From: Chloropicon primus
Lineage: Eukaryota
Direction: 5' to 3'
Length of the DNA: 64,000 nucleotides
Assembly (NCBI GenBank): GCA_023205875.1
Contig: CP060760.1
Span: forward strand, 558,001 to 622,000
Part shown: one piece after another, positions 1 to 64,000 of the stretch
Layout of the letters: the number at the start of each line of letters is the position of its first letter
Position numbering within the stretch: position 1 is the first letter of the stretch
Notes under the pieces: model-generated
What the model saw: only the letters and a program-made list of their open reading frames with translations
What the model was told of the DNA's origin: nothing
Database searches by the model: none
Made by a program: the position numbers and the translations under genes

Positions 1-579
1 ATACGTCTCCGCGATGCATTTCAAGTGATAGACGCTCTCTTGAATGCGATGGTTCCGCACGGCATCGAGCGCCAGCTCGACCACCTGTTCCATCGTATCC
101 TCTCCCTCCCTCTCTACGGTGCTCCTGCTTCGCTTCGGTTCCCTCTTCTCCCTCGACGATTTCGCTCGACTAGGGCGCCAACTCACGCAAATTAAGAGCG
201 TAAGGGGTCGTTCGAAAGGTAAGAGAAAGCAACTTCACGACGTCACGACCCCGTTACCATTCCTACGCCACTTCTTCGACACCTTCCGCCTCCTCCACGA
301 CGGGTGTCGGGGCGATCGATGGATCGACGACTGCTGCCAGCAGCCACCGTCTCCTCCAAAACTGCATCTCATCCCACGGACAAGTTCTGTCTTGGATTAC
401 TGCACCCAGGGTGAGACTTGCTGGAACTTTTTGACGGTGAGGGAGACGAGTGGGTGAGAAGGAGCGAGAATCAGGGGGAACCACTGCGTCTGTATCTTTC
501 GATCGTGTCCTCTCTCGAGCGATTTGATGACCTGGTGAGGATCTTAGCCTTTGATTAACTTTGACACTACAGCAGGGAG

Positions 580-1401
580 ATGTCTTCGACGTCCAACGGA
601 CGAGGGGGTCAAGTGAGGTTCACGACGTACTCTCACCGAGCGGTGTACGACCCGAACAATCCTAGTGCGTCATGCGAGTACGAGAGCTTCTCGAGGGGTA
701 TAAGGGAAGGAGAGCCGGGTCCTGCAAGCGGCCAAGGCAGAGGCAAAGTCATCATATCCGAGACGCACAGGACGTATTCAGACTTAGCTGGGTACGAGAG
801 ACTCGGCCTTGCGAGGACGGTGAGTGGGTCAAGCGAGGGAGGGAGGCTTCCCTGACCTCTTGCCGCCGAAATGCTCTGCAAAACAAACACTAACAAGCCA
901 TGCTTTGTCGACCTGTCTGCCACGTGCCAGCTTGGAGAACAAGGGCAAAGCGTCACGAGAGAGAGGTTTGCGAGCGGGGAGGAGCGCACCTCCCAGTCCT
1001 TTGCGTCTCTTGATGCCTCGAATGCCTCGGCATTCGATAGAAGCTGGCAGGAGCACGCGGCATCCCGTGGCCTGGATCGGATCCAGTTCCTCAAGGGCTC
1101 CTCGGCGACGAGGGAGCAGATTCAACAGCAGCAGCGTCGAGGGAGGGCCGTGCAGTCGGAAGAGGAGAGGGAGATCGCTCGAAGGGGGCGGGAGATGTTC
1201 AATCAGCACACGGAGCGCATCGTGAGGCAGGCGAGGGAACTGGGAGGAACAGCCAGGACAAGCAGAGCGAGCGCCAGGCAGGGGCAAACTCAAACTGGTT
1301 CTAGAGGTTTACCAGCAGCTAGCAACGCGGGGGGCCAGTCGCAAGATGAAAGACAAGCCAGGGAGTGGGCGAGGCAAGAAGCCCAGCGCTTCTGGAGTTG
1401 A
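580..1401 (+). CDS. Myeloid leukemia factor (MLF)-like protein, 2 exons (580-819, 931-1401)
   Basis: Intron 820-930 (GTGAGT...CACTAAC...CAG) joins two ORFs in frame to give ETHRTYSDLAGYERLGLARTLGEQGQSVTRER...SQSFASLDASNASAFDRSWQ, which resembles the MLF core. Confidence 0.6.
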
Positions 1402-1479
1402 CTCTGCTGGTTACGGTTTTTGCTTTTTTTTTTTTTTTTTTTTTTTTTACATGTTGTTGTAGTACAGAAAAGAAGAACT

Positions 1480-2563
1480 TCAGGCTTCCTGCTTGACCGT
1501 GATGGTGTCCCACCAGTCCGGAATGAGTGACTTGGCTTCCTGCTGAATCGTCGTCAGGGCGGACCGTATTGCGGAGGTGGATGCTCCAGTGTGGCTGCTG
1601 ATTGTGTTGATGTGGATGAAAGTATCGTCCTTGGAGATCTGAGTCACGTACATCAGGATGCCTCCAGCAATGGAGATGGGACTCTTCCCGTCCCACAACT
1701 TGGAGTGGCCCTTGTCCGACGCGATCTTGGCCATGTGCTTGGCGAGCCTCGTGCCGGCCTGGCTGATCTCCAAGCTCTTGGAAAACCTATCGATGTAGTC
1801 AGAGGGCTTGACAGTCTCCATCTCATTGTGCCTGATGCCAAGCTTGTTCACAATCACTTTGAAGCACCTCATGATGATCACCATGTGCGTGTCTTTCGAG
1901 ACGGCGGTGATCTCCTTGAAAGTTCTCGGACACTTTTCAATTCTGCAAGCCACGTAGATGCAAGCCGCGCACGCTTCATGGAGCTTCCGTTCCTTCAAGT
2001 GCTTCTCCGCCTTGCTGAAGATCTCGCAGGCCCTGTCCTTGACCGTGTTCGCGAGCCTCAGATTGTTGCACATCTCTGTGATTGCCTGGAAACCCTGTTT
2101 AAGCCGCTTGTTCGGGTCCTGGAAACGCAAGCACCAACACGACACCGATTCGATCGATCGATCGTCAATAAACAACGATGCCACCACCACCAGCGCGAAG
2201 GACGCCGCGGCAACTTACCTTGAGCGAGCCCTGGGCCCTCGCGAGGTGCAGCATCCCAGGTTGAAGCTGGATGCTGACAGAAGTGTCGATTCCACCGTCT
2301 TCCAACAGAGGGTTGCCCGCTGGTCCTGCCCTCTCCTTCGAGCCCTTGTCATCCTCAAAGGACCGCCACTCAGCGCTCTCGTCCACCCGGTTCCCCTCTT
2401 TCACCAACCCACAGTTCGTGCAAATCAAATCCCCTGAAGCCGAGTCATCCACGAAAGTGTCAGCCCCGCAGTCCCTGCAGGTATCCGGCACGACGTTCTT
2501 GCTCTTCCTCTTCTTCGACCCACCACCACCACCACCACCAGGCACCCTGCTCGTCGCAAGCAT
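1480..2563 (-). CDS. TFIIB: Transcription initiation factor IIB, intron 2119-2218
   Basis: Zn ribbon CRDC...GDLICTNCGLV, B-reader VDESAEWRSF, cyclin repeats (AACIYVACRIEKCPRTFKEI; GKSPISIAGG); start codon uncertain. Confidence 0.93.
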
Positions 2564-3220
2564 CTGTCTCCAGGAAGCGCGCGCCTCCTGTGGTTTGTCC
2601 CTGACGTGGATGCCCAGGGGAAGACACCACACCTCTTCAACAAACTTTTGTCCAACACCCAGAGCGCCAAACGCGTCAAGCGACCTACCAAACGCAAGCC
2701 CGTGAGACGACCTTTCGCTCAGGTACCCTCCCCTCCTCCTCTCCTCGTCTCCCTCGCCGCCACCGTCCTCGACAAGGTGGCCCCCCGTCGAATACTTTTT
2801 CCTTTCCCTCGCGTCCTTCCCAGCTTCGTTTCCTCGACCACTCCGTGCACCAAACGCGCCGAGTAAACGATCAATGGAAAGCCCGGGAGACGTAGTTTCG
2901 CTCCGTTCACCTCGTTTCCTATTCCCGCCCTCGACCTTCCTTGCGTTTCCTTCGTTGTGTCCCTCTCTCTCGCGCGCGCAGCGCAGCGCCAAACCCAAAG
3001 CGGTGCTCGAGAGAGAGAGAGAGAGAGAGCAGAGGGGGAGAGGTGTCGGGGGTTGAGACGAGGGCGAGGAGGACGGAGGGGGTGAGGGAGTGAGGCGAAA
3101 GGTTTCGTCGCGAGTTTTGGATTGGTTACCTCGGTCGACGGGTTTGTTTTGTTTTGGGAGGGAGAGGACGGGGAGAGGACGGGGAGGGAAAGGCAGGAGA
3201 GGTGGGGTTGAGGTTGAAGG

Positions 3221-4045
3221 ATGGAGGAGGAGGGAGGGAAGAGGGTGGAGAGGGTTCGGGTTGACAAGTCCGGACGGCAGCTGTGGCTCGTCAAGGTACC
3301 GAAATCGGTGGACAAAGTCTGGAGGACGACGATGGAGGAGGCCGGCGACGGGGAAGGGATAGAGGTTGGGGAAGTCACGATCATTCAGAGCGACCAAGGG
3401 CAAGAGAGCACGAGCGCCGGGCAATTCAAGCTGGACCTGAGCGAGAGGCCCGGGTCAGACCGGATTCCACTGCATTACACGATGATTCCCTCGGTTTCCT
3501 CCGGGCAGGAGCTTATGTGCATGCACGCTCTCGCGCAGGACAGGGGAGCGGCGAGTGCCGGAGAGGCGACGAACCCAGCGATAGAGGGGCGAGTTGGCCA
3601 GCAGTTTGCCCTGCAGCCGAAGATGGGTCGCGAGTATTTCGCGATGTCGAGGCAGCGCTCGAAGCAGCAAGCCGGCGTGAGCGGAGGCGTGAGCAAGCCG
3701 AGGGTCATCAGCAGGGTTCACTTGAGCGACACCAGCGTCGTGCAGATGAGCAAGGAAGCCGTGCCGCTCCCCGTGTCGTACGTGGGAGGAGCCAAGTACA
3801 AGAGGGAGCATGGAAGGAAGCAGTCGGACTACAAGAGGGTCAAGATGGAAAACAAGGAGTCTCTCATGAACTGGCTGTTCGAGCTGTTCCAGAGGGAGCC
3901 GTACTGGCGCTTCGACGCCATTCAGAAGACGACGAATCAGCCCACGCGATTCCTCATGGACGTCCTGAGGGAGGTTGCCACCAAGGTGTTGGACGGCGAT
4001 CACCGTGGCAAGTGGGAGCTGAAGGACAAGTACAGGTCGTCCTAA
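3221..4045 (+). CDS. Transcription factor IIF beta subunit (RAP30/Tfg2)
   Basis: N-terminal LWLVKVPK motif; C-terminal winged helix LFELFQREPYW...TNQP..FL..VL.EVA...GKWELKDKY. Confidence 0.88.
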   Translation: MEEEGGKRVERVRVDKSGRQLWLVKVPKSVDKVWRTTMEEAGDGEGIEVGEVTIIQSDQGQESTSAGQFKLDLSERPGSDRIPLHYTMIPSVSSGQELMCMHALAQDRGAASAGEATNPAIEGRVGQQFALQPKMGREYFAMSRQRSKQQAGVSGGVSKPRVISRVHLSDTSVVQMSKEAVPLPVSYVGGAKYKREHGRKQSDYKRVKMENKESLMNWLFELFQREPYWRFDAIQKTTNQPTRFLMDVLREVATKVLDGDHRGKWELKDKYRSS

Positions 4046-4221
4046 CACGCCTCGCTGTGTGCACAGAGAGAGAGAGAGAGAGAGAGAGAGGGGAGAGGGA
4101 CTTTGAGGGACTTTGAGGAAGCGAAAGGTGAAGGAAAGACGCCTAAAATATATATGTAGTGAAGTGGAAACACGCGCTCCCACTTGCTTGGTACTCGCAG
4201 GGTCGTCCTTACTGGTAACGA

Positions 4222-5723
4222 TTACTGATCCAGGTTGCTCCCGAAAACGATGGGGTGGCAGCTCAGGTCCCGGAGGTTGACCAGCACGCACGTCTGCTTC
4301 TCCGCGAAGGAGGGGAGGGAGATCAGCCTCACCCTTTGGCCTTCCTTGCCCTCCGCGATCCCGGTCTCCAGGCTCGGCTGGTTGCCGGCAAAGTACACGT
4401 GGGGGCAGTCCTTGAGGACGAACGGGTCCTGGTCCACGAAAGGAAAGCAGGGCAGGGTGTCCGGGGCGGTTGGGGCGGAGTGGCACCACTCCAGGGTGGC
4501 GGCCATCGCTCCCAGCCTGTCCTCGTGCGCGACGTACTTCATCACGTCGTCGATGTTCTGGCCGCTCGTTCCCAGGAAGCTCACCCCGTCCACCTCAAAG
4601 CCGTGGGGGTTGGTCACCCTCCCCACGTTGGAGTAGCAGGTGGTGCTAGGCAGGAGGCACCTGTGCAGGGGCTGCTGAGGCATGGACACGTTGCAGGGAT
4701 CGGTGGGGCCCGGCATGACGTCGACCGGCATGCTCGACGCGATCTGGGTCAGGAACATGTCCGCCTCCCTGAGCCCCCCGACGCCCCGGCTCGCCTCCCT
4801 CTTGTCCTCCCCCATGGGGACCTGGCCCACCTCCTTGAGGGTGTTCCCCACCACGACCATCCTCGTGATCTTTCCCGCCAGCCCGTCGTAGTCCCCGAGC
4901 GCCCCCGTCACGTAGTCCGCCAGCAGCTGCAGGGGGAGGGGGTCCCGCTTCTCGTCCCCAAGCCCGAGGCCCGACACCAGGGCCACGTACTTGGCCTCCG
5001 AGTCCGGGACGACGGGCTCCTGCCTCGCCGGCCCGGGAAGGCAGACCTCCTTCACCACGAAGTTGCCCCCCTCCTCCTCCGTGCCCCTGACCGCGACGCA
5101 CACGCCCGAGACGAAGTCCGCCGGGTCGAGAGAGTCGCCCTTGCACCCCAAGTTCATCCTCGCCCCCTCGTCCTCCAGCACGAGAGTGTCGTCGCCAGAG
5201 ACGAACTTGGTCGAGGCCAGGTGCGTCTCCAGGCTCTTGTCCTTGGCGTACTCGTCCAGGACGCTCGGCTTCAGCTTCATGTTCTTGTACACCGTCCCGA
5301 CCACCGCGCACTCCACCCCGAGCTCCACCTCCAGGATCTTCCTCACCGGCACGGTGGGCCACTTGGCCTTCACCTTGTCCAAGACCAGCGGCGAAAGGTT
5401 CTGCAGCCTCTGGAAGTACAGGTGAGCGTACTGCTTGTTGTACACCCTGTCTCCCACGAGGTACGCGTCGTCCCGGCACTTGTAACTCCCGCGGGAGCGC
5501 TCCACGCCGCCGCCTTCGACATCATCAGCCTGTGACAGACCGAGGATGGCCAAGTCAGAAAGCGTTCGTGTTGGAGAGAGAGGGAGAGAGGGAGAGAGGG
5601 AGGGAGAGGGGGGGAGGGTCTCACCTGGGTGGTCGTGGCGAAGGGAAGGTCGGCGGCGGTCCTTGACCCCGCCTCCTCACGCACGACTTGGGTGTGAAAG
5701 AGCCTCGCGCTCGCGCCGGTCAT
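4222..5723 (-). CDS. POLD2: DNA polymerase delta small subunit, intron 5530-5624
   Basis: QYAHLYFQRL, LEDEGAR, MPGPTDP, PQQPLH, GTSGQN, APTAPDTL, CPHVYFAGNQ; upstream exon joins in frame. Confidence 0.95.
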
Positions 5724-5915
5724 GGTGGTTTGTGATTTTTGGAGAGGAAAAAAAATGGCGGGAATTTCATCGCAAGAGAAACGTCATGTTCTTGTACACC
5801 ACCGAAAGTCCGTGGGCTTGAACGAGAATTCTCGAGGCACACTCACACCCTACGCACCACACGCACCACACACTTCGCTTCGGGTCGCTTCGTTTCGGTG
5901 GTGTGACATCACACC

Positions 5916-6803
5916 ATGAGGCCTGGGTGTGGCGTGTTCGTGCTGGACACGAGCCCGTGGTCGGGCGTCCGAGACCAGAGGCTGAACATTGGGGGGCGCG
6001 AGGGGGTCGAGACGAGGCTGGCGAGCGAGGTGGTGTCGATGAAGCTCCTGTGCAGCTCCTGGATGCCTCAGAGGGTGGGGGTTGTGCACATGGGGGCCTC
6101 CAATGCGTCCTGGGGGCTGGAGCCCACGACGCATTGGAGGTCCACGGACGACCCGGGGCTGGTCGAGGAGAACCCCGCGCTGGAGCTGGGCCTCCTCCAC
6201 CGCTACGGGGCGAGCTCGGAGCCCGGACCCCCGCCGGGGGCGCCGGACCCCCGCCGGATCTCGAGGGCCCTCCGCCTCGGCCTGGAGGCTCTGAGGGCCC
6301 AGGACGGGTGGAAGCAGATCACGGTGCTCCTCTGCAGCCCGCTTCCGGGCCTGGGGGAGACGGAGGCAGACCTCCTGGCGGTGTTGCGGGAGCTGCGGGA
6401 GAACGGGGTGGAGACCGACTTTGTCCTCCACCCGAGCGTGTACAGCCCGAGCTTCGACCAGATTCTGAAGTTGCAGCAGGAGAGCCCGACCCCGAGCCCG
6501 GAGTCGTCGGGCGACGAGGGCGGCGACCGGGTCGACCGCATCAGGAGCGCGGACGGGGACGTGGAGACCCTGAGCAGCGTGTTCGGCCTCGACCTGCGAA
6601 ACAACCTGGTGCAACAGAATTTCGTCAAGACCCTCGCGCTGTACGGCGACCAGTACTTTAGCGGGGTATCCGAGCGAGCGAACCTGCTCACGAATTGGAG
6701 CATGTGCTTCCCGGAGTTCGATCCCACACAGAGCATGCCGCACGTCGTCCAGATGTACCCGTGGCTCGGCACGCTGAGTGAACCCCCCCCCCCCGAGAAC
6801 TGA
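5916..6803 (+). CDS. Hypothetical protein, possible vWA-like domain (Ku N-terminal-like)
   Basis: 295-aa ORF with coding-like composition; VFVLDTS and RVGVVHMG strands suggest a vWA fold; ends just after a C12 run. Confidence 0.5.
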   Translation: MRPGCGVFVLDTSPWSGVRDQRLNIGGREGVETRLASEVVSMKLLCSSWMPQRVGVVHMGASNASWGLEPTTHWRSTDDPGLVEENPALELGLLHRYGASSEPGPPPGAPDPRRISRALRLGLEALRAQDGWKQITVLLCSPLPGLGETEADLLAVLRELRENGVETDFVLHPSVYSPSFDQILKLQQESPTPSPESSGDEGGDRVDRIRSADGDVETLSSVFGLDLRNNLVQQNFVKTLALYGDQYFSGVSERANLLTNWSMCFPEFDPTQSMPHVVQMYPWLGTLSEPPPPEN

Positions 6804-6815
6804 GAGTTATTTAAG

Positions 6816-6974
6816 GCCAAGCGCGGCGGCCCTCCATTTTTCCCTTTAGGAAGGCCGGACCCCGCGCGCGCACACACACACAAGAGAAAAAAATGCCAAG
6901 CGCGGCGGCCCTCCATTTTTCCCTTTAGGAAGGCCGGACCCCGCGCGCGCACACACACACAAGAGAAAAAAATG
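6816..6974. repeat. Perfect 79-bp tandem duplication (2 copies)
   Basis: GCCAAGCGCGGCGGCCCTCC...CAAGAGAAAAAAAT starts at 6816 and again at 6895. Confidence 0.95.
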
Positions 6975-6997
6975 GACTTTTCATTATAAACACGTGA

Positions 6998-7900
6998 CTA
7001 CGTTCTGGTCAAGATGCCCCCCGTCTTCATCTCCCACACGTCGTCCGCGATCCCCTGAAGCATGTCCGTGTCGTGGGAGACCACGAGCACGGCGCTGGTC
7101 TCCTTGACGCTCTCCAAGGTGCAGCACAGGGCCTCGATGCTGGGCATGTCCATCCCCGCCGTGGGTTCGTCCAGCAGCAGCACCGAGGGCTTCCGCAGGA
7201 GCTGCACCGCGATGGCCACCCTCCGCTGGTACCCTCCGCTGAGCTGAGTGAGCTTCCTGTCCAGCGGCATGTCGCTCAAGCCAGTCACCTTGAGGACGGG
7301 CACGAGCCTCTTCACGAACTCCGATCTGGCCTCCACCCTGCTGGAGTGCCGCCAACCGAAGCTCAGCTCCTCCATGATCGTGTTCCCCACAAAGTACCGC
7401 TCCGGGAACTGGAAGACCACCCCGACGTCCCTCGGCGTTCCCGTCTTGCCCCGCCCGTTCCCGTTCCCGTTCCCCAAAGCCTTCGACGGCAGGAGGGTCA
7501 CCTCCCCGTCGTACGACGTCGAGAACCCCGCCAGAACGTTCAGCAGCGTCGACTTCCCTGACCCGCTCGGCCCGTAAATCAATCCTATCCTCCCGGGGGA
7601 GAGATCGAAGTTCACTCCGTTCAGAAGCGGCTTCTCCGCGCTCGCGGGCCGATACGTCAAGCCACGGACCTCCAGCACCGAGGCGCCGACGCAAGCCCCG
7701 CGGCCGCTTCCGAGGGCAAGGCCCCGGCGGGGACTCGAACTCCCAACGGCCCCTGCCTTCCTCGCCATCGCGGCACCCATCAGAGCTCCTCCACTGCCTC
7801 CTCTCTCGGGCGGAAGACTTCCGCGGGGAGAAGTCGTCGCCGTCCGGCTGGCGGACCTTCTCAGGGCATTCCTCGCGCTGCGACAGGACGGGCCACCCAT
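6998..7900 (-). CDS. ABCI-family (ECF-type) ABC ATPase with transit peptide
   Basis: Walker A GPSGSGKS, Q-loop VFQFPERYF, signature LSGGYQRRVA, Walker B LLLDEP, H-loop VVSHD. Confidence 0.9.
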   Translation of the reverse strand: MGGPSCRSARNALRRSASRTATTSPRGSLPPERGGSGGALMGAAMARKAGAVGSSSPRRGLALGSGRGACVGASVLEVRGLTYRPASAEKPLLNGVNFDLSPGRIGLIYGPSGSGKSTLLNVLAGFSTSYDGEVTLLPSKALGNGNGNGRGKTGTPRDVGVVFQFPERYFVGNTIMEELSFGWRHSSRVEARSEFVKRLVPVLKVTGLSDMPLDRKLTQLSGGYQRRVAIAVQLLRKPSVLLLDEPTAGMDMPSIEALCCTLESVKETSAVLVVSHDTDMLQGIADDVWEMKTGGILTRT

Positions 7901-8678
7901 CGTGCCGGGTCCCTCGGTCCCGCTGCTCTTCGCCAGGTCTCCCCTCTCGCGACCGACCGACGAGGCGCACAAGACCTCTCTCTGTGGGCCACAAGAGCGT
8001 TATCCGATCCAGTCCAGTCCAAAGGTGGAGGAGGGAGCCAGGCCAATGCGGGGGGGGGAGGGGGCATGCTGGGCACAGGTGGCCACATCACGACCTCCTC
8101 ATCCCCTTCCTCCTCTTTCCTTCCAAGCAGGAAGCTGCTCACCCTCAACTGGATCGATGCAAGGGGTAGTAGGATGATGCAAAGGGGTGAGGTGGGTTGT
8201 GGTGAACCTTGAGATGATGGTGGCGCTGGAAGTTTGGTTCGATCAGGGTGACGGACGCTCTCCCTCCCCATCCCCCGCTTTCTCGGTGCCGGGTGGTGCC
8301 AGTGCCCTCCTTGGGAGGCCAGGGAGCGACGCGATGGAGGGAGAATACGACAGCGACAACGACAACGACAACGACGGGCGTGTGTGTGTGTGTGTGGGTG
8401 TGTGGAAGCCCAGCTGGGGAGGCAGCGATGGGATTGAGGGACGACCCACTGCTTTCCCACAATCACTCCAATTGCTGGTCCAATTCACCTTGGGTCTCGG
8501 AGAACAACCAGTCCGGTGTGGAGAGGCGAGGACGTCGTGCCCACCCGGCGTTCGAGTAGGCGGGGACCAAGCTTCTTTCTCGCGAGGGGGATGGAGGGCG
8601 TGCAGATGCGCGCGCACGCCGATGCCTGCATACTTCCTACAAATCGATGAACCACCTTCTGATTAACACAAAGAATTA

Positions 8679-9225
8679 TTACAGCTGTTCCAGAACAATC
8701 TGAGCAGAGGTTTGGAGCGCCATTCGTTCACGTTCAAGCAGCAGAGGAAGAGAGAAAGAGGAGGCCGGATTGTGTCAATTCAGTGCTCGGCTTCGCCACG
8801 AGCCGCAGTAGCAGTCGAAGAGGCCGGAGAAAGGGACTCACCTGTGAGCAAAACCCGCAAAGCTTCACCTCACTATACAAGTGCGTCGGCTTATAGTCTC
8901 GAAGTTTCCTCTTGGCTGCTTCGACTCCGAACTCGGCCAAGATGGAAAGAACGCACTTCCTCGTGGCGACGCCTGGCAGGTTCTCTATCAGAAACCACAA
9001 CTGCGTTGGCGAGCGCGCAGCAGCAGCAGCAGCAACAGGAGGACCCAATAGAAGAATGGAATAGAAGCAGACATCACGACGAGCGTCAGTTCGCTTCTTC
9101 TTTTGTGTTCCCACCATGGGGAAACTCAAGTTTGCTTTTCCACTTACCCCGCAAAGCTCACACTGCTTGATAGGCTTCGCCGTGTGCAGTCTCTTCTCAA
9201 ACCAGGGGCCCTTCTCCTTGTTCAT
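8679..9225 (-). CDS. Small (85 aa) 3-exon CxxC...CxxC putative zinc-binding protein; exons 9225-9148, 9000-8842, 8699-8679
   Basis: Donors GTAAGT and GTGAGT with CAG acceptors, all phase 0; product MNKEKG...CELCG-LWFLIENLPGV...LYSEVKLCGFCSQ-IVLEQL*; an extra 5' exon is possible. Confidence 0.65.
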
Positions 9226-11295
9226 CTTGGACCACCTCTCTTCACTCGATTTGCCAGGAGCACAATCGTCTTTCAGAACCCAATGGCCATCAAATTATGG
9301 ATAGGACCGGCTGCCTCTGTGAAGCCAAGAGAAGAGCGAACGACTTGGTCGTCTTGCCTTGTCTCCCGTGTCCAGCAACCCAGAGGCGAGAAGAGATGAA
9401 CCAGCAGCAGGAGCAACAGCAGCAGGATGACTTGACTGGGCAAAGATGGTGATGTCAAAGAAAGAGAAAGGAAGAGAGAGAGAGAAGAAGAGGAAAGGGG
9501 AGAGGGGAGTTCTTCTTCAGTGTTCTTCCGTTTGGGTTAACACCGAAAAAAACGATTCTTTGTCTTTCCTTCCCCTTCCTCTCTCCGGGATCGAAGGACG
9601 TTGACCTTCCCCCTGGAGTCAATTAGAATGGTTTTAGGGAGGCGGGTGTTGTTCTTCCCTGTCTGGTTCTCGTGAAAGGCCAAGGAGAGTGCCTTCTTCT
9701 TCTTCTCCTTCTTCTCTCCCTTTGCTTTGGTATCCTCGTCATCATTAGGAGGCCTTCCCTCTCACAAAAGGTCTACTACACGACCACGCCACTTCCTGGA
9801 GGAGGGAGTGGCAAAACAAAACGTGCCTCTTTCCCGGTCAGAGGAAGGGGCTCAAGACGGAGCTAAGGAGAGGGGAACGACAAACGACAAAACGACAAAA
9901 GGGGAGAGAACCGAACAACGCGAACAATAATCCTGGCCTGTTAATTGAAGCCCAAGACGATTTTTTTTCTCCAAGATCCTAGGGTTTTTTCTCCTTCCTC
10001 CTCTTCCTTCTTTCCCTTGTGCTGCAAGAGTCTTTTGCCTGTAACGTTTGATCCCCATCGAGGTAATAAAGGTACGCACCTCGTCTTGCTGTTGTATCCA
10101 TCTCCTCTTCGCCCTTGCTTTTCCTCTCCCTCCTTCCCGAGTCCTGCAGAAGGACTTGACTCCTTCATGCATGACCCTCTCTCCTCTTTGTGTTTTCCAT
10201 CGTAAAACCATCGCAGGATTTTTTCACTCCCCTCTCTTGAGGCCTTCTTTGTCAAAGAACAAGAACAAGAACAAGAACAAGAGAAAGGAGAAAGGAGAAG
10301 TCTTCGGCTTCCTCTTTTCCTTTTCCTTTGATTGTCTTCACGAACACGAACACAAAGTTGTGTGTGTGTGTGTTTCCCCTTGCTCTGGGTCTTTCACTAA
10401 TCCCTTTGTCTTCACGAAAGAAAGAAAGAAAGAAAGAAAGGAGTCTTCCTGGGAACCCACGAAACAACAGGGTCGTTCGTTCGTCGTTGTTGTTGTTTCC
10501 TGTCTTCGTCTGTGTTTCTTTGTTTTCTTCTCTTTCTTCTCTTTCTTTCTTTCTTTCTTTCCCTTGAAAGAACCCTTGGCCTCCTCCCTTTGTGTGTCAG
10601 AGACCAACAGCGGCAGGCGTTGTATCAGTCCGTGTTACAAACCGACTGGCGCCTTGCGACTGTCAGCAACACAGGGGAACACGGAGCAGCGGAGCTCAAA
10701 GACGTCAAGTAGCGTCTGAGCCCTTGCTTTTGTGACGCAGTCAAACCAAGGGCATTATTCGATACCGAAGCCTTGGAGAATTTACGACCCCCAAAAAGAG
10801 TGAGTGTTGCAACTGAAGCCGCTTTTGACAGCCTGCCTTTGTCAAAAGGCTTGCCCATTGTTGTGAATTTGGAAGCCCAAAGCGACGGGGAGGGAGGACC
10901 TGCTCGCCGTGCAGAGGGAGAGACTTTTGCGAAATTGCAAAGGAGTCTTGCGAATTATATATACGCGCGTGTTCTGACTTTTTTTGCGGTGTTCGTGGTC
11001 CTATTCTGCACCTTTTTTTTACCAGCTTGTCTTTTGTTCGTGACACGGGCAGTGACCGACCGACCCGGAGACAAAGCGAGGGAGGGAAGCGCCTGTGACT
11101 ATGCTACACGAGTAGCCCGCTAGACAATTTGTTGAGAGCGAGCAGGACAAGGCCAACAACCTCTGGCATCTTTTCTCGGGACCAAACTCTTGTGTGATCA
11201 GGTCAAAGGGAAGAGAGACATCAAGGTTTTGTTGGTTGCTTGTGTATATATAGAGAGAGAGCGAGAGAGGACTTGAGAGAGAGAGAGAGACAAGC

Positions 11296-14061
11296 ATGGG
11301 TTGCGGGACGTCAAAGGTGGTTGAGGATGTGAACCCCAGCGGAGCCAAGAGCGAAACGGTGGATAATGTGGGGAAGGCCTCCAAGGGTTCTGTCATATCG
11401 GGGAAGCCGGATAGGATGTCTATGATGTCTCAGGAGACCGTCAAGCCTGGACAGGTGAACAACGATGCGAGAAGGCTCGCTATCCCACTTGAGCAGCAGA
11501 GCATTGAGGAGGAGTTCGGTGAATCCGCAATCGATATCGAGGGCATGGAGGGCTTCAAGGCCAGCTCTCCAGAGGAGCAGGAGGAGTACGAGGTTGTAGA
11601 GAAGGCAATGAGCGAGCACTATCTGTTCAACGACCTCGGTACTGAGTCCCTGAACAAGGTTATCGGTGCTATGGACAAGGTGGAGGTCGGAGCAGGAAAG
11701 ACTGTGATTGAGCAGGGCGACTCAGACGCCAACTACTTCTACGTGGTGTCCAGAGGAGAGCTTGCAATTTCGATAGGACGGGAAACGGCGGTCAAGAGGA
11801 AAAAGTACTCGGTGCAGACCGGCGCGGCCATGCCTGACAAAATGTACACAGCTGGCTCCTGCTTCGGCGAGCTCGCCTTGCTGTATAATACCGTCAGAAA
11901 TGCTTCGATTATCTCAAAATCGAATTGTACTCTATGGAGGCTGGACCGAACGACGTTTAGGAAGCTCCTACTGAATTATTCCTCCGAGAGCAAGAAGATG
12001 AACTTCTTGAGGATCGTTCCACTCTTCAGGGACTTGTCGGATCACACGCTGAGCCAGTGGGGACAGACTTTGACTCAAAAGTCCTTCAAGGGCGGCGAGA
12101 AGATATTCTCTGTCGGCGACCCCGCAAGGTTCTGCGTTGTATATAAGGGAGAGGTGTTTTACAAAAAAGATGACCATGACATCAGGCTGCACGCGACCCA
12201 CTTTTTCGGAGACAGGGAAATCCTCTTTGGCTCTTCTTTTGAGCTGGAGTACACGGCCTGCGAGGAGGGTGCGACGATAGTCTCGATGTCTGCGGACGAA
12301 TTCTTGAGGATGTACAAGTTCCTTGACAATGCACTGGACGACAACATCAAGTTCACAGCTCTGCGAAACATTCCACTTCTCGAGCACCTTACGGAGGAGC
12401 AAGTGATCCAGATCGTGGACTCCTTCACGGAGGAGAACTACATTGACGGCGACGAGATCATCAAGAAGGGTGATCTTGGGCACAAGGTGTACATTGTGAA
12501 GAGAGGTAAGCTGAGGATCCCGCTGCCAAACGGCATTGAGGTGTACTGCAAGCCTTATGACTACGTGGGCGAGAGGGCTCTGCTCTATGAGGAGCCGAGG
12601 GCCGCTTCAGTCTTTTCGGGGTCGGAGGATTGCTGCGTCCTTTCTTTGGAGAGGAAGGACTTTGAGCAACTTTTGGGGCCCCTTAACTTGATCACAAAGC
12701 AGAAGAACGCGCTGAATGTTCTTAGAGAGGTCGATTTCCTGAAGAACACCGAGGAGGACGACCTGGTCGCGCTCGCGGAGGCCATGGAGATCAGCAGGTA
12801 CGAGGAGGGCGACATGATAGTGAAGCAGGGCGAGATAGGCAACACCTTCTATGTGATGAAGGAAGGAAGGGCCGTCGTGACAAGAAACGATGATAAGAGC
12901 AAGGTCCTTGCTCAGTACGAGAGAGGTGGATTCTTCGGAGAGAGGGCCTTGCTCGACGATGAGCCTCGCGCTGCAAACATCAAAGCCTACGGCGGACCAG
13001 TCATCTGCTTCGAGATCACGAGGGAGGTCTTCAACGACCACTTCAAAGCTATGGCGAACGTCATTCGCCTGCAAGCCCGAAGTCTTAGGCAGTTCGAGGA
13101 AGAGAAGGAGATGCACTTCAGCGGCCTTAAGGACATCGCCGTCGTCGGTCACGGTACTTACGGTCGTGTGAAGATGATGCAGTGCAAGAAGACTGGGCGT
13201 GTGTACGCCCTCAAGTCTTTGATCAAGGAGAATATTAAGAACGCGGGAATCCAGTACCAAGTCTTGAACGAGGTGAGGTGCATGGCAGCCCTAGATCATC
13301 CATTCATCACAAGGCTGGTGAAGACGTACACGGATAAGAAGCGAGTGCACATTTTGATGGACTTTGCCATTGGTGGTGAAGTGTTCTCTTACCTAGGCAC
13401 GCCATTCCCTGTAGCATACGTGCGCTTCTATTCTGCTTGTGTTGTCTGCATGCTTGCTCACATGCACAAGAGGTCTATCATCTACAGAGATTTGAAGTCA
13501 GAAAACCTTATGTTGAACCAGGACGGGTACCTCGTCCTTGTCGACTTTAGTTTTGCGAAGACGATTATGAAGGGAGAGAGGACATACACCATTTGTGGTA
13601 CGCCAGACTTTTTGGCTCCTGAGATTATTAAGCAGAGTGGACACGACCGCGGAGTGGACTACTGGGCTCTCGGAGTCCTGATCTACGAGTTCCTCACCTG
13701 TCAGACTCCGTTCAAGGGAGAGTCGCATCACGAGACGTACACAAACATTGTGAAGGGAAAGATCAACTTCCCAAGAAACATGAATAAGAACGCCAAAGAT
13801 CTTATCAAGCGCTTGTGCGCCTTGAACTCCAAAGACAGACTTGGTATGGGGCCAACGGGAATCAAGGAGATCACTTCTCACTCCTTCTTCCAGGGAATTG
13901 ACTGGCAAAAGCTAGAGTCCAAGCGCTACCATGCGCCACTGATACCAGAAGTGAAGAACGCGACTGACACGAGCTGCTTCTGCATTCAGCCACCTGAGAT
14001 GGACGAGCCAAACGACGTGAACGACAATGTATTAGATAGTTTCTTTGGTTCTGAGTTCTAG
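11296..14061 (+). CDS. Cyclic-nucleotide-dependent protein kinase (PKG-like; 4 CNB domains plus AGC kinase)
   Basis: MGCGTS acylation motif; FGELAL/GERAL pockets; GHGTYGRV, YRDLKSEN, DFSFAK, TICGTPDFLAPE. Confidence 0.93.
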   Translation: MGCGTSKVVEDVNPSGAKSETVDNVGKASKGSVISGKPDRMSMMSQETVKPGQVNNDARRLAIPLEQQSIEEEFGESAIDIEGMEGFKASSPEEQEEYEVVEKAMSEHYLFNDLGTESLNKVIGAMDKVEVGAGKTVIEQGDSDANYFYVVSRGELAISIGRETAVKRKKYSVQTGAAMPDKMYTAGSCFGELALLYNTVRNASIISKSNCTLWRLDRTTFRKLLLNYSSESKKMNFLRIVPLFRDLSDHTLSQWGQTLTQKSFKGGEKIFSVGDPARFCVVYKGEVFYKKDDHDIRLHATHFFGDREILFGSSFELEYTACEEGATIVSMSADEFLRMYKFLDNALDDNIKFTALRNIPLLEHLTEEQVIQIVDSFTEENYIDGDEIIKKGDLGHKVYIVKRGKLRIPLPNGIEVYCKPYDYVGERALLYEEPRAASVFSGSEDCCVLSLERKDFEQLLGPLNLITKQKNALNVLREVDFLKNTEEDDLVALAEAMEISRYEEGDMIVKQGEIGNTFYVMKEGRAVVTRNDDKSKVLAQYERGGFFGERALLDDEPRAANIKAYGGPVICFEITREVFNDHFKAMANVIRLQARSLRQFEEEKEMHFSGLKDIAVVGHGTYGRVKMMQCKKTGRVYALKSLIKENIKNAGIQYQVLNEVRCMAALDHPFITRLVKTYTDKKRVHILMDFAIGGEVFSYLGTPFPVAYVRFYSACVVCMLAHMHKRSIIYRDLKSENLMLNQDGYLVLVDFSFAKTIMKGERTYTICGTPDFLAPEIIKQSGHDRGVDYWALGVLIYEFLTCQTPFKGESHHETYTNIVKGKINFPRNMNKNAKDLIKRLCALNSKDRLGMGPTGIKEITSHSFFQGIDWQKLESKRYHAPLIPEVKNATDTSCFCIQPPEMDEPNDVNDNVLDSFFGSEF

Positions 14062-14182
14062 AGGCTGGCAGCAAGGAAAGCGCCTGCGTTGGAATTTTTT
14101 TGGTCGGGCTTTGGCACGAAGAACACACACACACAAGCATTTTGATATTTGGATAAGAGTAATGTTTCAAAAAGAATATCTT

Positions 14183-15655
14183 TTAAGCATCATCACCGCC
14201 ATCCACTTTCAGCCTCTGGACGAACAACCCGTTCCTGGAATTCTTGTTCCTGTCCCAGCGACCCATCCTCGGCTCCTGGCCCACGCCCGCGACGAGAACC
14301 GTCGCGTCGCCGTTGAAAGCCAGGCTGTTGACGTAGCCCTCGACCCGAGGAATGGTGCACACGCGTTGCACTCTGTCGCCCGCGACTTGCTCCTCTGGGT
14401 TGACCTTGTATAAATTAATGTGCCCGTCCCCGCTGCCGCTCGCCACGAGGTCGGTGTTCGGGCAAGCTGCCAGCGAGTGGATCCAGCTTTTGCACGGGTT
14501 CCCCATCGCCGCGGCCTCGTGGGCGCCATGCAGAGTGTAGTTCGGCCTCTTCTTGAACATGCTCCACAAGGACAGGGAGTTGTCTTGGCTGCCCGTGACG
14601 AAGGTTGTCCCGTTCACAAAGCAGCACGAGTCAATGTTCCCAGAGTTTGGCGTCCCCTTAAATAAGAGCTGAGTCTCGTCCTGCACCTTCCAAAGTCTGC
14701 AGGTCCTGTCCTCGCCGACGCTGATCACCCTCTCCTTCCTCAGGCAGTCGAGCTGCATGCAGCCTTGAACGTGCCCGAAGAGAGTGTCCACGTAAGCCAT
14801 GTCGTCCAGGGACCATATCTTGACTGTCCTGTCCCTGCTGCAGCTGAAGAGCTGCATGGTCCCGGTCTGGAACGTCAGCCCGGTCACCTCGCTCTTGTGG
14901 CCCTTGTCAAAGACTTTCACACGGTCTCCCGACCTCGAGTCCCACACGGTTATGGCCCCCGAGTGGCCTCCGGTCACCACAAGCCGCCCGTCGTCCGAGC
15001 AGCATACGGAGTAAAGGGACTCACCAGACGTCGCCGTGGAGGTCCCTCCGCTCGAGTCGGCTCTCTGGCAGTCCCGAACCCTCGCCGTGAACGCGTTGTT
15101 CCTTCTCAGCTCGGTCAGGTCCCAACCCACCAAGGCCCCGCACTTGCTGACGGAGTAGCACTTGGTGTCATCCGCGCTCGGAACGCAGACGCCGGTCAGC
15201 GACTTGCGATGGAAGGCTCCCCCGCCGCTCCTGGACATCGGCCGGCATATCAACCGCCTGCACCCCTCTCCGCTCGGGACCACCTTGTCCGCGATGTGCC
15301 TCTGGTAGTGGCCCCTCTGGGCAAGAGCTTCGACCTTCAGGCGCTCCGATATGTCCACGGGGGCGGGGCCCTCGCCATCCCACTCCTCGACCCCATCCTC
15401 CTCGCCGCCCTGTTCCGCTTCCTTCTGGATCTCCATGGACTTGAGGTAGGCCTTGGCCAGCCGAAGCCTCTTCTGCTCGGGCGTCTCCCTCCGACTTCCC
15501 TTCCCACCACCGCTCTCGACGCCCTCATCCTCGTCGGTGCTCGACCCTCCCAGGCTCACCTCCTCAGACTCCGCGTCCTCCGACTCGCTCGTCACCTCCT
15601 CGCCCTCCTCCGCCGCAAAGGCATCACGATCCTTTCTCTTCCTCACCCTCACCAT
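14183..15655 (-). CDS. RRP9: U3 snoRNP WD40 protein (U3-55K)
   Basis: ETPEQKRLRLAKAYL, AYVDTLFGH, DRTCRLWKV, VGQEPRMGRW. Confidence 0.93.
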   Translation of the reverse strand: MVRVRKRKDRDAFAAEEGEEVTSESEDAESEEVSLGGSSTDEDEGVESGGGKGSRRETPEQKRLRLAKAYLKSMEIQKEAEQGGEEDGVEEWDGEGPAPVDISERLKVEALAQRGHYQRHIADKVVPSGEGCRRLICRPMSRSGGGAFHRKSLTGVCVPSADDTKCYSVSKCGALVGWDLTELRRNNAFTARVRDCQRADSSGGTSTATSGESLYSVCCSDDGRLVVTGGHSGAITVWDSRSGDRVKVFDKGHKSEVTGLTFQTGTMQLFSCSRDRTVKIWSLDDMAYVDTLFGHVQGCMQLDCLRKERVISVGEDRTCRLWKVQDETQLLFKGTPNSGNIDSCCFVNGTTFVTGSQDNSLSLWSMFKKRPNYTLHGAHEAAAMGNPCKSWIHSLAACPNTDLVASGSGDGHINLYKVNPEEQVAGDRVQRVCTIPRVEGYVNSLAFNGDATVLVAGVGQEPRMGRWDRNKNSRNGLFVQRLKVDGGDDA

Positions 15656-16362
15656 GCTTCTCTGCTTCACCCCTCGCCCTCTTCACAAACACTTCCCACA
15701 ACCAATACCGTCGTCAAAACCTTCGACCGAACGATCAAACGAAAAACCGCGAGACGCACTTTCGCTGCTTCAACCTTTCTCCGCCGCTTCGGTTCCACCT
15801 CGTACGCCGTTCCCACAGAAAGCAACAACCCACTCGAGCCCTGCAGCTGCCCTGCTGTGAATGGATCTTCAGCACGCCTCTTCCAAGCCAATCCTGGCGC
15901 CAAAATGTTCAAGTGAAGGATCAAACCAAAGACCGTGAGACGTACTTTCGTTTCGTGATGCTACCTTTCCTTCTTTCCGAGTCGCGCGCCCTCTGTTCCT
16001 ATCGAAAGCAACCCAACCCCGGACCTCCGCGCAACGCTCTGATCGATCGACTGGACGGCGGCTCAACCCCTTTAGGGGAAAATCCAAAATCGACGTCCGC
16101 GGACGAGGGAGGGAGTGGCTCGACTCGACACGAACGAGGACGCCTAGGACGGCAGGGGGCGCAACGAGGGCGAAGGGATTGACCTTGGGATAGAACACCC
16201 CGCGATCTTTCGTTTGATCCCTCGCTTGAACGGTTTGGCGGCTCATCGAGTAAGATCGAAGGGGGTTGGAGCGAGGCGAGGAGGCGAAGGAGATTATTGT
16301 TTTGTGGAGTTTGATCCCTGGTTTGGGATCCTTTGTGTGAGGGCCAAGGAGAGGGGGTCAGG

Positions 16363-17226
16363 ATGGTGGGACGGGGTGGGCTGACGCAGAAGATGATGGG
16401 GGTAATGGACAACATCTTCGCGAACGGGGGGGAGACGGGAACTTCTTCGGGTTCCCCTGCGTCCGCTTCGGGGAGGTCCAAGTCCAACAACAGGAGGGCT
16501 TCGGAGGAGGTGATGGAAGCCGTGGACGAGGGTCTGGATCTGGAGGAAGAGATGGTGCGGGTGACGCAGGAGGAATGGAGCGAGAAGGGCCTGCGCACGG
16601 ACGTCCCGAGGATGCAGCAGCACGTCCTGCTTCAGGCCCTGCTGGAACGAAAGTACGTCACTCTGAGCGAAGCGCAAGAGATCTGTGAGGCCGTCACGGG
16701 CGACCGCGAGAGCCTCTACAGGCTCGTGGGTGAGCTGAACAAGGAACTCCAGGCAATGCAGCTGAGGATCAAATCTTCTACCGTGCCCAAGAACGGCAAT
16801 GAGAGGGGTGTGCAGACCTACCTTTCCCTCATCAATCTGGTGAAGGACGAGTCGGCGACGCAGTCCACCCGAATGTCGTACACGGAAGTCTCCTATTTCA
16901 AGCAGGTGATCGAGGCCATCGTGAGTCAGGAGGCGGTGAACGCTTCGAGCATCGTGCTCATGAATCTCGCGAACCCGCCGCCCGTGCCGAGGCAGTCCCA
17001 GGACCAGGCGTCCACCTCGGCCGCACCCGCCCCGGTTGTCTCCCAGTTCTTGACCAAGAAAGAGAAGGAAAAGGTCTTGAAGAGGCTCAGGAGGGAGGGC
17101 TGGCTCCGGCAACTCAAGCACGACGGGAGAGAGAAGTTAACCCTCGGGCCCCGGACGTACTTGGAACTGAAGTCCTTGCTGCTGGAGATGGACTTGCCTC
17201 AGGGTGTCCGGGACGCTCTCGCATAA
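16363..17226 (+). CDS. NSE1: NSE1-like SMC5/6 subunit (winged helices only)
   Basis: HVLLQALL, ELNKEL..MQLRI, EVSYFKQVIEAI, KEKVLKRL.REGWL, LGPRTYLEL; no C-terminal RING; start codon uncertain. Confidence 0.75.
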   Translation: MVGRGGLTQKMMGVMDNIFANGGETGTSSGSPASASGRSKSNNRRASEEVMEAVDEGLDLEEEMVRVTQEEWSEKGLRTDVPRMQQHVLLQALLERKYVTLSEAQEICEAVTGDRESLYRLVGELNKELQAMQLRIKSSTVPKNGNERGVQTYLSLINLVKDESATQSTRMSYTEVSYFKQVIEAIVSQEAVNASSIVLMNLANPPPVPRQSQDQASTSAAPAPVVSQFLTKKEKEKVLKRLRREGWLRQLKHDGREKLTLGPRTYLELKSLLLEMDLPQGVRDALA

Positions 17227-17366
17227 GCCACCCTCTTCGCAGATGGATCAACTTGAGCGCTCGCACGCGCGCGCTAGAGAGAGAGCAAAGTGATGATGTA
17301 ACGTAACGTGTATATATACCCTATAGTGTGGAGTCCTTTGAAAAAGAAGCATACTTTTGACCACCT

Positions 17367-18110
17367 TTAAGAATTGAAGTCGACGTGAGGCCCGTACAGC
17401 GCAGTCCCCCGCGGCTGAACCAACATGTACGGTTGAACACCACGCAAAGCGTTCGAGTTCCTCGATCCAGAGACCTCACTTCCTCCGGAGATGTTGTTCC
17501 AAAAGAAGGAGGAGGCGCTCTCTCTCGTCGCCTCCTTCCCGAGAGCGGGAGACACTTCCATGTGGCTCCCGCTGGCAGTGGTGGGCAAAACAACGACGCT
17601 GACCGGCCCAGCCTCGACAGCGTACGGCTTGGACGCAGCTGACGCCGCGGTCGCCTTGGTCGCAACAGCACCGCTCGTCCCAGACCTCCTCTCCTGCACC
17701 TCCTTCTCAAGCTGAAGAAGGAGATCCTGTGGAAGATCCTGACTTTGCTGCTGCTTCTCCAGCACTCGTTTCTCCATGCTCCTTCTCTTCGACGCCTTCT
17801 CCGCCTTCCTCTTGCTGCTCCTCGCCTCGGCCTCCCGCCTCCTCGTGTCCTTCGCCGCCTTCCGGACCGAACGCATCGGCATCTCCTCCGGCTCCTCGTC
17901 GTCCACACCATCGCTCTCCTCCTCGGCGTCGTCAAACACGGCTAACCCCTCTCCCTCTCCCTCCTCCTCCCCACGCGAACTAGGCTGGTCCCCCTCCTCC
18001 TCCTCGTTGTCCGAGTCGAACTTCACGTGCTTCCGCTTCCGACTTCCAACCCTTCCGCACCCATCCTCGGTCTCCAGTGCCGCCTTGGCTGCCCTCGTGC
18101 GTCGCACCAT
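17367..18110 (-). CDS. Charged hypothetical protein (possibly NOL7/Bud21-like nucleolar)
   Basis: KRKHVKF, acidic tract, DEEPEE, basic coiled coil, LPQDLL motif; family assignment is weak. Confidence 0.5.
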   Translation of the reverse strand: MVRRTRAAKAALETEDGCGRVGSRKRKHVKFDSDNEEEEGDQPSSRGEEEGEGEGLAVFDDAEEESDGVDDEEPEEMPMRSVRKAAKDTRRREAEARSSKRKAEKASKRRSMEKRVLEKQQQSQDLPQDLLLQLEKEVQERRSGTSGAVATKATAASAASKPYAVEAGPVSVVVLPTTASGSHMEVSPALGKEATRESASSFFWNNISGGSEVSGSRNSNALRGVQPYMLVQPRGTALYGPHVDFNS

Positions 18111-18439
18111 CTCAGCAAACCACGAACTGTATTCGAACGAACAGTCGAAAGCCCGTGAGACGACGCTTCGTCCAGCAACACCCTCTCCCCCTCCAACTCC
18201 CTTCTCCGCCCTCCACTTTGCCCGGAGTAGACGCCTCTCTCTCTCTCTCTCTCTCTCTGAAGCCCCTCGTCGTCCGTCGAAGAGAACACGAAGCATGACG
18301 GCTCTGGAGTGAGGAGGGAGATTGCTTTGCGGAGAGCAAGCAGGTCGTAAGGAGACTGTGTATAAAAATGTAGATACAAGGAGATTCTGTGGTCTGTGGT
18401 CTGTGCCCTTGCCTCTTCTCATCATCGTTGACAGTCAAA

Positions 18440-19753
18440 TCAGCTGCTGAAGGCGGCCTCTGCGGGCACCCTAAAGCTTATTAGGACCATCCTCTTGTTT
18501 GGCGCGACGTCCCGAACTTCGCGGACCAGAGGAGCCTCGTCGTCAGAAAAATTGACGCCAAGGAGACCCTCGACTCTCTCCACAACCCCCCGGAAGAGGA
18601 TCTCCTTTACTTCCTTGTCGGACATTGCCGGCCTCGCGGCCCCCTCCGGCTCCGGGAGCTGCTTCCCGATGAACGTGTAGCAATGAACCCGAGGAAGGTC
18701 GGTCTCCTTCCACACCCTCCGATCAAACAAGCCTCGGAAGACGTCCACGAAGTCCAGACCGGTCGCGGGAAGGTTGATCACCGCATGATTGAACAGCAGC
18801 GGAGGCTCCTGGACCTCCTCCCCGTTGGGTCCTTTCTTCCTCTTGCCGTTTCTCGAGGTCACGTGCCTCACAAACTCCCTGGCGTCCATGCAAAAAATCT
18901 CGGGCATGGCCTTGGCATCGATCTTGTTCAGCTTGCAGTTCACTTTGGCGTACTCCACGCACTTCGGGTTCAGATCGTTGGCGAGCACCCTGCACCCTCG
19001 CTTCGCGGCCGGGATCGTGAAAGGCCCCACGCCGCAAGTCATGTCAAGGATGCAATCGGTGGGCTTGAACACCTCCGTGATCAGCCTGTTGTGCTCGTTC
19101 TCCAGCCTGCTGTTCCAGTACACCTCCGCGAAGTTGAGCTTGAACCGATACCCGTGCTGGATCACGAGCGTCTCCATTTCGTGGGAGCCGGCGATGACCT
19201 CCATCGGCAGCACCCTGAACTGGTTCTCTATCGCTTGAGTCTTGTTCACCACGGTCTTGATCCTGTCGTTCTTGTCCAATATGACCCGCCCTATCAGGCC
19301 CTTGTACGCCAGCTGCTCGTCCCTCAGGTTCAAGTGAGCGATGTGACCGATGGTTTCGAAGCTCGTGGGAATCTCGCCGATCACGTCCTTGGGAATCAGA
19401 GCACCGAGGACCTGGTCTGCCGTCAAGTATTCGTAGCCCAAGGTATGCTTGTACGGCACAGGCTCCTCCAAGTCGTGCTCCTGCATCAATTCCCTCAGCC
19501 TTGGCTGCGCTTCCGGCGTGCACCCCTCGGCGAGAAGGATCATCTTCTTGTCCGCCGCATTGTCAGGCGTCGAAACGATGGTCTTCACCCTGGGCATCTT
19601 CAGAATCAACTTCGCTTTGGCGAGTTGAGACCGAACCGGTCCTATTTTGTTCAGAGGCACCCGGAGAGCAAGAAGGTTCAGGTCCCTCTTGAACTGCTCC
19701 CTATCAAAGTCCTCCCCTGAGACATTGACAACCCCGTTACTCCCTCCTGCCAT
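18440..19753 (-). CDS. TRM5: tRNA (guanine37-N1)-methyltransferase
   Basis: FETIGHIAHLNLR, VYWNSRL..EH, DMTCGVGPF, ANDLNP, NLP, VRDVAPNK. Confidence 0.95.
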   Translation of the reverse strand: MAGGSNGVVNVSGEDFDREQFKRDLNLLALRVPLNKIGPVRSQLAKAKLILKMPRVKTIVSTPDNAADKKMILLAEGCTPEAQPRLRELMQEHDLEEPVPYKHTLGYEYLTADQVLGALIPKDVIGEIPTSFETIGHIAHLNLRDEQLAYKGLIGRVILDKNDRIKTVVNKTQAIENQFRVLPMEVIAGSHEMETLVIQHGYRFKLNFAEVYWNSRLENEHNRLITEVFKPTDCILDMTCGVGPFTIPAAKRGCRVLANDLNPKCVEYAKVNCKLNKIDAKAMPEIFCMDAREFVRHVTSRNGKRKKGPNGEEVQEPPLLFNHAVINLPATGLDFVDVFRGLFDRRVWKETDLPRVHCYTFIGKQLPEPEGAARPAMSDKEVKEILFRGVVERVEGLLGVNFSDDEAPLVREVRDVAPNKRMVLISFRVPAEAAFSS

Positions 19754-20038
19754 CCTCTCCACCCTCCTTCCTCCCTCTCCTCTCCACTTCCCTTTCTCCC
19801 TCTCTCCTTTCCAAAACAACGACGACGAGAGCGACGACGACGAGGACGAGAACGAGGTCAATGGCCCTGGATTCTTCCCCCTCCTGGTCCACGTCAAGGG
19901 CGTCCGGTCGAGCAACGGGATCCAGTTCCAGTTCCAGTTCCGCACCCCTCGGAGCATCGAGGACTTTGTTCTCTCTCTCCCGCCAAAACCACGGAGGTCG
20001 TGATCGATCGTGAAGATCGACAGACGGAGGGGAGGGGA

Positions 20039-20156
20039 CGAGTTTCAACGACGAGGACGTTTGCGGTGCGGGAGGGGAGGGACTCAAGGCGAAACCTCGT
20101 CGCGAGAGCTTTCCATCGGTACCTCGCGCGATCGTTTTGACCCACGGGAAGGTTTG
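20039..20156 (-). repeat. Dispersed ~117-bp intergenic repeat, near-identical to 49574-49690
   Basis: Reverse complement aligns to 49574-49690 with about 5 mismatches by eye. Confidence 0.9.
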
Positions 20157-20202
20157 GGCTTTCGATGGATACGAGGCTTTGAGATGAGAACGAGTTGAGA
20201 AG

Positions 20203-22293
20203 ATGGTGAGAAAAGTATCTCAACAGAAGAGTCCTGCGGAGTTCTTCGCGGAGAACAAGACCATCGCGGGGTTCGATACGCCGGCCAAGTCGCTGTACAC
20301 GTCGGTGAGAGAGCTCGTGGAGAACTCCCTCGACGCCGCGGAGAGGGTTGGGGTGCTGCCGGACGTGAACGTGACGCTGGAGGAGATATCACTGGAGAGG
20401 TTTCAAAAGGTAGGAGGAGCTTGAGGGCAACACTCCCAGCTCGAGTAGAGAGTGTCCCCTTTGCTGACGCTGGATTGGTCTCTTCTTCTTCACCCCTTCA
20501 CCCTTTGTCGTGGTCGCCCGCCGAAGCTTTACGGCGTGGAGGCCACGGAGAGGATCGACAAGGGCCTGTACAAGGACGTGGAGACGGAAAAGGAGCGGAC
20601 GGCTCGGATGAAGAAACAGAAGCAAGCGAGGGACAAGGCCGAGAGGGAGGCCAAGAAGAAAGCCGCGAAAACGGGGGAGAGCGTGGAGGATATCTTGAGG
20701 CGACAGGAGGCTGGAAGGAAGGCAGCGGCCACCAAGTCGCGGAGGGTCTTCTACAGGCTGACCTGCAAGGACAACGGCAGCGGCATGCCGAGCGACGACA
20801 TACCAAACATGCTGGGGAGGGTGCTGAGTAGCACCAAGTACAACTCCGTGATGCAAACCCGTGGGAAGTTCGGCCTCGGTGCGAAGATGGTCCTCATCTG
20901 GTCCCAGATGCGGGTGGCACAGCCGATGGAGGTCAAGAGCGCGGTTTCTGGCCAGGGTTTTGTGTCTTTCCACAGGTTCAACATCGACCTGCACAAGAAC
21001 GCCCCGATCGTGAGGGAGCACAGGAAGCTCCAAAACCCTGGCAATTGGAGGGGAACCGAGATAAGCGTGGTGATCGAGGGCAACTTCGGGAGCTACAAGC
21101 AAAAGTTGCTGAAATACCTCAAGCTCATTGCTATCATCACCCCCTACGCCTCGTTCGACTTTAGGTTCGTGGCCGAGGAGGAGAAGAACTCCTTCTACAA
21201 CACTTACACGCGGAGGACGGACAGGATGCCCGAGCCGCCCCGAGAGGCCAAGCACCACCCCTCTGACGTGGACCTGGAGCTGCTGAAGAAGAAGATCGCT
21301 GGGAGCACGAACAAGAAGCTCTCAAAGTTCCTTAGCGGCGACTTCAGCAACATCACGTCCACCATGGCGAACAGGATGGTGACCGAGCTCAAGCTCGACA
21401 TTGCTCCGAGGCAGATGAACGACAGCCAGCTCCTGAAGCTGCACAATTTCATGCAGCAGGTGAGGTTCGCGGACCCGGATGGCAAGGACCTGTCCCCGGC
21501 GGGAGAGTACAACTTGAGGCTTGGAGTCATGAAGGAGCTCAACCCCGACATGGTGGCGACCCACCAGGGCACTGCGTACGCTTTGGAGGGCCACGCCTTC
21601 ATTGTGGAGGCCGCGGTGAGCATTGGGGGCAAAGATCCTGCCATCGAGGCGAACCAATTGAACGTGTTCAGGTTTGCGAACAGGATCCCTTTGCTGTTCG
21701 AGCAGGGCAACGATGTCATCACCAGGACGGCCAACCAACTGAAGTGGAACAAGTACAAGATCGGCTTGGAGCAAGGAATCGGGGTCTTTGTGAGCATAGT
21801 GAGCACCAAAATTCCCTTCAAGGGGACGAGCAAGGAGTACATAGGAGAGAATGACAAGATCTCTGCGGCCATCAAGAGATCTCTTGAGCAGTGCGCCCAG
21901 CAGCTCAGGACAAAGCTTGCGAAGAAGGAGGAGGCAAAGCAGCAAGGGGAGAAGAAGAAGAACCTCGAGCTTTACATCCCTGACGTCAGCAGGGCTGTGC
22001 ACAGGGTCCTGAGCACCCTGAAAGATTTTGACCAGACCAAGAAGCGGTGCATCAGGGACAGCCAAGAGGAGCTCCTGGACGGCATAAAAAAGAGGAAAGT
22101 GCTCGTCACCCATTTCACGGAAGCTCTGAAGAAGTACGTGGACAAGAAGTACGAGGAAGACGGCCTGCAGTATCAGATGCAGAACAAGAACAAGAGCAGG
22201 GTGGAGGACATCTTCCTCGCCAGCTTGGCGAGCGAGCAGAAGCTCATGCCGCCCCTGACGAACGGCGTGTGCACGATTCAGTTCCTCAAGTAG
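20203..22293 (+). CDS. TOP6B: DNA topoisomerase VI subunit B, intron 20410-20526
   Basis: SPAEFFAENK.IAGFD, RELVENSLDA, DNGSGM, QTRGKFGLGAK, RFANRIPLLF, KIPFKGTSKE. Confidence 0.96.
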
Positions 22294-22412
22294 AGGTGCG
22301 GATAGGAACGACGGACCACCGCCAAAGTTGTTCCTTTGTGTAAAAGTAATGTACTACATAGAGAGCCTTGCAAAAACACAACACAGAAAAAAAAAGCCAA
22401 AGAGACCAGCGA

Positions 22413-23207
22413 TCACAAGGATCTGCTCGCCCTCTCTTCTCGGTACTCTCCGTTTGTGGACCACAAGTGGTAGTCGTTCTTCAGTTCTACCATGAAGGAC
22501 TTGAGCAGCGCGTTGAGCGTCCTCCGAAGCACCCCGTTGCAGGACTTCTCCAAGACCGCCGTGGGCAAGAGATTGAACGGCGGGACGACCTCGCACCAGA
22601 CATCCAACTCCGTCGCAGCCTCAAGAACCGGACCCGCTTCGAGATTCCTGCCCTCCTTGAGAGACGTCTTCACCTTGATCCTCAGTCTTTCGTTGATTTT
22701 CATCTTTTCCACGAAGGAGGAGCCCTTGACCAGGCACTCTTCGCACTCGATGTTCACCACGGCGGGATTGTCCTCGACGTTGACCGACATGGTCACCGCG
22801 GGAGCCACCCAGACGTTGAAGAAACTCATTTGGGGCAGCTCGAACAGGAACGTGTTCTCCGACACCTTGGTGATCCTCTCCGGGTCCGAGATGAAGTACT
22901 GCTCGATCGGAAGCTTGAGGTAGGAGTCGACCTCGACTCCCTCGCCCACGGCTCCGTCCACTGGCACCTCGCACTCCGACACGGCGGTCAAGTGTGCCAC
23001 CTTCACTTTCCTGTCTCGTCGCTCATCGACCAAGGCAGCAGCGGTTCCCAGCTCCTCCCCCCTCGCTTTCTCCGACGAGCGCGCCCCCAGCGGCTTCGGC
23101 GCCCTCCTCTTCCTCATCGACGCCCCCGATCCCACCACATCCCGCCGCGCACTACTCGTCGAGCAGCATGAGGGGCCCAGCCTCCCGTTCATCATCACCG
23201 TCATCAT
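22413..23207 (-). CDS. DUF1997-like plastid protein
   Basis: YLKLPIEQY...DPERI, VVPPFNLLP..VLE..CNGVL, LKNDY..W; N-terminal transit-like region. Confidence 0.7.
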   Translation of the reverse strand: MMTVMMNGRLGPSCCSTSSARRDVVGSGASMRKRRAPKPLGARSSEKARGEELGTAAALVDERRDRKVKVAHLTAVSECEVPVDGAVGEGVEVDSYLKLPIEQYFISDPERITKVSENTFLFELPQMSFFNVWVAPAVTMSVNVEDNPAVVNIECEECLVKGSSFVEKMKINERLRIKVKTSLKEGRNLEAGPVLEAATELDVWCEVVPPFNLLPTAVLEKSCNGVLRRTLNALLKSFMVELKNDYHLWSTNGEYREERASRSL

Positions 23208-23834
23208 CTTCCCTGCAAGTGCTCGATCCCTTCTCCTGGCGCTGTGTCTCCGTCACTCGCGAAAGCACCAGAGTCCCGAGCAAAAGAAACACCAACGAGA
23301 AGATCCTCCTCCTGCCAGTCTCCTCCTCGCCCTCTTCCTCGCCCTCCTCCTCCTCCTCGTCCCAACTCCCTCCCTTCCTTCCTTCCCCTGGTGGATCCGG
23401 CAATCCTTCTCCTCTCCAGTTGGAGCACCAAGGCCAACCCCCTCAAGCGAGGTATCGTGCGAAAGCCCGTGAGACGTACTATCGATCGAACACCTCTTCC
23501 CCTTCCGTCCCTTCCCTCCTTGGTCCTCCGCTCCTTCCGACGCACGCCTCCTGCCACGTCGCACGCACGCTCCGCCAATGAGGCAGCACTTTCAGAAAAC
23601 TGATCCGAGAGGCCAAGGCGAAGGCGCGCGCGTGGACGGACGAGGCGGATTGGGTCGGTTGGTCGGTTTGTCTTCGTGATCCTCACGCACTGGATTCTCC
23701 CGATTCGACTCGAGCATCGCATACTTGTTCCGCTTCTCGTCTCGTTTCAAGGAGTTGCGTTGCGCATCGTTGCGGTTTGCGGTTTCTCGGCATCGTTTGG
23801 TGTTGGCTTGGGAGGAGGAGGCCAGCGGAGGAGG

Positions 23835-25178
23835 ATGGTGGAGGAGGCCAGCGGGGGTGTGAGGTCCGAGGATCGTCCGTTTGGGATCTTGCATCGTAAT
23901 GGTGTGGAAGGGGAGAGGGAGAGGGAGAGGGAGAGGGAGAGGGGAGGGGAGACGGTTTCGCTTTACCAGGGTGCTCAGGGGGTTGCTGGTGATTGTGGTG
24001 CTCAGGGGGGGGTGAAGAGGAAGGCCTTGGCCAACCCAACGACGGATTCCCCCCCTGGGTCGATCTCGGTGAGCAAGAAGCACCAGAGGAGGAACTTGTC
24101 CAAAGAGAGGGCGGTGTTCTGCATAAAACCTGCGAGTGGTAGTGTCGAGTGTGACCTTAGGAATCAGTTGGAGGTGTTGAAGTTTCAAGAAGTCGCCTTG
24201 AAGAAGGAGAGGCTTGAGGTGCAGAGGAACCTCTCTAACGTGCTGATGGAGGAGAACAAGAGGCGACTGGTCCTGCCGATGGACGTGTGGATCAAGATCA
24301 TAGGCCACCTGAACAAGTTCAGGGACCTCCTGCCCTTCAGCATGGCTTGCAAACACTTCCACGAGGTCTGGAAGGAGACGGAAGGCAAGAAGACGAAGGA
24401 GATCTGCGAGGAGAGGAGGTCTCTCATCTCCAACCTCGTCGAGCTTCGGGACATGCATGACAGGTTTCCAGACGACAAGGTGCACCTGAGCTCGAACTAC
24501 CTGGAGTGGCTGTACACCTTCATCATGAACAGCGACGACGTGCCGTTGCTGGTCTGCAGCACAAAGTTCACTCCGACGATGCTTAAGGTCACTCTGTTCT
24601 TCAACCTCGCGGCGCGCCATGGGGACCTCAAGGTGATCAATTGGCTCAGCGAGAAGCTCCGCTACGGGTGCTGCGAGCACCTCCAGATGCAGATCTGGGG
24701 GGAGGACACTTGCTCCTACGCCGCGAGAGGAGGCCACCTGCACGTCATCAAGTGGCTGATGGACGAGGGCTGCCCTTGGAACAACAGCGCTTGCGCTTAC
24801 GCGGCTCGAGGCGGACACGTGGAGACCTTGAAATGGATGAAAAGCCAGGGCTGTCCTTGGAACGAATCGATGGTTTGCTACGCCGCTGCCCGAGGGGGGC
24901 ACTTGAGGCTTCTCAAATGGCAGAGAAGCAACGGAAGCGAGTGGTCCCAAGAACTTTGCGAAGCGGCTGCGTATGGGGGTCATTTGGAGACGCTCAAGTG
25001 GCTCAAGTCAGAGGGCTGTCCTTGGAACACGCAAACGTGCGCCAGTGCCGCGGAGGCCGGTCATTTGGAAGTGTTGATTTGGGCGAGGTGCCAAGGGTGT
25101 CCGTGGGACAAAAGCATGTGCAGGAAAGTCGCTCACAGGCGAGGGCACACACATGTCACGGATTGGATAGGGCAGTAG
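23835..25178 (+). CDS. F-box-like plus ankyrin-repeat (GCPW-type) protein
   Basis: LPMDVWIKIIGHL; repeated C.YAARGGHL..LKWL..EGCPWN units. Confidence 0.85.
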   Translation: MVEEASGGVRSEDRPFGILHRNGVEGERERERERERGGETVSLYQGAQGVAGDCGAQGGVKRKALANPTTDSPPGSISVSKKHQRRNLSKERAVFCIKPASGSVECDLRNQLEVLKFQEVALKKERLEVQRNLSNVLMEENKRRLVLPMDVWIKIIGHLNKFRDLLPFSMACKHFHEVWKETEGKKTKEICEERRSLISNLVELRDMHDRFPDDKVHLSSNYLEWLYTFIMNSDDVPLLVCSTKFTPTMLKVTLFFNLAARHGDLKVINWLSEKLRYGCCEHLQMQIWGEDTCSYAARGGHLHVIKWLMDEGCPWNNSACAYAARGGHVETLKWMKSQGCPWNESMVCYAAARGGHLRLLKWQRSNGSEWSQELCEAAAYGGHLETLKWLKSEGCPWNTQTCASAAEAGHLEVLIWARCQGCPWDKSMCRKVAHRRGHTHVTDWIGQ

Positions 25179-25373
25179 AAAAAGGCTTTGGTTCGGTTTT
25201 GGAATTTATCGCCCCTACTACCCGTGATGACGATGATGATGAGACTCAAGCAGATATATATATCAAAATAAAACTATATATATATTAACGAGATTTTGAT
25301 AAGATAAGATAAGAGATATTTTAATACACAGGTACAAGAAGAAAGAGGAGGGGCTCGAACAGCTGGGTGCTGA

Positions 25374-26515
25374 CTACGCGTTGCGCTCTGAAGCGAGCCT
25401 CACGACTTCGTCTGCGCACCCGTAGCAGAGAGTGAATCCAGACCCGCCGTGGCCGTAGTTGTTGACCACAACTCGCCCATCCTCCAAGCTTCTCGCCTCC
25501 ACGCTCACGCCCTGTTCCCTGTAGGGTCTGAGCCCGACCCAGTGGCCAACAACCTCCATGTCTCTCGTGTAGGCCTCGGGCAGGAGTTTCTTGCACCTTC
25601 TGATGATGTCCTGAACCGCATCTTGGTCGACGTCAAGGTCCCACTGGTTCTCGTCCGAAGTGCCTCCGTACACGATGACATCCCCTCTCGGGATCATGTA
25701 GGCGCTCTCGCCATCACCACCGATTGTCACGGCCTCTGTAATGTGCTCGCGGTTTTTGCAGTGGATGATCTGTCCCCTCACAGGCTTCATGAGAGCATCC
25801 TGCTCCAGACCTTGCAAGTGCGTCGCGTTCCCTATGCCTGCACAATTCACAAGCACGTCAGCCTCCAGGGCCTCTATTGGGCCGTCCACCCTGTGCTGTA
25901 CCAGCTCCCCCCCCATGGAAGTGAAGAGGCGCCTGAGATAACTTAAGTATATGTCGACCTGAACGATAGGTGCTTGAAACTGGTACGCGAGGAAGTCGTT
26001 CTCCATGATTTCGTACTGCGGCTTGTGCGGATAGTACTTCTCTTCCACTTGGCTCTTGGTCAAGAGCTCGAACGTGGGGCAGTCCCCGGCCCAGGGAGGT
26101 ATCTCATCGGCCGGAGAGTAGCACTGCCAGATGTCCTTCACCGCCACCCCGTTCTCCTCGAACTTCGTGCCGTTCGACAGGATGTCCTCGTACGCCCTCC
26201 TCGTCTCGTTCGCCCAGCGCCCCGTCCTCTCCGTCGATTCGCAGAGGTAGGGGAACCACAGCCCCCCTGCACCTCCGGAGGCGACGCCTTGGTTCGGGTC
26301 GCCGCCTATGTTCTCGGCCAAGCACTTGACGCTGTACCCGCTTTCCTGAAGACGGACAGCAGTGCACAAGCCGATCACGCCAGCGCCAACCACAATAGCG
26401 GTGTCCCCACTGGCGCTGCACTTCACCCTCCTGCACCCCTTCCCCGAGCCCCTGGCCACCTGGACCTCCACCTTGCCCCGAAACCCAATCCCTCTAGGAC
26501 CCAACCACCTCATCA
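25374..26515 (-). CDS. D-amino acid/D-aspartate oxidase
   Basis: VVGAGVIGL, VNCAGIG, PVRGQ, YMIPR, VGLRPYR, NNYGHGGSG. Confidence 0.92.
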
Positions 26516-27102
26516 TCGGATAAGACCAAGACCAAAACCAAAACGCAGGAGGGAGCCGAGCCGTTGTCTGCAAACGAAACCGACGCGACCGAGCGTTACG
26601 ACTGAAAGTTCACTTCCTCTACCCAATAATCACGACGTCCTCCTCTGTCTCTGTCTCTTGTCTCGATGCAATGCAATGGGGATGGCAATCGTGGCGTTGG
26701 CAATGGAGTAGTGGCCTTCAGTTGCAGTGGAAACGTAATAGAATGCCAAGCACAACAAGCAAGGCAGAGGATGAAATCGAGAGGGTTCTCTCCCAACGAA
26801 CGACCTGACTGGCCGTAACGTAACGTGCGCTCCAATGAAGCGAAGCGACAGACAGACAGGAGAACAACCCAGTGACCTCCTGGCGTCACGCGGGTTTTGT
26901 GTTTTGTGGTCAGCAGCAGATCCTGCTGGAGGGGAACGAAGGAGATCTGGAGGAAGGAGGGCAAGGAAGGACGAGGTCGAGCGCCAAGCGGGGGGAGGAG
27001 GGAAGCGTGGATTGTCCTCAATCGAAAGTACGCCTCGAGATCTTTCGCCTGATACCTCACTTGGACGGTGGTCCTCGATGGTGTGGTTTGTTGTTTGAGA
27101 AT

Positions 27103-27104
<2 letters not shown>

Positions 27105-27139
<35 letters not shown>

Positions 27140-28039
27140 GATGAGAGTCAGAGGTGCTGGAGGGGGATGGGTGAGGGGGACGAGAGGTGCCCGAGCGGCT
27201 AGGGTCAGGGCAAGCGTGCGGGATGAATGCATCGACGCCATCAGGCCGTTCCGGAGGGGAGAAGGGGCCACAGCGAGGGACAGGAGTCAAATCCTCAATC
27301 TTCTTGAGGTAAGTTTGGATTGAGAGTTTGTGGGTCTGAGAAGAGTGGGCCCAATGCTCGAGAAGGCGGCTGACACAGTGCCGGTGGTGATTACCAAAAG
27401 CGTTTGGAGGACTCGAACGCGTGCAGCTCGTCCGAAATCAGGGAACAGCTCCAAGGCTCTTGGATCCTGTTGTATCAGGCGCCTGTGAAGTGTGAAGAAG
27501 ACCTGAGCGCGTACGAGAAGAGAGCGGTCACGGTGGAAGGGCCGTTCCTGTCCGCCTTCAAGCCGTTGACCAAGGGTCTCTTCAAGACGCTGTCGAACAC
27601 ACAGAACATCCTGGTCGACGAGCAAAAGATAGAGAACATCGCGGAGTTCCGCGTCGCCTCGCGGTGGAGAGGGAAGCTAAACATCGCGGGCCAAGTCGTC
27701 CTCGGGGAGGACAAGGGCGAGGGGAGCGAGGAGACGAGGAAGGCCTACGTTACCTTTTCTTCCTTCAGCCTTTCCTTGGAGGGGCTTGAGGATTTCCTCA
27801 CGATTCCGATCGACAAAGTCTTGACTTTCCTTGGGAAGGACATTCCGAAGGGCTACCTCCTGACGACGGTGAGTAATGCCCTTTTCCCCTTCTTCGCCGC
27901 CGGCGCGAAGCGAGCTGCTTCCCACTGACGCGCACCTCCTGCTTCGTTTGCGCACGCAAAGTACATGGACGAGGACCTGAGAGTGGGAAGGGGCGACAAA
28001 GGAAGTATTTTCGTAGCAAAGCGCATGAATAAATTGTAA
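27105..28039 (+). CDS. PAP/fibrillin family protein, 3 exons (introns about 27309-27400 and 27869-27961)
   Basis: LQGSWILLY, IENIAEF, GYLLTT-YMDEDLRVGRGDKGSIFV after splicing; start lies within a (GAT)n tract. Confidence 0.82.
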
Positions 28040-28043
28040 GTCC

Positions 28044-28727
28044 TCACGTTTTAAGCCGCTTCTTGGGGGGGAGGGCCTCGTCCACCTTGTCTTGCTGCGC
28101 CGAGGGCGCTGTCTCCTCCGCGTTCCCCTGCCTCTCCTTCTCTTTCGCGACCAGCCCCTCCACCATCTGGTTGTGATGCTCCCGAAGCCTGTGGAAGAAC
28201 ATGTTGAAGTTCAAGTCGCCAAGAATCGAGCGGAACTTGACAACGCTTGGATGGCACAGGCCCGATAAGATGTCCCTCATGAACCGCTTCGATGGGTTGC
28301 CAAAGTGGAAGGTCTCTTCCCCACCAAGCAATTTATCGAGAGAGCCCCCTGCTGCCTCATCCATGTGCATAGGCAGATACTGCCGCAAATACATCCTCTC
28401 CTTCTCGTTCAGCACCTCCTTCCAGGTCTCCAAGTTCACCACCTGGGACAGGTCCTTGAGCCCGAAGAACTCGTGCGGCAGGCGAACGTTGTCCTCCACC
28501 GCGGTGCACGTGCACATCTCGCCACTCACTTCCGTCTCCGAGGAGTCGCTCTCGTCCTCGCCCGCCACCTCGCCCTCGCCCGCCCCGGGTGGATCCGGTT
28601 CGTTCTCTCTCGTCTCCACGGATTCCTCGTCCGACCTCGTTTCGGACATGTCCTCTTCCTTGACCGCCGGCTCCTCCTTCTTCACCTCAACGCCCCCCAG
28701 CCCCTCCTCAGCAGGACCCCCTTCCAT
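28044..28727 (-). CDS. DEUBAD/ASX-homology domain protein (NFRKB-like)
   Basis: LSQVVNLETWKEVLNEKER.YLRQYLP, FHFGNP, GLCHPSV, LREHHNQMV. Confidence 0.8.
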   Translation of the reverse strand: MEGGPAEEGLGGVEVKKEEPAVKEEDMSETRSDEESVETRENEPDPPGAGEGEVAGEDESDSSETEVSGEMCTCTAVEDNVRLPHEFFGLKDLSQVVNLETWKEVLNEKERMYLRQYLPMHMDEAAGGSLDKLLGGEETFHFGNPSKRFMRDILSGLCHPSVVKFRSILGDLNFNMFFHRLREHHNQMVEGLVAKEKERQGNAEETAPSAQQDKVDEALPPKKRLKT

Positions 28728-29122
28728 GACAAACTCTCTGTCTCTCCCTCCCCCCTCTCAAGTCCTCGCCAGAACGTCGTTTCCTTCGAGCGACGGCTTT
28801 TTCGAAAGAGCGAGAGAAGACGATCCTTTCTCCCCTCTCTCCCTCTCCCTCTCCCTCTCCCTCCACAAACGCCCTCGCCCTCTCTCTGTTGTCCGCTGCC
28901 TCGCCCTCCTCCCTGAGCTGCTCTTCCGCCTCTCAAGTCCTCGCCAGAACGTCGTTCCCTTCGATCGACGGCTCTTTCGAAAGAGCAAGAGAAGACGCTT
29001 CCGATTGTTCGCTCCTCCTCTTCCCTCTCCTCCTCCACCGCGCTCTCCTGGCCGCCTTCTCTCTCTCTCTCTCTCCTCTGCTGCTCTTGCGCTCTCGGTT
29101 GTGTTCTGGGGGGAGCGAGGCG

Positions 29123-30050
29123 ATGGCTGCCTCGAGCTTGAGAGCGTTAGTCGCTCGGGTGTGCGCGACGGGAGTGAGGGAGGCACGCGGGGAGGCGTCC
29201 GCGACATTCGGGAAGGATCTCCTCGTCGCGATCCCGAGCGACTTTTGGAAGGCGACGCGTTGGACGAGAGGGATCAGCCAGGAAGGTGGTGGTGGTGGTG
29301 GAGGAGGCAGTGAAGTGAGTGAGATCAATGACGAGTTTGAGGAGGTCTTTGGGCAGAAGCTCGGGGAGAGGGGCGGAGGAGCGATGGGAGAGGTGCAGAA
29401 GGATCCCAGGGTCGGCGCGGTGATCGAGACGCGGGTCGTGGAAGAGACGAGCATGGCATCTCGTCAAGGATTGACTCATGTGGACGAGGGGGGGGAGTGC
29501 AATATGGTCGACGTGGGTGGGAAGGAAGACACGACGCGGGTCGCGGAAGCAAGCGCGAGGGTTGTGCTTGAGCCTCATGTGTACGAAATGGTGGCATCGG
29601 ACAAGATGAAGAAGGGGAACGTTCTCTCTGTTGCGCAGATTGCAGGCATACAGGCCGCGAAGAAGACCTCTGACTTGATCCCTTTGTGCCACAACTTGGT
29701 GCTGAATCAGGTGAGTCCCAACGCTCTCGGGGGAGGAGAGCGCTCTGCTTCGATCTCTCGTATACTGACTGGTGCCTCCCGCCCTTACTGCCCCAAAGGT
29801 GAGAGTGGATTGCGCGCTGGAACAAAGCACGAGTTGCGTCGAGATCACATCCAGCGCCAGGACGACTGGCAAGACGGGGGTGGAGATGGAGGCCCTCACC
29901 GCTTGCACCGTGGCTGCGCTGACGGTGTACGACATGTGCAAGGCGGCCTCCAAGAAGACGAGGATCACCGATGTAAGGCTCGTGAGCAAAAGTGGCGGAA
30001 AATCCGGAGACTTTCGCTGCATGGATGAACAACAACGCCAGGAGCGGTGA
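29123..30050 (+). CDS. CNX3: Cyclic pyranopterin monophosphate synthase MoaC, intron 29711-29798
   Basis: [50 protein letters not shown]. Confidence 0.95.
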
Positions 30051-30537
30051 CGGTGTGGAGCGCTTCAGGAGGAAAAGTGTAAACATATGTATATACATAA
30101 CAAAAATGGATAATACAGATGCTCAAACAAGTTGAGCCCGCCTACTGTACAAAGCTTTGTGGGGGGCGCTTCAGTCTCTGTTGAAGGGCCATGTCCCCCG
30201 CGTCCTGCTTCGTCCGCCACCACCCTGGAGGCTCATCGAGGATCACCATGCAGACTCGCACCTTGTACTTGATGGGTTGTTGTTGGGCTTGACCACGGCA
30301 AGCACGACGAGGACGGCCGTTGCTTCCTTGATTCCTCGCCACGGTTGACCTCTTGGGAAAAAGCAAAGGAATCCGATCCGGTCCATTACAACTCACTTGC
30401 TCGCTCGCTCGTCTCTCGTCTCTCTCTCTCTCTCTTGATAACTTGATAACATTTAATCGCTCCTCGCCGTCGGACAGGTTTTGTCCCGCTTGCAAGATCA
30501 GACGGTGGTTCCTCCACGGCGGCCAAGCTTGCCCGTC

Positions 30538-31596
30538 TCAGTGGGTCATCTTCTCGCACTCCTCCCTGATGGAGCTGAAGAGGACGGTCGACAGGTACCT
30601 CTCTCCGAAGGATGGGATGATGCAAGTAATGAGCTTTCCCGCGTTCTCGGGCCTCTTGGCGAGATCCAGGGCCGCCTTCACGGCCGCCCCGCTTGAGATC
30701 CCCACCAGCAGGCCCTCCTCCAAGGCGAGCCTCTTGGCCATCTCCACCGCTTCGTCGCTGTGGACCGTGATCACCTCGTCGATCAAGTCCCTGTCGAGGA
30801 TGCTGGGAACGAATCCCGCGCCGATTCCCTGGATCTTGTGGGGGCCGGGCGATCCCCCGGACAGGACTGGGGACTCCTCGGGCTCCACCGCGACGACCTT
30901 GACGTCCTTCTTCTTGCTCTTGAGGAAGCCCCCGGCTCCGGTGATCGTTCCTCCCGTTCCCACGCCACTGACGAAGACGTCCACTTTGCCAGCCGTGTCC
31001 TCCCAGATCTCAGGGCCCGTGGTCTCGAAGTGGATCTTGGGGTTGTCCGGGTTCTCGAACTGCTGCAGAATGAAGGAGTCCGGAGTCTTAGCAGCGATCT
31101 CGTTCGCGGCCTCCACGACACCTTTGATTCCCTTGCTTGGGTCGGTCAGAACCAAGTCAGCACCGAAAGCCTTGAGAACGATGCGCCGCTCCATGGACAT
31201 CGAGGACGGCATGGTCAGCACGAGCTTGTAGCCCTTCGCAGCGGCCATCATCGCCAGGCCTGTATGCGTAAACGAAAACACGAAACACGCGATTGTATTC
31301 AGTAACTCGGGCTCGAGCATCCCTCCAACCATCGGCAGCTTACCTACGCCAGTGTTTCCGGAAGTCGGTTCGACGAGCGTGGTCTTCCCTGGCGTGATCT
31401 TCCCCTGCTTCTCCGCCTGGGTCACCATGTTGTGTGCGATCCTGTCCTTGACCGAGCTACAGGGGTTCATGCTCTCCAGCTTCACCGCCACCGTGCCACC
31501 GCACCCCTCGCTCACCTTGTTCAAGAAAACCATGGGAGTCTTCCCGATGAGTTCGGTCACGTTCGCCGCGATCTTCACCTCATTGCCGCTGTCCAT
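30538..31596 (-). CDS. Cysteine synthase (O-acetylserine thiol-lyase), intron 31260-31343
   Basis: [49 protein letters not shown]. Confidence 0.96.
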
Positions 31597-32248
31597 TCTC
31601 TCTTTCGAAAGCCAAAGAAATGAATCTTCCGCCTGTGACACTCTCCTTCGTATCCCTCCCCCTCTCCTCCCGTTACCGCCCAACTCGATCGATATGATCT
31701 CCAGCTCCAGCACAAGAGCAAGCAAGAGCAGAGAGAATTCTTCCGCTTAAATCCTCACCACTGGGTCGTTTCTTTCGAGCGACGGCTCTTTCGAATGCCA
31801 AAGAGATGACGCTTCCTCCTGTGCCACTCTCCTTCGTATCCCTACCCCTCTCCTCCCGCTACCTCCCTCGCTTTCGTCCCCTCCGTTAGTGCTCCTCTCC
31901 TCCTCGAACTGTGGAACTTTTTCGGCCAGGCCCCATTGTTTGGGGGATGAAGGGGTATGACGGACTCTCTCTCCAACTTCAAGAGGATGACGGGAGGACG
32001 TGGAGGGCGTGGGGTGGGCTTGGAGGGAAGCCGGGACGCCACCCTGCATCGTGGTGCAAGGAGGGAGTCAAGTCATCGGCACATTATCAATACTGTTGGT
32101 TCTGTTGTTGGGGCTTGGTGGGAGTTTGGTGGTCGAAGGCCAGGTCCGCGCAAGAGCGAGCGAGCGAGCGAGCCCGGGCCCCACGATTGATTGAGGCCCT
32201 TGCTTGGAGAAGTGATTTCTTTGATATAGGATACAAACAAGCGTCAGG

Positions 32249-33008
32249 TCACGCGGGTTCCGTCTCCAAGAAAGTTTTAACGTAGTACTGGACGTCCTTT
32301 TTGGTGCGGCTGGACTCCAGGGCCCTGTCGATTTTCGAGACGACCCCTTGGCCCTCCCTCCACTTGATCAAGGTTGGCACGCTACGGAGTTTGTATACCT
32401 CGTGCAGTCTGAGCGGGTGCTTGGGGTTCTTCCAATCGCCGGGACCCCCGACGTCGACCTTGATAATGGCATAACCCCCTAGCTTGCTCATCATCTGATA
32501 GAACACGGGCGTCACCCTATTGCAGTCCGGGCACCAGCTGTGGTTCGGATCCTCGGGGTTCATCCAGGAGCCTAAGCGCAGGAAAGTTTTGGTCAGTCAG
32601 TCACTCGCACACGTCCACGTGGCCGTCTTGGTGTGTGTGCGGAGAACGAAAGAGAAGTCGTCGGTCACACTTACTTCCGGCAACGAAATAGATGATCACT
32701 TGGTCTTTCCTGGACTCCCAGTGGTGGAGCGCAATCTCGAATCCGTCCACGTCCGTGTCCACCAGCACGTTGGCCTCCTTCTTGCCGCCTCGGAGGAGGG
32801 AAGAGGCGTACAGGCCCACGCCAACCAAGCAAACCAGACCCAGAATGGCGACCAAGGTCATGGCTTTCTTCCCCGTGTCCTTGGATTTCCCCCTCGACGT
32901 GGTTCCCGTTCGATAGTCATACTTGCCCCTCTTAAAAGACGGGGACGAATTGTACGTGGGCTCCGTCGGTATCGCAGTCCTCGAACGCAAGTACTCTCTC
33001 GAGCTCAT
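32249..33008 (-). CDS. Membrane-anchored TXNDC17/TRP14-like thioredoxin, intron about 32572-32674
   Basis: SWCPDC active site, DVG...WK...HP.R, VPTLIKW; N-terminal hydrophobic helix. Confidence 0.8.
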
Positions 33009-33673
33009 GGCCGGAACTCCTCACCCTCACCACCGTCGTCGTCAGCCTCCGTAAACCACGTCAACGCAATGCCGGCAATTCGATGAAAAGGCTGAGAGAC
33101 CTCCCGAACGCCAAGCTTCCGTCCGCACAAAACAAAACAACTTTGCTTGAGCAACCTTTCCTTCTGTCCACTCCCTTGCCTACAAAGTATGGAAAGGAAA
33201 ACCAAACCTTTGTCCAACTCTTTTCACCAAACGAAACCGAAACCGAAACGGTTGACCAGAAAGAGGAAAAGATCCTCTACGCATCCAGCACGACAGATAC
33301 CCTACACCACCACCCGTGGCTTGCACTCCCTTCCCTCCCCTTGGACCCTGCACTCTCCAAAGGCCCCGCCTCTTCTCCCTCCACAGACAGAAGAGAAGAA
33401 AGAAAGAGAGGAAGCAGGTCTCACGGCGCTCACGTGTCCGGGCTTCGAGGAGGGACAAGTGTTCGCGGTTGTTTTGAGGAGGAAGGCGACGGGGAAAGGG
33501 GTCGAGAGGGTCGCAGAAGGAAGCTACGTGTCGCGGGCTTTCGATCGGTACCGCACTTGACCACGTTTCGTCCTCGGCGTGGAGTCTGGCGTTGGATAAA
33601 GGAGGGTGACGTTGTCGGTGGAGGTCGAGGAGAGGAGTGGGGTTGAGGGACGGCGGCGGCAGGGAGAGGGGAC

Positions 33674-36600
33674 ATGAACGCGAGGGGAGCGGTAGGGACC
33701 GGACGAGGTCCATGCGGAGCGACGACCGCCGTGGCGACGTCCTCCGGCGTTGCTTGTGGCGTGAGGAGGAGGATATGTCGCAGAGGAGGACGACGGTGCA
33801 GAGGGGGGGAGGGGAAGACGGTGCAGGGGTTGGAGCGCACCACGAGGGGATGCACGGGACGGTCGGGGACGTCGAGACCCTCTGTTTCGTGCGTTGTGCC
33901 CGCGGAGCGAAGGAGAGGGTGGCGCAGGTCCGTGCAGGTCTTTTCCGCAACTGCGGATAACGAATCCACGGAGGGGAAGACGGAGATCCAGGAGGCTGGG
34001 GAGGGAGAGAGGTAGGGTTGTCGTGATTTCGTGCGCGCGTGTGTGTGTGTGTGCGTGCGTGCCTTTTACCGAGGAGAGCGAGTCGACTGACGCTGGTGGT
34101 GGATTGTTTCGTCTCTCTATCTGTTTCCAACAAAATAAGCAGTGACAGCACGACGACCCTGGAGTTGAACCTGAAGGAGGCTGCGGAGGGGGAGGGGGAG
34201 AGCGTGGAGCCCATTCCAAGCGACGAGGAAGGGGAGAGCGTGAACACAGAGAGCGACCTTTGGTCGTTCATTGGAAGCAGCGAGGATGAGGACTCCCTGA
34301 CGGACCCTTGGCTCGTGGGCGGCCTCTCCATGGACAGGGATGAGGAGCCCGTCGTCGTGGGGGAGGAAGACTTGCCCGAAGACTTGCGGAAGGAGCTCGA
34401 GAAAGCCAGAGGAGAGAAGGAGGAGCTTGAGGTCGTGAGGCTGAAGCTGGAGTCCGAGGCCCAAGACCTTGCGGAACTGGCTGTGGAGGCGAACGAGGCA
34501 TCGAGCGTTGTCACTTCCAAGGTCACTGAGATCGTGGAGGGGATTGCGAACGTGGAGCAAGAGGAGCTCGAGGTCGAAAAAGATTTCAACGCCGCCAAGA
34601 AGGCGCTGAAGAAGGCGCTGAAGAAGCAGAAGAAGAAGATGGCCAGGCTTGACGCCGCGGAGGAAACCAACGCCGAGGCTGCGGTACCGGATGCCGCCGA
34701 GGTTCAGGGGGAGGAGGAGAAAGAAGCTGCGGCGGTGGACGAGGAATCCCTCGGTTACCTTCAGAAGCAAGTGCAAAAGTTGGAGGACGCTTACAACGCA
34801 TCAAAGGAGCCGCAGGCCGCGGAGGAGGGGGAGGAGGAGGAGGAGGAGAGTTGGTTGGAACAGCCCGCGAGTCCCACGGAGAGTGGGAGCCTTGATCCCG
34901 AAGTCGAAGCAGAAGCGCCGCCGCAGACTGACTCCACGGAAGTCGACAAGCTCCTGAAAGATGTCGAAGACATCAAGGCACTGGAGCAGGATGTCTTGGA
35001 TTGCAGGGACCAAAGCGACCAGCTTGCGATAGAGAGGGGAAAGTTGGAGAATGAGGTGGCTCAACTCGAGTTGAAGTCGGAGGAACTTTTGCAGACAGCC
35101 TTTGAATGCGACCAGAAGGCCAACGAGGCCATGGAAGACGTAGAGAAGGCGGTGGCCGCTGAGATGGCCGCCGAGGCCCGACTGGAGGAGATCGAGAACA
35201 AGTCGGAGGAGCTGATCAAGGATTTGATCAAGCAAAAGAAGGAGGAGATGAAGGAGACAGAGTCTTCAAATGCGTTGAGCTCGCTTGATGAGGGGGATTC
35301 GCCCTCGATCGAGAAGCTTGAGGTCGAAAAGGACAGTGTCCTCTTCAAGAGCGCTGACTTCGGGGCCGAGGAGGACGACAAGAAGAAGATCGCCGCGGAA
35401 GAGCAGGTGAGTGCCCTCGTGACCGAGGCCACCGAGCTCTTGGAAGAAGTGAGCACCCAAGTGGAGGAGGTCGAGGAAAGCACTGCGGCGAGCCCAGCGG
35501 ATGCCGAGATCGAGGAGAAGGCCGCACCAGTGCCAAATGTGGTCGTGGACGCGGAACCTGTGTCTGCCGCAGCGGCCGTCGGGGAGAAGGATCAAGTGGA
35601 GGATCCCGTGAAGACCGAGGCCATCGTCATACGGAGGAAGGTGAAGAAGGAAGCTGCGAAGAAGAACATCTTCAGCGACGCGGTGGTGAGAAACACGTTC
35701 GCTGCTTTGGCCTTGGCTGCCACCTTTGGCATCGCCGGAAAGCTGGCGTACAACAGGGGTTACGTCACCAAAGCCACCCAAGTTTTCCAGGCCCAGGTGA
35801 TCGATAGATTGAAGCCTCCTTCCAAGAAGGAAGAGGTGTCCCCAAAGAAGAAGAGAAAATGGTTGAAGAGATCCAAGGCCAAAGAGGTCCTGCAGGAGGT
35901 GGAGCACGGAAGTGAGTCTGGAATGACAGACACCCTGTGGCTCTTGGCGACGTGTGTGGTTGCAGTCCCACTGATCACAAAGCTCCCCGGCGGATCTCCC
36001 GTGCTTGGATTCTTGCTGGGCGGTGCCTTCATTGGCCCAAACGCCCTTGGAATCATTAACAACGTGAATGCCGTCAAGCACATTGCCGAGCTGGGTGTCA
36101 TCTTCCTGCTCTTCAACATTGGTCTGGAGCTGTCGTTCGAGAGGCTTCAGGCGATGCAGAAGTACGTTTTCGGGTTGGGTTTCTCGCAGGTGGCGGTGAC
36201 CATGATGATTGCGGCTTGGCTGGGGGTGGCTGTCCTTGGCCTGAATGGCTCTGGAGCCACCATCCTTGCCGCCGCCATGGCTCTGTCCTCCACGGCGGTG
36301 GCCTTGCAGGTGCTGCAGGACAGGGGAGAGGCTTCTTCCAGGCATGGAAGGGCCACCTTCAGCGTTCTTCTCTTCCAAGATCTCGCCGTGGTTGTCTTCC
36401 TCATGCTCACCCCGCTCTTGGCGCAGTCCCAATCCTCCCAGGCCGTGGGGGGACAGGAACAGGTGAAGATGTTCCTTCTCCAGATTGGGCAGGCGATTGT
36501 GAAGGCCTGTGTCGCCATCGCTGCGATCATTGCTGGCGGCAGGGTGGCCTTCAGGCCCATTTACAAGCGGATAGCGAAGACGGGAAACAACGAAATTTTC

Positions 36601-37701
36601 GCGGCCACGACCTTGCTCGTGGTTCTGGGCACAAGCATGCTCACCCAGAAGTTTGGGCTCAGCATGGAGCTTGGAGCCTTCATCGCTGGTCTGCTGCTTG
36701 CGGAGACGGAGTACGCCCTCCAGATTGAGAGTGACATTGCCCCTTACAAGGGCCTCCTTCTCGGCTTGTTCTTCATGACGGTTGGAATGGAATTCAGCAT
36801 GACGCTCCTGATCCAGCAGTGGAGGGCGATCCTTGTCTCCATGGCGGTCCTTCTCGTGGGAAAGACGGCGGTCGTCGCCCTGACGGGGCCGTTCTTTGGC
36901 CTGAGCAGGATTGCTTCCATAAGAGCCGGCTTGATGCTGGCCCCTGGAGGAGAGTTTGCCTTTGTCCTGCTGGGCGATGCCGCGGCCAAGGCCATCCTTG
37001 CCAGCGCCCTTTGCAGCCAGATGTACCTGGTTGTGGCCCTGGGCATGGCACTGACGCCCATGCTGGGTGCCCTCGGAAACGCCTTGGACGACAAGTTCGA
37101 GAACAAGGACGTCTTGAAGCTGCAGCCCTCTGAGGGCGAGGTCGATGATTTGAGGGGTCATGTCATCGTTGCTGGATTCGGCAGGGTTGGGCAGATGATC
37201 TGCCAGCTGCTGAGCGAGAGGCTTATTCCTTTCACTGCCCTGGACGTGAGGAGCGACAGGGTCGCCAAGGGAAGGGACATGGAGATGCCGGTCTACTTTG
37301 GAGATTCTGGAAGTGCCGCCGTGCTCCACAGCATTGGTGCCTCCAAGGCCGCCTGCGCTGTGGTGGTCTTGGACACGCCCGGAGCGAACTACAGGTGCGT
37401 GTGGGCCATCAAGAAGCACTACCCCAACGTCAAGGTCTACGTGAGGGCGAGGGACGTGGCCCATGGATTGAATTTGGAGAGAGCTGGAGCGAGCGCCGTG
37501 GTTCCTGAGACTCTGGAGCCGAGTCTGCAGCTGGCAGCGGCCGTGCTGCAGGAGATGCAACTGCCGCCGGAGGAGGTCTCCTCCACGATCGATGACTACA
37601 GGAGGAAGCATTTGGAGGAGCTCAGCGAGCTGGCGTTCGTGAGCGGGTCAAGCCTTGGGTACGGCTACGAGAAATCCAAGTCCATCGATGTAGAGGCTTG
37701 A
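33674..37701 (+). CDS. Plastid K+/H+ antiporter (KEA1/2-like), intron 34012-34139
   Basis: Transit peptide, long acidic coiled coil, CPA2 motifs (GLELS.ERL, LLFQDLAVV, GGEFAFV), KTN domain GFGRVGQ. Confidence 0.93.
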
Positions 37702-37734
37702 TCAAAGTCTTTAATAAATGTATTTTTACTCCCG

Positions 37735-39055
37735 CTACATTGGCAAGGCTTCCCCCTTGACTAGAATCGCCGAGCTCACTTGAATTCCATGAAGGAAACC
37801 CCGTTGGACGTTGCCGCAGTCGCTCTGGTAAAGGTTCCGCAGAGCCCCGTGGAGATCGAGGAGCCCGATGACGATGTATGAGAGCACAGACACACAGGCA
37901 AGCAGTCCCAAGTAGATCCCGGTGGAGCAGCCACTGCCGTACAAGCACACGAACGGCAGCGCACAGCGGTAGTGCTGGAAACAGACAAAAACCAAACCCA
38001 GGAGTCAGTCAGAGAAGGAACGATATAGGTGTCGCGCTCAAAGGACTCACCATCGCATACTCCGCGATGTCTATTGCGAGATCGAAGAGATAGATGAGAA
38101 AAACGATTCTGGCTGACCACTGGATGAGCTGCACATAACTGAAGGGGAGTTTCTGGCCGTTCGTACTTGAGATCATCGAGCAGCAAGCGGCTTGGCATCG
38201 GTTCAAGGCCAGAAGGAGCTCTGTGTACACTTCGGGAAGCATGCCGGAGAGGGCGCCACCGGGGCGAGAGAACTCCGTCTTCACCAGTGCCATGATCTCC
38301 CTGTAGACGCGAGTGACTCTGGTGTGCTTGTGAAGCGGCTGGAGAGCCGCCCACGTCGTCCAGGTCGCGACGCAGTCTTCTGTGACAAGAATTCTCCCAA
38401 GGTCCTCTCCTCGCTTCCCTTCAAGATACCGAATGGTCATCGTGGGACCCAACAGAAGCAAGGACCGGACGCTCAACCCGAACTGCTTCGCGTGCTTGTC
38501 CAGGCTTTGGTCATCGGGATCATAAGCGCTCGCGACCAAGTTGATGACGAGCTGTGTGTTCCTCATCGCGTCCCCGCGCCGCGAACGAGCTTGGATCCAG
38601 TGCGTTTGGACCACCATGAAAACGTAACGGCTGACCAGGAGGGAGAACAGAACCCCGAAAACGGACACGACCTGGTTTACGAAATAGTTCGCGGAAAGGT
38701 ACTCGCCCTGGCTGAAAGTCTCGTTCCGCGGCACACCTCTCGGTTGAGCGTCCCAGCCCGCGCTCGCATCGCCCAACAGCATGGGGCTGAGGATGAACAC
38801 GCCAGAGGCGTACACGCAGAAAAAGAGGGCTTGCAGGTGAATCCCAACGCGGCTGAACACGGTGCCTTTGAGCAGAGGCGTCCTCGCGGGAGCCACAATC
38901 GACCAATTGCCCAACACCTCCGGAGAATACGACTTCACTCGCGGTCCGTTGTACTCCCCGCCGTAAGCGAGCTCCACCCCAAGCCTCGCCGCGAGCCTCG
39001 TCGCGAGGTCTCTCATCGGACTCGGGCGCTTGGATGGCGACCTCGGTCCTGCCAT
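37735..39055 (-). CDS. Bestrophin-like membrane protein (spliced; 3' end uncertain)
   Basis: TM helices, LPFSYVQLI and IGLLDLHGALRNLY resemble divergent bestrophin motifs; GTGAGT donor near 38050. Confidence 0.5.
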
Positions 39056-39229
39056 CACCTGACCCTCCCCTCCCCCCTCGGCCGCCTGCTGCTTGTCAAG
39101 CCGTTTCAAGCCAAAGCAGCAGGAGCAGAATTTGGAGAGGATGGAGAGGATGGATGGAGAGGATGGATGGAGGCAATCCAGGAAGGAGGAGCAGTGCACT
39201 ACGAGTAGGGGAAAGGGGTGAGATTGTAT

Positions 39230-39980
39230 TTATTCTTGGTCTTGGGGGTATGTTACTCCAAGCATTTTCCTGATCTCGTCCACGATATCGTGGGACTTCA
39301 ACGTTTCCTGCAAGCTCCAGAAGTTGGACTCGAGCTTCCCGCCGCGCAGGCACTCCTCTACATGTCGGCACTCGTTCACGAAGCCCTCGCTGTTTCCAAA
39401 GTTCATTGGAACGGGGAAATTCTTTTCGATGGGAAACTCGAAGACATCGGCCTCGCCGGCCTCGTCTCGCCTGACTTCGACCCTCTCCGGCGTGTGCGAG
39501 CTCCAGCACCCCCTCACGCGAATGCTGCCTTTCGTGCAGTTTATGTGCAGCTCCTTCTGGGTCTCGGACCTGGAGGAGTAGGATGCGGACCCCACGCCCT
39601 CCTTGCCAAACCTCAGGGTGATGACTCCCGTCATGTCAGCCCCCGACTCGTGCAGGCTTGCGCAGGCGTTGACGCTCTTCAGCTCCTGGTCGCCAAACGC
39701 GAGGAGCAACCATGCCAGTGGATACACTCCCAAGTCGAGCAAGCCCCCCCCGCCCATCTCGAGCTCGTAAAGCCTCTTCACCTCGAAAGGAATGCTGAAG
39801 CCAAGGTCTGCCGTGCAAGTGATGACTTCCCCGAGCTCCCCCGTCTCGAGGAGGGAAGCAATCTTCCTCGTCGCTGGGAAGCACCTCGTCCACATTCCCT
39901 CCATGAGAAACAGGTTCTTCTCCTTCGCGAGGGCCACCATCTTCCGCACCTCTGAGGGGAGAGAGAGAGACAGACAGACA

Positions 39981-40065
<85 letters not shown>

Positions 40066-40444
40066 GGCGTTAGCGAGGCACGTGAGCGTCAACGATATCC
40101 TCGACGGAAGAACCCATCATCTCTGATTCCTGCTTACCTCTTCCATTCATGCCGATAGGCTTCTCGCAAAGCACGTGCTTTCCCTTGTCCAGCGCCTTCA
40201 TCACAAGCTCGCAGTGCGTCGTGTGAATCGTGCCGATGTACACCACATCGACCTCTCCGTCCTCGAGGAGGCCGTCATACCCCCCATAGTGCTTTGGAAT
40301 CCCAAACGTTTCGGCAAAACGTTTTGAACTCGTTTCGCTCCTCGCCGCACAAGCCACGACGTTGGACTTGTTGAACGTCAGGGCGTTCGTGAAGTCGTGG
40401 GAGATCTTCCCGCACCCCGCGATGCCCCACCTGACGTCCTTCAT
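39230..40444 (-). CDS. Gfo/Idh/MocA oxidoreductase (dihydrodiol dehydrogenase-like), intron 39952-40137
   Basis: WGIAGCGKI, HVLCEKP, MEGMWTRCFP, GGGLLDLGVY. Confidence 0.92.
39960..40064. repeat. Compound (GA)n/(CA)n microsatellite inside an intron
   Basis: Long CA run flanked by GA runs. Confidence 0.95.
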
Positions 40445-40633
40445 CGTGCGCACCTCTCCCTCCCTCTCTCTCTCTCTCTCTCTCCCTCTCTCTCTCTCTG
40501 TCACGGTCACGGAGGATTGAAGCCAAGGTCACGGCTATTGAAGGGAGTGAGAGGAGGATAGGATGAGATGGATTACAATGAATGGTGGAGTCCGTCGTAC
40601 CCGTAAGTCGTCAGCTTGGTCGGCTGCTCCTTG

Positions 40634-41368
40634 TCACAGCTCGAGCTTCTTCCTGGAAACGAGGACGCCGTCATTGTCGGCGTACACATATTCGCCAGGT
40701 CTGAAGGTGACCCCGGCGAAGGAGACGTCGACGTCCCTGAGCCCCGGATCCCTCTTGCTGCTCTTGAGAGGGTGCGTTCCTATGGCCTTCACCCCTATGT
40801 CCATCCTTCCAATGTCCTCGCTGTCCCTGCAGCAGCCGTTGATGATGATGCCTTCCCAGCCGTTCTTCGCGCCCATCTCAGCAAGCATGTCGCCCAGAAC
40901 CGCGCACCTCGTGCTCGCCCCGGCGTCCACCACCAGCACCCTCCCCTTGCCCTCCTCCTCCAGGGCCTTCCTCACCAATGGGTTGTTCTCGAAGCACTTG
41001 ACTGTGGAGATTGGACCAAAGAACCGCCTCTTGGAACCGTAATCTCGAAAGTAATTCACGCTTGCCGCCTCGACTGCACGCGGCACGATCGCGTCCACCG
41101 GATCCGGCATGTGCACGTCGCAGAGGTCCGCCGTCCCCATCCTCTCCGCATCCGGCGGAGGCGTCAACGGAGCCTTGTACGTCGTCCCCATCATCCTCGC
41201 CCTCCCTCCGATGGTGGTCGCGGAGGATGACTTTCCCCCCTCCTGAAACAGAACGGCGACAGGGACAGGAGACGCAGGAGGAAAGCCGAGGACGCCGGAC
41301 GCCCTGATCAAGCCGACCCATCTCCCCCCCGCCGCACCCCTCACCATCAGACCACTCAGCCCAGACAT
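40634..41368 (-). CDS. RraA-like / HMG aldolase
   Basis: [32 protein letters not shown]. Confidence 0.9.
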
Positions 41369-41426
41369 CAAAACGTTCTCTCGCTCCCGCCAAAAAAAGT
41401 GCTGCTGGTGGCGGGAAGGGAGAGAG

Positions 41427-42089
41427 ATGGCGGCGAGGGGCGAGGCATCGAGGGTGAAGCTCTTTTATTTTGACATTCGCGGGAAGGGTGCGCCGATAAG
41501 GTGGCTCGCGGCTCAGACGGGCATAGAGTTCGAGGATGTGAGGGTGAAACGGGAGGAGTTTCATGCCATGAGGGACAAGGGTCTGACCCCGTTCGGGCAG
41601 CTTCCGGTCGCCGAGTTCTACGACAAGGACAACAACCTGCTCTGCAGGATCGCCCAAATGAGGGCGATTCTCAGGTACATGGCTCGCTCTAGCGGGAACA
41701 AGGGGTACTCTTCTGACCTCGCGCAGGCTGCGGTGATCGATTCCTTCCTCGATTTCGAGGAGGACGTCTTCAACGCGATGCGTTCGTCCATCTTTCCCGC
41801 GCGAATTGGACTCCCAGAGTACGCGAGCGACGAGGCGAAGGAAGCCATGAGGCGGAAGGTTGCAGAGGAGGTGTTGACCCCCAAGCTGGCGTACCTCATT
41901 CAGGCGCTGGAAAACTCAAAGTCCGGCTGGATCGCGGGGGGAGACCTCTCGATAGCCGACCTCGCTTTGGGCTCCTCCCTCATGTGGCTGAACGGCGGGG
42001 TGGTGGACGGAGTGCCTGCGGGATACTTGGATGGCAAGTCACCCCTTCTCAAGGAGTATATTGCCAGGTTCGCCGCCGAGTTCTCCTAA
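41427..42089 (+). CDS. Glutathione S-transferase (sigma-like)
   Basis: [31 protein letters not shown]. Confidence 0.9.
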
Positions 42090-42210
42090 CTCGTATTTTT
42101 TCATAAACAATTTGTGTTTAACAACTGTGTTTGCACACACATACACACACACACACACACAACAAAACAACAAACAACAACTGGACAACGTGGAGGCTTT
42201 GTCCATCTCT

Positions 42211-43518
42211 TCACCCCGACGACGACGTCGCTCGAAGGACGGCCTCGACGATGAGGTCCGAGGCCCTCTCGATCTCCTCTTCCGTTGTCAGCCTCCCCGT
42301 GCTGAGTCTCAGAGTGCCGCGCGCGTGGGCATCGTCCAAACCAATCGCCTTCAAGACCCCAGAGACGTGAAACCCGCCGCTGTGGCAGGCGGCGCCCGCC
42401 GAGGCCGCCACGGACTCGGAGAGATCCGCGAGGATCTCCTGCGCTTGCACCGCTGGAATCGAGATGCTCAAGGTGTTCGGCAGGGAGTTGGCCTCCTCCG
42501 CGGGGCCGTTAATTCTGTAATCAATGCCGTGGCTTCCCAGCGCTTCCACGAGCCGGCCTCGGAGCAAGTTTCGCGTCTTGAGCATGTTCCTCCTTATTTC
42601 CTTTCCTTCCAGCAAGGCGATCTCGCTCGCTTTCCCGATCCCGGAGATCAGGAGGACGTTCTCCGTGCCTGGCCTCATGCCATTCTCCTGCCCCCCGCCG
42701 TGCAGAAGAGAAGGAAATTCCCTGCTGTCCAGCGAGCAATACAGGGCCGCAACCCCCTTCGATGCACCGAACTTGTGGCCAACGACCGTGCACAAGTCGA
42801 CGCCAAGGGCCTCCACATCGACGTCGACCTTGCCCACGGACTGGGCGCCGTCAGTGTGCATCAAGGCACCGTGCGCGTGAGCAATTTTCGCGATCTCTGC
42901 GATCGGCTGGAGGCTCCCGATCTCGTTGTTGGAATGCATCACCGTGCACAGCACCGTCTCCCCCGTCCTGAAAGCCGCCTCCACCGCCTCCACGCTCAAA
43001 ACCCCGCTCTTCGTATCCACGGCCACTTCGGTGTAGTCGCACAGTCCTTCTCGCTTGTACTTGGCCAGCGCCTCCGCCACGGCCGGGTGCTCGATGTTGG
43101 ATGTCACCACATGAGGGAGGAAGTCGGAGCGCTTCGGCCTCTTCTGAGACCCGTACTCCAAAGCTCCTCGTATGGCCCAGTTGTTGGACTCCGTGCCAGA
43201 GCCCGTGAAGTACACCTGCAGGAGGAAAAAGGAAGAGGAGGGCAAAGATGGCGTCAGAGAACGGGCAATACCCCGAGAGCAACGAGAGAGGGCCTTCCTT
43301 ACCTGGGACGCTTTTGCGCCCAGCAAGTTCGCCACGCGCTCCCGAGCCAGGTCCAACGCTTGCTTCGGCACTCTCCCATAGGCGTGCGAGGAGGAAGGAT
43401 TCCCAAAGTGATCAAACAGGAACGGCTGCATCTCCTCCGCAACCTCCCTGTATATCGGACTCGTGCCGTTGTTGTCCAAATAAATACACCGCCGGGACGA
43501 CGCAACTTCTTTCGCCAT
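42211..43518 (-). CDS. NifS-like PLP enzyme, selenocysteine lyase-like; intron about 43217-43302
   Basis: IYLDNNGT, FGNPSS, HTDGAQ, GHKF, GGGQE..MRPGTEN, SAGAACHS. Confidence 0.88.
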   Translation of the reverse strand: MAKEVASSRRCIYLDNNGTSPIYREVAEEMQPFLFDHFGNPSSSHAYGRVPKQALDLARERVANLLGAKASQVRKALSRCSRGIARSLTPSLPSSSFFLLQVYFTGSGTESNNWAIRGALEYGSQKRPKRSDFLPHVVTSNIEHPAVAEALAKYKREGLCDYTEVAVDTKSGVLSVEAVEAAFRTGETVLCTVMHSNNEIGSLQPIAEIAKIAHAHGALMHTDGAQSVGKVDVDVEALGVDLCTVVGHKFGASKGVAALYCSLDSREFPSLLHGGGQENGMRPGTENVLLISGIGKASEIALLEGKEIRRNMLKTRNLLRGRLVEALGSHGIDYRINGPAEEANSLPNTLSISIPAVQAQEILADLSESVAASAGAACHSGGFHVSGVLKAIGLDDAHARGTLRLSTGRLTTEEEIERASDLIVEAVLRATSSSG

Positions 43519-43977
43519 CGTCGCCCTCAGCTGAATCCCCCGAGGGGCCAAAACACCTTGTCCTCCTTGTTGTCCTCCACGATGCCTCTCCGCGATTCCA
43601 CCAACCTTCATTCCCTTGCGAGAGGGTCAATCGAAAGCTCGAGAGAAAACAAACAAACAAAAAATAAATAAGAATGCTTTCGATCACCAGCACCTCCCCT
43701 GTCCTCGCTCTCGTCCTCGTCCTCGTCGCCGCGTTCCGTTCCGTTCCTCTCTCTCGTCCTCGCCCTCTGTCGCTCTCTCGTCCTTCTCTGGTTCCCGCGC
43801 AAAACAGAAACAGTGTTGGAGGTTTTCCCCTGTTGGTGGGATTCCAGTGTATACCAGTTTGGTCACACCCAAAGGACAACCCACTAAGCGTTTTTTTCGT
43901 GTTCTCACTTGCTGGACAAGGCAAATCTATAGTTACGAGGAGTTACGAGGAGGGCAGCGAGTGAAACCCTACCGGTC

Positions 43978-45941
43978 ATGGCGCGATCAGGGAAGCGCCG
44001 TAAGAAAAAGGAGAAGCAGGGGAGTGGCTCGACGAGTTCCACAAGGAGGTCGCACTCTGGCGAGAGTCATGCTCAGGGCGCTTCGAAGTCGGGGCAGGAG
44101 TCTCCGACGACGGAGCGGCCGTTACTTCCGTTCTGGAATCAGGGCTTGCAGTTGCTCTACGCGTTGTGCCTGCTTCCTACCGCGGACGACCCCGCCTCTG
44201 CGGGTGAGGGTTCGAGCTCGTCAGGCAAGCCTCGCAAGAAGCCTCGCAAGAAGGGCAAGAAGAAGAACAAGAAGAAGGGTAAGAAGAAGAAGAACAAGAG
44301 GGGGAAGAAAGCAGGGAAGCAGCCGGGTGGCTTGGCGGACGACAGCGTGAAGAAGACCTGGTTCTCATCGATCAAGAGAGAACTTGAAGAGGTAAAGTGT
44401 CCGAAGACGGGATGGAGGTCGTGCTTGAACCTTCCAGAAGATTCTGTGGTATCCGTGGAGACATTGCAGCCGCCCGCCAAAAGGAAGAGGGGGCAGAAGC
44501 TGAAGACCTCCAAGCTATTGTCGGAGCGAACGGTGATACGGACGAGGAAGCTTAGGATGCGCTTGAACCCTGAGCAGGCGAGAACACTTTGCAACTGGAT
44601 GGGAGCTGCGCGTTTCACATACAACAAGTGTTTGGAGGCGGTCAAGAAGGAGGGTTTTCCGCTGGTTTGGACCGTCCTGCTGGACAGATTTGTGACGGCC
44701 AAACCGCGACGCCCTGAGGTCTTTGAGGGCCTGGAGAAAGAGCTGAAAGAAATCCAATGCTCTCCACGGCCATGGACAAAACAGGAGGCAGAGCTTTTCG
44801 CATCCAAGTGGGCAAGGACCGGGACTACGTTAGCGGGGCCTTTGTGAATCAGAAGCATCCTTGGCTGAAGGAAACCCCCTGTGCCATCAGACAAGCTGCC
44901 GTGCGAAGTCTCATCAAGGCATGGGATTCGAACACCGCGAAGCAGGAAGCGATGAAGGAGCGCGGCGAGAAGAAGGGGCACCGCTTCGTTCTCAAGTATC
45001 GTCAACGTCAGCAACCGAGCTCTTGGACTATTGAAATTGATGCAAGAGAGTTAAAGAACGTGGAGACGATCGAAAGGCCAAACACGAGGCACAAGGATGA
45101 TACGAAGCACAAGAAACGACGCAAGTGGACCAAGCTGGAGGTGTTCAAGAAGAAGATGGCCGGCGGGCCCCTGTACTTGACGGAGGAGATCCCCGGGGGC
45201 AAGATCGAGGGTGCCGTGAAGATCACAAGAAATCGCCTTGGGCAGTTCCACATGCACATTCCCATCGCGACGCCATGGGATCGCCTGCCACCCCTGAAGC
45301 CTGAGAACAAGCGGAAGGTTGTCGCCCTGGATCCGGGAGTCAGGACCTTTCAGACGTCGTACTCGCCGCAAGAAGGCGTCGGGGAGTATGCCAAGGGCGA
45401 GCGAGGCTTCGCGAGGCTGTTCAACCTCTGCTGGAGGATTGATGAGATCATTTCCGAGCGCAAAGACCCAAAGGTGAAGCTCCCTTACCTCGACCGCCGC
45501 GACTTGAAGAGACAGCAATACGCCTGCATGGAGAAAATTCGAGGTCTGACGAACGAGCTTCACAAAAAGGTAGCCAACGATCTATGCAGGAGGTTCGACA
45601 CAATCCTCCTCCCGGAGTTCAAGTCCCAAGACATGGTGAAGAAGAACAACAACGGGAGACGCCGAGTGATCAGGAAGAAGACGGCTCGCACGCTCTTGAC
45701 GTTGAGGCACTATGCGTTCAGAACGTTCTTGGCTTCCAAGGTGCTCTTGCACGGCAGTGAGCTGGCGATCGTGACGGAGGAGTACACCTCCAAGACCTGT
45801 GGCAGGTGCGGACACATCAAGGACAACCTGGGTGGAGCAGAGGTGTACAAGTGCCAGAAGTGTGGCTTCAAGTGCGGTCGGGATGTGAACGGGGCACGCA
45901 ACGTCCTTCTCAAGCACTTGCGTCAACCAAAAAGTGTGTAA
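43978..45941 (+). mobile_element. Fanzor2 (IS607-type TnpB-derived) RNA-guided nuclease gene, split across two frames (43978-44847 and 44757-45941)
   Basis: PFWN and WFS N-terminal motifs, RTRKLRMRLNPEQ...WMGAARFTYN (OrfB HTH), WLKETP..IR..AV, RuvC-I ALDPGVRTF, ILLPEF, VTEEYTSKTCGRC, CQKC, RuvC-III RDVNGARN. Confidence 0.9.
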
Positions 45942-46083
45942 CTCCTCAGGGTTGCACATACGTTTGTTAGTACGGGCTGCCGTGCGTGGGCGGAAGTATT
46001 CGTTCATGTACGGTGGAATGGTCGTGGTAGGGCCGAATTACCCTGCCGAGAAACTTACAAACTCGGTGAAACGACCTTTGCAG
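45942..46083 (+). ncRNA. Putative Fanzor omega RNA scaffold
   Basis: 18-bp hairpin 45977-46016 with 7 G.U pairs, multibranch structure 46020-46076, ends in TGCAG; lies directly 3' of the nuclease ORF. Confidence 0.7.
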
Positions 46084-46252
46084 AAAACTAACAGGTAAGT
46101 TAGGGGCCGGTTCTCCTGTTTCTCTCCGTGTTTCTCTCTTTCAGTGGAAAGGAGAACTTGCCTTTGTGCTTCCAGTATTGACTGTGATTTCCCTACCGTC
46201 CTTTCGTGACTTTTCTGTGTGCTGTTTTTGATCTGATGTCTGAACACCATAA

Positions 46253-46465
46253 CAAACAGTAACGGGCGCCGACGCCGTTGAGTACTACTACCACTTGTAC
46301 GACTCCGACCTGATGCACCTCGCCGCTTTCCAGGGCAGCAAGCAGGTGCTGCAGTGGCTGCGAAGCCAGGACCCGCCTTGCCCTTGGATCCCAAACAGGT
46401 GCAGAATTGTGGCGAAGCACCGCAATCACCAGCGCGTCATCGAATGGATCAATGCCAATTCTTAA
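46253..46465 (+). pseudogene. Ankyrin-repeat gene fragment (no N-terminus)
   Basis: Not in the ORF track; translates to ...LYDSDLMHLAAFQGSKQVLQWLRSQDPPCPW...HQRVIEWINANS*, same family style as 23835-25178. Confidence 0.7.
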
Positions 46466-46724
46466 CCAAGAACAATCTCTTCCTGTCATCGACCTTCGCT
46501 TTCCTTCCTGGTTCCTCCTCTCCTCCTCTCTTTGTTTCTTTCTCTTCATTTTCTCCCTTCCGCTGAACCATCATAACGGCCCGAGGCCACGAGGGCGAAC
46601 ACAAGAGGGAGGAGAACGAGAGAAACGAAGAGGACGGGAGCGCGCGGAGGAGGAAAAGAGAGAGAAGGAGGACCGAACAGGCGAAACGTTCGTCTCTTGC
46701 TCTTTCGAAAGAGCCGTCGCAACC

Positions 46725-48568
46725 ATGGTGACGAGGTGGGGACTTTGCTGGGGGTTGGTCTGCCTGTGGCTCGGAGGGGTCACTGATACTGTTGTTGCGA
46801 CCAAGTACCACGCTGGCAGGGGCGAGGAAGAATTGGACACGATCTTCAGCCACGGGGCGCTCAACGAGTACCACCTTCAGGTCGGAAAGAGCCAATGGGA
46901 ATGGCTCAACACTCACGAGCTCCTCGAGGAGTACGTCGAAGGAAACCTTTCGTTCAAGAACTTCAACACCCCGGGAGGCGTTGGATCAGAAGAGTTGTTT
47001 GAGAAGGTGGGCATTCGCTACAAAGGGTCGAAGGGCAGTTTAGAGTATTGCTTTTCCAATGCCACGTCGGGTAACGAAGGATCGTCCCAGGTAATAATTC
47101 CTTCCCTCTCTCGTCCGAAAACTCTTTCTCTCTCTCTTGACTGACACCGCCGTTCGGCAACTCGTGCGATAGTGGAACAAGCGCTTGTGCAAAAAGCTGT
47201 CGATCAAGCTGAGCTTTGACAAGTACGACGACAGGGGCAGGTTTTATGATCAGAAGAAGCTCAATCTTCATGCGTAAGTGGGATCTCTTGATCGCTCGCA
47301 TCCCAGCCCTCGCCTGACTTGCCTTCCTTCCGTCCGTCGCTTCGGCGGTTGCTTCCAGCATGCAGAATGACCCTTCCTTGATGCGGGAGTGCCTAGCTTA
47401 CCACCTGTACCGGTCGATGGGACTCAAAGTATCTCGCTGTGCGCACGCCAAAGTTTTCGTCAATGGCAGGTATGAAGGCGTCTACCTCGCCGTGGAGAAT
47501 GTCGACTCGCGGTTCTTGGAACACCACTTTGGCGAGAAGGAGGGAGTTTTGTTCAAGGAGAAATGGCCAGGCATCGGCGAGGACGCGAATCACGCGGACT
47601 ACTTCTTGGAGGGAGTGAAGAACAGGAAAAGCTCGACAACCAAGAGCGATATCGAGCCAATGCTCAAGTTCTCTCAGAAACTTTGGGACGCGAAGGACTC
47701 GGACGAGGTGGCTCACGCATTACACAAGTACTGGAATCTGGAATCGATCACTCGGGTGCTGGCGGTTGCCTCGGTTATCGACGACTGGGACTCGTTCTTC
47801 ACCTTCTTCCCCAGCGACCCGAATCGTCACCAAGATCCAAGCAACGGACAGAGGCGCTTCAATCACAACTTTTACGTCTACCAAGATGGAGGAGGCAAAC
47901 TTAACCTCATTCACTGGGACACGGATCTGACTTTCAGTGAGTACGGATCGGTGCTGGAATTATTCTTCGGTTTGCCGGCTTGGAACGTGCCATTATGCGA
48001 GCCTCACAACAGGAGGTCGACGACATGCACGCCTTGCAAGGAGTACTTGCCGTACAACGTGTCGCAGGGGTCGCCGACGAACGGTGGAATATTGCCAGGG
48101 GCGGGGTGCGATAAGATCCTCAATTTCATCGCGACGGACCCGGCGACCAGGGAGGGTTACTTGAAGGACTCCTGGTACTTCCTTCAACGCGTCTTCATCC
48201 CAAGCGAGCTGGAAAAGGTGGTTCGGGCTTGGCAAGCTCGCGGGCTGGAGGAAGCACACCGGTGCGACCCGAACTATCCGGCGGGCAAGGGCATATTTCC
48301 GGACCCCAGCCAGAACGGAACGGCGGTGAATTGGAAGGAGGAGGTCCAAAGCCTTCTGGGCACGATAAGGCAAGAGTACAAATTGGCCTTGGAGAGGACC
48401 AACCCAGTGTACCAGCCGCACGTTCCTGACCGGAAGAAGATTGGGAAGGTCTTCAAGTGCGTCACGGACTGCTCCAAGTTCATGTCAAGACACGACATCA
48501 AGTCGCTCTACACTTGCTACAGCATCTGCCTCCACGAGGTTTCACCATTCGCCAGCTCGCAGGTGTAA
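46725..48568 (+). CDS. Secreted CotH-family kinase-like protein (2 introns; boundaries of the first uncertain)
   Basis: Signal peptide, VGIRYKG, SIKLSFDKY, DPSLMRECLAY, VFVNG.Y.GVYLAVE.VD, DDWDS, NHNFYVY, WDTDLTF. Confidence 0.85.
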
Positions 48569-48586
48569 AGCATTAATGCATTACAA

Positions 48587-49369
48587 TCACATCTTGAGCA
48601 CTTTGCTCTCTGCCTTCTCCTTCGATCTCGCCCACTTTGCAAAGTCCTGCGGCAGGCTTCGCTTCAGACTCTCCTCAAGACGGCTGATGACCCCGCCCAA
48701 GATGGCCTCGACCGTCTCCCTGAGCAGCGGGAAGGTGCTGTACGGGAAAGGAACCTCCACGCCCAGGCTCATCTTCACCGTCCCGCGTAGTTTGTTCACC
48801 TTGGATGCCGGAGTTCTCTTGCTTGAACGCAGCCTGCCGTCCACCTTGAGCTCTGCGGGGACGCGTATCTCGTCCGGAAGGTCGCTCAAATCAATGTCAC
48901 TCACTTGGATGCCCAGCTGGCCTCCCTCGTTCCAAACCCTCAGAACTGCCCTCGGCGCGAACTTGACGCCGAAAAAATCTTGCTCCAGCAGCGTGACTTC
49001 CCACTTGCCCTCCTCCAGCAACCTCCTGCGAGATTCGTCGGGAAACGTCGCGTAAACTATCCTGTCCACCTGCTGCAGGTAAGCGTCCACCGTCCTTCCG
49101 CTGTTCAGCTCTACCATGGTGAACTCCGTGTCCCTCGCGGATGTGTACAAAGCCTCGCAGAGCGTCGACGGCCTTCGGTGCGACCGCCAGTCAGTAAGCT
49201 CGCCTTCCCTTAGCACAATCCATATTCGTTCCACTCACCTGTCATCTCCAGCGCGGTGGCGAAGCGTTCGCCCCGTATTCGCCCCAATGGCTTTGCCTTG
49301 GCGCGGTCTCGACCTCCCCCTGTGGCCCAGACGCCCTCCTCCCCCGAGGCCCCTCCCCAGGAGCCTCAT
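48587..49369 (-). CDS. DUF1997-like plastid protein (1 intron)
   Basis: ATFPD..R, W.VTLL..DFFG, V.VPFPYS..P; a phase-2 intron joins a transit-like first exon. Confidence 0.65.
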
Positions 49370-49753
49370 CCTCCCAGGATGCCCTTCCCCAAAACCTTCC
49401 CGTGGGCCAAAACGATCGCGCGAGGCACCGATGGAAAGCTCTCGCGACGAGGTTTTGATCTGAGCAAACTCAAACCTCCCGCACCGCCAACGTCCTTGTC
49501 GTTGAACCCCTTCCTTCCTTCCTTCCTTCCGCTCTCCGTCCCTCCGTTCCCTCAGATCAGTTTCCCTTGCCTCAAACCTTCCCGTGGGTCAAAACGATCG
49601 CGCGAGGTACCGATGGAAAGCTCTCGTGACGAAGTTTTGCCTGGTGTCCCTCCCCTCCCGCACCGCAAACGTCCTCGTCGTTGAAACTCGACTTATCCAA
49701 ACTTATCCACAACTTGATCCACAACGAGAGGTCAGAGAAGCAAGTGGTGAGAG

Positions 49754-50464
49754 ATGCTGCAGCGCGCGGTGGTGGGGGGAGTGCGACGGTGCCATGGGAT
49801 GGCAGCGGCATCGACGAGGCGGGAGGGCTTCTCGGAGATGTTTGCGAGGGAGACCGACAGGCGCGACGTCTCCCTGACCAAGGTCATGCATGGGATCTGG
49901 CAAAAGCAATGGAACGTTTGTCCTGGAATCCTCGTGGATGCGACGGTTGGAAAGGGAAGGGACACACTGGAGCTGGCGCGCATCAGTGGGACGACGGAGT
50001 TCCCGATTCATGGCTTTGATGTTCAGCCTCAGGCCATCGAGCAAGCCACCGAGCTTCTTAACAGGGAAGGATTCGTTGATGTCAAGCTCCACTGCCTGTC
50101 TCACCATTACTTGGGCCAGAGGCTGTCGGAGGAGGGCGTGGAGAGGGGGACCGTGGCCAACGTGTGTTTCAACCTGGGCTTCCTGCCTTCGTCGGACAAG
50201 ACCATCACCACGCAGAAGGAAACGACTCTTCAAGCTCTGGAACAGGCTTCTCTGTTCCTTCGGGAAGAAGGTCTACTTTCGGTATTGTCCTATGTCGGCC
50301 ACCCTGGCGGAGTGGAGGAGTACGAGGCCGTGCTCGAGTCGTGCCTGGAGCTCAGGGGCCGGGGCGGCTGGACCGTTCACCACTTCGATCCGCACCGAGA
50401 AGGGAGGGCACCGGAGCTCTGTCCCAAGATCATCATCTTGCGCAAGGACGAGGAAGAATCCTGA
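49754..50464 (+). CDS. SAM-dependent methyltransferase, YtqB/MnmM-like
   Basis: VDATVGKGRDT, GFDVQ, FNLGFLP..DK, YVGHPGG.EE. Confidence 0.88.
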   Translation: MLQRAVVGGVRRCHGMAAASTRREGFSEMFARETDRRDVSLTKVMHGIWQKQWNVCPGILVDATVGKGRDTLELARISGTTEFPIHGFDVQPQAIEQATELLNREGFVDVKLHCLSHHYLGQRLSEEGVERGTVANVCFNLGFLPSSDKTITTQKETTLQALEQASLFLREEGLLSVLSYVGHPGGVEEYEAVLESCLELRGRGGWTVHHFDPHREGRAPELCPKIIILRKDEEES

Positions 50465-50578
50465 CCACCGCTGTTGTGTGTGACTAAAACTAAGACTTTC
50501 TTTTGTTTTTCGTTTTGTTCTGCATTACCTGTACGAATAGAAAATAATTAGAAAAAGAATCCGCGTCCTCCACCCCCC

Positions 50579-52321
50579 TTACGCAGCGGACTCCGCCTTC
50601 CTCGCGCCCTCCTGCTCGTCCCCCCAGTTGTAAGAATCGTAGATCTCCAAAAACATGTCCCTGCACGGAACTTTGGCCTTGAGCTTGATGCAAGCCAAGA
50701 ACGCCCCGGAGAGCTTCCTGTGCAGGCTGTAAGCCTCCTCGGGTGGGGGAGTGAGGCGATGCTTGACCAGAGTCCCGGCCTTCTCCGAGACCCTCCCCGT
50801 GAGCTGGCCCTTGGTCTGGGCGAAATCGTACTCGCCATCCACGCTGAAGGGGATGCCCACGGTGAAGCCAGCCTCGCAGTGGGCATCCAGCATCACTTTG
50901 GTCTCATCCCCCGTAAGGAATCCCAAGCTCTTCGAGCACTCTATCACGTTCCCCTTGTCCCTCCTGGCGCAGGCGTGCACCATTTTGATGTAATCGTCAA
51001 CGAACTTCTTGGGATACTCCTTCGCGGCCCCAAAGTCGATCAAGTTCAATTGCATCGCATCCGCGTCATACAAAAAGTTGCTCCAGTTGGGATCCGTCTG
51101 CATGAATCTCCAGACGAAGAGCTCTTTCAGGGTCACGCCAAGGATCAGCTTTCCGAGGAAATCCCTGTGGTGCTGGGACAGCTGGCTGACCTCGTCCAGG
51201 GGGATTCCCTTCACGAAGTGAGTGCACAGCACCCTCTTGCCGCACAGAGGCAAGTGGACATCCGGCACGAAAACGTTCTCCTCCCCGGCAACGAGCTCCC
51301 TGTACTTGCGCTGGGCCTGGGCCTCGTACGTGTAGTCGCACTCGAGGGCGAGCTCCTTCTTGGCGACCTCAACGGCGTTCTCGATGTACATGCCCTTGGG
51401 AAGGAGGCTCGTCGTCCGCACCAGTCTCATCAAGTTGTCCACGTCCGAGGAGATGGAGTCCGCCACGCCAGGGTACTGCACCTTGAGAACGACGTCGGAC
51501 CCGCACTCTTTCAGCTTCGCCTTGTGAACCTGGCCTATGCTGGCCGCCGCCATCGGCTCCCAGTCAAAGTCCTCGAGCTGGTCCAGCCAGTCGCTGTCCA
51601 GGTTCGTCACGAGCTGCTGCTCCAGCTGGGACCTCGGCATGGCGTCCGCGCCGTGCCTCACCCTCTCCAGAACTTGCTGTATCTGGGGGGGAATGAGGTT
51701 CTCGTCCTGAATGCTGAGCATCTGGCCAATCTTCAGGGCCGCCCCCCTCATGCGGCACAGGGCCACGGCGAGCTTCTCCGCGTTCCCGGGGGTGAGCACC
51801 GCGCTGTAGCCCTTCGCCTCCTCTCCGCCGCTCCACGCGCGCCTCGCGGACTCCCACGCAGTTCCGGCGGCCAAACTCGCGCCGAGCATGCCAAACCCGA
51901 ACACCCGGGAGATCGGGCTCGAGGGCACGGTCCTCTCCCTCAGCTCGTACTTCCTTGGACCACCCTGGCCGCCCGCTGCGTCCTTGGCGACCGCCCCGCT
52001 GCTGGTGGACGCCTCTCCCCCCGCGTGCCTCTCCTGCCCGCCCGCCTCGCCCGCAACCTCGTCCTTCGTGGCCTCCCTCCTCGACGACCCCGTCGCCTCG
52101 GCAACGACGCCCTCGACCCCCTTCTCGCGCTCGGCGCCCGCCCTCTCCCATGGAGCCGAGGAGGCCGCACCGCCGCCGCCCTCCTTCCGCATGCCCGGAT
52201 CCCTCGATCCAGCAGACCCCTCGGATCCTAGCTTCACCGCCGCACTCCCGTGGCGCGCCACGAGGGCCACACCACGCATGACCTTCACCAGGTCACGAAC
52301 TCTCACGTCCATCACAGACAT
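50579..52321 (-). CDS. COQ8: ABC1/COQ8 atypical kinase
   Basis: [46 protein letters not shown]. Confidence 0.95.
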
Positions 52322-52768
52322 GGTTTCCCTCTCCCTCTCGCCGCCTTTGGCTGCTTCAGGACAAGGCGAGACACCAAGCGAGTGAACCCCGTCCGATGAC
52401 CCACCAACCAAAAGCTCTTGAGACGTGCTCTCGCGACGTGAGCCTCTCCACTCTCCCCTCGTCCTCCCTCGCGGCCGATCCGGCCGATCCCCTCCCTCAA
52501 CCTGACGCGCTCCTCGCTCCAGCGCTTCTCAGCCAGGAGTTCATTATCTTCTAGGAGCAGCACCAAGGCCAAGGTGAGTGAGCGGACGAGGACGAGGACG
52601 AGTGGTGCAGGGGGAGGACGGGTCACCGACGGACGCATCGTCTCCTCTGTATCTTTCGATGGACACCTCGCTTGCTCGATGAGACGCACAAGAGAGAGTG
52701 TGGCGTTCTGAAAGTGCATCTGAATAATCTTCTAGGAGCAACAACTGGAGGGCGCACAAAGGTGGAGG

Positions 52769-53344
52769 ATGAGGGGGCAAAACCGGGGCTTGCGCCTTCA
52801 CTCCTTGCCGCAGAGCTCGAGCTGCGAGGCTGCGAGGATGGCGAGGAGGAGAATCTTCCTGTCTCTCGGTGGGCTGGGAGTGTTAGGGAATCTGGCGGGG
52901 AACTGCCGATCGACTTGGGCGAGGGAGGAGGCGAGGGAAGTATCCTGCGACGTCAAAGTCGAGCAGCTTCAGGGAGGTTTGGGACCAGATGATGTTCCGG
53001 CGAGGCTGACGTTCGCACTCACAGAGAAAGGGACGGGGAACCCGATACTGTGGAAGGACCTGTCAAGCTTTTCCTCCACGGGCAGCAAGCCACACGCTCT
53101 CCACGTCCATGTGTACGACGAGGATGACCCAGACATTCCTGGAATTGAGGTGGGCCACGTCCACCCGGAAGACTTCGGCAATCCCTCCGCCTCGAGGGAT
53201 GGCAAGTACGACGTGGAGTTCGAGTTCCCGCACCCCGGAGCCTACACCGTGGAGCTCAGCTACCTCCTCGCGTCGTCCAACAACGGTGCTGCCAAGACGA
53301 TCAGGGTCCCGGTGACGCTGGCGTCAAAGTTCGAGGGCGCCTGA
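52769..53344 (+). CDS. Hypothetical protein with twin-arginine-like targeting and His motifs
   Basis: ARRRIFLSLGGLG; HALHVH, HVHPEDF, FPHPGAY. Confidence 0.55.
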   Translation: MRGQNRGLRLHSLPQSSSCEAARMARRRIFLSLGGLGVLGNLAGNCRSTWAREEAREVSCDVKVEQLQGGLGPDDVPARLTFALTEKGTGNPILWKDLSSFSSTGSKPHALHVHVYDEDDPDIPGIEVGHVHPEDFGNPSASRDGKYDVEFEFPHPGAYTVELSYLLASSNNGAAKTIRVPVTLASKFEGA

Positions 53345-53485
53345 CCGGAGGGGCTCGCACGGTGCGTGTGAAACCAAAAAGGCGATTTGTCGATTTGTGT
53401 CATGTATTCTAGAAAAGACAAGAGTGTTACTTACGGTAGGTAACCTACCCATCCCAAAAAAAGAAAGATCTGTCTGTTCTGCCGC

Positions 53486-54922
53486 TTAGAAGACCCGGGG
53501 CACGAAGACGTAAGGCACCCGCTCGCAGTACTTGACCCAATCCTTGCCGTACTTGTGCTTGCACCTGGAAGTGTCCCTCCACGTCCGATGCAGGATCATG
53601 CAAAGGAAGAAGAAGGGGTAAAAGTAAGGGACAAAGCTCCCGAAGCCGCAGATCAGTCCCCACGTCAAGGCCATGATGAAGTCCGAGGTGTAGTGAATTT
53701 TCCTCGCGTACTTCCAGAACCCATCCACGAGAAGCTTGGACCCGCACTCGGTGCTCATGTACTTTGGCTTCTCCAGGTCGCTCCAAGGCAGCTGGGGGAA
53801 GGCGTGCTTTCTCTTGATGTACACGCCGCCGTTCTCCTCCTTTGCTCGGAACAGATTTTTTTGAGACTGCGACACGTCCCACACATAGTAAGCCGAGAGC
53901 AGGAGGCCGTAGCACATGAGCTTGTACGCGAGCGGGTGGGTGGTCTCCTCCTTGTTCCTGTACCGCACCAGGTACATGCTCTGCAGGCAGTACATGAACG
54001 GGACCCCCGTGAAGTTCCAAAAGATGAGCATGAAGCCAAACTTCTCGTAAAAGATGTCCCACGTCATGGGAATGCACTCCTCCCCCTTCATCACGGCGTT
54101 GCTGTACAAGAAGTGCGCGAGCAGGATGAACCACATGTTCCCGTCCCTCAGGACGTGGAACCCCAGAGCCTGCAGGGAGTCTCCAGGCCCCGCCGGCGAG
54201 GAGGCCGCCTGGTCCAAGGCCTCCAGCTGCGCCTGCTTCACGCTCGAGCCGAAGGTCAGCATGAAGAGGAGGATCCAAGAGACCCTCCCCTCGGCGAACA
54301 TCTTGAGGTCCACCCTGCCCACCCTCGGGTGGAGGACCGCGCCGAAGAAGAAGTCGTGGACGTGGTCGCCCGTCATCCTGTACGAGTTCCCCGTCGCCAG
54401 CGCCCCAAAGTACAGCAGGACGGCGAAGACGTCGCTGAAGACGACCGCCACCGTCAGCACCTCCCCGTAGTGGTCGTGCAGCCTCGCCCAGTTAAATATT
54501 CCCGCGGCTTGCGTGACCAGCATGACCCCGAGGGTCAGCCACCACGAGGACAGGCCGTTGATCAGGTACGACAGCCGCTTGGTCTCGTCGTACTCCACGG
54601 GGCGGCCCCTCAGCTCCGGCCCAGGCATGAAGGCGGCCAGGAGGAGCTGGCCCACGAAGAAAGTGGAGTAGAACGCGACCGCGAACGCCGTGGGCCTCGC
54701 GTGCTCCGAGATCGCCGCCCTCATGTCCGACCAAAGTTCCCGCCCGTCGAAAAGGGGGTCCCTCAGCTTGGCGTCGTTGTGGACCAGGCAGTACCATAAA
54801 TAATAGAGGATCCAATGCGACCACGCGATCAGGAGGAGGTTCCCGAGGGTGCCCCCCATCTCCTTCGGCTGGTGCTCCTTCGGCCCCGAAGGCGGAGCAC
54901 CCCTGCCGACGCACCCGTTCAT
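53486..54922 (-). CDS. ERG4/ERG24-family sterol reductase (Delta24(28)-like)
   Basis: LHPRVG.VDLKMF, WDIFYEKFGFMLIFWN, LLVDGFW.YARKIHY, KYGKDW..YC..VPY. Confidence 0.9.
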   Translation of the reverse strand: MNGCVGRGAPPSGPKEHQPKEMGGTLGNLLLIAWSHWILYYLWYCLVHNDAKLRDPLFDGRELWSDMRAAISEHARPTAFAVAFYSTFFVGQLLLAAFMPGPELRGRPVEYDETKRLSYLINGLSSWWLTLGVMLVTQAAGIFNWARLHDHYGEVLTVAVVFSDVFAVLLYFGALATGNSYRMTGDHVHDFFFGAVLHPRVGRVDLKMFAEGRVSWILLFMLTFGSSVKQAQLEALDQAASSPAGPGDSLQALGFHVLRDGNMWFILLAHFLYSNAVMKGEECIPMTWDIFYEKFGFMLIFWNFTGVPFMYCLQSMYLVRYRNKEETTHPLAYKLMCYGLLLSAYYVWDVSQSQKNLFRAKEENGGVYIKRKHAFPQLPWSDLEKPKYMSTECGSKLLVDGFWKYARKIHYTSDFIMALTWGLICGFGSFVPYFYPFFFLCMILHRTWRDTSRCKHKYGKDWVKYCERVPYVFVPRVF

Positions 54923-55763
54923 CCTATCTATCTCTCGGCCTGCCTCCAGCGAGCGAGCGACGCCACTTGACGTGGTATGTGCCCTCCCTCGGAAAGCGAA
55001 GGCTCCGGAGCGTCAAGACGAGTCAAGTTCGGTACCAATCGAAAGACCGCGAGACGTACTTTCGCACAACCACCCTCTCCCTCCCCTTGTGCCCCCTCCA
55101 CTCGACGACCGGAGCCGCCAACCAACTCGAGCGTTACCCACTCGAGCGTTAATGTTAAGCCCTTCGAGCTAGGGTTTCCTCCGAACCCCAGAAACCCTAA
55201 CTCCACAAGATGTGCGTTTTTAGTGTACCGAATACCGTACACTTGTACTAGGGTTTTTTTCCCGCCAACGACGGGATTTGTACAGGAAAATAATTATTCC
55301 GTCGAATAATAAAGTTTTGAGGCGCGGAGACCACTGGTGTGAGGTGGACTCGGTGCGGCACGTTGTCGCGAGGAGTTTGGGAACGAGGGAGGTCGAGGGT
55401 CGTGTCGAGGTCAGGAGGACGCGAAATATTGTCTCACGGGCTTTCGATAGACCCCTCGGTTGTTGGATTCGGTGCGTGGGAAGTTGGGGAAAAGTCGCGG
55501 AGTGGGGTGGACGCTCTAGGAGGAGGAGACCTCGAGGAGGAGAGGGGAGGGAGAGGCCCCGAGGGCTCGAGGGGGAGAGGAAGGCCCCGGCGTCGAGGAG
55601 GGAGGGACGGGAGGCCTGACTCGAAGTCCTTTGACGACCGCGTCGGAGGCGTCGGGCGACGCGAACGGGAGGGGGAAGCAGCCCCGTGAGGTTGGTCTGA
55701 GCTGGCACAGCTCTCGGACGTCTAGTACAGAGAGGGCGCCAGAAGGACTGGTGGAAGAGTCGA

Positions 55764-57812
55764 ATGGAGCTGCGCACGAGGAACGAGAAGGGCCAGGTTG
55801 GCCCGTCGTCGTCGTCGTCGTTCGGTGTGCTGGACCACGACAGCGGGAGCGAGGCCAGCGAGGGCTGCCACAGGGGGAGCAGGAAGAGGGAGAGGGAGAC
55901 GTCTCGGCAGCACCACCACCACTCCGGGAGCGGGATGAAGCGGGTGAGGTACAACCTGCGGACGCCCTTCGAGGCGGTTCACGCGTCGAAGCCGGCCGCG
56001 TCGGTGGTGCTTCACAGGCGGAACTCGTCCCTGGACTCCGACAGGTCCTACGTGGTGCTAGAGAAGGCGCCGACAACGACGACGGAGCTGGAGAGCAGGT
56101 GCAAGCGGGTCCTTCGCTCGAACTCCTCCGGCGCGGCGCAGAGGACGGTCTCGTCGAAGCCTGCGGGGAGGAGGGGGAGGCCGAGGCTGGCGGCCGCCGC
56201 CGCGGACAAGCCTCGGGTCGTGGTCACGGCCCAGGAGCTCCTGGAGCTCAGGCCGTTCGAGAACAGGGTCGTGGAGGTCAGGGACGGGGAGGGGATGATC
56301 CTGATGACCGGGGTGGTGCGGGCAGGCGGCCTGATCGAGTGCCAGGAGGGAAGGAAGAGGAAGCACATGAGGTACACGAACTTCGAGGAGCACGCCTTTT
56401 CCGGCCGAAAGGACAGGGAGACGTGCGCCTACTCGAGGGGGCAGATGATCTACTTCTCGAACGGGCAGACGCTGCGGGACTTCGTGCTCGCGATGAACTC
56501 CAGGTTCGTGGAGAACTTCGCCATCGAGGACCTCCACAGGTTCACGGGGGCGACCATGGCCCCCGGCGAGGCGGACAAGTCCTCCAGCGAGTACGGGGAC
56601 TCCACCAAGAGCACGCTGGCCAAGGCCACCATGAGGTTCTGCCACCTGAGCCCCTCCGTCCCGGGCTCCCAGTTCCGGGTCAAGGGCGGCGCGAAGAGCC
56701 ACAAGAAGGGGGGCTGCGGGGTCGCCGAGCCCCTCGCCTACTGCAGGGCGGCGAGGTGCAGCTTCTCCTGCGGCAGAAAGCAGCAGGAGGAGGGCGAGAG
56801 GCTGCTCACTTGCGACGCTTGCCCGCAGGGCTTCCACCCCAAGTGCATCACCGAGTTCGTGGGGGCGAAGACCTTGAGGAACGGCCAGGTGGTGAGGCAG
56901 AGCCACTTGGACTTCCTGTGCCCCAGCTGCAAGGCCCAAGAGAGGTTTGACCCCGACACGCAAGTCGGCAAGGAGCTGAGCAAGAGGTGCGAGGTACTCC
57001 TCGCGGAGCTCGATCGGATCACGGGCGGGTGCTGCCTGTGCCACATACCGGATTTCCACCGCGGGGAGACGTGCACGCCGAACACGGCCATCATGTGCGA
57101 CCAGTGCGAGAGGGAGTTCCACGTTGGCTGCCTGAAGAAGAAGAACATGTGCAGCCTCAAGGCGATTCCCAAGGGGGACTGGTTCTGCTCCCGCAAGTGC
57201 AAGGGCGTGAACCAGGCGTTGGCCAAGATCAGGCAGCTGGGTTGCCACAAGGTCAAGTCCGTCGGGGGCAAGGAGGGGAGGACAAACGTTTACACGTGCG
57301 AGGTCCTCTGCGGAGAGGGCAAGGGCGCGAGGACGAGGAACTCCTTGAGGGAGGCCTTGGCCATCCTGCAGGAGAGCTTCGACCCCTTGCCCCACGCCGT
57401 GACGGGTGCCGATCTGCTCCCCATCATGGCGAAGGCCCAGACTTGCGCGGACCACGACTACACCACGGTGCACACCATCCTCCTGAGGAGCAACGGCGAG
57501 GCGGTCTGCGCCTGCGTCATCAGAATTTGCGGCGAGTTCCTCGCTGAGCTTCCGTTCGTGGCCACGAAGAGCTCTTGCAGGAGCAGGGGGCACTGCAGGC
57601 AGATGTTCTCCGTGATTGAGAACCTGCTGTCTGACCTGAGGGTGCGCCGGTACTGCCTCCCAGCGGCGGCGGGCCAAGCCATGAACACGTGGATAAAGCA
57701 CTTTGGGTTCAGGCCCATGCTCGACTCGGACTTTAGGATGGCCAAGGCCGATTTCAGGATCCTTCAGTTTCCCGGCACCACCGTGCTCGTGAAAGAGGTT
57801 TCCGCTGGCTGA
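55764..57812 (+). CDS. PHD-finger plus GNAT acetyltransferase (IDM1/ROS4-like)
   Basis: FEEHA motif, two PHD fingers (CDACPQGFH, CDQCEREFHVGC, WFCS), AELPFVAT, LPAA, W..HFGF. Confidence 0.85.
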   Translation: MELRTRNEKGQVGPSSSSSFGVLDHDSGSEASEGCHRGSRKRERETSRQHHHHSGSGMKRVRYNLRTPFEAVHASKPAASVVLHRRNSSLDSDRSYVVLEKAPTTTTELESRCKRVLRSNSSGAAQRTVSSKPAGRRGRPRLAAAAADKPRVVVTAQELLELRPFENRVVEVRDGEGMILMTGVVRAGGLIECQEGRKRKHMRYTNFEEHAFSGRKDRETCAYSRGQMIYFSNGQTLRDFVLAMNSRFVENFAIEDLHRFTGATMAPGEADKSSSEYGDSTKSTLAKATMRFCHLSPSVPGSQFRVKGGAKSHKKGGCGVAEPLAYCRAARCSFSCGRKQQEEGERLLTCDACPQGFHPKCITEFVGAKTLRNGQVVRQSHLDFLCPSCKAQERFDPDTQVGKELSKRCEVLLAELDRITGGCCLCHIPDFHRGETCTPNTAIMCDQCEREFHVGCLKKKNMCSLKAIPKGDWFCSRKCKGVNQALAKIRQLGCHKVKSVGGKEGRTNVYTCEVLCGEGKGARTRNSLREALAILQESFDPLPHAVTGADLLPIMAKAQTCADHDYTTVHTILLRSNGEAVCACVIRICGEFLAELPFVATKSSCRSRGHCRQMFSVIENLLSDLRVRRYCLPAAAGQAMNTWIKHFGFRPMLDSDFRMAKADFRILQFPGTTVLVKEVSAG

Positions 57813-57918
57813 CGGAATGCGGCGAGAGCGGAGCGAGAAGAGGGAGGGAGGGTGTGCCTGGACTTTGTTTTCTGTTTTAGAGAAAAACGTTCTTTTCCGG
57901 AGAGTTTAACTTTGTGAT

Positions 57919-59076
57919 TTACATCCATCGCTTCTTGGTATTCAAGTGGAAGGTTTTCTTGTCGACTCTGCCCGGGTTGTACTTGCAAGGCCCCGGCGCG
58001 ACACCGAGCTGATATATGCCGCTCGAGGCACTCCGGTCCGTGGAGCTAATAAACGCGCTGTTCGCCCCCTTCGCGTGCACCATGTGGTCGCTGTGCGCGT
58101 ACTGCCCAGGCCCTGGCGAGATGCTCCTGCCAACCTTGGGCTGCACAGGCCTGCCAAAACGGTCTGTCGCCGTCTTCCCAAAGATGCTGCTGTACTTTCC
58201 GAATTTCATCTTTCCGCTCATGTCGATATCTTCAACCCCGATCTCGTACGTGCCCGGCCCCGGCCCCGGCCCCGACCTTTGGTTCACCTCGTTCACCGCC
58301 ACCTTCAGGACAGCCTTCTCGGGATCCTTGTTCATCTTGGTGGAGCCAACAACTTTTCCCTGCTGCCCCTTCTCTGGCGAGCTGTACCTCCCCGTGGAAG
58401 ACTTGAAGGTCGTGTACTTCCTCTCCTTCACGGTGAAGGAGTCTGGTAGAGTGTATTGCCCGACGCTCGCTCCTTCGGAGGACTTGGACCCGAACCGCTT
58501 GGTCGAGCTCTTGAAGGCCGAGATGGAGGACTTGGTCGCCAGCGAGCTCTGCGGGGAGAGGCCGTTGAGGTAGTCGTAAGCACCCGGGCCAGGGGTGAAC
58601 TTAGTCGCCTGCTTCTTGTGCGGCACGAGGTTCTCCACGGACTTGGAAAACGCCGCAGTGGTCGCAGACCGGTTGAAGTACTTGTCGTCCTTCATGTGGA
58701 TCCCCGAGCGCTGGTTGTACTCGCCGGGGCCTGGAATGTACCGCGAGGGGTGCCCGAGTTTCGTCCCGAACCGTGTGTCCTTGGACAGGAAGCCCGAGCA
58801 GTAACCTTTGCAGGACATCGAGCCCGCGTTGTTCACCAGGGTCGTCGGGTTATGGTAGTACCCTGGGCCAGGAAGGTCGTTGTTCCGCTTGTTGAACCGC
58901 GTCGTCCTGCTGTTGAACCCGTCCTTCTCCCTGTAAGGCAAAAGAATCGTCACGTAGGACGACGGTATCGAGGACTTGGGGTGAGCCCCCTCCACCCTTT
59001 CCCACGCATTCCCTCGCTTGAGGTTGCCCACGAACGTCCCGCCCTTGCGACTGCTCGGCGGCTTCGTGTTGGCCAT
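57919..59076 (-). CDS. SHIPPO/PGP-repeat protein (ODF3/STPG-like)
   Basis: Repeated PGPG.Y units with AF.S...RF motifs. Confidence 0.82.
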   Translation of the reverse strand: MANTKPPSSRKGGTFVGNLKRGNAWERVEGAHPKSSIPSSYVTILLPYREKDGFNSRTTRFNKRNNDLPGPGYYHNPTTLVNNAGSMSCKGYCSGFLSKDTRFGTKLGHPSRYIPGPGEYNQRSGIHMKDDKYFNRSATTAAFSKSVENLVPHKKQATKFTPGPGAYDYLNGLSPQSSLATKSSISAFKSSTKRFGSKSSEGASVGQYTLPDSFTVKERKYTTFKSSTGRYSSPEKGQQGKVVGSTKMNKDPEKAVLKVAVNEVNQRSGPGPGPGTYEIGVEDIDMSGKMKFGKYSSIFGKTATDRFGRPVQPKVGRSISPGPGQYAHSDHMVHAKGANSAFISSTDRSASSGIYQLGVAPGPCKYNPGRVDKKTFHLNTKKRWM

Positions 59077-60098
59077 CACCTCCAATGATCACCACGGCCT
59101 CAAACCAGTCGGTCAGACACGGACTCCCTCAAGCTTGAGGAGCAAAGTACTTGCTGTGCTGCTGCTGCTGTTGTGGCTTCGACTGGACTAGAACATAACT
59201 CGTTGAGGCAAAGCAAAACTTCGTGCGTTTGGTGGAAACAAGTGCTGGAACACAAGTGGCACCAAGTCAAAGCTTCCCTTGCCCTCGGCTCGGACAATTT
59301 CTCATGCAAAGGTCCGACCTTTGCGAAGCCTTCTGAATGGGGATGGGAGGGGAGGCTCCTTCGCTTCGCTCTTCCGTCCTCGCTTTGCGCGAAAGTCAAC
59401 CGTTGATCTTTGTCAAACGTCATCGTCGAACGGGGGAGGAAGGGATAAAAACCCCGTTCGAGGAAGGACGTTTGAGATTGAGTCTTTTGGTCGACGGAAC
59501 CCAACGATGGTCTCCGCTCTACACGGCGTTGTACCCCACGAAACGGAGCAAGAGGGGTACTCATCGAAGAAGGACAAGGTCTAGTTCTTATTTCTATCGC
59601 TCATGTTTGAGTTGAGTGCGTGCTTTGTCGTCAACCTTGTGTCAAAGTTGCCCAAGTCCTGCAAGTTTGGAGAATTCTGTAACTTCATGGAGTAAACCGT
59701 TCACGATTTGTTTCAGGTAAAGTAACGTCGTTTTCGGAGATCCCTCCACGAGAGGAAAGGGAGTCCAAGGGGAGTCCAAGGGGCGTCGTACAGGACGCGT
59801 GGTGACAGGTTGAGGACCTTGGAGCGGAGGCCAACGCTTTAGCGGAGGCATTGGGGACGGGTACCGAGGAGGGGATCATTGGAAAGGAGTTTCCGCGAAA
59901 GCGCGTCTCGAGGGCTTTCGATTGGTACCGAACTTGACCGGTTTCGTTGTCGGGTGGAGGAGACAGGCCCGAGGAGAAGAAGACTACGAGGACCGAAGCC
60001 GTTGTCCAGGATGGCAACGTGAGCTGCAGAAGCAGAGCAGCAGGAAGCGACAGAACGGACTTGACAAGGAAGAGAGTGAGTGAGCGAAGAACTTCGAG

Positions 60099-63000
60099 AT
60101 GAGGTGGACCAAGACGCGTCCAAAGATCGGACTGGTACACGCTGCAGCGTTGGTGCTGGTGGTGCTGGTGTCAGATGTCCTTGCGCAAAAGGACTGCACG
60201 GGAACGAACAGAGGATGGCTGACGAACGGCGCGGACAAGGGGGTGCACCCGACGGGTTTGTTCGGGCCCTTGGGGCTTCACGGCGAGCACATCATGGCAA
60301 GCGAGGTGAGCAGCACGACGGTGCAGATCCGCGTTTCGGAAGTGATGTACAACTCGACGACGGAGGGGTGGAAGTACAACATAGACGGCGGCATGACGCA
60401 GACCGGGAGCAGCAGCTACAACCCCTTCAAGGTCGGAGGCAACGGAGACCTTAAGCCGGTCTCTTACTACCCGGAGAGGCTTTACAAGGTCAATATCATC
60501 TGCACCAAGGTGTGTGCTTTCCTTGCGAGTTTCGAGAGGGGGACGAGGGTCGACTCCGTGAACGAGTCAGACGTGGACAAGAGAGCTGCGCTGCAGGTCG
60601 GCGTGAACACTGGCCACGTCGGCGTCACTGCCACGGGGGTCAAGGCCTACAGGGGCATCTCCAACTACACGTCCACGGTGAACGACATGCCGCTGGCCAC
60701 GACGTACGAGTTGTACTGGGAGGCCCCGAGCTTCAGCGAGATTAACTACGAGGGCCTCGACCTTCGGGTGAGTGTGGTGGAGGACAACACGGCGACCTGC
60801 GCGGGAAAGTTCTACCAGTACACCCTGCCTTCGCTGCTGACTTGTGGAGACGGAATCAAGGACGACCTCGAGGAGTGCGACGACAGGAACACTGTGAACG
60901 GCGACGGCTGCAGCAGCGACTGCAAGATAGAAGTGGGGTACACCTGCGAGACGAAGAAGGACGTTTTGCACGGCACAGGAGAGAGGGACACCTTCAACAG
61001 GGAGTACGTGAGGTCCTACTGCACCAAGGCGGAGATCTACGTGGACGTCCTCGGCGGCAATGGGGTCTACAACAAGACCACGCCGTTGGTGGTGACAGAG
61101 GGAGGCGAGGCGACCTTCACCGTGCTGCTCTCGACCACGGTGAAGCCGGGGAAGGAGGTGTTCGTTTCCCTCCTGGCGACGACTGAGGATGGCCAATCTG
61201 CGGCCGGACAGATCCAGATGTCCAAAAGCTCCTTGAGGTTCGACTCCACGACCGCGCAAGTCGCTCAACCCATCATTGTGACGGCGATCGGGAACAACTT
61301 CAGGGACGGGAACAGAAACATCAAGATCAAGTACACGGTGTCCTCGACGGATGAGAACTACGCCTTGGCCTCGCACCCGGACACGACTGTTGCCATCACG
61401 GACGACGACGTCGCGAGCTTGGCTTACACCACACCGGAGAACTTCATCGTCATGGAGGGCGGGGTCGGCGTGGATTTTGAGGTGAAGCTCACGGCTCAGC
61501 CCTACGGCACCGTTGTGGTCACCTTCAGCGGATTGCCAGACAGCCAGCTGATGCTGACCCCGAACCAACTGGCTTTTGGCGCGAGCGATTGGAACGTCCA
61601 GAAGAAGGTGTCCGTGGTCGCCATAGACAACAAAGTTGTCGAGGGAAAGACGGCCGTGAAGATCAGGCCAACGATAACGGCGCCAGGCGATGTTGCCTAC
61701 GAGGCCCTCAACAGCCAGGCCGCGGCTGGGGATTGGGACATACCAGTCCAGGTCGAGGACAACGACACTCCTGGCTTAGTGGTCACGCCCACCGCCATAT
61801 CCATCGTCGAAGGAGAAGCTCAGCACTACTACACCGTGGCCCTTCGCTCTCAGATGCAGTCGGGTGCAGAGGTGTCCGTAACCCCCACCGTCAACAACTG
61901 CCTGGCCCCTTGTGCATTCAGGGCCAGGGGCGGAGAGAACAGGACGCTGGAGACTCTCACGTTCTCGGAGCACAACTGGGACGTGGAGCAGAAGGTCTAC
62001 GTGACGTACGACGAGAATGACATGGTCGAGTGGCGGAGCTCAGACAAGCCCAAGCTCGCTGGAACAAAAGTCTTCACCATTGAGCATTCCACAGTGAGTT
62101 CCGACCCCTTGTACAACTCCTTGGCCACCCACTCGGCCATGTGGCCGTACAAGGTAACCGTCAACGTGACTGACAATGACATTCCTGGCGTGTCGCACCC
62201 AGAGGTCGTGACGCTGACGGAGGGCGGGACGGGGCAAGATGGACAAGGGCTCGCGGAGATCGATTTTCCGATGAAGCTGCTGTCACGGCCCACGGATAAG
62301 GTGGAAGTTCGGCTGAGCATCCAGGATCCGAGAGTGAGGATCTACGAGAAGTTTATGGTGGCCTCACCGGCGTACAATGTTTCGGCCCAGGGGGACGCAG
62401 CAACGATCACCTGGCAGCCCGAGGAGTGGGGCACGACTAGAATCGTTCGGCTCCGCGCAATGTTCGACGACAGCGCCCAGAAGCCAGACGTTCTGGTTGG
62501 CATGCACATCGTCTCAAGCAGTAACGACGTGCTGTACGACAAGGTGGTGGAGAAGGACATCGTGATCACGATCAAGGACAACGACGTGGCCAAGGTGATG
62601 CTCACCACCCCAAGCGGCGGGAGCGTGGCCAACCTGGAAGTGACGGAGGGCGGATCGATGACCGAGTTCGAGATGTACCTCAATGCCGTGCCAGACAATG
62701 ACGTGACGTTGAAGCTCACCCCGAGCGCTCAGCTCGAAGTGAGCCCGAGCACAGTGGTGTTCACCCCCCAGAACTGGAGCAACAAGGTCTCCGTCCAAGT
62801 GAAAGCGGTCGACGACGCGCTTGTGGAAAGCGTGAAGCACCAGGGGCTGGTCAGGTTTGAGTTGACTGGCGGAACGCCAAGTTACACGAACGTCAAGGTG
62901 CCCGACTTGAGCGTGACAGTGAATGAGAACGACTTCGTTACTGTCACAAGGTCGATTGGTACGTTCGGAGGCATCATCAGCCCGACCGAGCCCTCCGGTG

Positions 63001-63779
63001 CGGTGATCCTGAACGTCCCCGGCGGTGTGCTGAACTCGACCTTGAACATCAAGCTGGAGGAGAGCGAGAAGCCTTTGGGGGAGACTGTCCTTGGGTCCAA
63101 GGAGACCATTTCGGGCTCCCAGAACACGTACGAGAGGGTCAGCGGGACGTACTCGTTCCAACCCCATGGCCAGACCTTCAAGGCGCCTGTTTACATCACC
63201 ATCCAGTACAGCGAGCAGCTCTGGGTGAACGAGTTCACGAAGAGCCAGGTGCAAAACCGCCTCGTGTTCCTGAAGAAGGACTCCGACACCGATCCCGAGT
63301 GGAAGGTCGTTTCGGGGGGAAAGTTCTCGAACGGGGTCGCAACCCTCGCTACCACGAGCTTCAGCTTGTACAAGGTTGTCATCGAGAAGGACCCCGCCAA
63401 GCCTCCAGAGAGCATCGCCGCCGCGGAGGCACGGATGGCCGGGGGCTTGGCCGGGCAGGACGTCGCAAAGTGCATCAACGGCTTTGAGCTGGCTTCCACG
63501 GGCTCTGGTTCCACCTGCGGGTTCAAGTTCAACGACGAGATCACGACGCAGAACAACATCGAGGTGACCAAGGAAAAGGATGTGGACGAGTACAGGATCT
63601 CGGTACTCGTCATCATTCTGCTTTCGGCCGTGGGCCTGGAGGCTTTCATTATCCTGGGGCTCATCATATCGCTCAACGCGAAGAAAGCGGAGGGGGGAAG
63701 CACCGTGGGAAGCAACGCCATCGTCCCGGTGGACAACCCTGCCCACAACAACGCTCTCGTGAGCGCCAAAATCCCTTGA
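60099..63779 (+). CDS. Type I membrane surface protein: Reeler-like domain, Cys-rich CGDG repeat, Calx-beta/cadherin-like repeats, ZU5-like domain, TM
   Basis: Signal peptide; CGDG..EECDD.N..GDGCSSDC; repeated V.EGG...F...NW...DND; FQPHGQTFKAPV; C-terminal hydrophobic helix. Confidence 0.85.
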   Translation: MRWTKTRPKIGLVHAAALVLVVLVSDVLAQKDCTGTNRGWLTNGADKGVHPTGLFGPLGLHGEHIMASEVSSTTVQIRVSEVMYNSTTEGWKYNIDGGMTQTGSSSYNPFKVGGNGDLKPVSYYPERLYKVNIICTKVCAFLASFERGTRVDSVNESDVDKRAALQVGVNTGHVGVTATGVKAYRGISNYTSTVNDMPLATTYELYWEAPSFSEINYEGLDLRVSVVEDNTATCAGKFYQYTLPSLLTCGDGIKDDLEECDDRNTVNGDGCSSDCKIEVGYTCETKKDVLHGTGERDTFNREYVRSYCTKAEIYVDVLGGNGVYNKTTPLVVTEGGEATFTVLLSTTVKPGKEVFVSLLATTEDGQSAAGQIQMSKSSLRFDSTTAQVAQPIIVTAIGNNFRDGNRNIKIKYTVSSTDENYALASHPDTTVAITDDDVASLAYTTPENFIVMEGGVGVDFEVKLTAQPYGTVVVTFSGLPDSQLMLTPNQLAFGASDWNVQKKVSVVAIDNKVVEGKTAVKIRPTITAPGDVAYEALNSQAAAGDWDIPVQVEDNDTPGLVVTPTAISIVEGEAQHYYTVALRSQMQSGAEVSVTPTVNNCLAPCAFRARGGENRTLETLTFSEHNWDVEQKVYVTYDENDMVEWRSSDKPKLAGTKVFTIEHSTVSSDPLYNSLATHSAMWPYKVTVNVTDNDIPGVSHPEVVTLTEGGTGQDGQGLAEIDFPMKLLSRPTDKVEVRLSIQDPRVRIYEKFMVASPAYNVSAQGDAATITWQPEEWGTTRIVRLRAMFDDSAQKPDVLVGMHIVSSSNDVLYDKVVEKDIVITIKDNDVAKVMLTTPSGGSVANLEVTEGGSMTEFEMYLNAVPDNDVTLKLTPSAQLEVSPSTVVFTPQNWSNKVSVQVKAVDDALVESVKHQGLVRFELTGGTPSYTNVKVPDLSVTVNENDFVTVTRSIGTFGGIISPTEPSGAVILNVPGGVLNSTLNIKLEESEKPLGETVLGSKETISGSQNTYERVSGTYSFQPHGQTFKAPVYITIQYSEQLWVNEFTKSQVQNRLVFLKKDSDTDPEWKVVSGGKFSNGVATLATTSFSLYKVVIEKDPAKPPESIAAAEARMAGGLAGQDVAKCINGFELASTGSGSTCGFKFNDEITTQNNIEVTKEKDVDEYRISVLVIILLSAVGLEAFIILGLIISLNAKKAEGGSTVGSNAIVPVDNPAHNNALVSAKIP

Positions 63780-63874
63780 CTGGATTGTGTCTAATACTTT
63801 TTCCATCCTTTTGTACAACACTAGTATTTTTTCTAACGCTCAAGCTCTCTCTCTCCTTGTTGTCCTTCTGGAAT

Positions 63875-63909
63875 CCTAAAACCTAAAAACCTAAAAACCT
63901 AAAACCTAA
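63875..63909. repeat. Interstitial telomere-like repeat (CCTAAAA/CCTAAAAA, about 4.7 units)
   Basis: CCTAAAA CCTAAAAA CCTAAAAA CCTAAAA CCTAA read directly from the sequence. Confidence 0.7.
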
Positions 63910-64000
63910 CAAAAAGAACTTTTCAAGGAAGGGGAGGCGGGGAGGCGGGACCCAAAAAAACGCGCGTCTTGGCGGTCTTGGTATTTCAAAGGTGGGACCT

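Follow-up and report, generated by a model that had tools for sequence, protein, structure and literature searches.

A 52-bp DNA element in the 5' regions of Chloropicon primus genes

The analysis of the window, i.e. the whole 64-kb stretch under study on contig CP060760.1 of Chloropicon primus, a very small marine green alga, revealed 25 copies of a rigid element of about 52 bp close to gene starts. With a probability of roughly one half, we regard it as a candidate DNA element that is read by a protein downstream of the transcription start site (TSS), is tied to the spacing of the +1 and +2 nucleosomes, and has spread by local duplication together with ectopic copying. A published description of the 52-bp element was not found in the literature searched.

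Definition and census of the element

The element comprises positions -24 to +27 around the A of ATCGAAAG. The earlier note had listed 13 sites of a motif of about 35 bp. All 13 sites are genuine, while the length has to be corrected to about 52 bp; the minus-strand sites are likewise real, the numbers given for them being the low end of the element. Twelve further copies (anchors 503, 3122, 16214, 27049, 28801, 28976, 31604, 31790, 43630, 46709, 52407 and 52660) bring the census to 25, which, like all counts of copies and genes given here, refers to the 64-kb window only. A match in a coding region at 58181 (9.6 bits) was excluded before counting, and 43630 was included.

When its relatives were omitted from the scoring matrix, a copy reached at least 12 bits in 23 of the 25 cases, with 31604 and 43630 below. 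With a matrix trained on all 25, the highest score of any other site in the window was 8.1 bits (a very weak further copy at 211(+), kept outside the 25), followed by 3.5 bits. Ten Markov simulations of 64 kb each contained no site above 18 bits compared to 20 in the window, a count that is inflated by training. The CpG observed/expected ratio was 1.69 in the element cores and 0.89 across the window, in agreement with the description of the motif as CpG-dense. The inverted CGAAAG..CTTTCG frame described for it holds for the consensus but less so for single copies, where only 74% of the cells pair.

Position of the copies relative to genes

Based on the ATGs called in this analysis, all 25 copies lie antisense to a gene with an ATG at most 320 bp away, a zone that makes up 9% of the strand-by-position space. 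At least one copy was present at 20 of the 36 called genes, the other 16 having none. Together with the rigid core of about 52 bp, this bears out the proposal of a lineage-restricted 5'-end element that is too long for one ordinary transcription factor site. Except for the excluded 9.6-bit match, convergent gaps and coding regions of the window contained no copies.

Besides the tandem pairs described below, the plus-strand copies are 18144 (18120..18171; 28.9 bits), 34 bp from the ATG at 18110 (-); 23458 (23434..23485; 49.4 bits), 251 bp from the ATG of a DUF1997 gene (23207, -); 52407 (52383..52434; 19.8 bits), 86 bp from an ABC1-kinase ATG (52321, -); 55038 (55014..55065; 40.6 bits), 116 bp from an ERG4/ERG24 ATG (54922, -); and 43630 (43606..43685), which is split by an A-rich insertion, has its right half near 43656 (10.3 bits) and lies upstream of a class-V aminotransferase gene (-).

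The minus-strand copies, all belonging to plus-strand genes, begin with 503 (476..527; 22.4 bits with its group left out), 77 bp from the ATG at 580, and 3122 (3094..3146; 17.3 bits), which carries a 1-bp insertion (length difference of 1 in nhmmer) and lies 99 bp from the TFIIF-beta ATG (3221). Copy 16214 (16187..16238; 46.7 bits), absent from the earlier list, is found 149 bp from the Nse1 ATG (16363), 20116 (20089..20140; 40.9 bits) 87 bp from the TopoVIB ATG (20203), 27049 (27022..27073; 38.5 bits) 92 bp from the ATG at 27141, and 33545 (33518..33569; 38.9 bits) 129 bp from the ATG of a Na/H-exchanger-TrkA gene (33674). The left block of 46709 (46682..46733; 12.0 bits) overlaps the CotH ATG (46725). 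The remaining three are 52660 (52633..52684; 28.5 bits), 109 bp from the ATG at 52769, 55448 (55421..55472; 44.3 bits), 316 bp from the ATG of a PHD/IDM1-like gene (55764), and 59922 (59895..59946; 44.8 bits), 177 bp from the ATG at 60099.

Several copies face each other, as for example 503 and 211(+), 52407 and 52660, or 55038 and 55448. The facing distances were 248, 253, 290, 292 (with the weak 211 copy as one partner) and 410 bp. Between facing copies the composition switches from C-rich to G-rich, as would be expected for bidirectional promoters. Copies 28976 and 49613 are closer to the ATG of the divergent gene, to which they are sense (147 and 141 bp), than to that of their assigned gene.

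Transcription across the copies

Contigs of four sequencing runs were overlaid on a stretch with 12 copies; they were taken as RNA from their GT..AG joints and not from run records, and they show neither strand nor transcription start. Among the 32 of 535 contig pieces listed, spliced contigs cross at least 4 of the 12 copies, which places these copies in transcribed sequence; with that share of the pieces listed, absence of cover at other copies counts as no evidence. Copy 18144 lies within X2 contig 17319-18226, 23458 within contigs of three runs reaching 23526, 28801 within an X2 contig ending at 28828, and 31604 within X4 contig 31516-31780. For 33545, depth and contig-end data together indicate X2 cover from about 33403. 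Thus, RNA extends upstream of the anchor by at least 68 nt (23458), at least 82 nt (18144) and about 142 nt (33545).

The RNA-covered copies are probably located in transcribed sequence of the 5' leader rather than in an upstream core promoter. The term "core promoter" used in the earlier note finds no support in its upstream sense for the copies tested, since RNA passes through the element and, where it can be traced, continues 68 to about 140 nt upstream. The term "intergenic" is correct relative to the ATG but not for the several copies inside RNA contigs.

The end at 23526 common to three runs was considered as a TSS and rejected. Because X2 contains a paralogous leader that is nearly identical and last differs 31 letters from this point, the shared stop is better explained as an assembly branch. 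In the RNA runs, variants at 23447-23496 together with loose ends at 31795 point to further near-identical leaders elsewhere in the genome. A splice signal of a 5'-UTR intron was also rejected, as no joint interrupts the contigs where they pass through the covered copies and true GT..AG joints are found elsewhere; GTRCGT occurs in some copies only.

Divergence, tandem pairs and copied blocks

The mean pairwise identity of the cores was 57%, with 47 transitions compared to 96 transversions among the copies. Out of 24 nhmmer matches with E<1e-3, 23 were free of gaps, each of the five sub-blocks kept offset 0 in between 19 and 26 of the 26 copies, and displaced half-elements above 12.2 bits were not found. 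No decay of CG to TG or CA was detected at the best-kept CpGs of the element. The near-invariant single bases and the palindrome suggest a base-specific readout.

Five pairs of plus-strand neighbours were observed. Copy 2691 (2667..2718; 48.4 bits), 128 bp from the ATG of a TFIIB gene (2563, -; assigned by Pfam), is followed after 183 bp by 2874 (2850..2901; 45.6 bits), and 15738 (15714..15765; 49.6 bits), 83 bp from the ATG of a WD40 gene (15655, -), after 186 bp by 15924 (15900..15951; 52.1 bits). Copies 28801 (28777..28828; 13.7 bits), 74 bp from the ATG at 28727 (-), and 28976 (28952..29003; 15.1 bits) belong to the CTCTTTCGAAAGAG-type subfamily and are 175 bp apart. The half-erased copy 31604 (31580..31631; -7.1 bits with its group left out), which extends with its left block over the ATG (31596, -) of a cysteine-synthase-like gene of the PALP family, precedes 31790 (31766..31817; 12.1 bits) by 186 bp, and 49431 (49407..49458; 33.6 bits), 62 bp from the ATG of a second DUF1997 gene (49369, -), precedes 49613 (49589..49640; 39.8 bits) by 182 bp. 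Under uniform spacing, five pairs within 175-186 bp would have a p of about 4e-6 to 4e-5. Within each pair, the partner ranks as the best, joint-best or second-best match, and the pairs are drawn from three subfamilies, which indicates that several separate duplications arrived at the same length. The suggestion of a chromatin-organising element fits this tandem spacing and the facing distances of 248-292 bp, as far as can be judged from the sequence.

The copies are plainly undergoing duplication. A 118-bp leader block on the minus strand (20039..20156) is 96% identical to 49573-49690, which has copy 49613 at its centre, although the two belong to unrelated genes 29 kb apart. The region of 46709 shows 74% identity to 28966-29094 over 129 bp at two other genes, and 31604 shows 89% identity to its tandem partner over 82 bp. 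In the subfamily tree, the support values were 95/95 and 96/94.

These blocks and subfamilies, as well as the near-identical leaders in the RNA runs, are also what would be expected if the element were a short repeat, selfish or neutral, that moves from one 5' leader to another without present host function, either as a non-autonomous element or as a gene-conversion tract, the approx. 180 bp being its unit length. Recent copying would account for the similarity within subfamilies without selection, and C. primus is richer in repeats (8-9%) than C. roscoffensis (5.5-6%) according to a table in PMC12301720. Nonetheless, we consider this explanation unlikely, even if it is the strongest of the alternatives. 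No TIRs were found at the edges of the youngest, 118-bp block, the only inverted pair of the element being internal, and a comparison by eye revealed no TSD at the flanks of the 20116, 49613 and 49431 blocks. Dispersed, off-promoter or both-orientation insertions were absent from the window, different subfamilies share no flanks outside the core, and a neutral relic at 57% identity should have accumulated indels, of which the element has hardly any. Regarding the "relic of a small mobile element" proposed before, the duplication of copies is confirmed, but a passive relic fits poorly because of the missing TIRs, TSDs, off-gene copies and CpG decay and the near absence of indels. No TIRs were found at the Fanzor element when 14-mers with at most 2 mismatches were searched, so that no link between Fanzor and the 52-bp element is shown.

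RNA structure and nucleosome signals

The strict orientation, the place in transcribed sequence and a consensus that is able to pair would also agree with a 5'-UTR RNA element controlling translation or stability, either via an RNA-binding protein or via a CGAAAG/CUUUCG hairpin. This appears still less probable than a spreading repeat. The hairpin was rejected as the function of the element, since 321 of 500 shuffles reached its 74% pairing and 324 of 500 its covariation. RNAalifold gave no structure for the copies, the folding z on the mRNA strand had a mean of 0.15, and Rfam (tRNA/SINE-like, snoRNA, riboswitch) yielded no match at any copy and two sub-threshold matches elsewhere. Furthermore, the spacing of 175-186 bp would be left unexplained. 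The folding tests speak to a structured RNA, and an RNA site without structure may still act.

An intrinsic positioning sequence read by histones alone is the least probable explanation: tandem copies separated by approximately one presumed nucleosome repeat and element-centred copied blocks of 118-130 bp speak for it, but the period of the A/T blocks (WW/SS) is 8.5-9 bp, with power lowest at 10 bp, instead of the 10-10.5 bp of a classical histone-wrapping signal, and the near-invariant bases and palindrome point to base-specific readout. As regards the nucleosome repeat of this alga, the coding regions of the window showed no dinucleotide periodicity of 170-190 bp. A mild bump at 160-190 bp in whole-window spectra was lost in coding-only shuffle tests, and the best element-anchored CG period was 154 bp and not 183 (nominal p of 0.022, one of six features).

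Searches in other sequence collections

In metagenomes, one match was obtained, with 10.5 bits outside the shorter search pattern and with neither a second copy nor a gene context. Since the left part of the pattern is partly fixed by the search, it was treated as a chance match and not as a real copy. Viral contigs gave 0 and 17 pattern matches, 16 of the 17 being negative outside the pattern and one reaching 5.5 bits, and the element was not found in phages. A protein-based search for Chloropicon DNA in the collections led to archaeal TFB loci only, or to nothing; absence from the metagenome, viral and phage collections has little bearing on other Chloropicon species.

Proposed function and wider meaning

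The element is likely bound by protein and would thereby organise the chromatin of gene starts. As a double-stranded element it would be bound by a sequence-specific protein or complex, which may place the first nucleosome or nucleosomes, with the two inverted CGAAAG half-sites and the left-hand blocks as candidate footprint. Transcription starts would be expected in the purine-rich tract, some 70-140 nt upstream of the anchor. Tandem duplicates may be kept when they are one nucleosome repeat long, and new copies would arise from local duplication and ectopic conversion between leaders. Several observations speak against this reading: 16 of the 36 genes lack a copy, copies 28976 and 49613 are sense to a nearer ATG, the A/T blocks lack the classical period of 10-10.5 bp, and neither the coding regions nor the element-anchored CG period reproduced the 183-bp spacing.

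More tentatively, Chloropicon might possess a genome-wide, sequence-encoded first-nucleosome module, in which a candidate 52-bp protein-read element downstream of the TSS at roughly half of the genes spreads between unrelated genes in leader blocks of about the size of a nucleosome and is duplicated one nucleosome at a time. If this is true and the window is typical, copies would number on the order of thousands genome-wide, and promoter chromatin architecture would itself act as a spreading repeat family, a living case of promoter elements that homogenise and spread via copying between genes. DNA shape, remodellers and short factor sites upstream are usually credited with specifying the +1 nucleosome. 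A free-living eukaryote with such a long and rigid downstream element at half of its genes would allow this question to be tested directly by editing one sequence, and the element could be put to practical use as an expression part for an alga of ecological importance. Even a repeat that merely rides on leaders would represent an undescribed family whose choice of target and orientation is unusual.

Comparison with known systems

General regulatory factors such as yeast Reb1/Abf1 or vertebrate ZNF143/CTCF phase nucleosomes via sequence-specific sites at many unrelated genes, a feature shared by the 52-bp element. Their sites differ in being usually shorter and located upstream of the TSS where nucleosomes are depleted, and we know of no case in which they spread as 120-bp leader blocks. 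DPE and MTE are downstream core promoter elements of 5-15 bp, read by TFIID at about +18 to +33. They resemble the present element in fixed orientation, sensitivity to spacing and, probably, in their place downstream of the TSS, whereas the latter is longer, tandemly repeated, and comes no closer than about 40 nt to the RNA ends observed. The contigs cannot give starts, but these lower bounds exceed the DPE distance.

Chromatin phasing by linker 6mA/5mC, as described for prasinophytes and other chlorophytes in PMC12695648 and PMC12633428, likewise acts in compact genomes of green algae and involves the one or two nucleosome intervals that come first after the TSS. As presented there, it relies on a modified base and has no long consensus; in the 52-bp element, ApT is not at a fixed place in all copies. 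The MITE-derived, HIM-17-bound m1m2 promoters of Caenorhabditis (CERP2/CELE2) are also repeat-like composite motifs with fixed spacing, present at a large fraction of the promoters of unrelated genes and expanded in one lineage, according to PMC9757741. In that account, their motif pairs lie in the inverted repeats of the MITE, and thousands of copies are located off promoters in closed chromatin. The 52-bp element, in contrast, has no TIR, TSD or orphan copy in 64 kb, keeps one orientation, lies in transcribed sequence and forms tandems at 175-186 bp.

Extent and conservation of the element

With an iterated matrix, 25 sites above 8 bits were obtained in the window; the site at 58181 (9.6 bits), which lies within a coding region, was dropped, and the split copy 43630 was added, resulting in 25 copies and a very weak additional one at 211. 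Copies are named by the position of the A of ATCGAAAG. The element is real: all 13 sites listed in the earlier note were recovered, and the CpG density described there was confirmed (observed/expected of 1.69 in the core vs. 0.89 for the window). The length of about 35 bp had to be corrected to about 52 bp, since the information content lies mostly within about -24 to +27 around this A. On the strand used in that note, the consensus reads roughly YCAAAMCG-TCAAG-CGAGG-TACCAATCGAAAG-CCCGYGAGACG-TACTTTCGC. Scored with the relatives of each copy omitted, 23 of the 25 copies reached at least 12 bits, and the best sites besides these in the window showed 8.1 and 3.5 bits. Lone ATCGAAAG half-sites adjoin full copies at 15996-16009 (+) and 20156-20172 (-).

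In pairwise comparison, the cores of 19 representatives were on average 57% identical (37-85%), and 23 of 24 nhmmer matches at E<1e-3 were gap-free, the HMM being trained on 19 of the same copies. Five sub-blocks were found at offset 0 in 19, 19, 26, 23 and 20 of 26 copies, and a search for displaced half-elements gave none above 12.2 bits. The left block is degraded in 18144, 31604, 43630 and 46709, which are the four copies overlapped or abutted by an ATG, as well as in 211 and 52407, and in 3122 it is displaced by a 1-bp insertion.

Genes in the window and position of the copies

The window is compact, intron-poor and has a GC content of 58%; according to the accessible text of PMC12301720, C. 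primus has 57.5% and C. roscoffensis 60.4%, which makes a C. primus-type genome likely. Its genes include TFIIB (80% identity to that of Chloropicon roscoffensis, its sole named match), TFIIF-beta, Pol delta subunit 2, Nse1, TopoVIB and ERG4/24. Unusual for so compact a genome is a stretch of about 3.3 kb with reduced GC (8000-11295) upstream of a cGMP-dependent kinase gene, in which the tested ORFs gave no Pfam match. A near-perfect (99%) 79-bp tandem duplication at 6813-6970, in a convergent intergenic gap, is either recent or an assembly artefact. At 27105-27140, a (GAT)n repeat creates a series of in-frame ATGs directly upstream of the likely start 27141, and at 46725-48568 (+) this green alga carries a CotH-kinase-family gene whose start resembles a signal peptide.

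A rigid, oriented element lies near gene starts. Based on ORFs and Pfam, 36 starts were called, several of them putative, and 20 have an antisense-strand copy at most 350 bp before the ATG. The antisense zone of 0-320 bp comprises 9% of the space and holds 25 of 25 copies. Each of the five sense-strand matches is a copy assigned to the divergent neighbour gene; among these, the second tandem copies 28976 and 49613 are closer to the ATG of the gene with which they are in sense than to that of the gene they were assigned to, and the orientation rule is therefore weaker for second copies.

Between facing copies of divergent genes, the sequence changes from C-rich to G-rich around the midpoint, a reversal of strand bias as expected of a bidirectional promoter. 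The widest such gap (55065-55421) has an AT-rich tract, together with three telobox-like words and an E2F-like one. The divergent pairs 5723-5916 (193 bp between ATGs) and 41368-41427 (59 bp) lack the element, and the latter contains E2F-like words, which suggests a second promoter class.

Duplication and copying between genes

The element has undergone both duplication, in steps of about 180 bp, and copying from one gene to another. Five pairs of same-strand neighbours show distances of 183, 186, 175, 186 and 182 bp, for which uniform spacing would give p of about 4e-6 to 4e-5. Since tandem partners are mutual best, tied-best or second-best matches and represent three subfamilies, several local duplications arrived at one length. 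A 118-bp block is 96% identical between the TopoVIB leader and that of a DUF1997 gene, 29 kb apart, and another subfamily connects three unrelated genes. In a tree omitting 211 and 43630, two subfamilies were supported (95/95 and 96/94) and 13 of 21 inner branches were left open.

Such copying would fit a repeat that spreads without function, which we regard as unlikely. No TIR or TSD was seen at the edges of the copied blocks. Changes from the consensus comprise 96 transversions and 47 transitions, and the best-kept CpGs are replaced mainly by CC or GG; the element is thus no methylated, decaying repeat.

A TnpB/Fanzor-type gene (43978-45941, +) with HTH_OrfB_IS605 and Cas12f1-like TNB domains is spread over two ORFs, with a frame change near 44757-44847. 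No TIR was found there using 14-mers, and a search gave no viral relatives. Fanzor2 elements are already known from C. primus, according to the accessible part of 10.1101/2023.08.09.552727.

Transcription through the element

Four public runs were mapped onto 14.1-34.0 kb, a stretch with 12 copies; GT..AG joints identify them as spliced RNA, in which contigs reveal neither strand nor transcription start. Among the pieces listed (32 of 535), contigs without a joint at the copy cross 18144 (17319-18226), 23458 (to 23526, in three runs), 28801 (to 28828) and 31604 (31516-31780); two of the three contigs over 23458 extend across two convergent genes. Copy 20116 is partially covered, and depth and from_end values point to cover of 33545 from about 33403. 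Accordingly, at least four of the 12 copies are covered directly and one by inference, the element being transcribed where testable. At three genes, RNA continues upstream past the anchor, by at least 68, at least 82 and about 142 nt; in these covered copies the element lies downstream of the transcription start, the 5' leader being the simplest location. More transcribed copies elsewhere in the genome are evident from loose ends at 31795 (three runs) and from a variant contig at 23396-23527.

A leader position would also suit an element acting as RNA, which is rather improbable. The CGAAAG...CTTTCG inverted frame of the earlier note was ruled out as an RNA stem, pairing and covariation being no different from shuffles. 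RNAalifold found no structure in the element, the mean folding z of the copies was near 0, and an Rfam search gave no match at any copy.

Proposed mode of action and comparison with known systems

The fixed spacing, the inverted half-sites and the missing RNA structure point to a protein or complex that would read the element on double-stranded DNA. The element would also be linked to nucleosome spacing; we give this reading a probability of about 0.5. Facing copies are 248-292 bp apart, leaving 193-237 bp between them. Since a pair of nucleosomes and an open region would not fit into this distance, the element would either be covered by the +1 nucleosome or border on the open region, and a second tandem copy would sit one nucleosome repeat deeper inside. 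Searches for independent evidence that this alga has a 180-bp repeat were negative. Positioning by histones only, which would likewise relate the copies to nucleosomes, is the least probable explanation, the A/T blocks being spaced 8.5-9 bp and not 10.

The protein-read DNA element proposed here invites comparison with DPE/MTE and general regulatory factors. The element itself is a lineage-restricted leader element, apparently undescribed, and its rigidity, orientation and nucleosome-scale duplication are unusual. In the accessible text of two Chloropicon genome papers, promoters and nucleosomes are never mentioned, and "motif" occurs once in one (RWP-RK proteins) and not in the other; in the supplements searched, those of PMC6731263 without the potentially relevant files 13-20, no such element was seen. 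No description was found in the accessible literature on Chloropicon, alone or with 6mA, nucleosome or promoter, nor in that on algal downstream or promoter motifs, subscription journals being mostly outside the scope of both. As far as the accessible text describes it, green-algal linker 6mA downstream of TSSs relates to the same region as the element (PMC12695648, PMC12633428); PMC13344279 contributed nothing further. The closest analogue found is the CERP2/CELE2 MITEs, co-opted as HIM-17-bound promoters (PMC9757741, accessible part), which resemble the element as fixed-spacing promoter motifs that spread; unlike these, the Chloropicon element does not pass MITE tests.

Follow-up and report, generated by a model that had tools for sequence, protein, structure and literature searches.

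A frameshifted, probably inactive copy of a multicopy Fanzor2* element in Chloropicon primus, with possible traces of an IS607 ancestry

The locus described here lies in a window of 64,000 nucleotides (contig CP060760.1, positions 558,001 to 622,000) and is very probably a frameshifted, likely inactive copy of a multicopy C. primus Fanzor2* element of 2,441 bp, with TG..CA termini and a 5-bp target-site duplication (TSD). The element is likely moved by a borrowed integrase-type transposase, and the product of its intact sister copies is likely a DNA nuclease guided by RNA. Its limits are as follows.

43814..46254, + strand: whole element, 2,441 bp, non-autonomous, TG..CA termini; contigs of run X8 diverge at both ends, with a depth step
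43809..43813, + strand: left 5-bp TSD, identical to 46255-46259
46255..46259, + strand: right 5-bp TSD; with the next ~15 nt, a rival locus-specific guide

We propose that an IS607 element whose tnpA was also read, in a second frame, as the N-terminus of Fanzor2 lodged inside a small TG..CA element, that tnpA then decayed while the Fanzor frame was kept, and that the dead tnpA frame received an insertion of a Lys-rich repeat block. From the biology of TnpB and Fanzor proteins, intact copies would be transcribed, and the protein would enter the nucleus by means of its basic N-terminus, as demonstrated for ApmFz2, and bind an RNA encoded past the ORF. Element-free alleles would be cut, and repair would copy the element back, as in the TnpB model. 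In the window copy, a loss of 49 bp between two 18-bp repeats would leave a 289-aa product without RuvC. Because its ends and RNA region look intact, this copy might still serve as a substrate for transposition or provide RNA in trans.

As a Fanzor discovery, the locus carries little weight because the family is in print and the copy is broken. Its value is that of a snapshot of an IS607 nuclease changing its vehicle in a eukaryote: among the relatives, tnpA has decayed to different degrees while the overlapping Fanzor frame was preserved, and the predicted nuclear-localisation signal (NLS) sits in the dead transposase frame.

The Fanzor2 gene and its published family

The gene is spread over two overlapping reading frames.

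43978..44847, + strand: ORF1, 289 aa; N-terminal extension of Fanzor2, beginning of WED with the HTH, and first helices of REC
44727..45941, + strand: ORF2, 404 aa stop to stop; remaining REC, WED and RuvC
44353..44370, + strand: RuvC-R-like motif, from a profile alignment to the ApmFz2 segment around Asn82/Ser83 (part of PMC11832414)
44227..44310, + strand: Lys/Arg-rich block, repeating every 12 nt, that is a predicted NLS and lies between two tnpA fossil pieces

The initial annotation recognized a TnpB-like architecture across these frames, and Pfam searches agreed, with PF12323 (HTH_OrfB) at ORF1 aa 187-223 (E 9e-8) and PF07282 (TNB domain) in ORF2 (E 2e-18). ORF2 also matched NF040570 (E 5e-27) at 95 bits, below the 100-bit cut-off, and the pro-Fanzor/Fanzor regular expression of PMC10711439 (DPG...E-x6-CxxC...CxxC...D) fits its aa 202-386. 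The landmarks of ORF2 are DPG at 45330, EEYTSKTC at 45777, the second CxxC at 45852, and RDVN at 45879. The catalytic D (45330), alternative E (45777), and D (45882) as well as the C4 zinc finger are all intact, as had been claimed, and the D, G, and E of RuvC are invariant across 81 aligned rows. At the ILLPEF landmark, by contrast, the E position is variable among 16 aligned relatives (V, A, I, S, and K were found); the glutamate that never varies is the first one in VTEEY, which precedes the first CxxC by six residues.

The best PDB sequence match of ORF2 was the mimivirus Fanzor2 9b0l (E 2e-20). A family profile matched 9b0l at E 2e-79, aligned from residue 76; canonical TnpBs begin only at position ~187 of this profile, and the N-terminal domain is present in the Fanzor2 family. 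A structure model of P0154, a full-length relative that is 59% identical (pLDDT 81.8), also had 9b0l as its best match (E 4e-21). By sequence and structure model, the family is closer to ApmFz2 than to TnpB, Cas12f, or Fanzor1, and the gene at this locus is, judged from its sequence, a real Fanzor2.

ApmFz2 (Acanthamoeba polyphaga mimivirus L79, PDB 9B0L; parts of PMC11832414 and PMC10530073) has the same DPG/alternative Glu/zinc finger/RD triad, and also an N-terminal domain with a RuvC-R motif and a disordered basic N-terminus. However, it is only ~18% identical to P0154, the algal family has extra insertions in REC and WED, and ApmFz2 belongs to a viral IS607 element with TnpA and has demonstrated activity, whereas the algal family is known here from sequence. 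By analogy with ApmFz2, the Lys-rich block is plausibly a nuclear-localisation signal. This block differs from copy to copy and is missing in P0005, contigs have loose ends at 44193, and the published long-read calls include a 79-bp heterozygous deletion inside such a block (PMC6731263, Supplementary Data 8, parts 1-4 of 5).

The four best of 858 protein matches were C. primus 'putative IS605 transposases' that were 87-99% identical. The members of this C. primus cluster are spread over several chromosome-sized contigs, and the best IMG/VR match is only 25-48% identical. The Fanzor2 identity and the eukaryotic host of the initial annotation are both supported. ORF2 equals UPR02811.1, an entry of Table S3 of PMC10711439, at 376 of 385 residues. 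In the parts of their article drawn on here, Yoon et al. (NAR 2023; PMC10711439) classed the Fanzor2 of C. primus as a Fanzor2*, carried by a non-autonomous element of the cut-and-paste type with terminal inverted repeats (TIRs), and in its preprint (bioRxiv 2023.08.09.552727, in part) the element has a variable 5-nt TSD and no autonomous partner. The genome paper (PMC6731263, in part) counted 25 such 'IS605 transposase' genes, 23 of which had an RNA-seq depth >19 with multi-mapping unresolved. The family is already published, and this locus is a broken copy of it: it shares with the Fanzor2* of PMC10711439 the family, the 5-nt TSD, the degenerate TIRs, and the lack of a transposase inside, but differs in being frameshifted. 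The tnpA fossil, TG..CA signature, inner IS607 end, and splice donor presented below are not mentioned in the parts of the PMC10711439 text considered, and its Figures 2, 4, and S3 may show some of them.

A proposed IS607 ancestry and the predicted RNA end

44040..44543, + strand, -1 frame of ORF1: fossil IS607 tnpA (serine recombinase), in pieces ~44040-44225 and 44328-44543

A decayed tnpA likely persists as a weak trace under the Fanzor N-terminus. The two pieces are collinear and separated by the Lys-rich block; where an IS607 element would hold an intact serine recombinase TnpA, there is only this fossil with stop codons and no recognisable catalytic motif. The fossil scored 24.4 bits (E 4e-7) against a profile of six near TnpAs and 17.8 bits (E 5e-5) against a profile of four intact TnpAs, compared with 10.2 and 10.6 bits, respectively, for the best of 486 control frames, and none of 300 synonymous recodings reached the real score. 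Against distant TnpAs, it scored 8.6 bits, not above the best control (9.9 bits), and NCBIfam gave no match in five stop-free pieces of the -1 frame.

The same overlap recurs in other loci. tnpA adjoins Fanzor in 112 of 160 viral and metagenome loci, with a core of at least 110 codons in 102, from which 74 representatives with <70% identity were taken. Over the tnpA core, the +1 frame contained nine stops compared with 583.5 expected from synonymous recoding and was stop-free in 70 of the 74, whereas the +2 frame contained 607 compared with 830 expected and was stop-free in none. The overlapping frame was also stop-free in 22 of 24 representatives of a prokaryotic set (80 loci). In a set collected by TnpA profile (28 loci, 22 representatives), it was stop-free in all five loci with a DPG-type TnpB, two of which had already been found through Fanzor, and otherwise in none of six with a canonical TnpB, none of nine without TnpB, and one of two unclassified. 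The stretch overlapping tnpA aligns to ApmFz2 from residue 76, which is its RuvC-R and thumb region.

In IS607 elements with a pro-Fanzor or Fanzor2 (L081-L088, L167, L168, and L175), Fanzor likewise overlaps the resolvase region of tnpA with the same offset between the frames, and a similar helix precedes the terminal (C/G)G. These relatives keep tnpA intact (L084-L086 and L088) or lightly damaged (L081 and L082) and have no TSD, whereas the C. primus element has only a faint trace of tnpA, and its old right end now lies within new ends. In a 59-row tree with no Fanzor1 or canonical TnpB outgroup, the family falls in the starred 31-row clade with tnpA-bearing marine elements, nested at 100/99 support. 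The tnpA fossil, inner IS607 right end, and integrase-type end fit were not found in the literature searched on Fanzor, IS607, and Chloropicon. The word 'overlap' is absent from the portions considered of PMC3627910, PMC10711439, and PMC11832414, and the 'overlap' passages in those of PMC10530073, PMC10432273, and bioRxiv 2023.08.09.552727 are not about tnpA.

Individual relatives differ in the state of tnpA: in L082 (470-860), a stop falls within the tnpA catalytic motif with the Fanzor frame intact; in L081 (1303-1600), the 5' part of tnpA is gone, again with an intact Fanzor frame; and in L083, no decay remnant of tnpA was detectable. The tnpA-less relative in L083, which is 52% identical, is flanked by a direct repeat of ~100 bp (L083:1217-1567 and 3303-3700), and other genes on that contig look algal-giant-virus-like, which suggests a third kind of vehicle for the clade.

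Downstream of the ORF, the following features are predicted.

45942..46095, + strand: predicted omega-RNA scaffold, up to the ancestral IS607 right end as inferred; long hairpin near 45975-46016
46095..46144, + strand: splice-donor motif at 46095 and 50-nt intron-like stretch, the first ~20 nt being a candidate element-internal guide

The insertion sites of IS607 are dinucleotide cores, and the base next to the element becomes part of the scaffold. Here, a 7-bp helix (45965-45971/46087-46093) is followed by GG, and the ancestral IS607 right end seems to lie at 46095, 159 bp inside the present end. Similar helices with changed pairs, starting 22-29 nt past the stop, are present in L081, L082, L084, L085, and L088; among seven families with copy-fixed right ends, a helix closing 2 nt before the end was found in two, and the other five showed no fit. 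In the window alone, the helix is not significant (53 of 500 shuffles reach it); the fold z for 45942-46259 is -2.1, and Rfam contained no family for the RNA region, with one chance match at E 0.84.

The RNA contigs of runs X4 and X5 end at 46094 and that of X7 runs into foreign sequence at 46095, whereas DNA contigs of X8, X9, and X11 run through 46094-46095. The joint 46094-46145 is absent among the contig joints listed, and these stops give a weak hint of splicing at the donor. The bases past 46095 are similar in two published insertions (noisy reads); therefore, a guide starting there would be common to copies. The candidate guide matches only itself within the 64-kb window, and it may be fixed and removable by splicing.

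Taken as a whole, this would mean that the captured IS607 kept its own right end and a fixed internal guide, that the junction of scaffold and guide became a spliceosomal donor, and that the unspliced RNA directs cutting of Fanzor-free carriers while splicing removes or replaces the guide. We consider the full combination rather unlikely, and it is the part of this analysis that is worth an experiment. If true, the cutting of Fanzor-free versions of the carrier would amount to homing among members of one transposon family; a spliced RNA would either lose its guide or gain a host exon in its place; and the system would be a eukaryotic, spliceosome-based counterpart of the IStron conflict. In IStrons (part of PMC10690162), splicing likewise severs the omega-RNA scaffold from its guide; however, the intron there is a self-splicing group I intron whose 3' splice site coincides with the end of the element, and the effect is known from experiments, whereas the C. 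primus element has a predicted spliceosomal 5' donor that is seen only as contig ends. A short, Fanzor-free version of the element, which is the target predicted by a fixed guide, was absent from parts 1-4 of 5 of Supplementary Data 8 of PMC6731263.

Alternatively, the scaffold may reach the new right end, with the TSD and flank serving as a guide that is specific to the locus and directed at the empty donor site, as published for Fanzor2* generally; this stands at roughly an even chance. The parts of PMC10711439 considered predict TIR and TSD inside the scaffold for both Fanzor1 and Fanzor2*, and the strand 45965-45969 can also pair over 5 bp with 46250-46254 (read from the letters, not computed). 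However, the helix ending at 46093 with its GG has counterparts at the same position with changed pairs in the five IS607 relatives named above, such a helix also occurs in two families with copy-fixed ends, and RNA contigs of three studies break at 46094-46095. A guide at the inner end and one from the flank are about equally likely. The distinction matters because C. primus is a culturable alga with ~25 recently mobile copies, and the end of the guide RNA decides what the nucleases cut in their host.

The frame break in the REC region

44784..44801, + strand: 18-bp direct repeat, sole remaining copy and site of the 49-bp loss; the longer form is present in X4, X5, X7, and X11

The window sequence lacks 49 bp (31 bp and one 18-bp repeat), which is a frameshift in the predicted REC region. 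Runs X4, X5, X7, and X11 have 31 extra letters past 44801, followed by a second copy of 44784-44801; runs X1 and X2 have loose contig ends at the repeat, and comparison with paralogs P0004, P0005, and P0126 also places the loss at this site. Two overlapping ORFs are seen because one of the two repeats and the 31 bp are missing: ORF1 is out of frame past 44801 and meets its stop codon at 44845-44847, and a continuous ORF is present in sister copies and not in the window copy. That this copy encodes a protein of about 654 aa, as initially annotated, is not supported, given the frameshift; the family protein with this N-terminus would have ~670 residues. The break is more than a one-base slip, considering the extra sequence in other copies.

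The loss was seen in the window and in two NCBI models, P0003 and P0123, both of which skip the region via a predicted intron. These are models of this locus because they equal ORF1 at 212 of 212 residues and their tails are ankyrin-like text from downstream of the element. For cloning, wrong templates are these database models, with an invented intron and a fused ankyrin-like tail, and N-truncated paralogs without the RuvC-R region. Intact copies read the 18-bp repeat in two different frames, and the second repeat is diverged in other copies, which suggests that the window allele was predisposed to deletion.

It is improbable that the frameshift reflects an assembly collapse of the two repeats, with a copy that is intact in the cell. 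Short direct repeats among ~25 near-identical copies invite consensus collapse, and every contig listed over 44784-44801 in eight runs has the longer form or ends there, the deleted form being absent among them. On the other hand, two separate NCBI models that differ at two C-terminal sites both omit the same region, a single-copy variant would be a short contig of low depth that is easily missed among the contigs listed, and internal deletions occur in other copies too (P0005).

The possibility that splicing or ribosomal frameshifting restores the frame in vivo, such that the locus makes an active nuclease, is very slight. NCBI models place an intron here, and the frame would be mended by either of two GT..AG candidates (83 and 101 nt), but the modelled intron or either candidate would delete conserved REC sequence, and no slippery heptamer was seen by eye. 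The contigs of X4 and X5, which are RNA runs according to a spliced host intron, cross 44325-44801 unspliced, as do those of X7, although these come from other copies. The letters of X4 and X5 differ from the window at several places; therefore, expression is shown for sister copies and not for the window copy.

Mobility, mobiliser, and neighbourhood

The element starts with TGTT and finishes with AACA, and its inverted ends are short and degenerate (the first 4 bases, and 7 of the first 12). Two marine-metagenome contigs (X8) depart from the window exactly at 43813 and 46254, one of which matches from 43813 and is preceded by 24 foreign letters. In DNA run X1, long contigs of the element have a depth of 4,078-4,904, compared with 147-171 for the flanks; this depth is not a copy number, and the excess is in line with the 25 genes of the genome paper (PMC6731263). 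No read covers 31 letters on each side of the left junction (in X1, the reach into the element is 27 bases). No empty-site joint was present among the contigs listed in eight runs, three of which are metagenomes without coverage of the flanking genes and therefore uninformative here. Inverted repeats at 43700-43790/46590-46680 were considered as element ends and rejected as low-complexity host sequence, a motif at 46609-46720 recurring at 28790-29078.

Three heterozygous insertions of 2,664-2,707 bp start with the element's ends and make up three of the five insertions >2 kb in Supplementary Data 8 of PMC6731263 (parts 1-4 of 5); one of them, next to a call of a large deletion, may be a complex event. 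The element is recently mobile in C. primus, as observed in these published long-read data, and it is therefore not a domesticated gene. The suggestion that it is non-autonomous or retained on its own thus holds for the former and fails for the latter in the sense of domestication, with ~25 recently mobile copies bearing TSDs. In 12 C. primus sequences, the variants form a mosaic of the kind that gene conversion between copies would produce. The few visible target duplications tend to begin with A and end with G, and are too few and too noisy for a target preference.

With TIRs of only four perfect bases, a TSD, several copies, and no IS607 TnpA, the element has the features of a Fanzor2*. An IS607 element would have no TIR or TSD and would end at a GG core; the only GG-type end proposed here is an internal one. 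A domesticated gene would be single-copy, fixed, and intact in frame, none of which was found. That the locus is a domesticated single-copy host gene, or bacterial or viral contamination, can be dismissed almost entirely: it sits among ordinary algal genes with similar GC (0.55 vs 0.58) and the relative in L083 keeps company with giant-virus-like genes, but the TSD, copy number, heterozygous insertions, and broken frame speak against domestication or contamination, as do, for contamination, the low IMG/VR identity and the absence of exact matches to the right end in viral contigs (right-end pattern, 0 matches).

Regarding the mobiliser, both ends fit TGTNR and the TSD is 5 bp. TGTNR termini and TSDs of 4-5 bp are typical of Ginger2/TDD and LTR integrases (parts of PMC2836005 and PMC10045372), and these two traits are what the element has in common with Ginger2/TDD and LTR-retrotransposon integrases. 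Unlike them, it has no integrase gene and no long TIR or LTR, the link being the end signature only; a Ginger2 TIR spans 50-180 bp, well beyond the length of the inverted ends here. No intact transposase or integrase family was detected in the 134 window ORFs of at least 175 aa (Pfam, E<=1e-5), and the claim that the window holds no transposase stands to this extent, with the reservation that a decayed tnpA is detectable inside the element. From its end signature, the element is likely moved in trans by a borrowed integrase-type DDE enzyme, which points to a candidate class of enzyme for the mobiliser left unidentified by Yoon et al.

The element lies between a NifS-type aminotransferase gene, the 87-nt intron of which (43214-43300) is confirmed by spliced contigs in X4 and X5, and a CotH-family kinase gene at 47318-48565 (Pfam, E 7e-33). 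To its right, 46260-46465 is a short ankyrin-like remnant of an expanded family; its open frame, which has no start codon, extends through the empty site, and in NCBI models the remnant is fused to Fanzor. The host repeat at 46609-46720, also found at 28966-29078 and 28790-28820, has a conserved core, occurs at least three times in the window upstream of genes and in many RNA and DNA contigs, and is possibly a promoter or 5' UTR element.

Follow-up and report, generated by a model that had tools for sequence, protein, structure and literature searches.

A Fanzor2 transposon of Chloropicon primus with a candidate splice donor at the predicted end of its omega-RNA scaffold

The element, its ends and its nuclease gene

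The stretch of Chloropicon primus DNA analysed here (64 kb, the window) contains a transposable element that carries a Fanzor2 gene. The element, its ends and its reading frames are as follows.

43809..43813, plus strand: target-site duplication AACAG, left copy, 5 bp (from the sequence and the ends of single-copy contigs)
43814..46254, plus strand: TIR element TGTT...AACA carrying Fanzor2, 2441 bp, multi-copy and non-autonomous (from contigs, ends and the published family)
43978..45941, plus strand: Fanzor2 gene, frameshifted copy, with ORFs 43978-44847 and 44757-45941
44034..44498, plus strand: decayed frame of the IS607 TnpA (serine recombinase) with stop codons, overlapping the Fanzor N-terminus
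44784..44801, plus strand: 18-bp repeat unit, single here and double in sister copies, where 31 nt separate the two units (from contig tables)
46255..46259, plus strand: target-site duplication AACAG, right copy, with the first AG past the element and the predicted 3' splice site

At the left end, single-copy DNA contigs terminate at 43840 and 43843. For 31-mers, this would place the start of the repeat at about 43811-43814. At the right end the copies diverge after 46254: loose ends and differing flanks were observed at 46254/5 in runs X2, X6, X7 and X8, and the depth of DNA run X2 drops there from 14580 to 275. The sequence-only reading had placed the element boundary near 46083 and had staked its model on that position; the DNA end lies 171 nt further out, an outcome which that reading itself had named as refuting it. 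The TIR-like ends, the 5-nt target-site duplication (TSD) and the absence of a transposase inside are those of the Fanzor2* TIR elements, the TIR being short and degenerate. IS607 elements have a serine-recombinase TnpA and no TSD, whereas here the TnpA frame is decayed and a 5-bp duplication is present.

The element is already published (Yoon et al. 2023, PMC10711439). The C. primus Fanzor2* family is described as non-autonomous, with TIRs and a variable 5-nt TSD, which matches the locus (PMC10711439; bioRxiv 10.1101/2023.08.09.552727), and Table S3 of Yoon et al. contains the sequence of sister copy P0002. The exact right-end pattern had no matches in metagenome contigs. The right flank, 46260-46464, belongs in truncated form to a multi-copy family of repeat proteins with the LQWLRSQDPPCPW motif, and its contig depth is very high.

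The protein is a Fanzor2. It matches the Pfam families Cas12f1-like_TNB and HTH_OrfB_IS605, its best PDB match is ApmFz2 (E 2e-20, the REC domain being outside the aligned part), and it shares 87-99% identity with proteins that carry the label Chloropicon primus. Its catalytic motifs are preserved: ALDPG of RuvC at 45324, TEEYTSKTC at 45774 with the glutamate shifted beside the zinc finger, the two CxxC of the zinc finger, and RDVNGA at 45879 with the terminal aspartate. The reading frame is broken. Sister copies have two 18-bp units, and thus the window copy is short by 49 nt at 44784-44801 and frameshifted. Intact sister proteins split across two frames when aligned to it, and P0121, the second deposited gene model, skips the same region, so the frameshift is probably real. 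A programmed frameshift or an intron at 44757-44847 was ruled out, as the sister copies simply have 49 extra bases. A full-length protein cannot be made from the window copy. In the sister copies P0002, P0124 and P0125, both the catalytic motifs and long ORFs are preserved. The models P0001 and P0121, from two assemblies of the same locus, disagree at a number of Fanzor residues, at positions where paralogous copies vary as well; gene conversion between copies or assembly collapse could account for this.

The TnpA remnant was found by tblastn within the window with the upstream ORF of homologous locus L005 (E 4e-6). This ORF and that of L004 (partial), both open, were recognised by their motifs and presumably encode IS607 TnpA. 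At L001, L003, L004 and L005 the reading frame for the N-terminal region of the Fanzor overlaps that of IS607 TnpA, and overprinting is thus suggested as the origin of the Fanzor2 N-terminal domain in this clade.

The omega-RNA scaffold and its 3' end

The region directly downstream of the gene contains the following candidate RNA structures.

45942..46094, plus strand: predicted omega-RNA scaffold, its 3' end (position 0) at 46094
45961..45974, plus strand: conserved stem-loop 1 with an 8-nt loop (45964-71), of which 45966-71 is the pseudoknot 5' strand
45977..46016, plus strand: long G.U-rich hairpin, a variable arm, much shorter in homologues
46020..46076, plus strand: three-way junction arm, variable
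46087..46092, plus strand: pseudoknot 3' strand ACTAAC, followed by AG at positions -1 and 0

The sequence-only reading had recognised here an omega-RNA scaffold of the Fanzor, and in this it was right. As plus-strand RNA, 45942-46110 reaches -62.8 kcal/mol (z -2.85), which 1 of 200 shuffles equals; for the minus strand z is +0.10, with 105 of 200 shuffles as good. The covarying pseudoknot described below agrees with this identity. A scan of 45700-46400 against Rfam gave no family above noise.

All motifs listed in that reading are where it put them. The 18 contiguous pairs of the hairpin 45977-46016 comprise 11 Watson-Crick and 7 G.U pairs. This hairpin is the longest contiguous stem on both strands of the window if stems that are less than half Watson-Crick are set aside, a filter applied as the unfiltered ranking is dominated by a GT microsatellite. 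That it folds only as plus-strand RNA is a matter of degree: the minus strand is indeed weak (-6.2 against -25.0 kcal/mol), but the plus strand keeps 16 pairs, at -7.5 kcal/mol, when folded with DNA parameters. The stems GGTCGT/ACGACC (46020-25 with 46071-76), GGTAGGG/CCCTGCC and CCGAG/CTCGG are all present; the unconstrained fold of 45942-46110 lacks the GGTCGT/ACGACC junction, and two later folds contain it. The proposed closing stem TTGCA/TGCAG (45952-56 with 46079-83) can form and is compatible with the remaining fold; however, it is absent from L001, L004 and L005. Neither this stem nor the long G.U hairpin is kept in sequence or length in the homologues. The arms pointed out in the sequence-only reading form the variable part, as does the distal S2 arm of MmeFz2 (PMC12923547).

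Two variants of the region were observed. In one, a 722-nt DNA contig of run X2 (record 5, window positions 45952-46050), a variant piece of the scaffold follows a second copy of the hairpin 3' arm; tandem or stand-alone copies of the scaffold possibly exist elsewhere in the genome. The other is a second, divergent subfamily (45810-45981, joint 45981>46067), in which the scaffold is common up to 45981, has different middle arms and rejoins near 46067.

In the closest homologous loci, at 42-56% protein identity, a hairpin lies about 20 nt past the stop codon and has an 8-nt loop that pairs with a downstream hexamer, which is followed by N-G. Its counterpart in the window is 45966-71 with 46087-92, so that here too a hairpin loop pairs with bases just before the guide position. 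In a MAFFT alignment of six loci, made without structure, the six pseudoknot pairs are paired in 100% of non-gap cells, with changes on both sides in four. The covariation score was reached by none of 500 shuffles and slid controls paired at 21-48%, in a test that is partly circular and a control that is lenient, as the pseudoknot and its descriptor were picked by eye from the same loci. L006, whose contig stops at the gene end, was excluded; L002, where stem-loop 1 was not found, was left out of alignment A3; L007, without the stem and partly misaligned, was retained. The fixed descriptor matches five of the seven loci (L002 and L007 fail), as against 10-32 of 300 shuffles per locus (3-11%). 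In the main contigs the pseudoknot strands contain no substitutions.

For calibration only, we used distant relatives. Viral and prokaryote scans returned no closer ones (best-segment identities of 49% or less), and the P0002 query alone found no viral locus. The loop pseudoknot ends 1-4 nt before the point of copy divergence in 13 of 26 multi-copy groups, seven of them at -2; the other 13 have no such pairing in range, and several groups represent one family. The homologous locus L001 interrupts a hydrolase-like ORF; the frame and flank resume directly after CGG, and GG precedes the left end. The ApmFz2 structure pairs C(-2) and G(-3) (PMC11832414), and the CboIStron scaffold ends in UCGG, with its last two bases matching the TAM (bioRxiv 10.1101/2023.11.20.567912). 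Taken together, the covariation, the calibration on relatives, ApmFz2, CboIStron and L001 place position 0 at 46094, two nucleotides after the pseudoknot in the pattern C-N-G, which is CAG here and CGG or CCG in all five homologues.

Thus the conserved pseudoknot, which the sequence-only reading missed, sets the predicted scaffold end at 46094. The end had been drawn near 46083, but the strand at 46087-92 extends beyond it, and AAAACTAACAG (46084-94), which would have opened the guide, belongs by this prediction to the scaffold. The loop-to-3'-end pseudoknot, the two unpaired bases before the guide and the long variable arms are common to the omega RNAs of IS607-type TnpB and Fanzor2 (ApmFz2, PDB 9B0L; ISXfa1; L001, L003, L004, L005). 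The window copy differs from them in that guide position +1 is not flanking DNA, the terminal bases are AG instead of GG or CG, and TnpA is decayed.

Transcripts leaving at 46094 and the right-end extension

Three further features follow the scaffold.

46095..46100, plus strand: GTAAGT splice-donor sequence, beginning at guide position +1 (from the sequence and junction contigs of X5, X6 and X7)
46095..46254, plus strand: right-end extension, 160 nt, intron-like and pyrimidine-rich, with TGAC/TGAT branch-like sites
46260..46280, plus strand: predicted guide of the window copy after splicing, in the host flank

GTAAGT at 46095 has the sequence of a splice donor. AGGTAAGT occurs three times in 128 kb (the window, both strands), and none of the five homologues has GT at +1. 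In three of the four likely-RNA runs (X5, X6 and X7, from three studies; the data are contigs of unstated strand, and the RNA label of X4-X7 is a tool's guess) contigs leave the element at 46094-46096 and enter four different foreign sequences. The main contig of X4 stops at 46094. No exit at 46094 is among the loose ends listed for DNA runs X1, X2, X3 and X8. Hence, among the contigs listed, the GT is used as a donor in likely RNA and is unjoined in DNA. The offsets of 1-2 nt would fit exons beginning with G or GT. The left end (43756-43983) has almost zero depth in X4 and X5 and is deep in the DNA runs; that X4 and X5 are without a multi-copy left end is as expected for RNA. We conclude that splicing at position 0 very probably occurs. 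One contig of X4 has 44422 joined to the right end ACTAACGG followed by GTAAGT, that is, the ancestral GG form with the donor retained.

The acceptors are less clear. Among the contigs listed for the eight runs, the joint 46094>46260 expected for the window copy does not occur, and an internal acceptor at 46144 was rejected, as the joint 46094>46145 is likewise absent. None of the four joined sequences matches any of the four other right-flank starts, and thus the acceptors may be distant host splice sites.

The extension itself resembles an intron. Its TGAC/TGAT sites resemble branch points. No AG occurs at 46176-46257, which includes the last 79 nt of the extension; gaps as long as this 82-nt stretch number 71 of 9059 (P only 0.047 given base composition). 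The region 46084-46275 folds no better than shuffles (z +0.14), and the extension is thus unstructured. AG is present within the first five flank bases in four of the five distinct starts (GCAGC, AGAGA, CAAGG and AACAG, but not TGGAT), against about one in four expected at the AG density of the sequence, a comparison weakened by the fact that two of the strings are mixed consensus rows. The gene models P0001 and P0121, which are predictions only, resume at about 46260 and use the TSD AG at 46259 as acceptor. The predicted intron of the window copy is 165 nt long, close to the mean C. primus intron of 152-154 nt given in the genome report (PMC12301720).

Two further observations concern the extension. 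Nine of the 12 listed rows of indels between copies fall at 46101-46117, corresponding to positions +7 to +23 of an unspliced guide; they could be scars of self-cutting or the result of repeat slippage. In record 21 of X7 the 3' part of the extension (46161-46220) runs into sequence resembling a host acceptor and exon, which hints that the extension derives from a host intron.

Possible sources of the guide

In IS607-type relatives the guide is read from the directly flanking DNA. Here 160 nt of the element lie between position 0 and the flank. The most likely reading, to which we give about an even chance, is that the right end is spliced out and the scaffold, ending at 46094 before the donor, is thereby connected to host sequence that then serves as the guide. 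The family descends from an IS607 element, in whose relatives the flank starts two nucleotides after the pseudoknot. Here the DNA end lies 160 nt further out, with TIR-like ends and a 5-bp duplication. Transcripts exit, at the level of contigs, at AG|GT (46094/5) into differing foreign sequences, presumably by splicing. The spliced transcript, trimmed from the 3' region of an mRNA, may load on the Fanzor of intact sister copies. Since a spliced guide always begins after the acceptor AG, a TAM with AG as its final bases is predicted, which would match the last two bases of the scaffold as GG does in IS607. A cut near the insertion site in an empty homologue or sister chromatid might then promote copying of the element. 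C. primus is mostly diploid (PMC12301720), so that empty homologues exist.

On the other hand, a target with an AG TAM would still be present next to the filled site, and the element itself, after CAG, would be a match for the unspliced RNA. The splicing model therefore leaves the discrimination of self from non-self unexplained. MmeFz2, with the TAM TAG (PMC10432273) and the TSD TTAN (bioRxiv 10.1101/2023.08.09.552727), may face the same problem of self-targeting.

Among known systems, IStrons such as CboIStron likewise have a splice site at the scaffold/guide boundary of an IS607-type omega RNA (bioRxiv 10.1101/2023.11.20.567912). The element here differs from them in having a spliceosomal 5' splice site and in keeping the scaffold within the exon, and its guide would be swapped by splicing. 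An IStron has a group I intron across the element; here 45700-46400 lacks an Rfam match and the boundary is of the GT type. Introners are algal DNA transposons that bring their own 5' splice site and can recruit a 3' site provided by the TSD or by sequence nearby (PMC9860276). However, they are removed whole, restoring the host mRNA, whereas here the 2.4-kb nuclease-coding element would lose only its final 160 nt.

The comparison with IStrons leads to an alternative that is unlikely in our view. Fanzor bound to unspliced RNA over the pseudoknot might block the donor and use a fixed internal guide from 46095, with splicing serving for disposal of unbound transcripts or for disarming a self-targeting guide. 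Splicing and guide function are mutually exclusive in IStrons (PMC13565253), and unspliced contigs spanning 46095-46254 are indeed present in X4, X6 and X7. The indels at 46101-46117 overlap the Fanzor2 cut positions of about +15 to +21 (PMC10530073), but tandem CT-rich repeats account for them by slippage. Within the window, no site outside the locus matches the fixed guide at fewer than four mismatches, and a sequence that differs from copy to copy would serve badly as such a guide. Beyond 46094, depth falls off much more strongly in the likely-RNA runs (before and past, 1888 and 105 in X6, 1280 and 170 in X7, 282 and 34 in X4) than in DNA run X2 (3573 and 2303), although contig depth is a poor measure.

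It is more doubtful that the splicing is incidental, the ancestral IS607 having inserted into the GG of a host AG|GT junction and a piece of the intron having been captured with a TIR transposon, so that the Fanzor now is without a useful guide. IS607 inserts at GG (PMC10711439; bioRxiv 10.1101/2023.11.20.567912), and exon-intron junctions do offer GG. The X7 contig running from 46161-46220 into an apparent host acceptor fits this history, as do the several broken copies (the window copy and odd gene models). However, P0002, P0124 and P0125 keep their motifs and long ORFs while the overlapping TnpA frame has decayed, and the pseudoknot strands are free of substitutions in the main contigs.

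We consider it improbable that the scaffold extends through the TIR and TSD, with no splicing and a guide starting after 46259. Yoon et al. propose, in a general statement on Fanzor1 and Fanzor2*, that the scaffold apparently includes the TIR and TSD (PMC10711439), and read-through contigs into the flanks in X6 and X7 would agree with that. At this locus, however, the predicted scaffold ends 160 nt inside the element, at the donor: the covarying pseudoknot, which lies beside the guide in solved structures, ends at 46092, and the sequence beyond folds no better than shuffles. In addition, the 5-nt duplication is variable in the family (bioRxiv 10.1101/2023.08.09.552727), and thus cannot be a fixed part of the scaffold. 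The strings "splic" and "intron" do not occur in the portions of the text and supplement of Yoon et al. searched, whose Figs 4A and S3 may show the boundary these authors drew (PMC10711439).

Finally, the boundary first proposed, with the scaffold ending at 46083 and the guide starting at 46084, is already largely refuted and retains hardly any probability, since its closing stem, although able to pair, is missing in three homologous loci, the covarying strand lies beyond it, and the sequence it took for flank is common to the copies from 46084 up to 46254.

The element and its type of pseudoknot are already known. In the literature covered, which included little from subscription journals, we found no report that the spliceosome splices the guide RNA of a Fanzor or TnpB; the IStrons come nearest. 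At somewhat less than even chances, we suggest that this is the first OMEGA nuclease with copy-specific guides made by the spliceosome, in which the acceptor AG is the TAM, alternative acceptors give alternative guides, and a Fanzor2 has been captured by a cut-and-paste transposon.

To the question of how a working guide is kept when Fanzors move from IS607 elements to TIR transposons, the published answer is that the ends were recoded into the scaffold. A splice site precisely where scaffold and guide meet would be an alternative solution, specific to eukaryotes. The predicted scaffold end at 46094 is what reconstitution of this compact nuclease needs. If the splicing model is true, the guide comes from splicing, instead of being read straight from the neighbouring DNA as in the relatives; the choice of TAM would then be tied to the sequence of the splice acceptor, and guides may be programmable by splicing.
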